DNA of 64,000 nt from an uncultured Candidatus Rokubacteria bacterium (GTDB lineage: Bacteria; Methylomirabilota; Methylomirabilia; Rokubacteriales; CSP1-6), in assembly GCA_963789955.1 (NCBI GenBank), contig CAWBMV010000037.1, positions 1 through 64,000 on the forward strand, in the 5' to 3' direction. Shown here one piece after another: positions 1-64,000 of the stretch (the stretch's first letter is position 1; each line of letters opens with the position of its first letter). Under the pieces are notes generated by a model, which had not been told where the DNA came from, searched no databases, and was given only the letters and a program-made list of their open reading frames with translations. Position numbers and translations under genes: made by a program.

Positions 1-85
1 GGAGAGCGGATCAGCCTCTTGCGACACCTGAACTTAGCTTCATGATTCGTTCGCCCGCCTCAGCTAGACTCCCCGCCGTCCGCCC

Positions 86-376
86 ATGCGACCACACGAC
101 CCGATCTTAAACTGGATGAGCGTCGCTGAAGTCGTCGCTCGGCATCTGGCGGCCGGTCCCCTTCCTGGCGTGTTGCCCATGCAGCTCCAGCCCGGGGACC
201 GCTTCAGGGATGCAGCGGGAGAATGGGAAGTCATCGGCCACCCGTTCACGACGGCAGCGGGAACGAGTGCCCATGTCCGGGTTCGGAGCGTCAACCCGCT
301 CGGACTGACCGACTTGCGATCGTGGGCGGCGCACGAGCACATCACGGTGAAGCGAACCGCCACCGAGCGCGCGTGA
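86..376 (+). CDS. Small hypothetical protein, scaffold family G (VLPMxLQxGD...GEWEV...KRAT); start uncertain
   Basis: C-terminal ~78 aa align by eye with ORFs at 22169, 29767 and 37463. Confidence 0.7.
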   Translation: MRPHDPILNWMSVAEVVARHLAAGPLPGVLPMQLQPGDRFRDAAGEWEVIGHPFTTAAGTSAHVRVRSVNPLGLTDLRSWAAHEHITVKRTATERA

Positions 377-434
377 TGCGCTGGACGGGCCTGGACTACC
401 TCACCGTCCCATAGTGGCGGATGGCATCCCGTGC

Positions 435-1259
435 TCAGCCCTGCATGAACGCGGCGAGGTCGGGGGACGGAATCGAGCGGTCGATGTAGCCGAACGTCCC
501 CTTGTCCTTCACCTCGCGCGCGGCTTCGACGAGGTTCGTCATCGCGTAGCGGTAGAGTGACGTGGCCAGGCTGATGCGGCGTACGCCGGCCGCCTCGAGC
601 TCGGCGACCGTGAAGGACTTGCCCTTGATGCCCGCCATGAAATTGACGGGCTTCGAGACGGCCGCGCATACGGCGCGCACGGCGGCGAGGTCGGGCAGGC
701 CCGGCGCCATCAGCACGTCGGCGCCCGCCTTCTCGAACGCCTGCAGGCGCTTGATCACGTCGTCGAGGTTCGGGTTGCCGCGCAGGAAGCTTTCGGTGCG
801 GGCGGTCAGCGTGAACGGGAACGGCAGCGCCCGCGCCGCCTGGACGGCGGCCGCCACGCGCTCGGTGGCCTGACCGATGTCGTAGAACGGGCGGTCCTTC
901 TCGCCGGTAGCGTCCTCGACCGAACCGCCCACGAGTCCCACGCCGGCCGCGAGCCGGATCGTCTCCGCCACGACGGCGGGCGCGTCGCCGAAGCACTTCT
1001 CGAGGTCGGCGGACACCGGCAGGTCGGTGGCTTCGACGATCATGCGCGCGTTGGCCAGCGACTCGTCACGCGTCACCTTGCCGTCGCGCTTACCGAGTAC
1101 GCCCGCCTTGGCGCCGCTGGAGGTCGCCAGCGCCTGAAACCCGAGCGCGGCGAGCACGCGCGCGGAGCCCGCGTCCCACGGGTTGGCGATCACGAACGCC
1201 CGCGGCCCTTCGTGGAGCGCGCGGAAGCGCGCGGCCTTGTCGCTCTGGCTCGTCCTCAT
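435..1259 (-). CDS. Isocitrate lyase/PEP mutase family protein
   Basis: NPWDAGSAR, ALATSS, PVSADLE, SVED and LTARTE motifs. Confidence 0.9.
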   Translation of the reverse strand: MRTSQSDKAARFRALHEGPRAFVIANPWDAGSARVLAALGFQALATSSGAKAGVLGKRDGKVTRDESLANARMIVEATDLPVSADLEKCFGDAPAVVAETIRLAAGVGLVGGSVEDATGEKDRPFYDIGQATERVAAAVQAARALPFPFTLTARTESFLRGNPNLDDVIKRLQAFEKAGADVLMAPGLPDLAAVRAVCAAVSKPVNFMAGIKGKSFTVAELEAAGVRRISLATSLYRYAMTNLVEAAREVKDKGTFGYIDRSIPSPDLAAFMQG

Positions 1260-1316
1260 CTCTGGCCTCCTCGCCGTGCGATGATTCGCGCCAGGCAGTG
1301 TACAGGAGGAATCGCG

Positions 1317-2081
1317 ATGCCGGGAGTACGTGAGCGAGTCGCCGTCGTCACCGGAGCCGCCAACGGTCTGGGACGCGAGATCGCGCTGCTGCTCGCGCGC
1401 GAGGGCGCTCGCGTCGCGCTGGGCGACCTCGACGTCGCGGGCCTTGACAAGACCGCGGCCGCGATCACCGAGGCCGGCGGCGCCGCCGTCACCGTCGCGG
1501 GAGATCTCACCGAGGAGGCGTCGGCCAACCGCCTGATCGCCACGTGCGTCGAGCGCTTCGGGCGCATCGACATCCTCGTGAACGACGTGGGCGGCAGCCG
1601 CAACGCCAAGATCTGGGAGATGAAGGTGGAGGACTGGGACTTCGTGCTACGCCTGAATCTCCGCCCGACGTTCCTGTGCACGCGCGCGGCGGTGCCGCAC
1701 ATGATGCGCCGGCGCAGCGGCCGCATCATCTGCATGTCCTCCGGCGCGCGCGAGGGCACGCCGTGGACCGCATACTACGCCGGCGGCTCGGCGTACTCCG
1801 CGGCCAAGGCCGGCGTGCATGGCTTCGTGCGCGACGTCGCGCTCGAGCTCGCCGAGTACGAGATCACCGTCAACGCGGTGGCGCCCGGCCCCATCGACAC
1901 CGAGCGCTTCGGTCCCGGGCTCAAGAAGCTGAACGAGACGGTCGAGTACAGCCCCAACCACATGACGCCGCTGAAGCGGCTCGGCCAGCCGCTGGAGGTC
2001 GCTCACGCCGTTCTCTTCCTGGCTTCCGATGAAGCTAGCTACGTCACCGGTCACACCCTGGCGGTGACGGGCGGGCGGTGA
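1317..2081 (+). CDS. SDR family oxidoreductase
   Basis: TGAANGLG Rossmann motif, YSAAK catalytic motif, VNAVAPG; GGAGGG-type RBS before ATG 1317. Confidence 0.92.
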   Translation: MPGVRERVAVVTGAANGLGREIALLLAREGARVALGDLDVAGLDKTAAAITEAGGAAVTVAGDLTEEASANRLIATCVERFGRIDILVNDVGGSRNAKIWEMKVEDWDFVLRLNLRPTFLCTRAAVPHMMRRRSGRIICMSSGAREGTPWTAYYAGGSAYSAAKAGVHGFVRDVALELAEYEITVNAVAPGPIDTERFGPGLKKLNETVEYSPNHMTPLKRLGQPLEVAHAVLFLASDEASYVTGHTLAVTGGR

Positions 2082-2108
2082 GCTCGGCGTGCACCCCGTG
2101 CAAGTCCG

Positions 2109-2849
2109 TCAGCGCGCTGACGCGGCGAGGTCTTGTAGCAGACGGCCGAAGCCCTTGAGGGCCGGCCGGAGACCGAGGGCGCGGAAGGACGCCCAGATAC
2201 TGGCCTGGTTCGATGTGACCACGGGCTTGCCGGTGCGTCGTTCCAACTCGGCGACGGCCTCGACGGAGCGCCACGCCGTGCACGAGCAAAGCAGCGCGTC
2301 GGCATCAGGCCGGCACACGCGCGAGGCGAAGGCCACGACCTCTTCGGGGTCGTGGTCGTTGATGCCTTGGTTACCGGAGGCGGCGGCCTTGGGCTCGCCC
2401 TCGACGTTCAGCACCTCGAAGCCCGAGGCCTCGAGGTAGGCGCGCAGTCGTTGGTTGTTCCAATCGGGGTATGGTGTGGCGACCGACACGCGGCGCGCAC
2501 CGAAGTGACGGAGCGCGTCCACCACAGCCGGGGCGGCGGCCACGGCGGGCACACCCGCCGCCTTCGAGATCGTCTGAAGCATATCGCGGTCGTAGCCGGG
2601 TCCGCGGTAGAAGCTGCCGGTCGTGCAGCCGTACGCCACCACATTGACGTTCGCGGTGGCCAGATACTTAGCGCCGGATTCGATCTCGGCGTTCATCCGG
2701 TCCATGCCGGCGGCGCCCTCGTCGCCGTTGGTCAGCCACAGGCGTTGGCCGTGGATGGTTACGTCACGGGGCGCGACGAGCTGGAAGTCCGCCTCGAACG
2801 TCGTGTTCGTTGAGGGCACCATCACACCGATCCGCTTGCGTAGCGCCAT
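2109..2849 (-). CDS. Asp/Glu racemase superfamily, maleate cis-trans isomerase / arylmalonate decarboxylase-like
   Basis: IGVMVPSTNTTFE, YGCTTGS, ATPY, SCT and PVVTSNQA motifs. Confidence 0.88.
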   Translation of the reverse strand: MALRKRIGVMVPSTNTTFEADFQLVAPRDVTIHGQRLWLTNGDEGAAGMDRMNAEIESGAKYLATANVNVVAYGCTTGSFYRGPGYDRDMLQTISKAAGVPAVAAAPAVVDALRHFGARRVSVATPYPDWNNQRLRAYLEASGFEVLNVEGEPKAAASGNQGINDHDPEEVVAFASRVCRPDADALLCSCTAWRSVEAVAELERRTGKPVVTSNQASIWASFRALGLRPALKGFGRLLQDLAASAR

Positions 2850-2894
2850 CGCAAACTCCCTTCGACGAAACCGTCACATATCAACTCGAATCGG

Positions 2895-3302
2895 TCAAGT
2901 CGGCGAAGGCGGCGCGCTCATCGCCGAGACGTGCGCGCTGACGACCTTCCAGCCGAGGTCGGGGAAGCGCACCCACGTCTGGCTCTGACGGCCGATCACG
3001 TCCTGGCCACGCACCTTGAACTCGAGGTTCACGGTGGCCAGGTCGCGACCGAGCGTGAGGATTTCGAGACGGATCCGCTTCTCCTTGGTGCCCGGCCCCG
3101 GCGGGCGCGCCACGCGGTGCGCGTGGATCTGCGTGAAGCCATAGCCGTTCTCGTGGAATGCGTAACGGATGGTGTACGGGCTGTCCCAGAACGTCGCGTC
3201 CAGCACCTCGACGTTCTTGTCGATCAACGCCTGCTCGTAGCGCTCGAACAGCGCGCGCACCTCCGCCACGACCTCGGGGATGTTGACGGTCACCTCCATC
3301 AT
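2895..3302 (-). CDS. AtzH-like / HpxZ (DUF3225) protein
   Basis: VNIPEVVAEV..FERYEQAL, ENGYG, GRQSQTWVRF..GWKVVSAHVS; start overlaps the amidase stop. Confidence 0.88.
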   Translation of the reverse strand: MMEVTVNIPEVVAEVRALFERYEQALIDKNVEVLDATFWDSPYTIRYAFHENGYGFTQIHAHRVARPPGPGTKEKRIRLEILTLGRDLATVNLEFKVRGQDVIGRQSQTWVRFPDLGWKVVSAHVSAMSAPPSPT

Positions 3303-4465
3303 CGGGCGGCCTCCAGCGCCCTCGCCACCGCGACCAGCGCGGCGTCGCTGCCGTGGCCACCGACGATCGACAACCCGACCGGCAGGCCGTTCACCTTGGC
3401 GCCCGGCACGCTCACCTGCGGTACGCCAGTGAGCCCGCCGTGCGCGGCGAGCCCCAGGATGCGCCCGCGCACGGGCTCCAGCGCCGGCAGCGGCTGGCCC
3501 TTGAGCGGCGCCGGGAACGGCGTCGTCGGCATGCAGAGGATCGTCCCCGGCGGCAAGAGCCACGTCATCCGGGCGCGCGCCTCGCTGCGCACCAGCGCGG
3601 CCCATTCACGCTCACTCTCGGGAATCGCGGCGGCGCGCGCCAGGTTGCGCGCCACGCTGTACTGCAGCCGCGGGTTGTCGCGCTCGAGCCACGGCTTGAA
3701 GGTGTGCCACGCCTCCCACGGCTGCAAGGTCCGCTGCGCCCGCGCCCACGCCGTGAGACCAGACGGCGCGAGCAGGTCGTCGCGGATGTCCTTCATCAGG
3801 GCGGCGAGTGCCTGCACCAGCGGCTGCAGGGCCGCCGCGGTCCCGGTGTCGGCGAAGCCGAACGCGTCGACGGCGACGACGAGGCGCGTGGGAAGCGTCG
3901 CCGGTATCGGCTCGCCCAGCATCACTTCCGAGACACGCGCGAAGGTCGTCGCGTCGCGCGCGAACCAGCCGGTGGTGTCGGAGCTCGGCGCCTGCGACAG
4001 CATTCCTGTGAGATCGAGCCGGCCGTGGGTGGGGCGGATACCGTAGAGCCCGCAGAAGCTCGCCGGCACGCGCACCGAGCCGCCGGTGTCGGTGCCGAGC
4101 GCGGTGTCACAAAGGCCTTGCGCGACGGCCGAGGCCGAGCCGGAGGACGAGCCGCCGGGGACGCGGTCGGGCGCCGTCGGGTTGAGCGGCGTGCCATCGA
4201 ACGGGTTCTCGCCGAGGATGCCGAGCGACACCTCGTCGGTGATCGTCTTGCCAATCAGCGTGGCGCCGGCGTCCAGCAGCCGCTGCACGGCCCAGGCATG
4301 GCGCGTGGGCACCGGATTCTGCCGGGCCCAGTCCGGATTACCGCCGCCCGTCGGGTGGCCCGCAACGTCGAAGAGGTCCTTGGCGGCGAACGTCAGGCCG
4401 GCCAGCGGACCGTCCGGCGCCCCGGGAATGCGCACGCTCGGACCGGCGACGAAGGGGCTGGGCAC
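3299..4465 (-). CDS. Amidase (amidase signature family)
   Basis: KDLFDVAG, GGSSSGSA, GTDTGGSVRVPASFCG. Confidence 0.93.
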   Translation of the reverse strand: MPSPFVAGPSVRIPGAPDGPLAGLTFAAKDLFDVAGHPTGGGNPDWARQNPVPTRHAWAVQRLLDAGATLIGKTITDEVSLGILGENPFDGTPLNPTAPDRVPGGSSSGSASAVAQGLCDTALGTDTGGSVRVPASFCGLYGIRPTHGRLDLTGMLSQAPSSDTTGWFARDATTFARVSEVMLGEPIPATLPTRLVVAVDAFGFADTGTAAALQPLVQALAALMKDIRDDLLAPSGLTAWARAQRTLQPWEAWHTFKPWLERDNPRLQYSVARNLARAAAIPESEREWAALVRSEARARMTWLLPPGTILCMPTTPFPAPLKGQPLPALEPVRGRILGLAAHGGLTGVPQVSVPGAKVNGLPVGLSIVGGHGSDAALVAVARALEAAR

Positions 4466-4730
4466 GGCGGGATTCTACGCGATCGAGCCCGACGCGTGAG
4501 TGAGAGCCGCGGCATCGTGTTGGCCTACTGACGGGTAGAAATTGCAGGGTGTCGTCATCGTGACGCCGGCTACGGCGATCATTGCAGGTGTAACTCCCCG
4601 AAATGCAGCGGAACACAGATCTGGGCACAGACTTCGCATTCTGTTCCCGCCGTGTGGGGGCTCACGCCCGCCAGTTAGCCGGGTATAGCTTGGCATTCAG
4701 CGTTCGGCCGCTCAATCAGGAGGTAGACCC

Positions 4731-5087
4731 ATGATGGCGGTGATCGTTGGCTTGGTGATCATATCGGTGCTTATCTTGGCGGTTCTGGTGAAGATGTGGG
4801 ACCTCAAGCGCAAGCGCGAGGGCGAAGCCGTCATCGTACAGTCACAGATCAGCGATGCGCTCTTGCGCGAACCCGCCCTGTTCAGCCTAGCGGTCACTCC
4901 GACAGCCCATGTGCCGCTGTGGAAGGGCTCGCCCGTCACAGTCGAGATCGCCGGCCAAGTGCCCTCCGAAGACCTGCGCGACGCGGCGTTGCGTGCCATC
5001 GAGCGCGAAGCTTCCCGTCTGCGATCCGACGTTCGTATCGAGTCGCGGATCGGCGTCGTGCCGACCATGGCCCGAAGGTCCGCCTGA
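4731..5087 (+). CDS. Hypothetical protein with N-terminal membrane anchor
   Basis: AGGAGG RBS and hydrophobic N-terminus. Confidence 0.7.
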   Translation: MMAVIVGLVIISVLILAVLVKMWDLKRKREGEAVIVQSQISDALLREPALFSLAVTPTAHVPLWKGSPVTVEIAGQVPSEDLRDAALRAIEREASRLRSDVRIESRIGVVPTMARRSA

Positions 5088-5392
5088 AGCCGCGGCGCAA
5101 TCGCACCTCGTTCAACTTGTCAGGCCCGAGCCCGGCGCGCTCGGCTAGGTGTGGGTCGCAGCAGGACTGATAGCAGTGCGGGCTCTTGATGACCCGCTCG
5201 AATCATTCCAGCGTTGCATTCCACGACAGACCCAATTGCGTCACCCCGCGGTCGGCTAGCCAAACGTCCAATCTGGGTCGACCGATTGTCCGATAGCGCG
5301 CCCATGTCCTTCTCAATACCGTTATCGACAGCAGCGCAGTCAGGGCGCGCCTGCCGATCCGGAGGATGTGCGCCAGAGCTTAGGAGGCTCAC

Positions 5393-6223
5393 ATGAGCAC
5401 GGTTACGACGAACGATGGCGTGACGATTTTCTACAAGGACTGGGGACCCAAGAACGCGCAACCCATCGTCTTCCATCATGGCTGGCCATTGAGCGCCGAT
5501 GACTGGGACACGCAGATGCTCTACTTCCTCGGGAAGGGGTATCGAGTCGTTGCTCATGACCGGCGCGGCCATGGCCGGTCAACTCAGGTGAGCGACGGCC
5601 ACGACATGGACCACTACGCTGCGGACACGGCGGCGGTCGTCGCGCATCTGGATCTGCACGACGCCATCCACATAGGCCATTCGACGGGCGGCGGCCAGGC
5701 AACGCATTATGTCGCGCTCCACGGCAAGGGCCGTGTCGCCAAATTGGTACTCATCGGCGCCGTGCCGCCAATCATGCTGAAGACGGCGGCCAATCCTGGC
5801 GGCTTGCCTATGGAAGTATTCGACGGCCTCCGGCAACAGCTCGCCGCCAATCGAGCGCAGTTCTATCGGGAACTCGCGAGCGGTCCCTTCTACAGCTACA
5901 ACCGGCCGGGCGCGAAGGTGCTGCAGAGCGTGATCGACAACTGGTGGCGTCAGGCGATGATGGGCGGCGCGAACGCACATTACGACGGCATCAAAGCCTT
6001 CTCGGAAACGGACTTTACCGAGGACTTGAAGAAGATCGACGTGCCGACCCTGGTAATGCACGGCGACGACGACCAGATCGTCCCGATCGCTGATTCCGCG
6101 CTGCTCTCCTCGAAACTGCTGAGGAAGGGTACTCTCAGGGTCCACCAGGGGTTCCCACACGGCATGTGTACGACACACGCCGACGTGGTCAATCCCGAGC
6201 TTCTCGCTTTCATAAAGAGCTGA
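5393..6223 (+). CDS. cpo: Non-heme chloroperoxidase-like alpha/beta hydrolase
   Basis: [24 protein letters not shown] nucleophile elbow, [12 protein letters not shown]. Confidence 0.92.
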
Positions 6224-6304
6224 CCTGCAAGGCAGTGAGAATGGTGGGCACGGCGTTCAGCTCGGGCGCGGTCCCCCCGGCACAGGTATCATCCGGGGGG
6301 CCCC

Positions 6305-7675
6305 ATGGCGCGATCCCTGCTGGCGACCGACGCGTACAAGTTCAGCATGGCGGAGGCCGGGTGGCCCCTCCGCACCGAGACCTTCTACTACTCGCACCGC
6401 AAGGGCGGTCCCCAGGTGCTGCCCGTCGACGTCCCCGCGTTCCTGCGCTCGCTGCTGCCCAGGCCGGCCGACGACGACTACCGCTATCTCGCCGAGCACT
6501 CCTACGAGATGGGGCCCGGCTTCAAGGCGGCCATCGTCCAGACGGACGCCCTCGAGATCCGCGCCCTGCCCCGCGGCGCGGTCTTCTACGACCGCGAGCC
6601 GGTCTTCACGGTCACCGGTCCGTCCGCTCTCGTTTCCTGGCTGGAGCCGCAGGTCCTCATGCTTCACTACCGGATCCAGGTCGCCTCGCGCGCCGGCGAG
6701 GTCCGCGTCGTGACCTGCGAGCGCCAGCGCGAGATCGTCCGCGAGACGCTCGACGCGGTCGGCCTTCCCTCGCCCGCAATCGAGGTCGATTCCGACGGCT
6801 ACTACCGCCGGGTCCTCGCCGCAGCGAAGGCCCTCGTCGAGGCCGTCAAGGACCCGGACCGGATCTTCGAAGTCGGCATGCGCTCGGCCTCCTGCCTCGA
6901 GCAGCACGAGATCGCGCTCCGCGCCTGCCGCGAGGCCGGCATCTTAAGGACCAGCAACGTCCTGCTCGCCCGCACGCTAGGAATGATTCCCGTCGGCACC
7001 ATGGGCCACGAGCACGTCCAGCGCTACGGCGCGGACGAGCCCGCGTTCCGCGCGATGCGCGAGCGCCGCCCCGGCCGCTCGAGCTACCTGCTCGACACCT
7101 ACGACACGATCCGCAGCGGGATCCCCGCCGCGTTCAAGCTGATCCGGGAGGATCCCGGCCGCGGCGACTCCATCCGCTACGACTCGGGCGACAAGGAAAA
7201 GCAGTACCGCACCGCCGTCGAGCTCGCGAAGAACCAGGGCATCCGCCCCGTCATGATCCTCGAGGACGGCTGGGACCTCGGGCTCACGCAGCGCTTCGAG
7301 GCCCTGCGCGAGGAGGTCGGCTGGAAGCCCGAGGAGCAGTTCTACGGCTACGGCGGGCATCTCGTCGCCGCGACCGCGCCCGGGACGCTGACGCGGGACC
7401 GCGTCGCCGCCGTCTGGAAGCTGTCGCAGACCGGCGGCACGCCGACCATGAAGTTCGCCGACGACGCGAACCGCGGCAAGGAGAGCGTCCCCGGCCGCCC
7501 CGTGCTCTGGCGCCGCATGCAGAGCGGCGGTCCTACCGGCATCATCGGCCAGGAGGGCGAGGCCGCGCCCGCGGGCTACGAGGCCTGGGGCGCAGCACCA
7601 GCCGATCCGAAGTACGCCCTCGAGTTCAGCCCCGAAACCCAGGCGCTCCAGACCAAGCTCCGGAGGGCCCGATGA
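6305..7675 (+). CDS. Nicotinate phosphoribosyltransferase family protein
   Basis: LLATDAYKFSM, FEVGMRS, TSNV, PVGTMGHE, LLDTYD, IRYDSGD, WKLS. Confidence 0.85.
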   Translation: MARSLLATDAYKFSMAEAGWPLRTETFYYSHRKGGPQVLPVDVPAFLRSLLPRPADDDYRYLAEHSYEMGPGFKAAIVQTDALEIRALPRGAVFYDREPVFTVTGPSALVSWLEPQVLMLHYRIQVASRAGEVRVVTCERQREIVRETLDAVGLPSPAIEVDSDGYYRRVLAAAKALVEAVKDPDRIFEVGMRSASCLEQHEIALRACREAGILRTSNVLLARTLGMIPVGTMGHEHVQRYGADEPAFRAMRERRPGRSSYLLDTYDTIRSGIPAAFKLIREDPGRGDSIRYDSGDKEKQYRTAVELAKNQGIRPVMILEDGWDLGLTQRFEALREEVGWKPEEQFYGYGGHLVAATAPGTLTRDRVAAVWKLSQTGGTPTMKFADDANRGKESVPGRPVLWRRMQSGGPTGIIGQEGEAAPAGYEAWGAAPADPKYALEFSPETQALQTKLRRAR

Positions 7676-7728
7676 CCTGGTGACACTCGAACGACCGTCC
7701 AGTAGATTTTCGAGAGATGGAGGCCGCC

Positions 7729-8833
<1,105 letters not shown>

Positions 8834-8836
8834 TGC

Positions 8837-10153
8837 TCAGGAGGTGCGCCTCCTCGGCAGGGCCTTGAGCGAGTCCTCGGCAGCCTCGAGCGTACAGGCC
8901 ACGTCCGCCTCGGTGTGCACGAGGGACATGTACATCTTCTGCGTGTTCTTGACCACCCCGCGCTTGATGAGCTCCGTGGTGAAGGCGCGCGCGAGGGCCC
9001 CGTCGGCCTTCTGAAGCGACCGGTAGTCGGTCACCGGCTCCTCCGTGAAGAGCACATCGAAGACGACCGGTTCACCCACCACCTGTGCGGGCAGCCCCGA
9101 GCGCCGAACCAGCTCCGTGAGGCCGGCCATCAGCCGGCGACCCGTGCCGTGCAAAGTTTCGTAGGCGCCGGGCTTGCGTAGCTCGGCCAGGGTGGCAAGC
9201 CCCGCCGCCGCAGCGATGGGATTGCCATTGAGCGTGCCTGACTGCGAGATGAAGTCGCCCTTGCCGTCGTGCTGAGGGTCGAACGGTCGCATCAAATCCT
9301 CGGAGGCGCAGACGGCAGCGAGCGGGAAGCCTCCGCCGACGATCTTGCCCACGCACGCGATGTCGGGGACGACACCGTAGTACTGCTGCGCGCCCCCGTA
9401 GGCGAGGCGAAAGCCGGTGACGACCTCATCGAAGACGAGCAGGATGCCGTAGCGTCGAGTGACCTCGCGGAGCCCGGCGAGGAAGCCCGGCTGGGGCGGA
9501 ATGAGCCGCTGGAACGGTTCGATGATGACGGCCGCGAGCTCGTCGGCGTGCGTGGCGACGATCCCCTCGACGGTAGCAAGGTCGTTGTAGGGCGCGATGA
9601 GCACCTCGGCCTCGAGGGCGTGAGGAATGCCCGAGGAGTCTGGCACGGGAGCCGGGAAGGCCTTGGGTGAGCGCGGCGTCGCGCTCATCATCGAGTAGTC
9701 GTGAGCGCCGTGATAGCCGCCCTCGAATTTCAGGATCTTGTCGCGGCCCCGCGCAGTGCGGGCCACGCGTAGAGCGAAGAAGGTCGCCTCCGAGCCTGTC
9801 GAGGTGAAGCGCACCTGCTCGGCGCAGGGCACCGCGCGGCAGATCTCCTCGGCGAGCTCGATGATCGGCTCGTTGACCATGAAGTAGGTGCTACCGCCCT
9901 CGATCTGCGAGCGGACCGCGGCCACGACAGCCGGATGGGCGTGGCCCAGGACGAGTGGGCCGGAGGCCAGCACGTAATCGATGTACTCGCGCCCGCTCAC
10001 GTCGTAGATCTTCGAGCCCTGCCCGCGCTTGACGACGAACGCCGCCTCGTCGGCGTAGCGGGAGGTGCCCAGGACGCCGCCGGGCAGGCGCCGTCGCGCG
10101 CGCTCGAGCAGTGTGGTTTCTTCAGCGGATCGGGGTCGGTTCGTCTCAGCCAT
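8837..10153 (-). CDS. Class III PLP aminotransferase, glutamate-1-semialdehyde aminomutase-like
   Basis: LGHAHP, TGSEAT, FEGGYHG, FDEVVTGFR, GKIVGGGFP, SGTLNGNP. Confidence 0.92.
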   Translation of the reverse strand: MAETNRPRSAEETTLLERARRRLPGGVLGTSRYADEAAFVVKRGQGSKIYDVSGREYIDYVLASGPLVLGHAHPAVVAAVRSQIEGGSTYFMVNEPIIELAEEICRAVPCAEQVRFTSTGSEATFFALRVARTARGRDKILKFEGGYHGAHDYSMMSATPRSPKAFPAPVPDSSGIPHALEAEVLIAPYNDLATVEGIVATHADELAAVIIEPFQRLIPPQPGFLAGLREVTRRYGILLVFDEVVTGFRLAYGGAQQYYGVVPDIACVGKIVGGGFPLAAVCASEDLMRPFDPQHDGKGDFISQSGTLNGNPIAAAAGLATLAELRKPGAYETLHGTGRRLMAGLTELVRRSGLPAQVVGEPVVFDVLFTEEPVTDYRSLQKADGALARAFTTELIKRGVVKNTQKMYMSLVHTEADVACTLEAAEDSLKALPRRRTS

Positions 10154-10274
10154 GGGAGACCTCGCGTGGTTGAAGGAGCGATGAGCCAGCGTCGCCCAAT
10201 ATCCGCCTGGCTCACCGGACTGTCAACCCATGCTAGGGTGCCGCATCATCTGCTAGTGCCGGAAGGAGCGAGCA

Positions 10275-11702
10275 ATGTCCGACCCGAATAGGCCGCTGTG
10301 GCAGTGGAGCGCTTGCGATCTGACCGAAGCCATCGCGGCGCGCAAGGTGACGGCCGTCGAGGCCGTGGGCGCCGCGGTGGCCCGCATGCGCGCCACCAAC
10401 GGCAAGATCAATGCGGTCGTGGACGATCTCGGCGACGCCGCGCTACGCGAGGCCGAGGCGCACGACAAGGCGATGCGGGCCGGCGGTCCGATCGGGCCGC
10501 TGCATGGCGTCCCGATCACGATCAAGGAGAACGTGGATCAGAAGGGGTGCGCGACGCCCAACGGCGTCGTCGCCTTCAAGGACGTGATCGCGCCGGACGA
10601 TGCACCCGTGGTGCGAAACCTTCGCCAAGCTGGGGCCATCATCATCGGACGTACCAACACGCCGGAGTTCTCCTTCCGTGGGACCACGGTGAACGAGCTG
10701 CACGGCCGCACCTTCAATCCCTGGAACGACACCGCCTCGGCCGGCGGCTCATCGGGCGGCGCAGCAGCGGGCGTGATGATGGGCTACGGCCCGATCGCGC
10801 ACGGCAACGACATTGGCGGCTCGCTTCGCTTCCCGGCCTACGCTTGTGGCGCGGCCACGGTGAAGCCGGGTCTCGGCCGGGTGCCGGCCTACAACCCGTC
10901 CGCCGCTGTCGAGCGCGGCATGCTGGCGCAGGTGATGTCCGTGCAGGGCGTGATCTGCCGCGAGGTCCGCGACGTGCGCCTGGCCATGCGCTCGCTCGTC
11001 GGCTACGACCCGCGCGATCCGTGGCAGGTGCCGATGCCGTTCGACGGAACACCCGAGGCGAGACCCATCAAGGTCGCCTTCACGCGAAACACCTTCGACT
11101 TTCCCCTGCACCCGGCGGTCGCCAAGGCGCTCGACACCGCGCGCGCCGCGCTAGCCAGTGCGGGGTACGAAGTGCGCGAGGTCGAGCCGCCGCTCCTAAA
11201 GGAGGCCGCGGTCACGGGCGCGCGCTGCCTCTTCGGCGAGGCCAAGGCGCTGATGGACGCCGACGTGCGCAAGTACGGATCGAAGACCGTCGTTGCAATC
11301 TTCGACGAGTACTACCGTTACTTCCAGCCGTTCGAGGGCATCGAGTACCTCAAGGCGATCGCCGACCGCAACCGCTTCATCCGCGCGTGGACCACGTTCC
11401 TGGCCGACTATCCGCTGGTACTCACCCCGTTCCTGCCGGCACCGATCTTCACCTGGAACCGCGACGAGCAGGGCGCCGAGGGCGTGCGCGAAGTGCTGGG
11501 CAGCGCGCTCTACAGCTACGCGATGAACTTCATGGGCCTGCCCGCCGCCATCGTGCCCGCGAACGAAAACGGGGGCCAGCCGGTTGGCGTGCAGATCGTC
11601 GGCCGTCGCTTCCGCGAGGACATGATCCTCGACGCCGCGGAAGCGGTGGAGCGGGCCGTCGGCGTGATGGCCGAGCGGCTCTGGCGTCAGCTCAGAGCGT
11701 AA
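10275..11702 (+). CDS. Amidase
   Basis: GPLHGVPITIKE, GRTNTPEF, GGSSGGAAA, GNDIGGSLRFPA. Confidence 0.93.
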   Translation: MSDPNRPLWQWSACDLTEAIAARKVTAVEAVGAAVARMRATNGKINAVVDDLGDAALREAEAHDKAMRAGGPIGPLHGVPITIKENVDQKGCATPNGVVAFKDVIAPDDAPVVRNLRQAGAIIIGRTNTPEFSFRGTTVNELHGRTFNPWNDTASAGGSSGGAAAGVMMGYGPIAHGNDIGGSLRFPAYACGAATVKPGLGRVPAYNPSAAVERGMLAQVMSVQGVICREVRDVRLAMRSLVGYDPRDPWQVPMPFDGTPEARPIKVAFTRNTFDFPLHPAVAKALDTARAALASAGYEVREVEPPLLKEAAVTGARCLFGEAKALMDADVRKYGSKTVVAIFDEYYRYFQPFEGIEYLKAIADRNRFIRAWTTFLADYPLVLTPFLPAPIFTWNRDEQGAEGVREVLGSALYSYAMNFMGLPAAIVPANENGGQPVGVQIVGRRFREDMILDAAEAVERAVGVMAERLWRQLRA

Positions 11703-11721
11703 GAGCCAACGGCGCCGCGGC

Positions 11722-12801
11722 TCAGCCGGCCTTGTACTTCTTGAGGGCGTCCGGGGTCAGCATCAGGCCGTGGCCCGGGCGCTCGGGCACCCGGAACCAG
11801 CCGTTCTCGCACTTCGGGAGATCGACGAAGAGATCGTCGGGTGCCCAGTTCATGTACTCCACCAGAAACGCGTTGGGCAGCGCGGCGGCGACGTGCAGTG
11901 AGATCTCGTGCACGACGTGCGGCGAGACCGTCAGGCCGTGGGCGGCGGCGAGGTGGCCGATCTTCAGGGTCTCGCTGAACCCGTTGGCCCGGCAGACGTC
12001 GGGCATGAGATAGCGCGCGGCGCGCCGCTCGCACAGTTCCTTGAACTCGAAGCGGGTGTAGTGGTTCTCGCCCGTGGCGACCGGCGTCTTGATGGAGCGC
12101 GCCACCTCGGCCAGGCCCGCATAGTCGTCGGCGAGCACGGGCTCCTCGTACCAGACGAGGTCGAGGTGCTCGAGCATCTGGGCCTGCTTGATGGTGGCGA
12201 GCACGTCGAGCTTCTGGTTGACGTCGACCATCAACCGCACGCCGTCGCCCAGCGCCTTCTTGACGGCCTCCACGCGCGCCACATTCTTGCGCGGGTCGGG
12301 GTCGTGGATCTTCATCTTGTAGTAGCGGCAGCCGTGGCCGGTGTAGAAGCGTCCCTCGGCGATGATGTCGTCGACGGCGTAGTTGGCCCAGCCGCCGCTC
12401 CCGTACGCCTCGACGCGATCCGTCACCGCACCCCACATGCGGAACAGCGGCTGGCCGGCGATCTTCCCGACGAGATCCCACAGCGCGATGTCGAGCGCGG
12501 CCACGCCGTAGCCGGCCAGGCCCACCCGGCGGATGCCGCGGTCGGCGCGGAACATCTTCTCCCACAGCTTGCCGACCATCCGGGGATCCTCGCCGATGAG
12601 CAGCGGCTTGAGGCGCGTCTCGAGATAGACCTGGATCGCCTCGGCACCACCGCCGCCGAACGCCAGCGTGTAGCCGAAGCCTCGCACGCCTTCGTCGGTG
12701 TCGATGAACGCCGCCACCATGCGGTGGTCCTTGAACTCCAGCGACATGGGCCGAGGACAGGGCACGTGCAGGACAGCGGTGTCGATATTCGTGACTTTCA
12801 T
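11722..12801 (-). CDS. Mandelate racemase / muconate lactonizing enzyme family
   Basis: DIALWDL, KMK, MVDVNQ, WYEEP, ATGEN, SPH. Confidence 0.92.
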   Translation of the reverse strand: MKVTNIDTAVLHVPCPRPMSLEFKDHRMVAAFIDTDEGVRGFGYTLAFGGGGAEAIQVYLETRLKPLLIGEDPRMVGKLWEKMFRADRGIRRVGLAGYGVAALDIALWDLVGKIAGQPLFRMWGAVTDRVEAYGSGGWANYAVDDIIAEGRFYTGHGCRYYKMKIHDPDPRKNVARVEAVKKALGDGVRLMVDVNQKLDVLATIKQAQMLEHLDLVWYEEPVLADDYAGLAEVARSIKTPVATGENHYTRFEFKELCERRAARYLMPDVCRANGFSETLKIGHLAAAHGLTVSPHVVHEISLHVAAALPNAFLVEYMNWAPDDLFVDLPKCENGWFRVPERPGHGLMLTPDALKKYKAG

Positions 12802-12874
12802 GGCTCGCGAGCATGCCACATTCGGTGCCCATCTTGAAGGGGCGCGGGGCCTCGCGTTGGTTTAGCATTCGGCC

Positions 12875-13372
12875 ATGGCGATCTACCACGTACACTTCGT
12901 CTGCGCGGCGGACTACATGGCTCGCCGCCTGCCGTTCCGACCCGCCCACCTCAAGCAGCTTGTGAGCCTCCGCGATGACAGGCGCGTGGTGGCGGGCGGC
13001 CCGGAGCCGGATGGCAGCGCCGCGAACATCTTCTATCGCGTCGTCGACCGCGCTGAGCTCGACCGCCTGCTCGCCGAGAACGAGTTCAACCGCGCCGGAC
13101 TCTTCACCGCCAATCGCCCGCGCGTCTTCGCCGATTTCATCGAGCCGCGTGAGCTACCACCAATCGACACCGAGCTCAGCGCAATCATCGTGGAAGGCAC
13201 ACCGGGTGATCGCGCGAAGCCCGCGCCGGGCTCATTGGACTTCAGCGGGAAGGACGCGTGGCGTTTGGAGGCTTCTTCGAGGACGGCGCCGCGCTGGCAG
13301 TCGTCAGGTCAGGCAGCCAGGACGAGGCGCTCGCGTGGCTGGCCCGTGCCGGCTGGGACCCTGCGCGTCTGA
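12875..13372 (+). CDS. YciI-like protein; 3' part probably frameshifted
   Basis: RRLPFRPAHL...VVAGGP YciI pattern; the translated tail loses protein-like character. Confidence 0.65.
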   Translation: MAIYHVHFVCAADYMARRLPFRPAHLKQLVSLRDDRRVVAGGPEPDGSAANIFYRVVDRAELDRLLAENEFNRAGLFTANRPRVFADFIEPRELPPIDTELSAIIVEGTPGDRAKPAPGSLDFSGKDAWRLEASSRTAPRWQSSGQAARTRRSRGWPVPAGTLRV

Positions 13373-13619
13373 TCGGACGGGATTGGAGCCAGACCCTCTG
13401 ATACTCGACGCCGCGGAAGCGGTGGCGCGGGGGTACTCGTCGACCGTCTTAAGTTCCTCTTAACTCGGCTCGAGTCAACATACCTGTAGCGCAGTTAAGA
13501 TTCGAGTGCACAACCGTGGCAAGCTTGCTCGGTAGATTCAACCTGGATCGAGCCGGACACGGCGCCCGTCTCCTCTCAAATCGCTGAAAACTCAGCCTCT
13601 GCTCGCCGGCACGGGGTTT

Positions 13620-13694
13620 GCCAGATTCACCGGAGTCTCGACGCCCGAGAGCGTCAAACAGGTGAGGCCAGGGTGCAGGCAAGTAAGGGTAGCA
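13620..13694 (-). promoter_or_regulatory. Extended -10 promoter plus structured leader motif, copy B
   Basis: Minus strand TGCTACCCT-N5-GCCTGCACC..TCACC..GACGCTCTCGGGCGTC..GGTGAATCTGGC, near-identical to copies at 18365 and 42993. Confidence 0.75.
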
Positions 13695-13745
13695 CCGGCG
13701 CGGTGCGGGCGGCTGGAGCGTACACGGAGCGCCGCCCGGGCGCGG

Positions 13746-14828
13746 CTAGGAAGAACGGTCGGAGCGGAAGGTCTCCCGGCGTTGGTTGCAATTGGCGCAG
13801 GTGCCTTGGTGGCTGGAGATCCCGAACTCATCCAGATATCTGGCAACGTCCAGGGCCGACTCGAAATACATCTCGCTGAGACAGTTTAGACAGTACGCGC
13901 CGCGAGAGGCGCCGCGAGTCGACAGGCCGTCCAGAAACAATTGGAACTGATGCCTCATCACTCGTCCCTCGATATGGGGAGAAGCGATGGAAGTGCCAGC
14001 CGTGGTTAGCGAGTCCCGCGTCGACGTGAGCAGCACGCACATGCAGCCGGTCCCGCTCCAGACAAATTGATCCCCGGTGCCGGGCTCCGCGCGGTTGTAA
14101 TCCCCCGGATAAAGTTTCCGATCCTCGATCATCAGCTCGCCATGAAGCAAATACAACTCTTCGATGCCGGCATGGGTGTGAGGAGGATAGGCGACTCCCG
14201 GTGCGAGCGATACGAGCATGCTCACTCGATCTTGCTCACTGTCCGTCGCGAGCAGTTTGCAGGAGATGCCAGGCGCGACCTCTTCCCATTCGGGTCCCGC
14301 CCGCCATTCGGGCGCTGGCACCAACGGCTCCTCCCCCGTCTCCGCTGCGATACGTCGCGCAAGGGCTTCCCATAGCGAAGGAGACGGGCTCAGCGTATCG
14401 GCCGGCGACGAAACGAGGACGTCGATAGTCGGGGGCAACGACGTTCGCTGTTCACATCGCCGCCGATCAATTGCTCTGGACCGTGCCAGGTTCATGATCC
14501 ATCCGACGACCGAGCCGCTCGTAGGATCGTACGTCGACGCTGTTCGCCACACATCGTGGAGGACGTCGAGCGTCAATTCCTCGGCGGTTTCCCAATTGCC
14601 GAGGATCCGCATGGTCCACGTGAAGACGACGCCGTACGTTTGCGTGTACAGCGCATGCAGCGCGAGTTGATCGCGTTCGGCAATGGACTGGACGAGCCCG
14701 ACCCACGTGTCCTCGGATACAGGCACCTGCGCATTGTTGGCGTAGAGCACATCGCCGAGGGTTTGAGGCTGGGAGTCGCGCCGATTCACGACCAGAGAAT
14801 GGCGCCACAGACCCGCTTGCGTCAACAC
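13746..14828 (-). CDS. Fusion of ECF sigma-70 region 2, ChrR-like cupin and a Cys4 zinc-finger-like tail; start uncertain
   Basis: DQLALHALY..TAEELTLDV..VW..WIMNLARSRAIDRRR (sigma 2); YPPHTHAGIEELYLLHGEL (cupin); YCLNCL...CANC; no sigma 4. Confidence 0.8.
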   Translation of the reverse strand: MLTQAGLWRHSLVVNRRDSQPQTLGDVLYANNAQVPVSEDTWVGLVQSIAERDQLALHALYTQTYGVVFTWTMRILGNWETAEELTLDVLHDVWRTASTYDPTSGSVVGWIMNLARSRAIDRRRCEQRTSLPPTIDVLVSSPADTLSPSPSLWEALARRIAAETGEEPLVPAPEWRAGPEWEEVAPGISCKLLATDSEQDRVSMLVSLAPGVAYPPHTHAGIEELYLLHGELMIEDRKLYPGDYNRAEPGTGDQFVWSGTGCMCVLLTSTRDSLTTAGTSIASPHIEGRVMRHQFQLFLDGLSTRGASRGAYCLNCLSEMYFESALDVARYLDEFGISSHQGTCANCNQRRETFRSDRSS

Positions 14829-14947
14829 ATACCGGCTTACGATTGGCGCTGCGGCTTGACTCCGGTAAAGACCTGAGACTCACCTCCCGTTCCTTCTTCG
14901 GCAGCAGTCGCCGGTATCGTTCGGTGTGCAGGGCGGCGGGCTTTCCC

Positions 14948-15010
14948 TCACAGCAGCTTGTCGAGTGTGACCGGAAGATCGCGAACGCGCTTGCCGGTCG
15001 CGTGGTAGAT
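14948..15010 (-). pseudogene. Last 20 codons of a xanthine-dehydrogenase-family molybdopterin-binding subunit
   Basis: Translates IYHATGKRVRDLPVTLDKLL*, the typical C-terminus of YagR/PaoC-like subunits. Confidence 0.75.
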
Positions 15011-15057
15011 CGGGGGGCTGTGAAGCGATGAGAAGTAGCGCGCCATGCGATTGTCCG

Positions 15058-15435
15058 CTAGCGGGGAGATCGTTCCGCCCGGGAAAAGCGAATGGCTTCG
15101 TAAAAGGTACGAGCCGCTCGCTTCAAGGCGGCTCCGGTGTCACGGTCCGCCTGGTTCGGCATCTGTTCAAGAACGTCGCCGAGTTCATCGCATCGCTGTC
15201 TCACCGCTTCGGCCTGCTCGCAGCGCAATTCGATTCGATACAGGCGCAGCCAAACGCCCGCGGTCACGGGAGGACTTTGGACAATCAGCCGAAGGGGAAC
15301 CCGCGCCTGATGGCGCAGCTCCCATTCTCCCCATGCCTTGATGGTCCGATACGACTCATCGAGCAATGCCCAAACCGCAGCAGGTTCAATTTCGACGACG
15401 ACGTTGGCGTTCGGATCTCTGCAAGCAATGGTCAT
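15058..15435 (-). CDS. Hypothetical protein, possibly a fragment
   Basis: Open frame with protein-like composition; no recognised motif. Confidence 0.4.
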   Translation of the reverse strand: MTIACRDPNANVVVEIEPAAVWALLDESYRTIKAWGEWELRHQARVPLRLIVQSPPVTAGVWLRLYRIELRCEQAEAVRQRCDELGDVLEQMPNQADRDTGAALKRAARTFYEAIRFSRAERSPR

Positions 15436-15716
15436 CGCATCGCGCCTTTCGATTTAATCGTCGTGCGAGATCGGGTCGCGCGTCAAAAGCCGCATCAATC
15501 GCCTTGGCGCCGGTTCCGGCCTCCAGTGCTGAGCACTGCGAGGGAGCAGGATCAAAGCGAGGCTGGCCTCGATAATCGGCCAGGGGTTCGTGGTGGGAAC
15601 GTTGGCCGTGACACGTATGACCCTTCAAGCAAGCCACGTACGCGGGCTCATGGTCAATCCGCATAATCCCTAAGGAGACACGGATGGGTCTCTCTATGAC
15701 GGCCGATTGAAGAGGC

Positions 15717-16094
15717 TCATGCGCCTTCCTCCCGGACCTTTTTCTGGATGCCCGCGAGGTAGCGGTCCAGCTCGGCCACGCTCTCGAACACGTTCAGCGA
15801 CGGCAAGGCCTGGATGATATCGAAGACCTTGTGGATCTGGGGCTGCAGATTCATCAGCGCCACGTCGCCGCCGGCCGCCTTCATGGCCTTCTTGGCGACC
15901 AGGACCACCCGGACGCCCGCGCTGCTGATGTAGGTAAGGTCCCTCAGGTCGAGGACGAACGCGGTGGCGCCGTCCCTGCGGAGGCCCGCGAGATAGTCCT
16001 CGAGAATCGGGGCCGTGTTGCTGTCCAGCGAGCCAGCGGGTCGAACGATGTGGATCCCTGCGGTTCCCTGCTCGGACACAACCGTTAGTGGCAC
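15717..16094 (-). CDS. STAS-domain anti-sigma factor antagonist
   Basis: GSLDSNTAP, LDLRDLTYISSAGVR phosphorylation motif; overlaps the upstream gene. Confidence 0.92.
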   Translation of the reverse strand: MPLTVVSEQGTAGIHIVRPAGSLDSNTAPILEDYLAGLRRDGATAFVLDLRDLTYISSAGVRVVLVAKKAMKAAGGDVALMNLQPQIHKVFDIIQALPSLNVFESVAELDRYLAGIQKKVREEGA

Positions 16095-18145
16095 GTCGCC
16101 CTCCTGATCCTCTTCGTCAACGTCAGCACGTTGCGCCCGTCGTTCACGCGATAGTCCACTTCGTCCATGAGCCGCTTGATCAGGTAGACGCCCATGCCGC
16201 CCGCGGGGCGCGCCTCCACCGGAACGGTCAGATCCGGCTCGGGGCGCTTCAGCGGATCGAATCCCACCGCGGCGTCCTCCACGGTGATGACGATCGACTC
16301 GCCGGTGGCGCGGAACGCGACGGAGATCGGGCCGTCCGGGCGCTCCCCGTAGCCGTGCCGGATGACGTTGGAGACCGCCTCCTCGAGCGCCAGCGTCAGG
16401 TCGGACACGACCTCTGCGGGCAGGTCGTGCTCGCGGCCGAGACGCGCGACCTCCGCGGCCAGCCGCGGCAGCTCCGAGAGCTGGCTGGCCAGCCGCAGGC
16501 CGGCCGGGCCGCGGCGCAGGACGAGCAGGGCGATGTCGTCGGCCTGGGGAGTGTCGCCCGCGAAGGCCGCCACGCGCGCCAGCACGCGCCCCGCGAGATC
16601 CCGCGCATCGCAGAGGCCGGAGGCGGCCAGCTCGGTCTGCAGGCGGTCCTCCGAGAACAGCTCTTCCCTGGCGTCCAGCGCCTCCGTCACCCCGTCCGTG
16701 TACATGACGAGCACATCACCGGGCTCCAGCGTGGTCGTGCCTTCCCGGTACGCGGCGTCCTCGTCGATCCCGAGCGCGGGCGCGCTGGCAAAGTCGAGGA
16801 ACTCGACGCGGCCGTCGGCGCGCCGCACGGCGGGGGGGTTGTGCCCGGCGTTCGCGTAGGTGATCCGCCCCGAGCCGACGTCCAGGATGCCGCACCACAC
16901 CGTCACGAACATGCACCGGTCGTTGTTGCGGACGGTGTCGCGGTTCACGCGGGTCAGGACGGCGGCCGGCGAGCCGGCTGCCGCCACCGAGGCGCCGAGC
17001 CGCGTCTTGGTGGCCGCCATGAACAGGGCGGCGGGCACGCCCTTGTCGGACACGTCGCCAAGCGTGACGTAGAGGCGGCGCTCGTCCAGCAGCGCGCAGT
17101 CGTAGAAGTCGCCGCCGACCTCGCGCGCGGGCTGCAGCACGCCGTGGATGTCCCAGCCTGGCAGCGCCGGGTACTCGCGGGGGATCGAGCTCATCTGGAT
17201 CTCGCGGGCGATGCGCAGCTCGCTCGCGATCTTCTCCTGCGCGGCCAGACTCGCCTTGAGCGCGGCCGTGCGCAGCCGGACCTGGCGGCGGAGCAGCAGG
17301 TTCATGCCCACGATGAGAACGCTCACCGACGCCGCGCCGCCCACCACCCAGAACGGGTTGAGCCACTTCGGGAACACGAGCGTGCGCACGCCCTCGATCC
17401 ACACGTTCAGCGCGCGGTAGTAGGCGGAACGCTTGTCCGCCTTCAGCGCGCGCAGCTCCCGGTCGAGCGTCTCGAGCAACGGGCCCTGGGTCCCCTTCCG
17501 GGCGGCGAAGCGCAGCTCGGTGGGGCTGAACATGATGGTGGTCTTCTCCACCGCGAACAGCCGCTCGTGATACGCGCCGAAGATGCGCGGCACCAGGGCC
17601 GCCTCCGCGCGCCCCTCGGCCACGAGCCGCAGCGTCTCGCGATAGGAGTCGACCTCGACGAAGGTCGGGAACACCTTCAGGATGTCCTGCGTGCGCTTCA
17701 GCGACTCGTAGTAGACGTCGCCCCGCAGGACCGCCAGCGTCCGACCCGTGAGGTCCAGCAACGAGCGGATCGGGGAGCCCGGCGCTACGTAGACCTGGCC
17801 CCAGTTCACCACCACGGGCTCGCGGCTGAAATCGAACAGCCGGGTCCGCTCCTCTGAGTAGCCGATGGCGACGAGCAGGTCGATCTCGCCGCGCTCCAGC
17901 CGCTGCAGGCACTCGTCCCAGGTCCCCTCCACGTAGCGCAGGGTCCAGCCCTGCTTGCGGGCGATCTCCTTTAGGAGGTCGATGTAGATGCCCTGCGGGG
18001 CGCCGCCGGCGTCGCGGAAGACGAGGGGCTCGTTGGCGTACGTGCCGACGCGGACCGGTCCCGCCGTCTGAGCGGACACGGGGCTGGCGGGGAGGAGGAG
18101 GAGAGCGACGAGCAACCACCTCACAGCAGCATCATAGCCAACCAT
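16085..18145 (-). CDS. Membrane sensor: periplasmic SBP_bac_3 domain, SpoIIE/PP2C phosphatase and RsbW-like HATPase
   Basis: GIYIDLL..TWDECLQRLERGEIDL; VGGDFYD, GDVSDKG, ANAGHNPP, YTDGVTE, DDI; LEEAVSNVIRHGY, GGMGVYLI. Confidence 0.92.
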   Translation of the reverse strand: MVGYDAAVRWLLVALLLLPASPVSAQTAGPVRVGTYANEPLVFRDAGGAPQGIYIDLLKEIARKQGWTLRYVEGTWDECLQRLERGEIDLLVAIGYSEERTRLFDFSREPVVVNWGQVYVAPGSPIRSLLDLTGRTLAVLRGDVYYESLKRTQDILKVFPTFVEVDSYRETLRLVAEGRAEAALVPRIFGAYHERLFAVEKTTIMFSPTELRFAARKGTQGPLLETLDRELRALKADKRSAYYRALNVWIEGVRTLVFPKWLNPFWVVGGAASVSVLIVGMNLLLRRQVRLRTAALKASLAAQEKIASELRIAREIQMSSIPREYPALPGWDIHGVLQPAREVGGDFYDCALLDERRLYVTLGDVSDKGVPAALFMAATKTRLGASVAAAGSPAAVLTRVNRDTVRNNDRCMFVTVWCGILDVGSGRITYANAGHNPPAVRRADGRVEFLDFASAPALGIDEDAAYREGTTTLEPGDVLVMYTDGVTEALDAREELFSEDRLQTELAASGLCDARDLAGRVLARVAAFAGDTPQADDIALLVLRRGPAGLRLASQLSELPRLAAEVARLGREHDLPAEVVSDLTLALEEAVSNVIRHGYGERPDGPISVAFRATGESIVITVEDAAVGFDPLKRPEPDLTVPVEARPAGGMGVYLIKRLMDEVDYRVNDGRNVLTLTKRIRRATCH

Positions 18146-18276
18146 GACACCTCGGCGGGCGCTTCCTCCTTCGGCCGTCGGAATCTCCCGGCCGAACCCG
18201 TCCGAAACCGTTCGCAGGTTTGCGCTCAGGCACGCAGAATGGGGGAAAGTGTTCGCTTAACTGTTGAAAAGATTAA

Positions 18277-18297
18277 TGGTGGAGGGTAAGCGATTCG
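18277..18297 (-). mobile_element. att core: copy of the tRNA-Ala 3' end with one mismatch
   Basis: tggtggagggtaagcgattcg versus tggtggagggtaagggattcg at 55580. Confidence 0.88.
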
Positions 18298-18364
18298 TAG
18301 CTCTTGAGTCTTAAGTAGGGCATACCCTGACCCACTGTACTAGTACATCACCTGGTCCCCTCGG

Positions 18365-18439
18365 TGTTATCCTCGACAAGCCTGCACCTCGGTCTCACCC
18401 GTGGACGCTCTCGGGCGTCGAGACTCCGGTGAATCTGGC
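18365..18439 (+). promoter_or_regulatory. Extended -10 promoter plus structured leader motif, copy A
   Basis: TGTTATCCT-N6-GCCTGCACCTCGGTCTCACCCGTGGACGCTCTCGGGCGTCGAGACTCCGGTGAATCTGGC, upstream of ORF 18500. Confidence 0.75.
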
Positions 18440-18499
18440 GTGGTTCTAGTTGCCCGAGCTGTCAACGGCGACCACCACGACTAGCCGGGAGGCCACCTC

Positions 18500-18754
18500 A
18501 TGACGACTCAAATGACGTTCGACGAGTCGCTACGTATCCTCATCCGAGAAAAATTAGCAAGCGGTGGGCTTGCGCGTAACGGGCTCCGCGGGGCCTCGGG
18601 CGGTCCCGGCAAAGGACAAATCTGTATCGCTTGTGGCACCAGCATTGGAGAGAGCCAGTTCGTCACGGAGGGCATCAGCTCCGGCGAGCACCGCAAGACC
18701 CTCCAGTTCCACGTAGTGTGTTTCTCTATCTGGGATGCAGAGCGAAGAGTGTAA
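18500..18754 (+). CDS. Small putative zinc-binding protein (GGPG..CxxC...FHxxC..W)
   Basis: GGAGG RBS; CIAC and HVVC ligand pairs. Confidence 0.8.
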   Translation: MTTQMTFDESLRILIREKLASGGLARNGLRGASGGPGKGQICIACGTSIGESQFVTEGISSGEHRKTLQFHVVCFSIWDAERRV

Positions 18755-19271
18755 GGGAGTCAAGCCAGGAGCGGTTTCTGCCTTCCCCTGCGTACGCGCC
18801 TAGCCTTCGAGGCTCGGCTTGGTCAGCGCCTGCTTACGCCGCCGCTCGCTTCGTTGCACCATCGAGTCCGCAAAGTATTCGATCCACCAATCCAGTCTAC
18901 TGAAGAGCACCACCAGCCCAATCGCGAGTCCGCTCAGGCCAACGAGAAGGATCAGGGCCGTTTCAATCCCGCTTAGTCCACCCATGACCATTCCTCCTAG
19001 CTCGGGGCTGCCGGGCTCATCCGCCACGAAGGATGCTCAATAGCAGCTTCTAAAGTCTGTTCAAAAGTGCTCACCGTCCGTCGCACACACCCATAGTGAG
19101 CAATTCTGACCAGACATCAGAAACCTGAGTGGACGATCCTCCGGTACAGGGCGCTTCGTCGTGGGAGCCCAGGCATCCAGACGCCTTGAGTCTGGCGTCT
19201 TAGCTGCTACCGACACCTCGGAGGGCGCGCATCAGCTCAGCCTCCGAGTCGCAGGAGCAGGAGGCCGCCTC

Positions 19272-19451
19272 GTGAACAGCCTCGGTACCGGCACCATCGG
19301 GGAGATCATCACGGGCTTCTGCGCCTGGTGCGAAAGCCAGAAGCCCGAGGCCGAGCGCGACCACCGCGAGAACGTCTCGCACGGCATATGTCAGCGGCAC
19401 TTGGTCGAGATGAAAGCCCAGATGGGAGCGCGACCGGAGCCGGCTCGATGA
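19272..19451 (+). CDS. Small putative zinc-binding protein (CAWC...SHGICxxH)
   Basis: AGGAGG RBS before GTG; motif visible; stop overlaps the next ATG. Confidence 0.65.
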   Translation: MNSLGTGTIGEIITGFCAWCESQKPEAERDHRENVSHGICQRHLVEMKAQMGARPEPAR

Positions 19452-19621
19452 TGCGGTGGTGGGCCTTGGCGCTCCTGTCCTCGATCTCGCTCGTCATCGT
19501 CCTGACCGGGTGCGTCCAGCAGCCGCTCGCGTCTTACCGAGATCCTCAAACCGGCAGGCTCTGCTGGGCGCGGCTCGACGCCGACGAAATGCGCTGCACG
19601 ATGCCGAGCCGCACGCCTTGA
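19448..19621 (+). CDS. Small predicted lipoprotein
   Basis: MMRWWALALLSSISLVIVLTGC lipobox; ATGA coupling. Confidence 0.6.
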   Translation: MMRWWALALLSSISLVIVLTGCVQQPLASYRDPQTGRLCWARLDADEMRCTMPSRTP

Positions 19622-19710
19622 AGAAACGCCGGCCGACTGCGAAGGATCAGTTGTGCACTCCTCGGTAGTCGCTCGCTTCTAAGCTGGAATCCAGATCTCC
19701 AGGAGCCGAC

Positions 19711-20004
19711 ATGGAAGCCCAAGCGATTCGAACAAAGCGTGACGACGACGTCGGGCAGTGCATCGAGGCTGCGATCGCGCGGCGGAGGGACGTGTTCGCA
19801 CTCAGCGATGTGGTTTGGACGGCCGACTATGGCTACATCGTGAAGTTTCGCCTGGGCGTCTTCGATGTCGTGAGGACTGCAGTTGAGATGGTCGTGTTCG
19901 AGGAATCCTGGCGCATGGACAGAATGCTCGACGGGGTTCGCCTCACGTTCAAAGCTTTAGCGACTCGCGTGTCGTACGCCGTGGGGGATGCTCCAGGAGC
20001 CTGA
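19711..20004 (+). CDS. Hypothetical protein
   Basis: AGGAG RBS, ATG start, 97 aa. Confidence 0.6.
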   Translation: MEAQAIRTKRDDDVGQCIEAAIARRRDVFALSDVVWTADYGYIVKFRLGVFDVVRTAVEMVVFEESWRMDRMLDGVRLTFKALATRVSYAVGDAPGA

Positions 20005-20068
20005 GCACCTCCACCACCCATTGCATCACCTGCTCCAGGCGGGCGAGTTCTTCACGCTGCTCCGGCGA

Positions 20069-20302
20069 CTAGGTAGGGAGCACAGTGGGACGTCGGAGCC
20101 GACCTTTTGGGCGCGGCGGTTTTGGCTGCCGATCGTCAATCCACTGTTTCACGGCTCGTTCGGCCGCCGCCATGCTCGCAACAGTTTTGAGCCATATGGG
20201 CTCGTCGCGATGGCTATTCGCGTCAGCCCACCAGACGGCGAAGTGATACCGCCCATCGAGACGAATACGGATCTTGTACTTGAAGCCTAGATATTTCTTC
20301 AT
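20069..20302 (-). CDS. Hypothetical protein
   Basis: Protein-like ORF starting MKKYLGFKYKIRIRLDGRYHFAVW. Confidence 0.45.
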   Translation of the reverse strand: MKKYLGFKYKIRIRLDGRYHFAVWWADANSHRDEPIWLKTVASMAAAERAVKQWIDDRQPKPPRPKGRLRRPTVLPT

Positions 20303-20698
20303 TACCGCCCTTATACAACCCCTTGATCCAGGACGGATGGTCAAGTTTGACCAGACATCAACACCCTAGCCGTGGTCTGCTTGCTTCTGTCCGAGAGAAG
20401 CTTCATCCCATCCTGACGACCTCGACGGGCAGCAGGGATTGCCATGGTGGGGGCGGTACTAGGCACATCAAACCGCTGCCTCGACGAGGTCGGCCATGCT
20501 ACAAGCCCTGTTCTCTCGTGTAGCGCTTTTCCGCCAGCGCGCTGTGGCGCTGTTTCACCGCACCGATCCGCTCAAGGCAGATTCTGCTGAACGGCGTGAG
20601 CGCTGGAATCAAGTGATTGCCGAACACAAGAAGGACCAGCAAAAGATCAAACACTGACCGTTCGGTGTTTGTCGAAAGCTGAGAAAGTGAGGATTCCG

Positions 20699-21160
20699 AT
20701 GATCACGATCTTTCGTTGTTTTCGGAGATTGAATATCGCTTTGTTGGCGGCGGGGGCTGTTGCCGCCTGTAGCCAGATGCCCTCGTCGCAACAGCCGGTG
20801 CAATCGAGTAACCCCAGCGTCACTTATAACTATCGGACAGACCAGGAACTGCTCAAAGCCAACCAGAACGCGACGACGTATTGCGGTCAGTATCAAACCG
20901 CCCCGCGAACTGCGGGCCTCACGAACAACCCGGACGGCAGCAAGGCCGTGGTCTTCGAATGTGTGCGGACCGCTCTGTCCGCGGCGGCGCCGGTCAATCC
21001 CAACCTGAGCTACACATACCGGTCGGACCAGGAGCTGGTGCAAGCGTCGCAGACCGCTAACGCCTACTGCCTAAAGTACGGCTCGCAACCGATGACATCT
21101 AACATGGTGACGAACTCGGACGGGACCAAGAGCGTGACGTTCCAATGTGGTTCACGTTGA
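20699..21160 (+). CDS. Lipoprotein with two internal Cys-containing repeats
   Basis: VAAC lipobox; repeats NPSVTYNYRTDQEL..ATTYC..FEC and NPNLSYTYRSDQEL..ANAYC..FQC. Confidence 0.82.
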   Translation: MITIFRCFRRLNIALLAAGAVAACSQMPSSQQPVQSSNPSVTYNYRTDQELLKANQNATTYCGQYQTAPRTAGLTNNPDGSKAVVFECVRTALSAAAPVNPNLSYTYRSDQELVQASQTANAYCLKYGSQPMTSNMVTNSDGTKSVTFQCGSR

Positions 21161-21227
21161 GTTCCAGCCACCGCTGAGGCCAGTGTCGTCCGTTCCACAC
21201 TGGGACGAGGAGAGGCGCGTCCCGGCT

Positions 21228-21281
21228 CATCCCAGTCGTGTAGAAGGTCGCGCGCCAGCCTCGGTCATCGTCCTGAGTCAT
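21228..21281 (-). pseudogene. Internal fragment of scaffold family W
   Basis: TQDDDRGWRATFYTTGM matches 40013-40336. Confidence 0.8.
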
Positions 21282-21964
21282 GCGTCAGCCTGATAGACGT
21301 GGTGGCCTCGGTAGGCTTCGCAGGCGGCGAGGAGCAATTCCAACTCATCGCCAGTGCAGTCGATCGCAATCCGAAGCACGCGGAGGCCATCGTTCGCCTC
21401 CTTGACCGCGATCATCTGTAGCGCGTCGCGGCTGAAGACGAGGATCTCGTGCCCCGTCGCCACGTCGATGCCGAAAATTACGTCGGCCGCCTCGAATGCC
21501 ATCCGCCACTGAGGGACCGTGATGTACTCCAACCCACCCCAGGCCCTCACATAGCTTCCGATCCCCAGCTCCGCTCGTGGGGTGTCCTCCGTCCGGAGCG
21601 CCATGGCGACGACTCGCTTGAGGTAGCCGAGATCGAACGGCTTGTCGATATAGGCAAGAGCACCGAGCTCGAGGGACTCGCGGGCAAGCACAGGGTCGGT
21701 ATTCCCGCTCGCTATGAGCACTTTGGTCGTCGGGGCATTCGAACGGATTCGCTTGAGCACATCAATGCCATTCATGCCGCCAGGCAGCGCAACATCGAGA
21801 ATCACGAGATCAGGACGAGACAACATCACACGCTCGAGGCCCTCGTCGCAGGTCAGCGCGCCTGAGGCCCGATATCCTTCGTCGCAGAGGTAGGTAGTCA
21901 GAATATCGACAATATCGGCGTTGTCATCGATCACGACGATCTGGGCCGCTGAAGCGTTCATCAT
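21278..21964 (-). CDS. Response regulator receiver domain fused to an unknown C-terminal domain
   Basis: VIDD, VILDVALPGGMNG, SG and KPF receiver motifs. Confidence 0.85.
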   Translation of the reverse strand: MMNASAAQIVVIDDNADIVDILTTYLCDEGYRASGALTCDEGLERVMLSRPDLVILDVALPGGMNGIDVLKRIRSNAPTTKVLIASGNTDPVLARESLELGALAYIDKPFDLGYLKRVVAMALRTEDTPRAELGIGSYVRAWGGLEYITVPQWRMAFEAADVIFGIDVATGHEILVFSRDALQMIAVKEANDGLRVLRIAIDCTGDELELLLAACEAYRGHHVYQADA

Positions 21965-22012
21965 TGCTGCGACGCCGCTACGGTAGCACCAATGGTCAAT
22001 CAGTTGGGCGGC

Positions 22013-22606
22013 AGGGTAAGGGATTCAACCGTTCGATCACTCGCAATGCCAATGATTTAGGTGGTTCTCCCCTGCACCAAGCGGCACGAGGCGGTACTCC
22101 GCGTCCACCGGCGTCCACGCAGAGCGCCGGTGCCGTTCACGTCACTCTTGGAGCGCGGCCGAGACGCATCATTGCTTGCCCTCGTCGGCGGTCGCGCGCT
22201 TCACGCTGATGCGCTCGTGCGCGCTCCAGCTCGGCAAGTCAGTCAACTCGGGCTGGCGCACCTTCCGCACGCGGGCGTGGGCATTCTTCCCGGCTGCCGT
22301 CGTGAAGGGCCGCCCAGTGACCTCCCACTCGCCGGTCTCGTCCATGATGTGGTCGCCGAGCTGGAGCTCCATCGGCAGGACGCGGCGCGTGGGCCGGCCG
22401 GGTCGCCGGGGTGACAACTTTCCAGTGCGGATCACTTCACGGGCTTTCGCGCGTAGAACAGTCTCGTCGGGCATGGTGGCTCTCCAGAGTCCGGCGGGTG
22501 GTCATGCCAGATGCCAGGAGGCCGGACGCCTGCTCGCGTCACCCTGGGGAGAGCCCGATGGGAGGCAGTCATTCGTTTACGCCTCGAAGGACCAGAGCGT
22601 ACGAGG
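22013..22606. repeat. About 590 bp diverged direct repeat of 37307-37899, starting with a partial att core
   Basis: Runs from agggtaagggattcaacc to gaccagagcgtacgagg in both places, with scattered SNPs and indels. Confidence 0.92.
22169..22474 (-). CDS. Chimeric small ORF: foreign N-terminus plus scaffold family G
   Basis: MPDETVLRAKAREVIRTGKL.. joined to RVLPMELQLGD..GEWEV..ISVKRAT. Confidence 0.75.
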   Translation of the reverse strand: MPDETVLRAKAREVIRTGKLSPRRPGRPTRRVLPMELQLGDHIMDETGEWEVTGRPFTTAAGKNAHARVRKVRQPELTDLPSWSAHERISVKRATADEGKQ

Positions 22607-22650
22607 TAATGGCGGGAGTTCGAGCGCAGACAGGGTGGGACCGGGCACAG

Positions 22651-22863
22651 CTAGCTCGTCTCTACCTTCTTGAGTGCCTCCCACGCCGTCCGCTGCACCG
22701 CGTGCCACGGCCTGCGCTCCCACCCCGTGCCGGTCGCGCTCGTGGGCGAGTGTTCCATCCCGGTCGGGTAGAACGTCGCCCTCCAGCCCCGGTCATCATA
22801 CTGAGTCAGCTTGAAGGTCATAACCCTGGCGGTGCATCCCCACAGCGAGGTGCCCGATTCCGG
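22651..22863 (-). pseudogene. 3' part of scaffold family W with a frameshift
   Basis: GIGHLAVGMHRQGYDL / LTQYDDRGWRATFYPTGMEHSPTSATGTGWE..AWEALKK. Confidence 0.85.
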
Positions 22864-22991
22864 TCAAGGCGTTTGAGCGCGCGACAGGCTTTCCCGATGT
22901 TCGCCTGGAAGTGAGATTCTGATCTCATGCGCCATGATCCGGGTTACATCCACTGCACATTGATACCGTCCGCCAGCTCAAAGGAGACTGG

Positions 22992-23693
22992 TTGAAGGCT
23001 ATGACGCGATGGGCCGTCGGCGGCGCCATCGTGGCTGCACTTATTGGGTACGGCGTCTGGCTCGTATGGACCGACGCGCCAGCATATCAATTCCTCGCCC
23101 GTCTCTACCTGGATAAGGAGTTTCTCAAGCACACATTAGGCGAGTGGGACGTACTCGCGCCGGTCATTTTCATGGGCCTCCAGGCGCTGCAGGTCATCAT
23201 TGCGCCGATCCCCGGTGAGTTGACGGGAATCCTTGGCGGCTATCTGTTTGGCGAATGGGTGGGGTTGTTCTACTCGACAATTGGGCAGACCGTGGGATCG
23301 GTGGCAGCGTTCGGCATTGGGCGCTGGCTCGGCACTCATTACGTTCAGCGAATGGTGAGCCCCGACGTTTGGCGCAAGCTCGGCTTCATCGTCGAAGCGG
23401 AGGGAGCCATTGTATGCTTCATCATCTTTTTGGTTCCCGGCCTGCCGAAGGACATGATCTGCTATCTCTTCGGGCTGAGTCCCATGCCGTTCTGGGTCTT
23501 TGCTCTGGTTTCGACACTCGGTCGCATTCCGGGCACGTGGATACTCTCGGCGCAAGGTGCTCGGACTGAATCGGGTGACTATGTGCAAGTAATTTTGCTC
23601 ACGGCGCTCGCCGTAGCGGCGGCGTTGCCGCTGTACTACTACCGGAACCGGCTCATCGACTGGTTCAAAGGTCGGCAGGCAGGTATCCGCTGA
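22992..23693 (+). CDS. TVP38/TMEM64 (VTT, DedA superfamily) membrane protein
   Basis: LQALQVIIAPIPGE..GGYLFG, FLVPGLPKD, GRIPG. Confidence 0.88.
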   Translation: MKAMTRWAVGGAIVAALIGYGVWLVWTDAPAYQFLARLYLDKEFLKHTLGEWDVLAPVIFMGLQALQVIIAPIPGELTGILGGYLFGEWVGLFYSTIGQTVGSVAAFGIGRWLGTHYVQRMVSPDVWRKLGFIVEAEGAIVCFIIFLVPGLPKDMICYLFGLSPMPFWVFALVSTLGRIPGTWILSAQGARTESGDYVQVILLTALAVAAALPLYYYRNRLIDWFKGRQAGIR

Positions 23694-23758
23694 ATCATGA
23701 CTTGTTCGCGAAGTGCGCCTGGTTCAGCGGGGCGACAGCTGGTGATCCTCCGCCGACG

Positions 23759-23818
23759 TCATCGCGTGCCCTCCTCGGGGCTGGCTCGGGTCACGCTGAT
23801 ACGCTTCAAAGCGTCCCA
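23759..23818 (-). pseudogene. 3' tail of scaffold family G
   Basis: WDALKRISVTRASPEEGTR* versus WSAHERISVKRATAEEGKQ*. Confidence 0.65.
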
Positions 23819-24146
23819 ATTGCGGATCTGCCAACTGGCAGGCTGGTCGATTTTCTGAGCGCGAGCGTGGACGATCCTTCCGCCAGCGGTAGCGTAGGGC
23901 TGACCCAGCTGGCCCCCGAACTCGTCGATCGACCAGGAGAAGCAATAGGGCGCGTCACGAGGAACCGGAGGAATTGCGTCGAGACATGGACGAAGGCCCG
24001 GTCATACGCGTCGTCCTTGTATGACAATTCGCTCATCGCCCGTGAGAGTCTATCCAAACGCCACCAGGCGCACCAGCGCCTCGCCGGGACTGCACCGGGG
24101 CGCTGGCCCAGCACGCGCTGCTTTCGAGCCCGTGGATTGCTGACGG

Positions 24147-24611
24147 TTACGGAATGCGGCGAAGGGTGACGGTGGTCCCGTCGTTCAGGGCCCCGGAAAT
24201 CTGCTCGCAGCTCACCTTCAGCAGTGGAGTCCCGCGAAATCCACCGCGCTCGCTCAGCTGGATAGTGTTGCCCTGCACCGTGCCCTCGATAGGGCCATCG
24301 ACAGTGCCAGACCCGCTGAGGGTCCCCGTCACATTGTTTCCCGTCTGCTTCAGGACCACCACCATTGTCGAGGCGCCCCCCGTTTTGCCACCCATCCACG
24401 TTCCATCGACGGTGTAGGGAGTGGCGCGGCGAAGGTCGACCGCGGTCCCGCTCAGGAGCCCGTCTATCTTCTCGCAGCTCGCCCTCAGCAGCGGAGTCTC
24501 GCGAAATCCACCGCGCTGTTTCAGCTTGATGGAGTTGCTGTCCACGGTGCCCTCGATTCCTGCCTTGCGGACCAGAAGTTCCACCAGCTGACCATGCCGG
24601 GGTCGCCGCAA
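24147..24611 (-). CDS. Hypothetical beta-rich protein with an internal duplication, probably 5' truncated
   Basis: IEGTVxxNxIxLxxRGGFRxTPLLxxSCExIxG occurs twice. Confidence 0.6.
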   Translation of the reverse strand: MRRPRHGQLVELLVRKAGIEGTVDSNSIKLKQRGGFRETPLLRASCEKIDGLLSGTAVDLRRATPYTVDGTWMGGKTGGASTMVVVLKQTGNNVTGTLSGSGTVDGPIEGTVQGNTIQLSERGGFRGTPLLKVSCEQISGALNDGTTVTLRRIP

Positions 24612-24719
24612 GCGTTACGACACGGAGCAGGTCTCGGCGCTCAGTACTTGATCGTTCGCCAAGGTGCCATATCGGCGTCCAACACACCGACGTAAACGGT
24701 GCTCTTGCTTCTCAGCGTC

Positions 24720-25139
24720 TCAGCTTCGGGGGGCGGACGGGCCGAAGACGGGGAGGTTATACTCGCCGAATTTGTCGGTGGCGTCGATCCAGCGGAGCTC
24801 CAGCGTCATGCCGTCGCGGAGGTCGCTGGGCTCGACGTCGACGGGATAGGAGATGAAGAGCGGGCCTTCGGCCAGCTCGAGCGCGACGACGGTGTGGGGC
24901 GGCGGATACTCCGGGAAGTAGCCGCGGTGGAACGTCGTCCACGAGAGCACCTTCGCCTTGCCGCTGAGCGGGGACCACGCGAAGTCGTCGGACAGGCAGC
25001 GGTCGCAGGTCGGGCCCGGCGGCCAGCGGAACTTCCCGCAGGCCGAGCACTGCTGCAGGCGCAGCTCTCTCGACAGTGTGAACGTCCAGAACTGCTCGGC
25101 GTACGGATCCATCGCGCGTACCGGTCGGGCCGTCGCCAT
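24720..25139 (-). CDS. DUF35 zinc-ribbon/OB-fold protein (thiolase partner)
   Basis: FW..LRLQQCSACG..PP..CDRC..GKAKVLSWT..VALELAEGP. Confidence 0.9.
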   Translation of the reverse strand: MATARPVRAMDPYAEQFWTFTLSRELRLQQCSACGKFRWPPGPTCDRCLSDDFAWSPLSGKAKVLSWTTFHRGYFPEYPPPHTVVALELAEGPLFISYPVDVEPSDLRDGMTLELRWIDATDKFGEYNLPVFGPSAPRS

Positions 25140-25141
25140 CG

Positions 25142-26344
25142 TCACGCTCCCCTGGTGTAGATCAGGCTCTTGCACTTGCCGGCGACGTCGTGGACGTACT
25201 GGGCGACCTCGGCGCCCTGCACCTGCCGGTTGCCGAGACCGCCGCGCAGCTGGCGGACCAGCTCGGGCTGGTGGTTCCAGCTCTGCATGTAGCTCTCGGA
25301 GAGCATCCCGCCGCTGGTGTTGCACGGCAGCTCGCCGCCGATCTCGATGCGGCCGCCCTGCACGAACGTGCCGGCCTCGCCCTCCTTGCAGAAGCCGAAC
25401 CCTTCGAGCGAGGCCAGGAGGTGCACGCTGAAGCTGTCGTAGGTGGCGAACACGTCGACATCCTTCGGCGTCACGCCAGCCATCGGATAGACCTGGGCCG
25501 CCACGTCGTGATGGGCGCCGTGATAGAAGGTCTTCAGCCGGGGCCGCAGCTGGGTGGCGTCTACGTTCTCCTCGGACCATCCGAAGCCGCTCACCATGAC
25601 GGGCCGCTGCTTGAGATCCCTCGCCAGGTCGGCGCGACGGACGATGATCGCAACCCCGCCGTCGTTGATAAGGCAGTAGTCGTTGAGGCGCAGGGGCTCG
25701 GCGATGTATGGCGCATTCAAATAGTCCTGGATCGTGAGCGGCTTCTGCATCACCGCGTTCGGGTTCAAGCAGGCGTGCTTGCGGAACGCCACCGCGACCG
25801 CGCCGAGCTGCTCGTCGGTGGTGCCGTAGAGCAGCTTGTGGCGCTGGAAGAAGAGCGCGTAGAGCGCGCCCTGCGAGGTCATGCCCCACGGGGCGTAGTA
25901 GAAGTACGAGGTGATCGCGCCGCCGGTCACGCGCGCCCCGCCGTAGGCCGTGTCCATCGAGCGCTGGGCGTTGCCGTAGACCAGGGCGACGGTCGTGCAG
26001 AGCCCGGCGTTGATGGCCAGCGTCGCCTCGATGATGCATTGCGCAGCGTCGCCGCCCCCGCTCCAGCGCGGGTTCAGGCCCCACTGTTCGCTGGCCCGCT
26101 CGCCGGACAGCGTGCCCCCGACGCACAGGCCATCGATGTCGTCCTTCTTCAATCCCGCGTCGTCCAGCGCACGCTTGAGTGCCCTCGACGCCAGCGTGTA
26201 CGAGTCGTAGCGGACCTCGCCCTTGCTCACGGTCTGGCCGCCGGCTCCCCGGTAATCCTTCCCGTAGTCGGTCTCGCCGACACCGACGACCGCTACGGCA
26301 TCCTTCAGCGGCGCGAGCCGCGCCCGGTCGAAGCTCACCGCCAT
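25142..26344 (-). CDS. Thiolase family protein (SCP-x / non-specific lipid transfer type)
   Basis: AVVGVGET, RKHACLNPNA, DYCLINDGG, YDSFS, NTSGGMLSE. Confidence 0.9.
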   Translation of the reverse strand: MAVSFDRARLAPLKDAVAVVGVGETDYGKDYRGAGGQTVSKGEVRYDSYTLASRALKRALDDAGLKKDDIDGLCVGGTLSGERASEQWGLNPRWSGGGDAAQCIIEATLAINAGLCTTVALVYGNAQRSMDTAYGGARVTGGAITSYFYYAPWGMTSQGALYALFFQRHKLLYGTTDEQLGAVAVAFRKHACLNPNAVMQKPLTIQDYLNAPYIAEPLRLNDYCLINDGGVAIIVRRADLARDLKQRPVMVSGFGWSEENVDATQLRPRLKTFYHGAHHDVAAQVYPMAGVTPKDVDVFATYDSFSVHLLASLEGFGFCKEGEAGTFVQGGRIEIGGELPCNTSGGMLSESYMQSWNHQPELVRQLRGGLGNRQVQGAEVAQYVHDVAGKCKSLIYTRGA

Positions 26345-26354
26345 CGCAGCCTCC

Positions 26355-27695
26355 TCAGATCACTTTGTCGTTTTCCAGCGACTTCATCTCCTCGTCGCTC
26401 AGACCGAGCAGCTCGCCGTAGACGTAGCGGTTGTGCTCGCGCAGCAGCGGCCCCCTTCCGTGCACGAAGGCCGGTGTGCGGGACAGCTTGACCGGATAAC
26501 CCTCATACTCGAACTCCCCGATCTCAGGGTGGTTGACGACCGGGTGCATGTCGCGATGCTTGAGCTGGGGATCGTGCTCGACCCGGTCCTCGGCGCTCTG
26601 GACCACCGCCGCGATGATCCCGGCCTCCTGGCACCGCTGCATGACGTCGTAGCGCCGGCGCGGCCTGATCCAGCGGCCGACGATGGCGTCGAGCTCGTCC
26701 TGGTTCGCCACGCGCGCCTCGTTGGTCGCGAAGCGCGGGTCCCTACTCAGATCGGGCTGACCCATCACCCGGCAGAGCGATTCGAACTGCGCCTGGGTCT
26801 CGCAGGCGACGAACACCCACCAGTCCTGCCCGACACGATCCTTGCCCGAGCATCGATAGGTGTTGTGGGGCGCCACGGCGGGCCACAGGGCGCGATTGCC
26901 CGGCGGAAAACCCGGGCGGCGTGTGGTCCGGCCGTTCACCTGGAAATCCAGCATGTACGTCCCCAGGAGCGACATCGCGCCCTCGGTGACCGCATAGTCG
27001 ACGTAGGATCCCTCGCCTTTCTTCCTGGCCTGGAGCAATCCCATGACGAGGGCAAGGCCTCCCATCCATCCGCCCATCACGTCCATGTACGAGAACCCCC
27101 AGCCCGCGGGCGCCATGCCTGGCAACCCGGACGCGAGCGACAAGCCCGACTGGGCCGCGGCGGTGGGGCCGAAGCTGCGGTAGGCCTTGTAGGGCCCGGA
27201 ATGACCGAAGCCGGACGTGCTCATGTACACGACGCGCGGGTTGATCTCGTGGATGCGCTCCCAGGTGAGCCCCCAGCTCGGAAACACTTCGCCACTGAAG
27301 TTCTCGACGACCGCATCCGAGATGCCGATGAGCCGCTCGGCCAGCGCGAGCCCCTTGGGGTGACGCGTGTTCAGGCTGATGGCCAGCTTGCCGTGGTGCA
27401 GGATCGTGAAGTATGGGGTGTTGTAGTAGGGCTTCTTGCCGTCCGCATGGCCGCCGCCGTGCAGCGGCCCCGTCCCCTGCTCCGACGTGAACTCCTTCTG
27501 CGGGCCACCGACGATCGGACTCGGGTGGGCCGCGTAGCGATGATCATCCCAGGACCCGACGCGCTCGACGTGGATGACCTCGGCGCCAAAGTGCGTGAGC
27601 AGCCGCGGCGCCCACGGCCCGACGGTCTTCCACGTGAAATCGAGGATGCGCACTCCGCTGAGGATGCCTTTCGGGAGCGTGACTGACGCGTTCAC
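26355..27695 (-). CDS. Family III CoA-transferase
   Basis: LSGVRILDFT, FGAEVIHVE, DAVVENFS, SGFGHSGPY; GTG overlaps the upstream stop. Confidence 0.92.
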   Translation of the reverse strand: MNASVTLPKGILSGVRILDFTWKTVGPWAPRLLTHFGAEVIHVERVGSWDDHRYAAHPSPIVGGPQKEFTSEQGTGPLHGGGHADGKKPYYNTPYFTILHHGKLAISLNTRHPKGLALAERLIGISDAVVENFSGEVFPSWGLTWERIHEINPRVVYMSTSGFGHSGPYKAYRSFGPTAAAQSGLSLASGLPGMAPAGWGFSYMDVMGGWMGGLALVMGLLQARKKGEGSYVDYAVTEGAMSLLGTYMLDFQVNGRTTRRPGFPPGNRALWPAVAPHNTYRCSGKDRVGQDWWVFVACETQAQFESLCRVMGQPDLSRDPRFATNEARVANQDELDAIVGRWIRPRRRYDVMQRCQEAGIIAAVVQSAEDRVEHDPQLKHRDMHPVVNHPEIGEFEYEGYPVKLSRTPAFVHGRGPLLREHNRYVYGELLGLSDEEMKSLENDKVI

Positions 27696-28930
27696 CGGAC
27701 CACCCCTGCGGCGGCCAGCGCATCGACCTGCGCGGCGGGGAGACCGAGATCGCCTTCCAGGACCAGCCGCGTGTGCTCGCCGAGATGCGGTGCTCTCCCT
27801 CGGGGTGCGATCCCGAGCGCGTCGCACATGAACGGGCCGCGCGGGTACCGAATGGCGCGGCCGATCTCCGGGTGCTCGACGTCGCGCCAGAAGTCGCGCT
27901 GCTGGTAGTGCGCGACGTCGTAGTTCTCCTCGGGTGCGCGCACGAGCCCCCACGAGATGCCGTACGACTGCGCGCGGGTGAAGACCTCCTCTCCCTTGCA
28001 GGCGGCGATCAGCCGGCGGATCCCGTCGAGCACGGCGGTTCCCTGGCGATAGTCGGCCATGCGGACGGCCTCGTCGCGGTACTTGGGATCGGTCAGCTCA
28101 CCGGCGACGCCCTTCTCCTCCATCCACTCGATCAGCTTCGCCCAGCCCCGGTCGCCGAAGGTCTGGTTCACCGCGATCACGTACATGCCGTCAGCCGTCG
28201 GCAATTCCAACTCGGGCCGCCGGCGCGCGGAGGCGTGCATCCCGGTCTGCCTATAGAGGGTGGCGCCGTTGTAGAGCCACTCGGGTACCGCGGACTCGGT
28301 GCCGATCGAGCAGGCATCGTGGATCGAGACGTCGATGTACTGCCCCTCGCCGGTCGTCATGCGGTCGAAGAGGGCCAGCGTGATGCCGTGCAACGCGAAC
28401 GCGCAGCCCATGTGCCAGGCCTGGTGACCCTGACCGCCGATCGGGGTGAGCGTGGGATCGGAATAGCCGGTGCTGGCCATGTGGCCACCGAGGGCCAGGT
28501 GGGCAGCATCGTTCATCCGATAGTCGCGCCAGGGACCGTCCTGACCGAAGTCGGTCAGCGAGGTGTAGATGAGCGCGCGGTTGCTCGAGACCGAGCCGTG
28601 GTCGAGACCATACGCCCGCAACGTCCCCGGCGGCGTGCTCTCGAGGAAGACATCGGCGCCGGCCAGCAGGCGGCGCAGCAGATCCTGAGCCGGCGGGCGA
28701 CCGACGTCGAGAGCCACGCTTTGCTTGCCGGTGTTGTACCACCAGTAGTCGAGACAGCGGTCGGGATCGACCGTGTCGTCGACGAAGGGGCCGCACCAGC
28801 GCCCCGGGCCTCCCGCCGTAGGCTCGATCTGGATCACGCGCGCGCCGCCGTCGGACAGGAGCTTGCCCGCCCACTGGTTGCGGCGATCGGCCAGCTCGAC
28901 CACGGTGAGTCCGTCGTACACGCCATTCAT
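27692..28930 (-). CDS. Family III CoA-transferase (probable partner subunit)
   Basis: GLTVVEL, GARVIQIEP, NTGKQSVALD, TDFGQDGP, APHLGEHT. Confidence 0.92.
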   Translation of the reverse strand: MNGVYDGLTVVELADRRNQWAGKLLSDGGARVIQIEPTAGGPGRWCGPFVDDTVDPDRCLDYWWYNTGKQSVALDVGRPPAQDLLRRLLAGADVFLESTPPGTLRAYGLDHGSVSSNRALIYTSLTDFGQDGPWRDYRMNDAAHLALGGHMASTGYSDPTLTPIGGQGHQAWHMGCAFALHGITLALFDRMTTGEGQYIDVSIHDACSIGTESAVPEWLYNGATLYRQTGMHASARRRPELELPTADGMYVIAVNQTFGDRGWAKLIEWMEEKGVAGELTDPKYRDEAVRMADYRQGTAVLDGIRRLIAACKGEEVFTRAQSYGISWGLVRAPEENYDVAHYQQRDFWRDVEHPEIGRAIRYPRGPFMCDALGIAPRGRAPHLGEHTRLVLEGDLGLPAAQVDALAAAGVVR

Positions 28931-28989
28931 CTCCGTCTCCTACACGCGCGGCGTGACGTCGCGCACCGGGGCCGCGCCGCAACCGGCCG

Positions 28990-29142
28990 GGAAACCCTGA
29001 CCGGAAGATCGGTCTCCACCGTCGGCATCGCTGGCCTCACCCGCCGCTCGTCGAACACCACGAGATCCGCCTTGAAGCCGGTGCGCACTAGAGCGCGATC
29101 GTTGAGCTCCTAGGCCGAGGCGCTGTCGAAGGCGAGCTTGCG
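28990..29142 (-). pseudogene. Degraded C-terminal fragment of a D-aminoacylase-like amidohydrolase
   Basis: RKLAFDSASA*ELNDRALVRTGFKADLVVFD..V..ETDLP. Confidence 0.65.
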
Positions 29143-29310
29143 CTAGGCGGCCCCTGCCGCCGCTCCTGCCCCCGGCACAGCGCGGACAACCACGCGCGTC
29201 ACGGGATTTTCTGCCAGAACGGAGCGTTGGTCCAGAGGGAGCCCTACGGCAAAACGCGGCGATTCGCGTCAGATCTGGGCAAGTGGATCGTAACTACGCG
29301 AGAAGTTGAA

Positions 29311-29331
29311 TGGTGGAGGGTAAGGGATTCG
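29311..29331 (-). mobile_element. att core: exact 21 bp copy of the tRNA-Ala 3' end
   Basis: tggtggagggtaagggattcg, preceded by taactacgcga as at 55560. Confidence 0.92.
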
Positions 29332-29529
29332 TAGATTGCGCACTCAATCCTGACGCGACCTTAACGCGCACGACTTGGTAAATCGTGGTAATCCGTGTCC
29401 TCCAGCTCCCAATTCACGCTCCAGGTCGGGTTGGTATCGACCTCTTCCACGGTCTCGGTACCATGTACACAGGCAGCGTCCGCGCCAGCGCCGCGCGAAT
29501 GGCGCTCACCGCTCGTGCGCCTCGGAGGA

Positions 29530-29770
29530 CAAGGTTTGACCTTCGGATCGTTCCTCAAGCGCTCCTCTGAGGCGTTCTTAAAGTTCACGACGCCCTCGCA
29601 CTCTCGGTGAGAATCGACGGCTTGCTCCGGGAACCAATGGTCTCCTGTGTCTTTAGATAGTGAGAGCGAATTGCGCAGATGACCCACGCGCACTCAGCAT
29701 AGGCCGTCGCAGCCGAGGCGAGCAGGAAGAACGCCACGAGCAGCACGGCCCTTCTTCCGAGTCGCATCAT
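29530..29770 (-). pseudogene. Secreted small protein with signal peptide ending AYA-ECAWV (scaffold family S), frameshifted
   Basis: MMRLGRRAVLLVAFFLLASAATAYAECAWV; the same MMRLGR start follows family G at 22172 and 37466. Confidence 0.65.
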
Positions 29771-30075
29771 CGCTTGCCCTCCACGGTTGCTCGCTTCACG
29801 GTGACCTTCTCGTTAGATCCCCACAGCTTTACCTCAGTGACGCCAGGCTGATTCACTCGCTGGACCCGCACGTGGGTATTCTTCCCGCCTGCGGTGGTGT
29901 AGGGCCGTCCGACCACTTCCCATTCTCCAGTTGAGTCCGTCATGCGATTCCCGATCTGAAGCTGCATGGGGAGGACACGAGCGGTGCCCGGTGGCTCGGG
30001 CGGCGGCATCCCGGGTAACGGAGGTTGGACCGGCTTGGGCTTCTGGCGCTTTTTCTCGGGGCGCGGTTTACCCAA
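29767..30075 (-). CDS. Scaffold family G, apparently full-length copy
   Basis: KPRPEKK..RVLPMQLQIGNRMTDSTGEWEVVGRPYTTAGGKNTHVRVQRV..KRAT. Confidence 0.75.
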   Translation of the reverse strand: MGKPRPEKKRQKPKPVQPPLPGMPPPEPPGTARVLPMQLQIGNRMTDSTGEWEVVGRPYTTAGGKNTHVRVQRVNQPGVTEVKLWGSNEKVTVKRATVEGKR

Positions 30076-40012: not shown

Positions 40013-40336
40013 TCACGACGAGCCAGCGGCTTCTCCTGCCTCCCACGCCGCCCGCTGCGTCGCGCGCCACGGCGTGCGCTCCCACCCGGTGCCCGTCGCG
40101 CTGGTCGGAGAGTGCTCCATCCCCGTCGTATAGAAGGTCGCCCGCCAGCCTCGTTCGTCATACTGAGTCAATTGCAGGTCGAAGCCTTGGCGGTGGATCC
40201 CCACCGCGACATGCCCAATCCCGGACCACGAGTCGAGCCACTTGCGGAGAGCATGGAGGGCACGGTCGTATGAGGGCAGCGCGCACCCGGCGAATCCGAG
40301 CGCCGCTCTCAAGAGTTGGCCGTGTTGGTCGAGCAC
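40013..40336 (-). CDS. Scaffold family W, intact copy (hypothetical protein)
   Basis: 107 aa ORF starting 3 bp after the SBP stop; multiple paralogous fragments in the window. Confidence 0.8.
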   Translation of the reverse strand: MLDQHGQLLRAALGFAGCALPSYDRALHALRKWLDSWSGIGHVAVGIHRQGFDLQLTQYDERGWRATFYTTGMEHSPTSATGTGWERTPWRATQRAAWEAGEAAGSS

Positions 40337-40339
40337 GGG

Positions 40340-41323
40340 CTATTCGATGACTTGGTCCGCCCGCAAGAGCAGCATCTGCGGGATCGTGAGCCCGAGCGCC
40401 TTCGCCGTCTTGAGGTTAATGACGAGCTCGAACGTCGTGGGCTGCTCGACGGGCAGGTCGGCGGGCTTAGCGCCCTTAAGAATGCGGTCAACGTAGTCGG
40501 CGGTACGCCGGCCCAGGAAGCCCGGCAGCGGGCCGTAAGACATGAGGAGGCCGGCCTCGGCATGGGCCCGGCTGATACCCAGCGTGGGTAACCGATTCTT
40601 GAGAGCCAGCGCCGCCACCTGCCCGCGGAGATGACTGAGCGCTGGCGTCGAACGCACAAAAATCGCCCTGGCCCGCTCCCGTGAGAGTGTGACGAAGGCA
40701 GGTTCGAGATCCTCGGGCCTTCGGACTTCGACTGGGACGAGTTCGATGCCGAGCCGTTGCGTTGCCTTGTTCACTTCTTGCCATTCGTGCATCACGTCCG
40801 GGATTGAAAAGTCGACGAGCCAACCAATCCGGGAATGCTTCGGCACAGTCTCGCTGAGAAGTTGCAGCCTCTTGACCCCGATGTCGATGCCCTGGTCCGT
40901 CACGCCGGTCACATTGCCCCCAGGACGCGCGAGGCTGGCCACGTAGCCACCCGCCACCGGGGAGGTGATGCCTTGGAAAACGATGGGGATCGTGGTCGTC
41001 GCTTCCATGGCCGCCTTGGTCGCAAAACTACCCCCGGTCACGATGACGTTGACCTTAAGACGGACGAGGTCAGCCGCGAGAGCAGGGACGCGATCTGGCC
41101 GGCCTTCGGCGTACCGGAACTCGTACTGGATTGTCCTCTCGGTGTAGCCCAACTCAGCAAGGCGGGTGCGGAAAGGGCCGGGCGACGCCCCCGGTGCCGG
41201 TGGCGAGCTGGCGAGGATCCCAATCCGGTAGACATTCCCCGCTTGCTGTCCCACGGCAGCGAGCGGCGCAAGAACGAGACTGACAGCAAGAACGACCGCG
41301 AGCCCGATCTGCCGCATGGGCAC
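40340..41323 (-). CDS. Orphan ABC transporter substrate-binding protein (ABC_sub_bind family)
   Basis: YRIGIL, TTTIPIVF, SLARPGGNVTG, KRLQLL, GLLMSYG, ILKGAKPADLPVEQPT; no permease or ATPase nearby. Confidence 0.93.
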   Translation of the reverse strand: MPMRQIGLAVVLAVSLVLAPLAAVGQQAGNVYRIGILASSPPAPGASPGPFRTRLAELGYTERTIQYEFRYAEGRPDRVPALAADLVRLKVNVIVTGGSFATKAAMEATTTIPIVFQGITSPVAGGYVASLARPGGNVTGVTDQGIDIGVKRLQLLSETVPKHSRIGWLVDFSIPDVMHEWQEVNKATQRLGIELVPVEVRRPEDLEPAFVTLSRERARAIFVRSTPALSHLRGQVAALALKNRLPTLGISRAHAEAGLLMSYGPLPGFLGRRTADYVDRILKGAKPADLPVEQPTTFELVINLKTAKALGLTIPQMLLLRADQVIE

Positions 41324-41361
41324 CTCGGTGGGATTGCTGGCGGGAGTTTAGCAGACCTGAA

Positions 41362-41463
41362 CTATGGGCGGTGTGCAGGCTCCATCGTCCGACTGATGAC
41401 CGCTCCACACGTGCAGGTCATCCAGATCCATTCGTCCTCTGCCCCGCCGTCCAGCTCCCACAT
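41362..41463 (-). pseudogene. Short CxC ORF or fragment upstream of the SBP
   Basis: MWELDGGAEDEWIWMTCTCGAVISRT. Confidence 0.5.
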
Positions 41464-41605
41464 GCGCGATGCTTCTCCAGGAACGCAGTCAGGACGCGCA
41501 TGACACGGTTGAATGCCACTGCGGCATCTCTGTACAGAATCTCTGCGGGAGTATTGAGGATGCGCCTGGCCCTCCCGTTGCACCGTCGAGCAATAGGAGG
41601 TTCCC

Positions 41606-42043
41606 ATGGCGAAACGAAGCCTGCTTGTAGTCATGCTCGCGACCATCACGAGTCTGCCGATGACGGAGGCTGTCGCTGGTGATGTGAACGTTGGGGTCCA
41701 TATCGGCATCCCAGTACCGCCGCCACCGAGAATCGTATTGCCAGCCCCGCCACCCGTCGTCATCGTGCCTAACACGACGGTCTCGTACGCGCCCGGCGTG
41801 GACTTCAACCTCTTCGTCTATGGCGGCCGTTACTACACCGTCCACGACGGCGCGTGGTTTTACGCCCCCCGCCACAGCGGTCCCTGGGTCTTCATTCCAA
41901 CGGAGCGAGTGCCCCGGCCGGTCGTCGGCGTGCCCATGAAGTACTACAAGGTTCCACCCGGCCAGGCGATGAAGGCGGCTGCGCCACCGGCTGCGTCTGG
42001 AGGGTTCTGTCCTCCAGGGCAAGCAAAGAAAGGGCGGTGCTAG
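41606..42043 (+). CDS. Secreted proline-rich protein ending PPGQAKK
   Basis: AGGAGG RBS, signal peptide, VNVGVHIG..PPP, YAP..LFVYGGRYY..GPW. Confidence 0.8.
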   Translation: MAKRSLLVVMLATITSLPMTEAVAGDVNVGVHIGIPVPPPPRIVLPAPPPVVIVPNTTVSYAPGVDFNLFVYGGRYYTVHDGAWFYAPRHSGPWVFIPTERVPRPVVGVPMKYYKVPPGQAMKAAAPPAASGGFCPPGQAKKGRC

Positions 42044-42140
42044 TTCAATGACGCGAGCCGCAACAGATCAGCATCGGCTTCTTCCGGTGTGATCCCACCG
42101 CCCAAACACCACCCCACACGAGCACGCCACCGCGAGCCCA
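42040..42140 (-). pseudogene. 3' fragment of scaffold family A
   Basis: AVACSCGVVFGRW / ITPEEADADLLRLASLN*. Confidence 0.75.
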
Positions 42141-42203
42141 GCGCGCCGCCGGCCATGTTGCCCGAGCACGGCCAGATGACGAACACGCTGACCGTCGCGC
42201 GCG

Positions 42204-42401
42204 TCACTTCTTGAGATCCTTGGCGGCGTCGTCGACGTTCTTGCCCGCCTTCTCGAGGGGGCCCTTGCCGATCGCCTTGTCCTGATCGGTGGCGCGATCG
42301 ATCTTCTCTCCCGTCTTTTGCATGGGCCCCTTCTCACACGCCGCCGAACCGATCGCCACCACGAATCCGAGCGCGGTCACTGTCAGGATCTGTCGTCTCA
42401 T
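42204..42401 (-). CDS. Small lipoprotein
   Basis: AGGAGAG RBS, SAAC lipobox, repeat KGPMQKTGEKID / KGPLEKAGKNVD. Confidence 0.8.
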   Translation of the reverse strand: MRRQILTVTALGFVVAIGSAACEKGPMQKTGEKIDRATDQDKAIGKGPLEKAGKNVDDAAKDLKK

Positions 42402-42675
42402 CGTGCTCTCCTTTCTCCGGTCACGTTCAGCGATGATGCTCGGCCCCTTCGACCTTCACCGGCCCCTCATCCGCAGGATCACGACTCCGATCGCCAAGAG
42501 GCCAGCCGCCATGATCGCGAACGGAATGAAGCCCGGAAACTCTTCCCGGAGGAATGCCTCGATATTGCTCTCCCGACGGCGACGCCTTCGTGTGGGTCTC
42601 ACAAAGTGACCAGCGAGCAGGCCAGCCAGCATCGAGACACCTGCACCAAAGATACAGAGCCAGCCGATCCTCAAC

Positions 42676-42957
42676 TCAGCGCTGCCTTTTTACTCCAACG
42701 GGATCTGTTTCATTGGGGCGATCATCGCTCCGCCAGCAGGCTCGACATCCGCCGCGCGCCCCATCCCTGGAATGACCAGGTCGAGCAGAATGAGGGTCAA
42801 CCGCTCCCCGCAGCAGGATGTCGAGCGCCTCGACAGCGGAATACGCCGATACTACGTCGTAGGCGTGCCCGTGCTGGAAGCGGGCGAAGAACTCCTGTAC
42901 CACCCCGACTACGTTTGGCTCATCATCAACGATTAGGACCCGCTTCGAGAACTCCAT
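42676..42957 (-). pseudogene. Receiver-domain response regulator, frameshifted or truncated
   Basis: GGGAG RBS; MEFSKRVLIVDDEP..AVEAL, then LILLDL..PGMGR in another frame. Confidence 0.7.
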
Positions 42958-42992
42958 TCGGCGACTCCCGTGCGTACGTGGCTTCGACAAAC

Positions 42993-43068
42993 GCCAGATT
43001 CACCGAAGTCCTCGACGCCCGGAGGCGCCAACGGGTGAGGCCGGGGTGCAGGCACGCGGAAGGTAGCA
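42993..43068 (-). promoter_or_regulatory. Extended -10 promoter plus structured leader motif, copy C
   Basis: Minus strand TGCTACCTT-N6-GCCTGCACCCCGGCCTCACCCGTTGGCGCCTCCGGGCGTCGAGGACTTCGGTGAATCTGGC. Confidence 0.75.
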
Positions 43069-43202
43069 CGAATGACCGGAACGGATAGGAGCGCCGATGG
43101 CTGGAGCCGACTCTGCGTGTCTCCTATTCGAGAACCAAAGTTCCTGGTATCGGGCAAGCTTTCCGGAAATGGGGGACGTGCGCTCGGCGAAGGCCCGGGT
43201 GA

Positions 43203-44738
43203 CTACTGGCTGCGGGGATTGAGGAGCCAGTCGATCACCGCGCGCGAATCGTCCCGCTCTGCTGACGGAGCCCGCGCCGGCGCGCTGCTGGGCGCTGACG
43301 GTGTTTGCGGCTGCTCCCGCCGCTCGGCTCTCGGCGTGACGGGCGCAATCGCCTGAGCCAGCGCAGGCGGCGCTGGCCTCGTGGGTGACGTCACCGCCGG
43401 CGAGGGAGCCGCGGCGGCCGGCGCAGGTGGCGCGACGGCTGGCGCAGGTGGCGTGACGCGGGCCGCGGATGTCGGACGGCTCTCAGAAGTCGTCATCAAC
43501 GGCGGACGGGCGCTCCCCAGTGCTCGCTCGACCGGGGGCGCCGACAGCGCGGGCGTGCCAGGCTTTGGCACCGGTACCTCGCTCGTCTCCCAAGCCCTGA
43601 CGCTCGGCGGCAGATCGTTCGCAGGCCCGCGTCCCATGTCATGCGGCGTGGCGACCGCCGGCGCGAGCGGCCTTCGTGTCGCCGCCGGCGGCGGAGCCGA
43701 AGGCGGATTCGCCGGAAGAGGCTCGACCGTCGGGAGTGCGGTCGGTTGCGCCGGCAACGAACCGGCGGATGGTCCAAGCGCCAGCACGCCCCATATCACG
43801 GCTACGACGGCCAACGTCGCGAGCACCGCGCCCCCCCCGATAAGGACGGCCCGCGTTTTACGCGGGGCTGGGCCGTGTGCGCCGGTCCTCAGCAGCTTGA
43901 AAATGTCTCCCATCAACGGCCGCGCTTCGGGTTGTTTGTAAAGCGCGAGCGTGACGGCGCGCGACACCGAGGCGGGCACGCCGTCGCGCCGGCCGTGAAT
44001 CGGGACCGGCGCGTCCTTCAAATGCTTCGCGAAGATCGCGGCGCGTGTCGAGCCCTGGAATGGGGGAACCCCGCTCAGCAGCTCATACAGGATGACGCCA
44101 AACCCATAGATGTCGGTCTTCTCGGTGAGGGGGGCCTTCTGGATCTGTTCCGGCGACAGGTACTCCGCCGGCGGATCGGCGTCGATGAGCCCCTCGAGCT
44201 CGCGCGCGTCGCGCAGGCCCGCCAGCTCGATATCCAGCAACTTGACGCGACCGTCCTCGAGCATCACGACATTGCGAGGGCTGACGGCGCCGTGGACGAA
44301 TCCCGTGTTGTGCAGGGTCTCCACGGCTCCGCCGAGCTCGAGCGCTATTCGCAACGCGGCATGGACATCGAGCGGCGCACGGTTGGACATCGTTTGGCTG
44401 AGCCGACGTCCCTCGACGAACTCGGTCACCGTGAACGGCTGGCCGGTGTCGAGCTCGCCGAACTCCAGCACCCGGGCCATCGCGGCATGCGACGCCGAAG
44501 CCGCAATGCGAAGGCCTTGCGCCGTCTGCGGGGTGCGCGCGAAGTTACGCGGCAGGAAGCGGATCGCAACACGATGGCCGGTCGCCTCGTCCTCGCCGAG
44601 GCAGACGGTCCCGAAGGCACCGGCACCGATCTCGCTGACGACGCGGTACCGGCCACGTACGCGCAAGCCGCTCGCGAACCACTCCCCGCGCTGGGCGGGC
44701 GGGATCGCCGCAGGACCCGTTTGGGCTTCTTTACTCAT
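43203..44738 (-). CDS. Membrane Hanks-type Ser/Thr kinase-like protein, probably a pseudokinase, with a Pro/Ala-rich external tail
   Basis: IGAGAFGTV, YLSPEQ and DIYGFG intact; VAIK is VAIR, HRD is HGA, DFG is DIE. Confidence 0.88.
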   Translation of the reverse strand: MSKEAQTGPAAIPPAQRGEWFASGLRVRGRYRVVSEIGAGAFGTVCLGEDEATGHRVAIRFLPRNFARTPQTAQGLRIAASASHAAMARVLEFGELDTGQPFTVTEFVEGRRLSQTMSNRAPLDVHAALRIALELGGAVETLHNTGFVHGAVSPRNVVMLEDGRVKLLDIELAGLRDARELEGLIDADPPAEYLSPEQIQKAPLTEKTDIYGFGVILYELLSGVPPFQGSTRAAIFAKHLKDAPVPIHGRRDGVPASVSRAVTLALYKQPEARPLMGDIFKLLRTGAHGPAPRKTRAVLIGGGAVLATLAVVAVIWGVLALGPSAGSLPAQPTALPTVEPLPANPPSAPPPAATRRPLAPAVATPHDMGRGPANDLPPSVRAWETSEVPVPKPGTPALSAPPVERALGSARPPLMTTSESRPTSAARVTPPAPAVAPPAPAAAAPSPAVTSPTRPAPPALAQAIAPVTPRAERREQPQTPSAPSSAPARAPSAERDDSRAVIDWLLNPRSQ

Positions 44739-45497
44739 GGGAACCAACCCCCGCGACAACGTAGACGCTATCCATAGTCACAGTTGGAGTTAGGCGTCAA
44801 GTTTCGCTGGAGTCTCCGGGAGCGTGGTCGAACGAGTGCGATACTCGGCCCTTCATGACCCCCCCGCGGCACAAAGGGGTGGCGCCGCGCCCACCCCGAG
44901 ACCCGGAAGCCGAAACGCGTAACCTTTACTGAGTAATTCCTCTACTGAGTAATTCCTCGCGGGCCCGGAGCCTTTCGGTGGCCGTATCTCTACGAAAAGT
45001 CGTCGTGCTGGACCGGCACGCCATTTGAAGTAGCTGCGTCTCATGATCCATGCGGTGACCTTCTTCATCGTGCCAACGGTTGGCGCGATCGCATTTGGGT
45101 GGTTTTGGCGACACCAGCGGGCACGAGTCCGGTCGCGGGTACGGCGAAAGGATGCGCGAAACGTCGCGCGACCTCCCCTAGAACGTGCGCGCGACGAAAA
45201 CTGGCGGGCCTTTTAGCAAGCCTAGGGCGGCAAAACGGCCGAAGCGCGCTCCCAGCGTGAAGTACGCTCTTCCGGTTCGAATTGACGCTACCGCGATTCG
45301 CGAGCACACTCAGGCCACGCCGAGGCGCCGTGCGTCACCGTGTCTCGGTTTATCGCTGTTCGATGACGACGCACTCGCGGCAGGCATCGCGCTCGGCGAC
45401 CGTTAGGAGGGCGAGGGCTGGGTACTACCGAAAGCCGCGCGGCGCCTCCATCGCCTCATCAGCTGAGCGAATGAGTAGAACAACGGGAGGACTGTCG

Positions 45498-45719
45498 ATG
45501 GCCACGAAAGTGAGCATTCGTCCCAATGGTCCTTATCTGGTAGAAGGCGACGTCGAACTCATAGACGTCAACGGCAACAAGGTCGACACGACCGGCCGAG
45601 GGCCGCGCGTCGCGCTGTGTCGCTGCGGGGGGTCAGTAACTAAACCGTTCTGTGACGGTACTCACAGCAAAATCGGCTTCCAGGCTGCAGAGGCAGCTGT
45701 CTCGCAGGAGAAGAAGTAG
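45498..45719 (+). CDS. CDGSH iron-sulfur domain protein
   Basis: NGPYLV, LCRCGGS..KPFCDGTH; GGGAGG RBS. Confidence 0.93.
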   Translation: MATKVSIRPNGPYLVEGDVELIDVNGNKVDTTGRGPRVALCRCGGSVTKPFCDGTHSKIGFQAAEAAVSQEKK

Positions 45720-45855
45720 AGCACTCGAAATTTCAGTCAGCCAGCAGCATGACGCGGTCTCCGCTCTGTCGGGTGTCAAGATATTCCGGCCGAGTCAAAT
45801 ACTCATCCGCCACTAAGTTTCGATAGCCGCTAACGGCCGAGCTACGCAGCCGCTT

Positions 45856-46161
45856 TCAGCCTGGCAGCTTTTTCTGAAACGTTCGTTCGACGATTTGTCT
45901 CAGACCAGACGTGAATTGACTGCCGAGCAGCCGCCCCAACATCGGGATATCCCCTGTCGCATGGAGTACTTGGGCATCGACCGACATCTCAAGCCAAAAC
46001 CCAACTCCATCCAGCTTCACGCGACTGCGATCGGCTGCCCATTCGGCGCGCCGAACCATCGAGCCGAACCGACTGCTGACCTCAGTGACAGCGAGCTCAA
46101 GGCGCCGGCGGGCCTCTTCTAAACTCTGACCGTGCTGGAGCGTAAGGTCGATTAGCGGCAT
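45856..46161 (-). CDS. Polyhydroxyalkanoic-acid-system (PHA_gran_rgn)-like protein
   Basis: MPLIDLTLQHGQSLEEARRRLE..W pattern. Confidence 0.65.
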   Translation of the reverse strand: MPLIDLTLQHGQSLEEARRRLELAVTEVSSRFGSMVRRAEWAADRSRVKLDGVGFWLEMSVDAQVLHATGDIPMLGRLLGSQFTSGLRQIVERTFQKKLPG

Positions 46162-46684
46162 GTTGTTCGGGCTCAACGATACCCTTCAACGTCTACCTTT
46201 ACATGACGCCATGTTCTGAGTGGACAGACGTCTTGCCCAGCCGTTCACCAACGGCCAGCCGAAGTCTAGTCTCGCCCCACGGTCCCGACCTTCACCGGCC
46301 CAGACTTCGGAGGGCGGCATGCAGTGTCCCCGAAGCAGCCTGAGACCGTCAAGGAGGGCTACCGTCCCTCTCGGTAAGGCGGCGCGCCATCAGGCCGAGG
46401 CCGATGAGGGCATGAACCCGAATCCCGTCGCCCCACCGAAAGGCGCTCCAACGGCCAGCGCGCATCAGCGCCTGAGACGGCAGGCCGAAGGGCAGCAGTG
46501 AGACGACGCCGGCGGGACCCGCTCACTGAGAACAGCGAGAAGAACAGTGGATCGGTAGCCCCGGGCCCAGCAAAACAGGTCGGAGCAGGTCGGAGAGAGG
46601 ATTCCTATCTTCGGCGCGGACACCGTTGAGATCAACACGGGAACAACGTGGGCGGAGTGACTGGCACTTGCAATCCGGAGGGGC

Positions 46685-46975
46685 GTGATGGCTGAGACGG
46701 CGTCGGCGTTCAGCAGAGAGGATGAGGGACTGCACAACGGTGGGAACGGTGCGACCGCTCCGGGCCGACGCCTGCTGAGACGACCAACGACGGCTGAGAC
46801 AGAACGGATCGCGCGCGGCTGCCCCCCCGAAGGTCTCTCGATCCCGGTGATCGTCGACGCGATTCGACAAGAAACCGGCTGCTCGAGGGCGACCGCGTAC
46901 CGAGCCATCGCGGACGCTTTAGCCGACGGCACCCTTGTCCAGAGAACGAAGGCGCGTGAGACACCTGCTGGCTGA
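46685..46975 (+). CDS. Helix-turn-helix-containing ORF or fragment
   Basis: IVDAIRQETGCSRATAYRAI. Confidence 0.5.
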   Translation: MMAETASAFSREDEGLHNGGNGATAPGRRLLRRPTTAETERIARGCPPEGLSIPVIVDAIRQETGCSRATAYRAIADALADGTLVQRTKARETPAG

Positions 46976-47003
46976 GAACAACCAGGAACAGCGAAATGCG
47001 GTG

Positions 47004-47850
47004 TTGAACAAGCCCCAAGTCCTGATCAGTCCGCGCTGCGCCTGCGGATCCGGGAGCCCGCCCACGCGAGGCCACGATGTCGTCGGTATCATTCGTCCGA
47101 CACCCACGCGAACCGTCAGACCTCAAAGCTTCGCGCGCCGCTCCAACATCTGTCGAAGCCCGCGAGGTCGACGCGAGGAGAACCCCGTGAAGCACACCCG
47201 CGAACGGCGCTCCGCTGGTCGAGACGCTATCTTTTGCCTTGACCCGCTCTCTCGACTCTACTACGCCGCAGACCGTCTCGCTCGCTGGCGCCGAGCGTCT
47301 GCCCGCAGGACGTGACGCAGCCCCAGACATCGCCGGTCGCACGTGATGGCGGTCGGCGGCATGAACGCGCTGCACGCGGTCACGTCGAGCGGGCGGCCCT
47401 CCGGCGCCGTCTCAAGGAGGCTCAGCTGCACCTCAGTGCCGCGGATCGGACACCAGATTTTGCGATGCACCTTCCGCACGCTGAGGGCGCCGAGAAACAG
47501 CAGCACTGCGATGGCGGCGATCCAAAGGCTCATGATCGTGATCATGACTTTCCGCCTCCACAGCGGGGCGCTGCATGGATGGTGCCGAGACCCGGCGGCC
47601 GCCCTTTGGGCGGCAGGACGCGCTGTCGATACACGGGCTTTGGGGCCAAGCGTCCGTTGCTCGGCGCGGCGTCCATGAGGCTGACGGCTGGGGCATTGTC
47701 GTCGCGGGTGAGACAGCGGTGCCCCGGCGGACCTCGGACGGGCGTGTCCTCTGCCGCGTGGCGTGGCGTCACCCAGCGCCCGAACACCACGCCACACGGG
47801 CATGTCGCGGTGAGCAGGTAACGATTTCACGCCGGCTCCGTGGCGTCGGC
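47004..47850. repeat. Second copy of the 847 bp repeat, containing the Cys4 membrane ORF at 47261-47545 (-) and part of scaffold family A
   Basis: Alignment by eye with 33816-34662. Confidence 0.95.
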
Positions 47851-48078
47851 AGCTACGTCGGTACCATCGTAAACGGGGTACCGATTGGCGGTTATCGTCG
47901 CGTCGCCACCGTGCCACTTGCCGTTGGAGAGAACGAGGTCGTGGCTGGCGGCCCGAGGTCGCCCTTCCGGTTTCGCGTGGTCGTGTCGGTGCGGGAGTTA
48001 AGCTCCACCGGAGCACGGAAGACATCCAGACGACTCGGTCGTTACGCGGGGCACGTATAGGGCCCACGACCGCTCATC

Positions 48079-48235
48079 TCAGCTCAGCGACGCCATCCGG
48101 AGCAGATCCAGCTCGGCATCCTCAGGCGTGACCCACCCCCCAACACCACCCCACGGACACGCCACGGTGAGCAAGTAACCATTCCACGCGGGCTGGGTGG
48201 CGTCGGCGGTCAGAGGCCGTGAGGGCGATGGTCAA
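48079..48235 (-). pseudogene. Scaffold family A, frameshifted
   Basis: DHRPHG / LTADATQPAWNGYLLTVACP / WVTPEDAELDLLRMASLS*. Confidence 0.8.
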
Positions 48236-48403
48236 CGCATGATACTCCTCGCGCTCAGCGAGCAGGATCACGACGGGAAGGTGTGCTCTCGAAGAAGCGG
48301 AAGAAGTATTGGTTGGGGCTGACCGGGAAGACGAAGCGTTACGACTACCCCTGAGGATTCGTCGAACTCAGTCGGTTCGCCGTCTCTTTGCTGTGCGGCA
48401 CTG

Positions 48404-51400
48404 TCACTTAGCGAGGTCGGGCACCCGGACGTTCGCGCGGAGCGCGGCGGAGAGCTCAGGGTCGCGCACGCCGCGCTTCAAGTCGTCCAGGATCGCCTGC
48501 GCGGCCTCCACCGACGTGAAGGCGGAGTCCGCGTCGCCGCTCGCGCGCGCCAGCTTCGCGCGGGCGACGTGCGTCTTCCAGATCTGCGTTGGGAACTTGA
48601 TCGACTCCGCAACTGCGAGAGCAATGCGTAGCGCCGAGTCCGCCTCTCGCCACTGGCGACTTGCGATCGCGATTTCGCCCAGCACGCGGTTCGCCTTGGC
48701 CACGTACTTTTGCGCACGAGTCTTGACGGCCGCTGCGAGGCATCGCTCCGCCTGGGCGCGCGCCTCGTCCCACGCTCCTCGGGCGACCGCATGGTCAGCG
48801 AGGCTCGCGTACCAATGGAGCGAATAGCGCCACCGCATCCAGCCGCTGTTCGCTGGATCCTCGATGAGTCCCTGGACACTCTCCAGGAGCTCAAGGGCGA
48901 GGGCGAGGTCACCGCGCTGCAGCAGGATGTCCGCCAGGTTCAGCTCGGCATTCGCGATCATCTCGTGGTCCCCTCGCTTGCGCGCCTGCTCCGCGGCGAG
49001 ACGGTTGAGCTCGTACGCGCGGTCCAGCGCGCCGCACTCCATGTAGAGCCAGCCGAGAGAGTTCAACGATCGCGGCGTGTAGTTCTCGTCGCCCACCTTT
49101 GTGGCGAGCGCGAGCCCATCCTGGAGGATCGCGAGGGCGGCATCGTAGTCGCCCTTGCCCGTGAGGTTGACGCCTGCCATGAAGTGTCCTTCCAGCGCCG
49201 GCATCAACACGCCATGCGCGCGGGCGAGGCGGATGCCCTGATCGTAGAGCCGCGCGGCTTGCTCGTGCTTGCCTTCCCAGGCGTCGAGCTCTGCGCCGAA
49301 CACGAGCGCCGTTGCTTCGTTGGCGACGTCGCCCACGGGACGGCTGATCGCGATGACCCGATCGAAGCCGGGGCGCGCCTCGTCGAGACGGCCCGTGATC
49401 TCGTGGACGAGCGCCGTGGTGAGGTGACCGCCGGCGAGCACGGTGGGCTCGCCCGTCGTCTCACCGAGCGCGATCGCGCGGGCGCTGTCGTCGAGGGCCT
49501 GCGCGAATCGATGCGCCCAAAACGACGCGAGCGCCATGCCGACGACGGCGCTGCCTTCGGCGACGCGGTCGCCGGCTTCCCGCGCAATTTGCGAGGCCCG
49601 TTCCGCGTCTGCGCGCGCCCGGTCGAAGTCGCTGACGAGATTGTAGAGTTCCCCGCGGGCACGATGCATGGCGATGCGAGTGGCCGCGGGTACCTCCGGG
49701 CCGAGGTGCGCCATGGCCTCCTCCGCCTGGCCATAGAGCGCGATCGCCTCGCGGGTCGCGAAGTTCGCCGCGGCTTTCTCCGCGGCTTTGAGGCGGTAGG
49801 TCACGGCCTTCGGCCACTCTTCCGCCTGACCGAAGTGGCGCGCGAGCACCTCGACGTGATCCCCGAGGCGGTCGGCGTAGAGCGTCTCGATCGCCACGCC
49901 GATCGCACCATGGAGGTGTTTGCGCTGACTCAGCAGCAGTGAACCGTATGCGACCTCGTGCGTCAGCGCGTGACGAAAGAGATAGGTCACGTCGGGATCG
50001 ATGCTCTTCTGGTGGATCAGCTCGAGACGCAGCAGCTCGCGTACCGATGGCTCGGTCGGCGTTCCAGGCTCGACGAGGCGATCGAGTAAGCGACGGCCGA
50101 ACTCGCGTCCGATCACCGAAGCCGTCTGGAGAACCCGCTTCGGCCCGTCGGCCAGCCGGTCGATGCGGGCGGTGATGATGCCCTGAACGGTCTCCGGCAC
50201 GACGGTCGCCCCTTCCTGATGCGACTTCACGATCTCCTCGACGAAAAGCGGGTTGCCGTCAGCGCGACGAGCGATGGCGTCGCGAAGCGTCGATGGCACA
50301 TCGCCGGTCACGAGAACGCCGCGCGCGACGCTCAGGCTCTCCGCGTCCGACAGCGCGCCGAGGGCGATGCGAGTGAAGTACGAGCGTTCGCCGAACGGAT
50401 GGACATATCCCGTGCGATGCGTGAGCACGTGCAGGGTCCGGCTCGCCGGTACACTGTCGATTATCGCGGCCAGCCACTCCTCGCTCGCGCCGTCCATCCA
50501 GTGGATGTCTTCGTAGACGATGACCCGCGGCTCGGACTCGGCGGCGCGGCGGAAGTATCGGCGCAGCGCCTGGAAGAGCTCGGCACGTCGCTCCTGCGGA
50601 TCCATCTGCGTGACCGCCGCATCGCCGGGCGTGACGCCCAGTAGATGCTGCACGAATGGAAGACCCGCGCGGAGGTCGTCACCGAACGGCTGGAAGGCCC
50701 GGTCGATCTTCATCGCGACGGCGTCCTCCCGATCACCGTCGTCGATATCGAACTCGCGATGAAGCAGGTCGATGACCGGATGGAACGCCATCGAGCGTCC
50801 GAAGGAGACACAGCGGCCCTCGGACCACCCGGCCTGCTCGCGCGCTCGCTGGCGCAGCTCCTCCACGAGGCGCGATTTCCCGATGCCGGGCTCGCCGACG
50901 ATGAAGACGACCTGACCGTTGCCGGCGCACGCGCGCTGGAAGCACTCCTCGAGTTGTGAGAGCTCCCGCTGGCGGCCGACGAGCGGCGTGAGGCCGCGCT
51001 CACGCCCCACGTCGAGCCGACCGCGCGCCGGGCGTGCCACCACGACCTGCCAGGCCTTGACGAGCTCGCTCTTGCCCTTGAGCTGCAAGCCGGCAATCGG
51101 CTGCGCCTCGCAGTACCCCGCGACCAGCCGATGAACGGGCTCGGCGATCAGGATCTGGCCCGGCGCCGCCGACTGCTGGAGCCGTGCCGCGACATTGGTC
51201 GTGTCGCCGACGGCGGTGTAGTCCATGCGGAGATCGCTGCCGATGCTACCGACGACCACGAGCCCCGTGTTGAGCCCTTGCCGCACGTCGAAGGTGATGC
51301 CACGTTCCCGGCGTAGCTTCTCGCGATAGTCCGTGAGCGCGGTGCGGATGCCCGCCGCCGCGTACACCGCGCGCCGCGCGTGGTCTTCGTGGGCGACCGG

Positions 51401-51838
51401 CGCGCCGAATAAGGCCATGATGCCGTCGCCCAGGAACTGGTTCACCGTGCCCTCGTAGCGATGGACCTCGGCGAGCATGAGCTCGAACGCGCGGCGCATG
51501 ATCGCGTGGACGTCCTCGGGATCGAGCCGCGACGACATCGCCGTGAACCCCGCGACGTCGACGAAAAGCACCGTGACCTGCTTGCGTTCGCCCTCGAGCG
51601 CGCTTCGCGAGGTGAGGATCTTCTCGGCGAGGTGTTTCGGCGTGTAGGACTCGGGTGAGGCGAAGCGCGGTTGTGTTGGCGCTTCCGCCTTAACCGGTGT
51701 CCCGCACTTGTTGCAGAACTTGGAACCGACTGGCAGTTCCGCTCCACAGGAAGCGCAGGCCGGGGCCAAACGACCTCCGCATTCCAGGCAGAAGGCTGAG
51801 CCTGGCGGATTCTCGTGCTGGCACCGGGGACACTGCAT
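48404..51838 (-). CDS. Double zinc ribbon, class III adenylate/guanylate cyclase, AAA (STAND-like) ATPase and TPR protein
   Basis: Four CxxC; TVLFVDVAGFT, QFLGDG, GDTTNVAARLQ; GEPGIGKS, EDIHW, GNPLF. Confidence 0.95.
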   Translation of the reverse strand: MQCPRCQHENPPGSAFCLECGGRLAPACASCGAELPVGSKFCNKCGTPVKAEAPTQPRFASPESYTPKHLAEKILTSRSALEGERKQVTVLFVDVAGFTAMSSRLDPEDVHAIMRRAFELMLAEVHRYEGTVNQFLGDGIMALFGAPVAHEDHARRAVYAAAGIRTALTDYREKLRRERGITFDVRQGLNTGLVVVGSIGSDLRMDYTAVGDTTNVAARLQQSAAPGQILIAEPVHRLVAGYCEAQPIAGLQLKGKSELVKAWQVVVARPARGRLDVGRERGLTPLVGRQRELSQLEECFQRACAGNGQVVFIVGEPGIGKSRLVEELRQRAREQAGWSEGRCVSFGRSMAFHPVIDLLHREFDIDDGDREDAVAMKIDRAFQPFGDDLRAGLPFVQHLLGVTPGDAAVTQMDPQERRAELFQALRRYFRRAAESEPRVIVYEDIHWMDGASEEWLAAIIDSVPASRTLHVLTHRTGYVHPFGERSYFTRIALGALSDAESLSVARGVLVTGDVPSTLRDAIARRADGNPLFVEEIVKSHQEGATVVPETVQGIITARIDRLADGPKRVLQTASVIGREFGRRLLDRLVEPGTPTEPSVRELLRLELIHQKSIDPDVTYLFRHALTHEVAYGSLLLSQRKHLHGAIGVAIETLYADRLGDHVEVLARHFGQAEEWPKAVTYRLKAAEKAAANFATREAIALYGQAEEAMAHLGPEVPAATRIAMHRARGELYNLVSDFDRARADAERASQIAREAGDRVAEGSAVVGMALASFWAHRFAQALDDSARAIALGETTGEPTVLAGGHLTTALVHEITGRLDEARPGFDRVIAISRPVGDVANEATALVFGAELDAWEGKHEQAARLYDQGIRLARAHGVLMPALEGHFMAGVNLTGKGDYDAALAILQDGLALATKVGDENYTPRSLNSLGWLYMECGALDRAYELNRLAAEQARKRGDHEMIANAELNLADILLQRGDLALALELLESVQGLIEDPANSGWMRWRYSLHWYASLADHAVARGAWDEARAQAERCLAAAVKTRAQKYVAKANRVLGEIAIASRQWREADSALRIALAVAESIKFPTQIWKTHVARAKLARASGDADSAFTSVEAAQAILDDLKRGVRDPELSAALRANVRVPDLAK

Positions 51839-52144
51839 GTAGCGATCCTCCGGGAGCAGGGCCGGTGACGGTCGGGACGGTGGGCCGAGACTAGACTGTC
51901 GCCTGCTCGGTGGTCAACAACGGCGTCACAAATCGTGTGTGCGGGCGCCGTCGTAAGTCCCTGTTCTCGCGGAGGGCGGGAACGGGTTGCACGGCCGGCG
52001 CAAAGGTGGTGGTTTGTGACATCGCGTTTTCTCCGGTGTTTGACACCATCGGGGTAGTTCCTGTATACGCGACCCAAACCGCCTCCCCAGTTGGTGCGCT
52101 CGGGTTGGACGTCAAGGGGGCCAGAGCGGACGGAGGTGCCAACC

Positions 52145-52477
52145 ATGATCTCCGTAAGAACGAACCGCATCATGTTGGGTGTCCTTCTCGCCGGATTGCT
52201 GACGGCGACGGCGGCGTGCGCTCAGCTTGGCGAGACGCGCCGAGCGCCCGCGGTCAAGCCGGCTCCGGCGGCGGTACAGCAACCCGCGACTGAGTTGGTG
52301 CCGGCAAGTGTACCCGCAGCGGCGAGTGCTCCGGCTACCGAGACGCGCCCGGAACTTACGGTCACGCCGCGTACGCCTGGAGCGGCGGCCGCGGCGGAAC
52401 GGCCGTCGAACGACACGGACGATCCTCGGGCCGTTATCGACTGGCTGCTGAATCCTTCGTCAGTGCGCGGGCGATAA
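52145..52477 (+). CDS. Small secreted or lipoprotein with a Pro/Ala linker and C-terminal DDPRAVIDWLLNP
   Basis: GGAGGT RBS; hydrophobic signal ending TAAC. Confidence 0.75.
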   Translation: MISVRTNRIMLGVLLAGLLTATAACAQLGETRRAPAVKPAPAAVQQPATELVPASVPAAASAPATETRPELTVTPRTPGAAAAAERPSNDTDDPRAVIDWLLNPSSVRGR

Positions 52478-52544
52478 ACAGCTCTGCGTTCGTCCCTCGA
52501 CGCACCCGATTTGACCTGATCCCCGCTTCTGCCTGATGATCGTG

Positions 52545-52995
52545 TCAGCGGCGACTTCCACCCCACCCCGAATAATCCCCACCCCGCTCCGCCGCGCGAT
52601 GCGCACTTTGTCTGGGAGGGGTACGTCTTTGCTGAGGACAAGGATCCCGCGCGGCCGCGGCGTCCGCCGATTCAAGTTCGACCCCTCACCCGAGACGAGA
52701 TTGAGACGTTGTGGTTGGTGACGGCGACCCAGGCTCGGACCATGGCGAGTCTCCACGAGGCGCGGCATTCGGTCGCAAGGCGAACCATGAATGTTGACTC
52801 GTCTCGGCGTCTCAGCGACTATGTCTCAGCGGCGACTCCACCCCACCCCGAGTAATCCCCACCCCACTCCGCCGCCGCGCGACGCGCACTCTGTCTGGGA
52901 GGGGGACGTCTATGCTGACGACAAGGATCCCGCGCGGCCGCGCCGTGCGCCGATTCAAGTTCGACCCCCTCACCGGAGGCGAGATCGAGACGTTG
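52545..52995. repeat. Diverged direct repeat of about 168 bp (52545-52711 and 52826-52995)
   Basis: tcagcggcgac..ccaccccaccccga.taatccccacccc..gacaaggatcccgcgcggccgcg..ttcaagttcgacccc..gagacgttg occurs twice. Confidence 0.9.
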
Positions 52996-53118
52996 CAGTC
53001 CGTCCCCAGCGGGGCCGCCGCCCACCTCGCTGAGTGCAGTTGCAGCGCCAGTGAATCGCACGCCGGTAACTCGCGCGCCGTGCTCGCGGAAATCGCGGTC
53101 TACAGGGCTCAGTAGGGC

Positions 53119-53796
53119 GTGGCCAAGAGCAGCACGAGTTTCGCGCCGGGCGTCTCAGGAAACCCAACCGGCCGGCGTCTGGGCTCCAAGAACACCACCC
53201 CCTCCGTGCGCGAAATCGTGAACGCCGTGGTGACCGAGCATGTCGACGGCGTGAAAGAAGCCTACCGGAAGTCCGCCGTCAACGCGAAATCGGTCCTGCG
53301 CCGCACCGACGTCGACCTCCGCAAGGGGTACATCACGGTCCAGCGCACGGTCTCCGACAAGGGCCGCCGGATCGAGCCCGTCAAGGACGGTGAGGCTCGG
53401 CGGGTGAAGATGTCGCCGGACCTGCAGGCCGCGCTCCGCGACCACCTCGAGGCGATGGCCCTCGAGGCCGGCGTACGACGCTGGACGCCGGAGCAGCGCG
53501 CGCTCGTGTTCCCGACCACGTACGGCGGGATCCTCGGCCACCCGTACTTCCTCGAGCACGTCTGGCGCCCGCTCCTGCAAGCGACGGGCCTGCAGTACCG
53601 GAAGTATCACAGCACGCGCCACACCTACGCGACGTGGCTCCTGTCGGACGGTGCCGATCTCCGGTGGGTGCAGCAGCAGATGGGGCACGCGACGATCGGG
53701 AGGACCGCGGACACCTACGGCCACGTTCAGCCCGAGCGCCACGAGGCCGCGATAGAGGGCCTAGATCGGTATATGAGACAGGCCGCGACTAGCTAG
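53119..53796 (+). pseudogene. In-frame chimera: phage-type SGNPxGR (DUF5681-like) N-terminus plus tyrosine integrase C-terminal half
   Basis: FAPGVSGNPTGRRLGSKN; from 53299 DVDL..ITVQRT..HSTRHTYATWLL..MGHATI..TADTYGH. Confidence 0.88.
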
Positions 53797-54748
53797 CCCC
53801 AGGCGCAACCGGCAGATCATGTTTCGCGGCAACGACTAGGCGCATATATCGCTTAAGCTTCGACACCGGAACGTGAGCGAGGACCACCTTCCGATCGGGC
53901 CGTGGGGTCTCTGCTTCAGAACGTGTTAGCTCTCGACCCTGGTGGCTTTGAAGCAATTCATGGAGATCCCACGACTCAGTCGTGTATTCCCCTATCACGC
54001 GCTCACCATCTTCGTCGGTCACGAGAACATGTCCAGATGCTAAACGAAGATTGATCGTGTACTCCCATACGCGAACGTTCATCGTGACTTCCATATTTTC
54101 CACGCGCTCGATCGCATCCCCGATCTTGACGAACAAGGGCGGGTCAACCATCCCACACTCGTAGATCACCATGCTTGGTGGTTCGCCGATCGTCTGCTCC
54201 GCGATTTGATGTGCGAGTTCTTTTGCCGTACAGAACGGCGTGTCGGCCTCTCCTAGAAGCACCGCTTCGGAAGGCGGCTCCTGTCTGGAGCCGTCCTTGA
54301 GCTTGATCGAGATCGACAGTGGACTCGCTCGACTCAAGACAAGAATGAGCCAGGACTGAGAAGAGGTCACCGTCTGCCAGTCAACTTCGGTCGCCTCTCG
54401 GTAAGTCAAGAGCGTAATGCCCTTACGCTTGGCGACGGCCCGCGCTCCGTCATCAAAACCGGTGTTAGAAACGATGATGCCGTGCGAGGCGCCAACATCC
54501 TCGAGCTTGCTAACGAACGCGTCCACCTTCTCGATTCCAACTCGGCGTTTGTAGCGCTTGCACTCAAGCACGATCAGCGTACGGTACGCGGCGACCACCT
54601 GGGATAGGGTGACGTCGAGTTGCCGCTTACGGCCCGAGCGACCCAGGACACGCTGATTGTGTTTCACCTCCGCGTTGCCTGCGATCCCGTGGTGGAGGTG
54701 AGCGACGAGCTTCTCGAACTCATGCCACTTCGCTGCTCTTTGGACCAC
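53789..54748 (-). CDS. Restriction endonuclease, Mrr_cat-like PD-(D/E)xK domain with an unknown C-terminus
   Basis: WHEFEKLV, GRSGRKRQLDV, LECKRY, GIIVSNTGFDDGA. Confidence 0.85.
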   Translation of the reverse strand: MVQRAAKWHEFEKLVAHLHHGIAGNAEVKHNQRVLGRSGRKRQLDVTLSQVVAAYRTLIVLECKRYKRRVGIEKVDAFVSKLEDVGASHGIIVSNTGFDDGARAVAKRKGITLLTYREATEVDWQTVTSSQSWLILVLSRASPLSISIKLKDGSRQEPPSEAVLLGEADTPFCTAKELAHQIAEQTIGEPPSMVIYECGMVDPPLFVKIGDAIERVENMEVTMNVRVWEYTINLRLASGHVLVTDEDGERVIGEYTTESWDLHELLQSHQGRELTRSEAETPRPDRKVVLAHVPVSKLKRYMRLVVAAKHDLPVAPGAS

Positions 54749-54780
54749 GACTCTGCCCTCGGAGATCCCTTATTCAGACG

Positions 54781-55479
54781 TTAAGCGCTAGGCGTACCCG
54801 GCTTCGCGGCTTTCGTGGCTGCCGCAGCGACCAAAGCCCCCATGCGCGCCTTACGCTCCTCTCGGGCGATATACCATTCGCGGAGCACCGTCTCCACGAG
54901 GCCGATGAGCAGCCCAGCCTCATCCGGATCGACGTCCACGATGAGATTGATGTCCTTCTCCATGTGAGCGCCGATGTTCCCGATCTTGCGAACTGCGTCG
55001 ATCGCATCCCATGTGAGCGGATCAACCTTGGCCTTGATCTGGTCGATCTCGTCGACAAGTCGGCCCGGTTTGACTTGCCAGAAGTCCCGGAGGATGCCTT
55101 GGAGGCACCGGCGCGCGAGTGTTGCCGAGGCTTTCGGGCTCAGATCTATGATCGAGCACGCCTCCTGGTAGTCGTCCAAGATTGCCTGCGGGATATACGA
55201 CGGGAACGTCTTGCCCTTCGCGCTTGGGATGAGCCTCCACTCTTGCAGCTTCTGACCTAGAACCTCGCCGCGCTCCCCCCTATGGAAGCTCTCGCAGAGC
55301 CGGGCCGTCAGCGTGAAGCGACGGCACTCCGGATTCGGACACACAATGAAGGTCGTGATCAGCGACCGGCGACCATTCGCATTGTCGATCCAGAGCGTGT
55401 GTCGCTCGGCGGTCATCCTCCCATCCGAGATGGTGACTGCCCTTTCGCAATGGGGGCATGTCCAGTTGAAATCAGCCAT
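54781..55479 (-). CDS. DUF4145 (HEPN-like) domain protein with an N-terminal zinc ribbon
   Basis: CPHC..CPNPEC; DYQEA..SPKASATLARRCLQ; RKIGNIGAH (Rx4-6H type). Confidence 0.88.
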   Translation of the reverse strand: MADFNWTCPHCERAVTISDGRMTAERHTLWIDNANGRRSLITTFIVCPNPECRRFTLTARLCESFHRGERGEVLGQKLQEWRLIPSAKGKTFPSYIPQAILDDYQEACSIIDLSPKASATLARRCLQGILRDFWQVKPGRLVDEIDQIKAKVDPLTWDAIDAVRKIGNIGAHMEKDINLIVDVDPDEAGLLIGLVETVLREWYIAREERKARMGALVAAAATKAAKPGTPSA

Positions 55480-55579
55480 CTTGCTCCTGGCCAGGAGAGG
55501 CGGTGAGGACAGGCGCCGCAGCGCGCCACCATGCGCCACCGATTCCGCAAAATGTTTTCTAACTACGCGAAAAAAGTAA

Positions 55580-55655
55580 TGGTGGAGGGTAAGGGATTCG
55601 AACCCTCGACCTCGGCGTTGCGAACGCCGCGCTCTCCCAACTGAGCTAACCCCCC
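55580..55655 (-). tRNA. tRNA-Ala(CGC)
   Basis: GGGGGGTTAGCTCAGTTGGGAGAGCGCGGCGTTCGCAACGCCGAGGTCGAGGGTTCGAATCCCTTACCCTCCACCA; cloverleaf, G3:U70, encoded CCA. Confidence 0.98.
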
Positions 55656-55695
55656 GAGACCACCTACCGACTACCGAGGCGAGCGCTATTTTACA

Positions 55696-56503
55696 TCAGG
55701 CCTTGGAGCCGTCCCCACCCTTGTTGAAGGCCTGGAGCAACGGCCCGAAGAGATCCAACGGCAGCGGGAAGAAGGTCGTCGTGGACCGCTCGGAGGCGAT
55801 CTCGCGCATGGTCTGTAGATAGCGGAGCTGGACGGCGATCGGATGCCGCGTCAGGACCTCGGCGGCCTCGGACAGCTTGGCCGCCGCCTGGAACTCGCCG
55901 TCGGCGTTGATCACCTTGGCGCGGCGCTCGCGCTCGGCCTCGGCCTGCTTGGCCATGGCGCGCTGCATGTCCTGCGGCAGGTCGATCTGCTTCACCTCGA
56001 CGTTCGCGACCTTGATGCCCCAGGGCTCGGTGTGCTCGTCGATGATCCGCTGGAGCTGCTGGTTGATCTTGTCGCGCGCCGAGAGCAGATCGTCGAGCTC
56101 CACCTGGCCGAGCACGCTCCGCAACGTGGTCTGGGCGATCTGCGAGGTCGCGTAGAGATAATCCTGCACGGCGATCACCGCCCGCTCCGGATCGACCACG
56201 CGGAAGTAGATCACGGCGCTCACCTTGATCGACACGTTGTCGCGGGTGATCACGTCCTGCGGCGCCACGTCGAGGGCCACCGTCTGCAGGCTCACCTTCA
56301 CGATCTTGTCGATGATCGGGCACCAGGAGGACGAGGCCCGGCCCGTTCCCCTGTCCGCCCGGGTTCAAGATGGCCTTGGCGCTGCGGCCGAGGCGAAAGA
56401 TCACCGCGCGCTCGTACTCGCGGAGGATGCGCGCGTAGGAGCCGATGAAGAAGATCACCACGAAGACGACAGCGATGAGCAGCAGCGACTCGACGTTGAT
56501 CAT
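55696..56503 (-). CDS. SPFH/stomatin (slipin) family protein, one frameshift near 56320
   Basis: [49 protein letters not shown]. Confidence 0.9.
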
Positions 56504-57871
56504 GCGACTCCCCCTTTGGCCTCGGCCTTCGCGACCCTCAGGGTCAGGCCGTCCACCCCGACGATCCGCACCTGTGCGCCGGGCTCGAGGGGCTCGCCCT
56601 CCGCGACCGCGCGCCAGATCTCACCCGACACCATCACCTGCCCTTCGGGCCCGAGGCGCTCGCGGACCGTGGCCGTTCTGCCGACCAGGCCCTCGGCGCC
56701 GGTCGACGGCGGCCGGCCGAGCGCGCGTACGCCGGCCGCGACCACGAACAGAAAGAGCCCGGCGGTCGCGGCCACCGTCGGACCGATGACCCACCAGGAC
56801 ACGCGAAAGCCGACCTCGGGCGCGTCGAAGAGCATCAGCGAGCCGAGCGCCATCGAGATCGATGCCGCCGATCGCCAGAATGCCGTGGCTCACGATCTTG
56901 ATCTCGGCGATCAGCAGCACGATGCCGAACAGGATCAGGAGCAGGCCCGCGTAGTTGATCGGCAGGCTCTGGAAGGCGAAGAACGCCAGGATCAGCGAGA
57001 TGCCGCCGATCACGCCGGGCAGGATCACGCCCGGGTTCGACAGCTCGAAGAAGAGGCCGAGCATGCCGAGCATCATGAGCACGTAGGCCACGTTCGGGTC
57101 GGTGATCACGTTCAGGAACCGATCGCGGAAGCCGATCTCGATCGGCCGGACCGGCGCGCCTTTCGTGGCAAGCGTCACCGGGCCCTTGGGCAGCTTGATG
57201 ACGCGGCCGTCGATCTTCTCCAGCAGGTCGGGGACAGAGTCGGCGATGAGGTCGATCACCTTCAGCTTCAGCGCGTCGCGCTCCGTGATGGCCACGGCCT
57301 CGCGCACCGCCTTCTCGGCCCAGTCCGCGTTGCGGCCGCGCTCGAGCGCGACGGTCCGGATGAACGCGGCGGCGTCGTTCTCGATCTTCTTCATCATCGT
57401 CTTGTCGGCAGTACCGCCGCCGACCATGACGGGCGAGGCGGCGCCGATGTTGGTCGCGGGCGCCATCGCCGCCACGTGCGCGGCCATCGTGATGAAGACA
57501 CCGGCCGACGCCGCGCGCGCGCCGGTGGGCGCGACGTAGACGACGACCGGCACCTCGGCGTTCATCATGCGCTGGACGATCGCGCGCATCGAGCGCTCGA
57601 GCCCGCCGGGCGTGTCGAGCTGGATGATGAGCGCCTGGGCGCGCTCGGCCTGCGCGCGGTCGATGGCGAGGCCCACGAGACGCAGGGTGACCGGGCTGAT
57701 CACCCCCTCGATCTCGATCGTGGCGACGGGCTGCGGCGCCGCCGACGCCGGAGCCGCGAGCGCGAGCAGCGCAACGACGAACGCGAGACACGCGCACGTC
57801 GCGGTCGTCGACACGGATGCGCGGCCGGAGCGTGCGAGAGCCGGCCCGAACCCGTTGCGAGCCGCGTTCAT
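56500..57871 (-). CDS. nfeD: NfeD family membrane serine protease, one frameshift near 56860
   Basis: LDTPGG, ARAASAG, TNIGAASP, GRNADWA; C-terminal OB domain TGAEGLVG..GEIWRA. Confidence 0.9.
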
Positions 57872-58806
57872 TTCTGGAGCGCCAGCAGGCTCACGAGCTC
57901 GAAGAGCAGATTGGCGGCGAGCAGCGCGGTGATCTGGCCGGGGCCGTCGTACGGGGGCGAGACCTCGACCACGTCCGCGCCGACGAGCGACTGGCCCGCG
58001 AGCGCCCGCACCAGCACGAGCGCTTCATACGAGGTAAGCCCGCCGACCTCCGGCGTCCCGGTTCCGGGCGCGAAGGCCGGATCGACGGCGTCGATGTCGA
58101 ACGAGCAGTAGACCGGGCCGCCGCGCAGGCGGGCGAACCGCTCCGCGACCCAGGCGGTCCCCTGCTCCTTCACGGTCTCGATGCGGGCGACCTCGATCCC
58201 GTGCTGGTCGTGGAACTCGAAGTCCTCGGAGCCGTAGAGCGGACCGCGGATCCCGACCTGGATCATGCGTCGGGGATCGATGAGCCCTTCCTCGACGGCC
58301 CGGCGAAACGGCGTGCCGTGGAAGTATTTCGAGCCGAAGTATTCGTCCCACGTGTCGGGATGGGCGTCGAAGTGCACGAGTCCCAATCGCCCGTGGCGGC
58401 GCGCGACCGCGCGCAGGATGCCGAGGGTCACGGAGTGATCGCCGCCGACGCAGACGGGCATCGCGCCCTCCGCGATCACCTGGCTCACTCGTGCATCGAT
58501 GGCGGCCAGGGTGCGCTCGATCGAGATCGGCACGGTGTCGACGTCGCCGCAATCGGCGATGCGCAGCCGTTCGAACGGGTGCACCTTGAGCACGGGATTC
58601 CACGGGCGAATCAGCGAGGACTGCTCGCGTACGGCCCGCGGACCGAAGCGGGCACCGGTGCGGTACGAGGTCCCGCCGTCGTACGGAATGCCGAGCAGGG
58701 CGACGTCGAGGCCCTTGGCGGAGTCGGCCGTGGGCAGCAGCATGAACGTCGCGACCTGGCCGAATCGCGGGGAGACGAACGGATTGCGGGGTACCGACGT
58801 GCTCAC
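57868..58806 (-). CDS. speB: Agmatinase / ureohydrolase
   Basis: GARFGP, GGDHS, DAHPD, HGTPF, SFDIDAVDP..APGTGTP. Confidence 0.9.
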   Translation of the reverse strand: MSTSVPRNPFVSPRFGQVATFMLLPTADSAKGLDVALLGIPYDGGTSYRTGARFGPRAVREQSSLIRPWNPVLKVHPFERLRIADCGDVDTVPISIERTLAAIDARVSQVIAEGAMPVCVGGDHSVTLGILRAVARRHGRLGLVHFDAHPDTWDEYFGSKYFHGTPFRRAVEEGLIDPRRMIQVGIRGPLYGSEDFEFHDQHGIEVARIETVKEQGTAWVAERFARLRGGPVYCSFDIDAVDPAFAPGTGTPEVGGLTSYEALVLVRALAGQSLVGADVVEVSPPYDGPGQITALLAANLLFELVSLLALQK

Positions 58807-58816
58807 CGCGAACCTC

Positions 58817-60035
58817 CTAGAGCGCCGAGCGGAGCCCGGCGACCGCCGTCAGGAGCAGCGCGACCTCGTCGGGTGAGTTGAACACCGAGAAGGTGGCCCG
58901 TGAGGTGCCGACGACTCCGAGTCGACGCATGAGCGGCATCGCGCAGTGGTGGCCGGCCCGGACGGCGATCCCTTCGGCGTCGAGCAAGGCCGCCACGTCG
59001 TGCGGATGAAGGCCGTCCACCGCGAACGAGACGACGGCGCCACGCTCGACGCCCAGGGGCGGGCCGTAGACCGTCACCCCCGGAATCCGCGCCAGGCCTT
59101 CGTGGGTCTGGCGCGTGAGGGCGCGCTCGTGCTCGGTCACGCGGTCCATGCCGAGCTTCTCCAGGTACTCGATCGCCGCCGTCAGCCCCACGGCCTCGGC
59201 GATGGGCGGGGTGCCCGGCTCGAACCGCCAGGGCAGGTCGTTCCACTGCGCGTGATCGATCCACACTTCCTTGATCATCTCGCTACCGCCCCGGCCGGGC
59301 TCCAAACTGTCGAGCACCGCGCGCCGGCCGTACAGGACGCCGATCCCGGTCGGGCCGAGCATCTTGTGGGCCGAGAACACGTAGAAATCGCATTCGAGCG
59401 CGGACATATCGAGCCGCAGGTGAGGCGCGGCCTGAGCCCCGTCGACGACCGTGAACGCCTTGACCGCTCGGGCTCGGCGCACGATCTCGGCGACCGGATT
59501 GATCGTCCCCACCACGTTCGAGACGTGGGCGAACGCCACCACGCGCGTACGCGCTGTGAGCAGGCGGTCGAGGGCGCCGAGGTCGAGCGTGCCGTCGTCG
59601 CGGATCGGCACCGCCTTCAGGACGGCGCCCCGGTCCTTCGCGACGAGCTGCCACGGGATCAGGTTCGAGTGGTGCTCGAGCTCGGTGACGATGATCTCGT
59701 CGCCCCTGCCGAGCGTCCGCCCGATGGTCTCCGCGATGAGGCCGAGCCCGTCGGTGGTGCCCGCGGGTGAAGACGACTTCTTCCCGGCTCGGGGCACCGA
59801 TGAAGCGCTGGACGGAATCCCGCGCGAGCTCGTAGAGCTCCGTGGCCTCCTCGCCGAGGGTGTGGATCGAGCGATGCACGTTCGCGTGGCTCCGCTCGTA
59901 GTACCGGTTCATCGCCTCGAGCACCGCGCGCGGCTTCTGGCTCGAGGCACCGGAGTCGAAATAGACGAGCGGATGGCCGTTGACGATCCTCTTCAAGATC
60001 GGAAAATCCGGCCGCGTGAGCTCGTCGAGCCTCAT
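58817..60035 (-). CDS. sufS: SufS-type cysteine desulfurase, one frameshift near 59762
   Basis: LVYFDSGASSQKP, ANVHRS, EHHSN, DGAQ, SAHKMLGP, RAGHHCA. Confidence 0.92.
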
Positions 60036-60433
60036 GCCTTCTTGGCTCCGTCGAGCGCCTGCGCCAGCACGGAGAGCGGCAAGGTCGCGCACCGCATCCG
60101 CGTCGGGCGAATCTCGGCCTGGAGCACGGCCAGCACGTCGCTCACGTCCAGCGCCGCCGCCTCGCCGCGCGTGCGGCCCGCGACCAGATCGGCGACCACG
60201 TCGGCGGACGCGGTGCAGATCGCGCAGGAGTCGCCGATGAACCGCGCCTCGGCGATCCGCCCCTCCGGCGCGACCGTCAGCATCATCCGCACGCGGTCGC
60301 CGCAGAGCGGGTTCACGTCCTCGGCCACGGCGTTGGCGCCGGGCAGCTCGCCGCGATGGCGCGGCTTCCGCCACCGATCGCGGATGACGTCGCTATAGAG
60401 GCCGCCGGGCGCGGAGGGCGTGGCGCCGCTCAC
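60032..60433 (-). CDS. SufU/IscU-like scaffold or sulfur-transfer protein
   Basis: NPLCGD, GDSCAICTASA, RMRCATL. Confidence 0.88.
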   Translation of the reverse strand: MSGATPSAPGGLYSDVIRDRWRKPRHRGELPGANAVAEDVNPLCGDRVRMMLTVAPEGRIAEARFIGDSCAICTASADVVADLVAGRTRGEAAALDVSDVLAVLQAEIRPTRMRCATLPLSVLAQALDGAKKA

Positions 60434-61470
60434 TCGAGCTCCCCGCGGGCGACGTTCGACCGGTACGGCGGGAAGCGATACGCCATGTCGCGCGAGAGCA
60501 TGCCGCCATGGCCCATCTCGGCCAGGGTCCGATTGTCGACGCGCTCGCAAGCGAGGATCTGCGGTAGCGCCAGGTCGAACGTCGTCGCCTGCGAGAACAT
60601 GCCGCAGGTCGGCATCCCGAGCACCGGCTTTCCATCCCACAGCGCGAGCCAGAGGAGACTGCCGGGATGGGCCGGCACCCCGTGTCGCTCCATGCGAGCG
60701 CCCAGCAGGGTGAGGCCGCCGAAGACGGGATCGAGCGGATCGAGCGCACTCGCCCCGGCGACGATCAGCACCTCGGCGCCGTCGCGCCGCTGTGCCGTCA
60801 GCGCATCGGCCACGACTTTCGGTGAACCGCCGGCGTAGGTGATCGGCAGCAAACGTCCGCCAAACCACTCGATCTTCTGCTTCAGCGCCGCCTCGAATCG
60901 GGCGCGCTGCTTGGCGTCGAGCCGCTCCTGGGCGATCACGCCGATCGTCGTCGGCCGGAACGCGCTGACCGCGACGAGCCCGTGAGCGTCGCGGGCGATC
61001 TTCTCGACCGCTGCGAGCGTCTCCGCCGGAATGACGAGCGGCGTCACCTTGCACTTGCCGATCGTCTCGCCGGGCTCGACGGGCTGCGATTCGAAGAGCG
61101 TGAAGATCGAGATGCCCTCGAGCGCGTTCGCGTCGGCCAGCGCCTGGCGGCGAACCTTCAGGAGGCCCCGCCGTGTCGCGGCGAGCGTCCACTGCCCGCC
61201 GGTGTAGCCCTTCACCTCGACGCCGTCGCCGATCACCGCGGCCGCCAGCCGCTTGCCGGCTTCCTCTTCGTGCAGATCGTTCGGATCGACGGCGAGCAGG
61301 TGAATCTCTTCCCAGGGCGTCTCGAGGAGAATCTTCGCGGTGGCTGCGGTGAGCCGCGCGCCCTTCTCGACCGCGATCTTGCCGGCCGCGTCGCGAACGT
61401 CGTGGCAGAGCACTTTGCCGACCAGGCCCTCGGCGCTCGCCGCCTCGCGCCGCTGCGCGATCGCCTTCAT
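60430..61470 (-). CDS. Molybdopterin-binding MoeA-like protein
   Basis: GKVLCHD, DLHEEEAG, DPLDP, GVPAHPGS, LGMPTCG, TTFD..GHGGML. Confidence 0.8.
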   Translation of the reverse strand: MKAIAQRREAASAEGLVGKVLCHDVRDAAGKIAVEKGARLTAATAKILLETPWEEIHLLAVDPNDLHEEEAGKRLAAAVIGDGVEVKGYTGGQWTLAATRRGLLKVRRQALADANALEGISIFTLFESQPVEPGETIGKCKVTPLVIPAETLAAVEKIARDAHGLVAVSAFRPTTIGVIAQERLDAKQRARFEAALKQKIEWFGGRLLPITYAGGSPKVVADALTAQRRDGAEVLIVAGASALDPLDPVFGGLTLLGARMERHGVPAHPGSLLWLALWDGKPVLGMPTCGMFSQATTFDLALPQILACERVDNRTLAEMGHGGMLSRDMAYRFPPYRSNVARGELE

Positions 61471-62571
61471 GACTTCGAGCTTGGGGCCGATCCTGAGGGA
61501 CCCGAAACCGGCACGCTGTCCCGGCGAGGCTTCGTGCTCATCGGCTGGCCGGTCCCGCCGCCCCGCACGGCCTGAATCTCGGCCATGACCGCCAGGGCGA
61601 TCTCGGGCGCCGAGCGCGCGCCGATGTCGAGGCCGATCGGCACGCGGACACGCTTGAGCGCCGCCTCGCTCTGCCCCTCCTCGGCCAGGAGCTTCAGGAT
61701 GGCCGCGCCGCGCCGGCTCGAGCCGAGCATGCCGATGTAGCCGACGTCGGTCGCGAGCGCCTTGTGCAGCACCGGCAGGTCGTACTTGTAGTCGTGCGCC
61801 ATCAGCACGAGCGCGGTCGACGGCACGAGCGGATACGCGCTGACGAGCTCCGAGGGGATACCGATCTTCAGCTCGTCGACCTGCGGGAAGCGCTCGCGGG
61901 TCGCGAACCGCGGCCGGCCGTCGATGACGACCGTCCGGTAGCCGAGCACGCGGGCGAGGTCGACCATCGGCATCGAGACGTGGCTGGCGCCGACGACGAG
62001 CAGCAGCGCGGACGGCGCGAACACCTCGACGAACGCGCGCGTGCCCTCGGCGAAGAGCGTGCGCGAGGTGCCGAGCGTCATCGCGTCGCGCGCCTCCTCG
62101 ACGAAGCGCTCGTCGAGCGCGGCGTCGCCCAAGCGTCCCGGTGGTCGTGCCGTCGTCCAGCAACAGTATCTTCGCGCCGACCGGACCGTCGAGCCGCGTG
62201 ATGATCGCGGCCCGTCCGCCCTTGTCGGTATGCGCGCGCACGCGCTCCAGGAAATCGGCCGACAGCGGCTCGACGAACACCTCGATCGTGCCGCCGCACG
62301 TGAGCCCGATCTCCCACGCCTCCTCGTCGCCCAGATTCAGCTCGAGGAGCCGGGGCCGGTTCGTGTTCAGCACGTCCTCGGTCTGCTCGATCACCTGGGC
62401 GTCCACGCAGCCGCCGATGGTGACGGAACCGAGCACGGATCCGCCTTCACCGACGAGCATCTTGGCGCCTTCTTTGCGCGGCGTGGTGCCGCGCGTGTTC
62501 ACCAGGGTCGCGACCGCGACCTTGCCCGGAGACCGCCGAAGTTCGTCAATCTGATCGAAGAGTTCCGCCAT
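61467..62571 (-). CDS. XdhC/CoxI family Moco insertion chaperone, one frameshift near 62132
   Basis: GTTPRKEGAKM, GGCVD, GLTCGGTI; HDYKYD, YIGMLGSSRR, PIGLDIGA..EIA. Confidence 0.9.
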
Positions 62572-62755
62572 GGGTCCTCATGATACGCCGAGCGGGGCCG
62601 CGACGCACCCCTGACGCTACCGCGACGCGTGTGACGTTCCGGTAAAGCGTTGGCGCCGCGGGCGAACAGGCATCCGGCCCGATGCGAGGCGGTCTTTCGA
62701 CCGGTGCGCGAATCTACTGTCTCCGCGCTCTTCGCCCGCGCGGAAACGAGGGGCG

Positions 62756-63892
62756 CTAGAGATGCAGCTTGCCGGCGAGATCGCGCAAGGCCGCGAGGTT
62801 GTGGCCGGCCGCGAAGTCGTCGATCAGCGGCATCGCCGCCGCCATGCCGCGCGTCAGGGGCTCGTACGAGGGGTTGCCGAGTAGCGGGTTCAGCCAGATC
62901 AGGCGGGCCGCGCGCCGCTTGATCCGCATGAGCTCGGTCGCCAGCACGTCCGGCTCGCCCGTGTCCCACCCGTCCGATAAGACGATCACGATCGTTCGCC
63001 GGTCGACCAGGTGCGGCCACTCGCGGTTGAACTGGGCGAACGACTCGCCGATGCGCGTGCCGCCCGACCAGTCACGCACGTCGGTCAGCCGCCGCAGCAC
63101 CTGACGATACGACCGCCCGCGGAGCAGCTCGGTGATGCGCGTGAGCCGCGTGGAAAAGATGAACGTCTCGACCCGGCCGAAGACGTTCTGCAGCGCGAAC
63201 AGGAACTGGAGCAGGAAGCGGCTGTAGAGATCCATCGAGCCGGAGACGTCGCAGAGCAACACGAGCCGCACCTTCTTGCGCTTCCGCTCGCGGTAGCGCA
63301 GCTCGATGATCTCGCCGCGCGTGAGGTTCGCGCGCAGCGTGCGCCGCAGATCGACCCGACCGCGCCGCTTCACCGGCCGCCGGCGGCGGCTCATCCGATG
63401 CGCGAGCCGGCGCGCGATCTTGATCGTGAGCTTCAAGAGCTCGTCGAGCTGGTCGGCGCTGAAGGTCGAGAAGTCCTGATTCACGAGCCCTTCGGCCTCG
63501 GACGCGAGCGGCACGCTCAGCGGATCGCCGCCTTCCTCGGGCTCTTCCTCGCCCCACGAGTCGAGCGCCAGCGCCTCGCGCTTCTGCCCCGCCTTGGCGA
63601 CCGCGCCGCCCGGGTCGTCGATCGAGGGCGCCGGAATGAATCCGGACTGGTCGTCGTCCCTCTCCGGCATGACGCGCCAGAATGCCTCGAAGCACCGGTC
63701 GAACGGCGGCACTTCCTCGGGCCGGGTCACGAAGATGGCGCGCAGACCAAGGTAGAGCTCGTGACGGTCGGTGAGGTCGAGGTGGTCGAGGGCGCGGACC
63801 GCGTCGGTGACCTCGACCAGAGTCACCGGCAGACCGGACTGCCGGAGCAGCGACGCGAAGCGCGCGATCGCCGCCGAGAGATCCCGCGGCAC
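62756..63892 (-). CDS. coxE: CoxE-like VWA domain protein
   Basis: DLRRTLR, DVSGSM MIDAS, FSTRLT, WSGGTRIG, SDGWD, WLNPL. Confidence 0.9.
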   Translation of the reverse strand: MPRDLSAAIARFASLLRQSGLPVTLVEVTDAVRALDHLDLTDRHELYLGLRAIFVTRPEEVPPFDRCFEAFWRVMPERDDDQSGFIPAPSIDDPGGAVAKAGQKREALALDSWGEEEPEEGGDPLSVPLASEAEGLVNQDFSTFSADQLDELLKLTIKIARRLAHRMSRRRRPVKRRGRVDLRRTLRANLTRGEIIELRYRERKRKKVRLVLLCDVSGSMDLYSRFLLQFLFALQNVFGRVETFIFSTRLTRITELLRGRSYRQVLRRLTDVRDWSGGTRIGESFAQFNREWPHLVDRRTIVIVLSDGWDTGEPDVLATELMRIKRRAARLIWLNPLLGNPSYEPLTRGMAAAMPLIDDFAAGHNLAALRDLAGKLHL

Positions 63893-63896
63893 GCGC

Positions 63897-64000
63897 TCAG
63901 CTCGGCGTGGGCAGGAACGGGGCGAGCCCCGTCTTCGCGACCTCGTTACGGAACCGCTTCATGTCGTCGACGTCCTTCAGCACGCAGCCGAGCGTCTCGT
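63897..64000 (-). CDS. C-terminus of a CoxD/MoxR-type AAA ATPase, partial at the window edge
   Basis: ETLGCVLKDVDD and position upstream of coxE. Confidence 0.65.
   Translation of the reverse strand, partial: ETLGCVLKDVDDMKRFRNEVAKTGLAPFLPTPS

Follow-up and report, generated by a model that had tools for sequence, protein, structure and literature searches.

A probable tandem array of decayed integrative islands at a tRNA-Ala(CGC) gene of a Rokubacteria-like soil bacterium

A 64,000-nucleotide stretch of a contig from an uncultured Candidatus Rokubacteria bacterium (the window; contig CAWBMV010000037.1, assembly GCA_963789955.1) probably carries four or more related integrative islands, arrayed in tandem at a tRNA-Ala(CGC) gene, each inserted by a tyrosine integrase and then decayed, in which the recurring small genes do not act as a recombination device. 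Four copies of the last 21 nt of the tRNA gene are present at no more than one mismatch, that of the gene itself included, against none expected by chance in 100 shuffles (Table 1). Together with one partial copy, all are in direct orientation and divide 18298-55579 into four head-to-tail units, bearing out the att-bounded integrative units at the tRNA that an initial annotation of this DNA had described. The G+C content is 59–68% within the array versus 69–71% outside. As expected of genomic islands, direct repeats of a tRNA 3′ end form the bounds, and the boundaries coincide with synteny breaks.

Table 1. Features of the tRNA-Ala(CGC) array, ordered by position in the window
Position	Strand	Feature	Remarks
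18277-18297	+	Distal att copy	1 mismatch; synteny with relatives picks up again here
18298-22012		Unit E1b	3.7 kb; 59-62% GC; without integrase remnant
21228-21284		W fragment	In E1b
21281-22024	-	Response regulator	In E1b
22013-22027	+	Partial att copy	14-15 nt; opens 598-bp copy of E3 left end
22028-29310		Unit E1a	7.3 kb; without integrase remnant
22172-22501	-	G	Copy of E1a
22654-22863	-	W fragment	In E1a
23762-24001	-	G	Diverged fragment
24723-28939	-	CoA-transferase/thiolase-like/ChsH2 operon	Cargo of E1a
29311-29331	+	att copy	0 mismatches; E2/E1a boundary
29332-37300		Unit E2	8.0 kb
29585-29770	-	S	Sole 61-aa copy; N-terminus resembles signal peptide
29770-30231	-	G	Copy of E2; conserved part 29770-30009
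33031-33342	-	W	Copy of E2, residues 1-90; preceded by ~20 nt SBP tail
33161-33778		DNA-ligase fragment	In E2; precedes W copy
~33343-33365		SBP tail	
34357-34803	-	A	Within the matching 847-bp tract
36531-37215	+	Tyrosine integrase remnant of E2	Split over two frames; ends 86 nt before att
37301-37321	+	att copy	1 mismatch; E3/E2 boundary
37322-55579		Unit E3	18.3 kb; adjoins tRNA
37466-37861	-	G	Copy of E3
37880-38199	-	W pseudogene	Head, replaced middle, residues 51-89, frameshift
38197-38492	-	X	Lipoprotein-like ORF; opens with first 10 codons of W
38462-38492	-	W head	10 codons
38496-38627	-	SBP 3′ tail	Rest of gene absent
40016-40339	-	W	Full length, 108-residue frame
40343-41347	-	SBP	Orphan PF04392 substrate-binding protein, intact
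42043-42333	-	A-like C-terminus	Weak: 21 residues, 62% identity
47004-47850		847-bp tract	98.8% identical to 33816-34662; contains A copies
47545-47856	-	A	Within 847-bp tract
48082-48231	-	A, C-terminal part	N-terminal part in another frame
53116-53793	+	Tyrosine integrase remnant of E3	PF00589 positions 44-171 of 172
53792-55539	-	Mrr_cat nuclease-like gene (53792-54748) and DUF4145 gene (54784-55539)	
55580-55655	-	tRNA-Ala(CGC) gene	att core: final 21 nt (55580-55600)

The two integrase remnants lie at the tRNA-proximal ends of E3 and E2. The E3 remnant, which is fused to a DUF5681-like start, is without an N-terminal domain, and the Mrr_cat nuclease-like and DUF4145 genes are inserted between it and the tRNA; in the E2 remnant only PF00589 positions 129-171 score (37039-37170). 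Neither an intact integrase nor an excisionase was recognised in the array, so that past integrase activity is something that we infer. A Pfam scan of the 293 frames of at least 75 aa returned no transposase family and no relaxase, coupling protein or type IV secretion family, the latter setting aside an ICE or IME. A general inverted-repeat search found neither attC-like hairpins nor IS-like repeats in the array; its 20 inverted pairs are all imperfect and unrelated to gene boundaries, and none is convincing. The lack of transposase, attC sites and IS ends noted from the letters of the DNA agrees with both searches.

All-against-all blastp of six-frame ORFs, together with the translations, places the small-gene families A, W, G, S and SBP where the initial annotation had seen them. 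Every A copy in the window is truncated or frameshifted. The stop codon of the intact SBP lies 3-4 nt ahead of the W start, and at 37466, 29770 and 22172 the stop of G and the start of S overlap in an ATGA, the S copies starting at 37466 and 22172 reaching a stop after 11 codons. The reported order of integrase remnant, A, SBP, W, G, S and att holds in both 37322-55579 and 29332-37300. G-S was also reported to precede att three times; all three cases are seen, but two of them share one 598-bp duplicate (97.2% identical), a copy of the E3 left end starting at the partial att at 22013, so that the independent cases number two. This duplicate and the 847-bp tract, both recent, show exchange or duplication between units. 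Among the cargo edges said to fall inside the small genes, that of a beta-lactamase-like frame starting in W is doubtful: the frame runs from stop to stop and its overlap with W is probably not real, because the Pfam domain begins only at residue 203.

In the process that we propose, a tyrosine integrase would insert each island at the last 21 nt of tRNA-Ala(CGC), and integration would restore the tRNA while leaving a duplicate of its 3′ end on the island's other flank. An att site of the resident island would serve the next incoming element, giving a head-to-tail pile-up (accretion). Integrase genes would then erode to leave att-bounded, CIME-like remnants that are no longer self-mobile. The truncated genes and the mosaic would have arisen through deletion, frameshifting and no fewer than two recent events of segmental duplication or conversion between units. 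The SBP-W-G module, of which the accessory genome of the genus holds many diverged copies, would often ride in such islands. The order of these events is one that we infer.

The layout of the array is accounted for by tandem accretion followed by decay, which has been described before: PMC5704250 (section 2.3) presents accretion arrays and CIMEs (cis-mobilizable elements) both for streptococcal IMEs and for elements of Streptococcus thermophilus related to ICESt1. Like the ICESt1-type arrays as presented there, the units are head-to-tail, share an att that stems from the target gene's 3′ end, and have lost integration genes while keeping att sites, with a tyrosine integrase, here a remnant, at one end. 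They differ from those arrays in that no conjugation or mobilisation genes were recognised here, every integrase is a remnant, the units hold a lineage-specific small-gene operon, and they sit in an uncultured, Rokubacteria-like soil bacterium. The Asn tDNAs of Klebsiella pneumoniae, hot spots whose islands differ by strain according to PMC4891358, are similar in having one tRNA site, varying islands and tRNA 3′-end copies as bounds, although the present comparison is between species of a genus represented only by bins, not between strains.

Integrons also have a member of the tyrosine recombinase family beside mostly co-oriented accessory genes, but the units here are multi-gene and bounded by tRNA-end copies, and no IntI-type integrase was found (TIGR02249, 40 bits against a cut-off of 265; NF011946, 20 bits against 435). 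Nor is the array a shufflon, its repeats being direct with no matching inverted repeats found. SXT/R391 elements carry hot spots of variable DNA between conserved backbone genes for integration, transfer and regulation. The picture drawn in the initial annotation resembles them in its fixed-order conserved genes with variable genes between, whereas the recurring genes here are not recognised as having any mobility function, and a related array at this very site lacks them.

That related array lies in a sister species, whose nucleotide homology to the window ends exactly at the tRNA (55580) and restarts at the distal att (18300). Its tRNA-Ala site holds a two-unit, 39-kb array with three copies of the same att, a related integrase remnant adjoining the tRNA and unrelated cargo, in which SBP, W and A are absent and G is a 28-residue fragment. 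One further species has, beside the tRNA, a related integrase (142 residues aligned at 58% identity), and another has a 6.1-kb att-bounded unit at the site; an empty tRNA-Ala site was not found in any relative compared. The orthologous site holds different cargo in other species, in line with the initial annotation. The cargo of the distal unit E1a recurs at 94.6% identity in another species, beside the corresponding flanking gene, which fits older units being distal. In the present genome, a second array at tRNA-Lys has two 45-nt att copies, an integrase adjoining the tRNA, and SBP-W pairs in both orientations. The tRNA-Ala, tRNA-Lys and sister-species arrays alike consist of direct-orientation units that share one att within each array.

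A lineage-specific multi-copy module resembling an operon, SBP-(A-like)-(X)-W-G-(S), is made up of W, G, SBP, A and X. W matches occur in 16 of 16 congeners at 1-38 per genome, many of them partial or with stops; a representative search with W returned 2370 proteins at E<=0.001, and a word-index search 3360 W clusters at 90% identity. We surveyed 75 W-bearing loci from public genomes, with usable subsets of 41 (upstream) and 54 (downstream). An SBP or SBP tail stands immediately upstream of W in 20 of the 41, 14 of these 20 having a truncated tail of variable length, and G lies downstream of W in 10 of the 54. More than one W piece is present in 26 of the 75 loci. The multi-copy nature and preferred order of the small genes are therefore seen both in this genome and across the genus, and the association with tRNAs that the initial annotation led one to expect is found as well, a tRNA lying within 15 of the 75 loci against 4.1 expected. 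Four loci near tRNA-Ser have an integrase upstream of the tRNA in the same direction, a geometry unlike that of the tRNA-Ala array. W is under purifying selection (median dN/dS 0.16, median dS 0.90; 78 pairs of full-length copies), and many W copies are truncated. The longest exact DNA match between copies is typically 12-20 nt (median 20 nt for W, 12 nt for G), and both families consist of old paralogs.

The initial annotation took the conserved small genes to be a homology scaffold for capturing and exchanging cargo, comparable to an integron or shufflon built of coding repeats, a reading that we consider unlikely. As old paralogs with such short exact matches, W and G would be marginal substrates for homology-guided exchange. 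In favour of the scaffold reading, the 97% identity of the tract between units declines to 77% where G meets W. Among the 150 best of the 2370 W matches, many cover W only in part, inside longer ORFs, and X opens on a W start; partial ORFs are, however, expected for any decaying multi-copy gene because frames stay open at 70% G+C. The scaffold reading would also suit the truncated SBP tails of variable length that precede W both here and in 14 of the 41 usable loci elsewhere, and an SBP-W slot whose content varies by genome: nothing, an A-like gene, or an A-like gene together with X. Against it, the sister-species array with the same att nearly lacks these genes, both SBP-W orientations occur in the tRNA-Lys array, and a dedicated recombinase, an attC-like site and an inverted repeat were all not found in the array. 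No high-identity pair flanking alternative cargo, and so no example of a swap, was found in the 16 congeners. Neither the role of landing pad nor the exchange of cargo between scaffold pairs is supported.

Tandem accretion alone does not account for two observations: SBP tails of variable length stay joined to W, and in two independent units G-S directly adjoins the distal att. The tails may have been kept because W would need the SBP 3′ end for its expression. We think it quite improbable that the SBP-tail-W(-G-S) block is in its own right a cassette, mobile or copy-out, that spreads by an unrecognised mechanism, stays constant in its 3′ part and is truncated at the 5′ side, with the islands merely collecting copies. 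The W-side end of SBP is constant while upstream breakpoints vary, and in each of three soil runs the summed depth of the bin at the SBP 3′ end and W start is at least 5x that of any other bin; however, all PF04392 paralogs of this genome share the conserved SBP C-terminus, and most of them lack W, so that the depth and the apparent tails are both inflated. Loci with several W pieces would also be expected of such a cassette, but deep divergence and purifying selection among the copies speak against a recent burst, W fragments are both N-terminal and C-terminal, indicating that truncation is not one-sided, and no reverse transcriptase, HUH or other transposase was found nearby in the Pfam scan of the window frames.

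Least probable, by a little, is that the mosaic is partly an assembly artefact, with repeats collapsed or misjoined at att, W or G: the genome is a metagenome bin of 87% completeness and 5% contamination, the whole locus is spanned by a single contig among the 11 relatives bearing the flanking Band 7 gene, four end within ~200 nt of that gene, no public run contains more than 11% of the sampled words, and the contigs from such runs that match the window are short and mostly from paralogs. Yet the window sits on a 533-kb contig, the outer boundaries of the array are exactly att sites in comparison with a relative that carries an independent array of this kind, and short contigs from one soil run match eight unique places (23.3-40.8 kb) with 0-1 differences.

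Taken together, the tRNA-Ala array is of an ordinary kind and reveals no new recombination or cargo-swapping system. There is a slim chance that the junction between the SBP stop and the translationally coupled W start is a recurrent docking point at which new genes are joined in Rokubacteria-like genomes; if so, the SBP-tail/W/G block would be a protein-coding analogue of a cassette platform, assembling accessory genes inside tRNA islands. On the accretion reading that we prefer, an abundant uncultured soil phylum would build its large accessory genome partly through tRNA hot spots, by tandem accretion and decay, with complete turnover at these sites between species. The orphan PF04392 SBP together with W and G represents a very common uncharacterised operon family and a reasonable target for functional work.

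The window, the first 64 kb of a 533-kb contig in a 6.77-Mb, 38-contig assembly with a G+C content of about 70%, contains a single tRNA gene, tRNA-Ala(CGC), and an Rfam search matched nothing but tRNA. The last 21 nt of this gene recur as three direct copies (att) with at most one mismatch, where 0 are expected in 100 shuffles, and a 15-nt part recurs once more in the same orientation, delimiting the units E3, E2, E1a and E1b. About 25 nt on the tRNA-distal side of each att copy are also alike (TAACTAC..GAGAAG), and the G+C content is 59-68% in the array versus 69-71% in the flanks. Small genes of families A, W, G, S and X recur in the units beside an orphan PF04392 substrate-binding protein (SBP) or its tails, forming a module SBP-(A-like)-(X)-W-G-(S), of which G-S abuts the distal att. 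ORF comparison and translations confirmed, with caveats, the coordinates and gene families given in the initial annotation. A Pfam scan of all 293 stop-to-stop frames of at least 75 aa overlapping 17000-57000 revealed no transposase, as had been claimed, and no relaxase or secretion families; no ABC permease or ATPase was found beside the SBP.

Features of the tRNA-Ala array, of a rearranged module copy within it and of the tRNA-Lys array (E3 numbered away from the tRNA)
Region	Order	Feature	Position (strand)	Remark
att		tRNA-Ala(CGC)	55580-55655 (-)	source of att
att		21-nt copies	37301; 29311; 18277	
att		15-nt part	22013-22027	
E3		whole unit	37322-55579	att-bounded
E3	1	DUF4145 gene, then Mrr-type nuclease gene		
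E3	2	tyrosine-integrase remnant	53116-53793 (+)	PF00589 positions 44-171 only
E3	3	large cyclase/AAA_16/TPR protein		
E3	4	A copies		
E3	5	CDGSH protein and Ser/Thr kinase		
E3	6	PF04392 SBP	40343-41347	intact
E3	7	W	40016-40339	
E3	8	beta-lactamase-family gene	38632-40161 (-)	
E3	9	SBP tail, X ORF, W pseudogene		
E3	10	G, then truncated S		
E2		whole unit	29332-37300	att-bounded
E2	1	integrase remnant in two frames	36531-37215	ends 86 nt before att
E2	2	beta-helix fragment and HNH gene		
E2	3	A and DNA-ligase fragment		
E2	4	about 20 nt of SBP tail, then W		
E2	5	receiver-domain fragment, then G and S		
E1a		whole unit	22028-29310	att-bounded, partial att at 22013-22027
E1a		CoA-transferase/thiolase-like/ChsH2 operon, DedA/VTT gene, diverged G fragment, W fragment, G, truncated S		
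E1b		whole unit	18298-22012	att-bounded
E1b		response regulator and 19-residue W fragment		
Rearranged copy	1	SBP tail	from 38627 down (-)	
Rearranged copy	2	ORF X		first ten W codons, continuing as lipoprotein signal
Rearranged copy	3	second W head		middle replaced
Rearranged copy	4	W residues 51-89		
Rearranged copy	5	W C-terminus		after frameshift
Rearranged copy	6	G		
tRNA-Lys array		tRNA-Lys(UUU) tandem array	33891-66918	this genome (G000), contig C20; L001-L003

Between the E3 integrase remnant and the tRNA sit the Mrr_cat nuclease-like and DUF4145 genes (53792-55539), a pair that may have been inserted into the E3 arm as a small defence-type unit. The DUF4145 protein adjoining the tRNA hits PADLOC's PD-T7-4 model at 3e-11; the E3 kinase and cyclase match PADLOC defence models only via common catalytic domains. 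The remnant's frame opens with a DUF5681-like stretch, and a sequence of about 280 bp occurs twice in tandem just upstream of the remnant (52542-52995; copies 90-93% identical). The E3 beta-lactamase-family gene appears to be a transferred core-gene paralog, with one 72-76% identical counterpart in most genus genomes, including contig C12 here, and an 87% identical counterpart in one relative alone. An extra G-family copy is located far outside the array at the contig start (158-367, +). Two short stretches of 60-100 nt, one at 42989-43074, 18380-18441 and 13620-13695, the other at 46236-46336 and 51825-51918, are multi-copy and occur in many genus genomes; the segments 42985-43080 and 46230-46340 fold no better than shuffles and have no Rfam match.

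Two models were weighed for this layout: the initial annotation's, in which the small genes are a scaffold of landing pads for cargo swapping, and accretion, in which a later island integrates at the att of a resident island. A sister species retains both flanking genes at 94-96% protein identity; the Band 7 gene flanks the tRNA, and the SpoIIE/HATPase gene lies past the distal att. Its nucleotide homology to the window reaches 55580 and picks up again at 18300, and this break exactly at the tRNA and the distal att is evidence that the array would have arisen by site-specific integrations. The intervening 39 kb in the sister species has one att copy at the tRNA, a second 8.1 kb from it and a third at the distal end, carries IS elements, ABC transporters, glycosyltransferases and cytochrome P460, and resembles the window only in the tRNA-adjoining integrase remnant and one 110-nt stretch. 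SBP, W and A are absent from it and G is reduced to one 28-residue piece; a related array thus occupies the same site without the "scaffold", which speaks against the scaffold model. Of the other species, one has at this site a 6.1-kb att-bounded unit with a partial W, another a related integrase adjoining the tRNA (58% identity over 142 residues), and a third a W head about 6 kb from the tRNA. The Band 7 gene is present in 11 relatives, of which only one has a contig spanning the locus; in four the contig stops within about 200 nt of the gene, and such contig ends are typical of repeats and also a warning about assembly. In a further species (L109, G009:C428, 3368-8717), the E1a operon, at 94.6% identity, lies 1.15 kb past the SpoIIE ortholog; neither an att nor a tRNA intervenes, and ortholog and operon alike are about 94% identical to their window counterparts; therefore, the distal cargo is old and shared, and the proximal units are not.

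The layout agrees with the three-step picture set out in the available text of PMC5704250, namely integration, decay to a CIME (an att-bounded remnant without working integration genes) and further integration into the att of the resident element. Rokubacteria genomes hold numerous transposases and integrases, according to the available text of PMC5712423. Judged by title, none of the papers found on Rokubacteria with genomic islands concerns such arrays, and none of those found for PF04392 concerns such a module or arrays.

All 59 tRNA and tmRNA genes of this genome were scanned for copies of their 3' ends. The tRNA-Lys end has two 45-nt copies on another contig, 18.7 and 33 kb from the gene, and smaller cases are found at tRNA-Ser, tRNA-Arg, tRNA-Leu and tRNA-Phe. 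The genome has 10 PF00589 matches, both of those in the window being partial, and an integrase with a complete catalytic domain adjoins the tRNA in the tRNA-Lys array. A ligase fragment and multiple copies of SBP, W and G are also found in this array, and its SBP-W pairs face either way with respect to the tRNA, again arguing against an ordered scaffold; beyond the tRNA att and tyrosine integrase, the analysis found neither a site nor a recombinase for one. A different geometry is seen at four loci of public Rokuibacteriota bins (L051, L060, L062 and L064), where an integrase homolog lies 70-130 nt upstream of tRNA-Ser in the same direction, with SBP/W/A genes past it. On contig C34 of this genome (930183-931376; L005:2183-3376, minus), a 398-residue open frame has W residues 2-86 at its start and Mrr_cat at its end, being either a fusion or a decayed junction.

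RecA-dependent exchange drops steeply under roughly 25-30 identical bases. Between copies within this genome, the longest stretches of exact nucleotide identity have a median of 20 nt and a maximum of 35 nt for W, and a median of 12 nt and a maximum of 38 nt for G (36 pairs each); therefore, the W and G copies would support only rare exchange. Comparison of thirteen full-length W copies, four from this genome and nine from relatives, gave a median dN/dS of 0.16 and a median dS of 0.90 over 78 pairs, showing W to be a genuine gene that purifying selection maintains, with old copies. Old paralogs with short identical tracts are at odds with the proposed supply of homology for exchange. Two tracts are recent: 22013-22609 matches 37307-37902 at 97.2%, beginning within att and passing S and G before identity falls to 77% in W, and 33816-34662 matches 47004-47850 at 98.8%. 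Both show that sequence is duplicated or converted from unit to unit, as is ordinary for related elements in tandem. The stretch from 38627 down is a rearranged second module copy beside the intact SBP-W pair and gives the best local support for the initial annotation's statement that other genes are joined inside the small genes; illegitimate recombination and decay yield it equally. When the DNA of E2, E3 and the SBP-W-G end was searched in 16 congeners for an example of a swap, only short pieces of at most about 1.7 kb and no syntenic unit were found.

The small genes are not low-copy (1-38 W matches per genus genome, in 16 of 16, more in larger genomes, many partial or with stops), their order is not random and the cargo at the site is not invariant, yet these observations are unable to separate the scaffold model from accretion. 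The evidence that does separate the two models favours accretion.

In this genome, W occurs in three regions, namely the tRNA-Ala array, the region at tRNA-Lys and a third that lacks a tRNA, and has a further weak match of 35 residues; G has matches on 7 contigs, and SBP paralogs on 13, most without W. W was found in 26 of 41 related genomes, and searches of genus DNA gave more short multi-copy pieces of E2 and E3, as well as ligase fragments beside W in two other genomes. W comprises 3360 clusters at 90% identity and 2370 representatives at 50% identity (E<=0.001), with many of the best 150 matching only part of W within a longer frame, and G comprises 563 clusters. Source names and atlas clusters of the closest proteins indicate Rokuibacteriota/Methylomirabilota, the ESM Atlas holding unnamed clusters from these phyla and one whose commonest phylum is Pseudomonadota. 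Pfam, NCBIfam and PHROGs gave no match for W, G, A or S, nor did PADLOC for W or G.

The predicted W structure (pLDDT 86.6) has three N-terminal helices followed by an alpha-beta-beta-beta-alpha unit, weakly resembling double-stranded-RNA-binding domains (Foldseek E 0.19 or worse, VIA Z 5-6.5), and that of G (pLDDT 80.2) forms a small beta-barrel resembling domain I of eIF5A/EF-P (E 0.009-0.1, TM 0.57-0.64). These predicted likenesses serve only as leads and do not establish functions. The starts of S and X look like signal peptides, and neither the folds nor these starts show a mobility function.

Public sequencing runs share at best 0.11 of sampled words. Contigs from four soil runs are short and many derive from paralogs; joints derived from their reads were set aside, as they join paralogous W/SBP copies at <95% likeness or have short sides. 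In three soil runs, summed contig depth over 40092-40755 (SBP 3' end and W start) is at least 5x that of any other bin of the 20-kb stretch covered, a peak that reflects many paralogs in soil communities.

A survey of 75 W loci in public genomes, almost all of them bins of Rokuibacteriota or Methylomirabilota, with loci that are not independent of one another, found a tRNA in 15, compared with 4.1 ± 1.9 in random same-length windows from this genome alone as control; with the same single-genome control and non-independent loci, 0 of 2000 random window sets reached 15. More than one W piece is present in 26 of the 75 loci, an integrase homolog in 9, and of 54 usable loci, 10 have G downstream of W at a distance of up to 1.5 kb. 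Where a W head and enough upstream sequence are available (n=41), a full SBP is found in 6, a terminal SBP alignment of 20-222 residues in 14 and none in 21; some of these "tails" may be whole genes carrying a frameshift. The fuller order of SBP tail, A-like zinc-ribbon-like gene, X, W and G is seen at two loci. In an alignment of the sequences upstream of W, the SBP gene stops 3-4 nt ahead of W's GTG/ATG start codon, and SBP remnants of about 20 to 125 nt are retained where the rest of the SBP is gone. We infer that SBP tails persist beside W by carrying its translation or expression signals, W being the selected gene. The small genes make up a widespread module and are not peculiar to the tRNA-Ala array.
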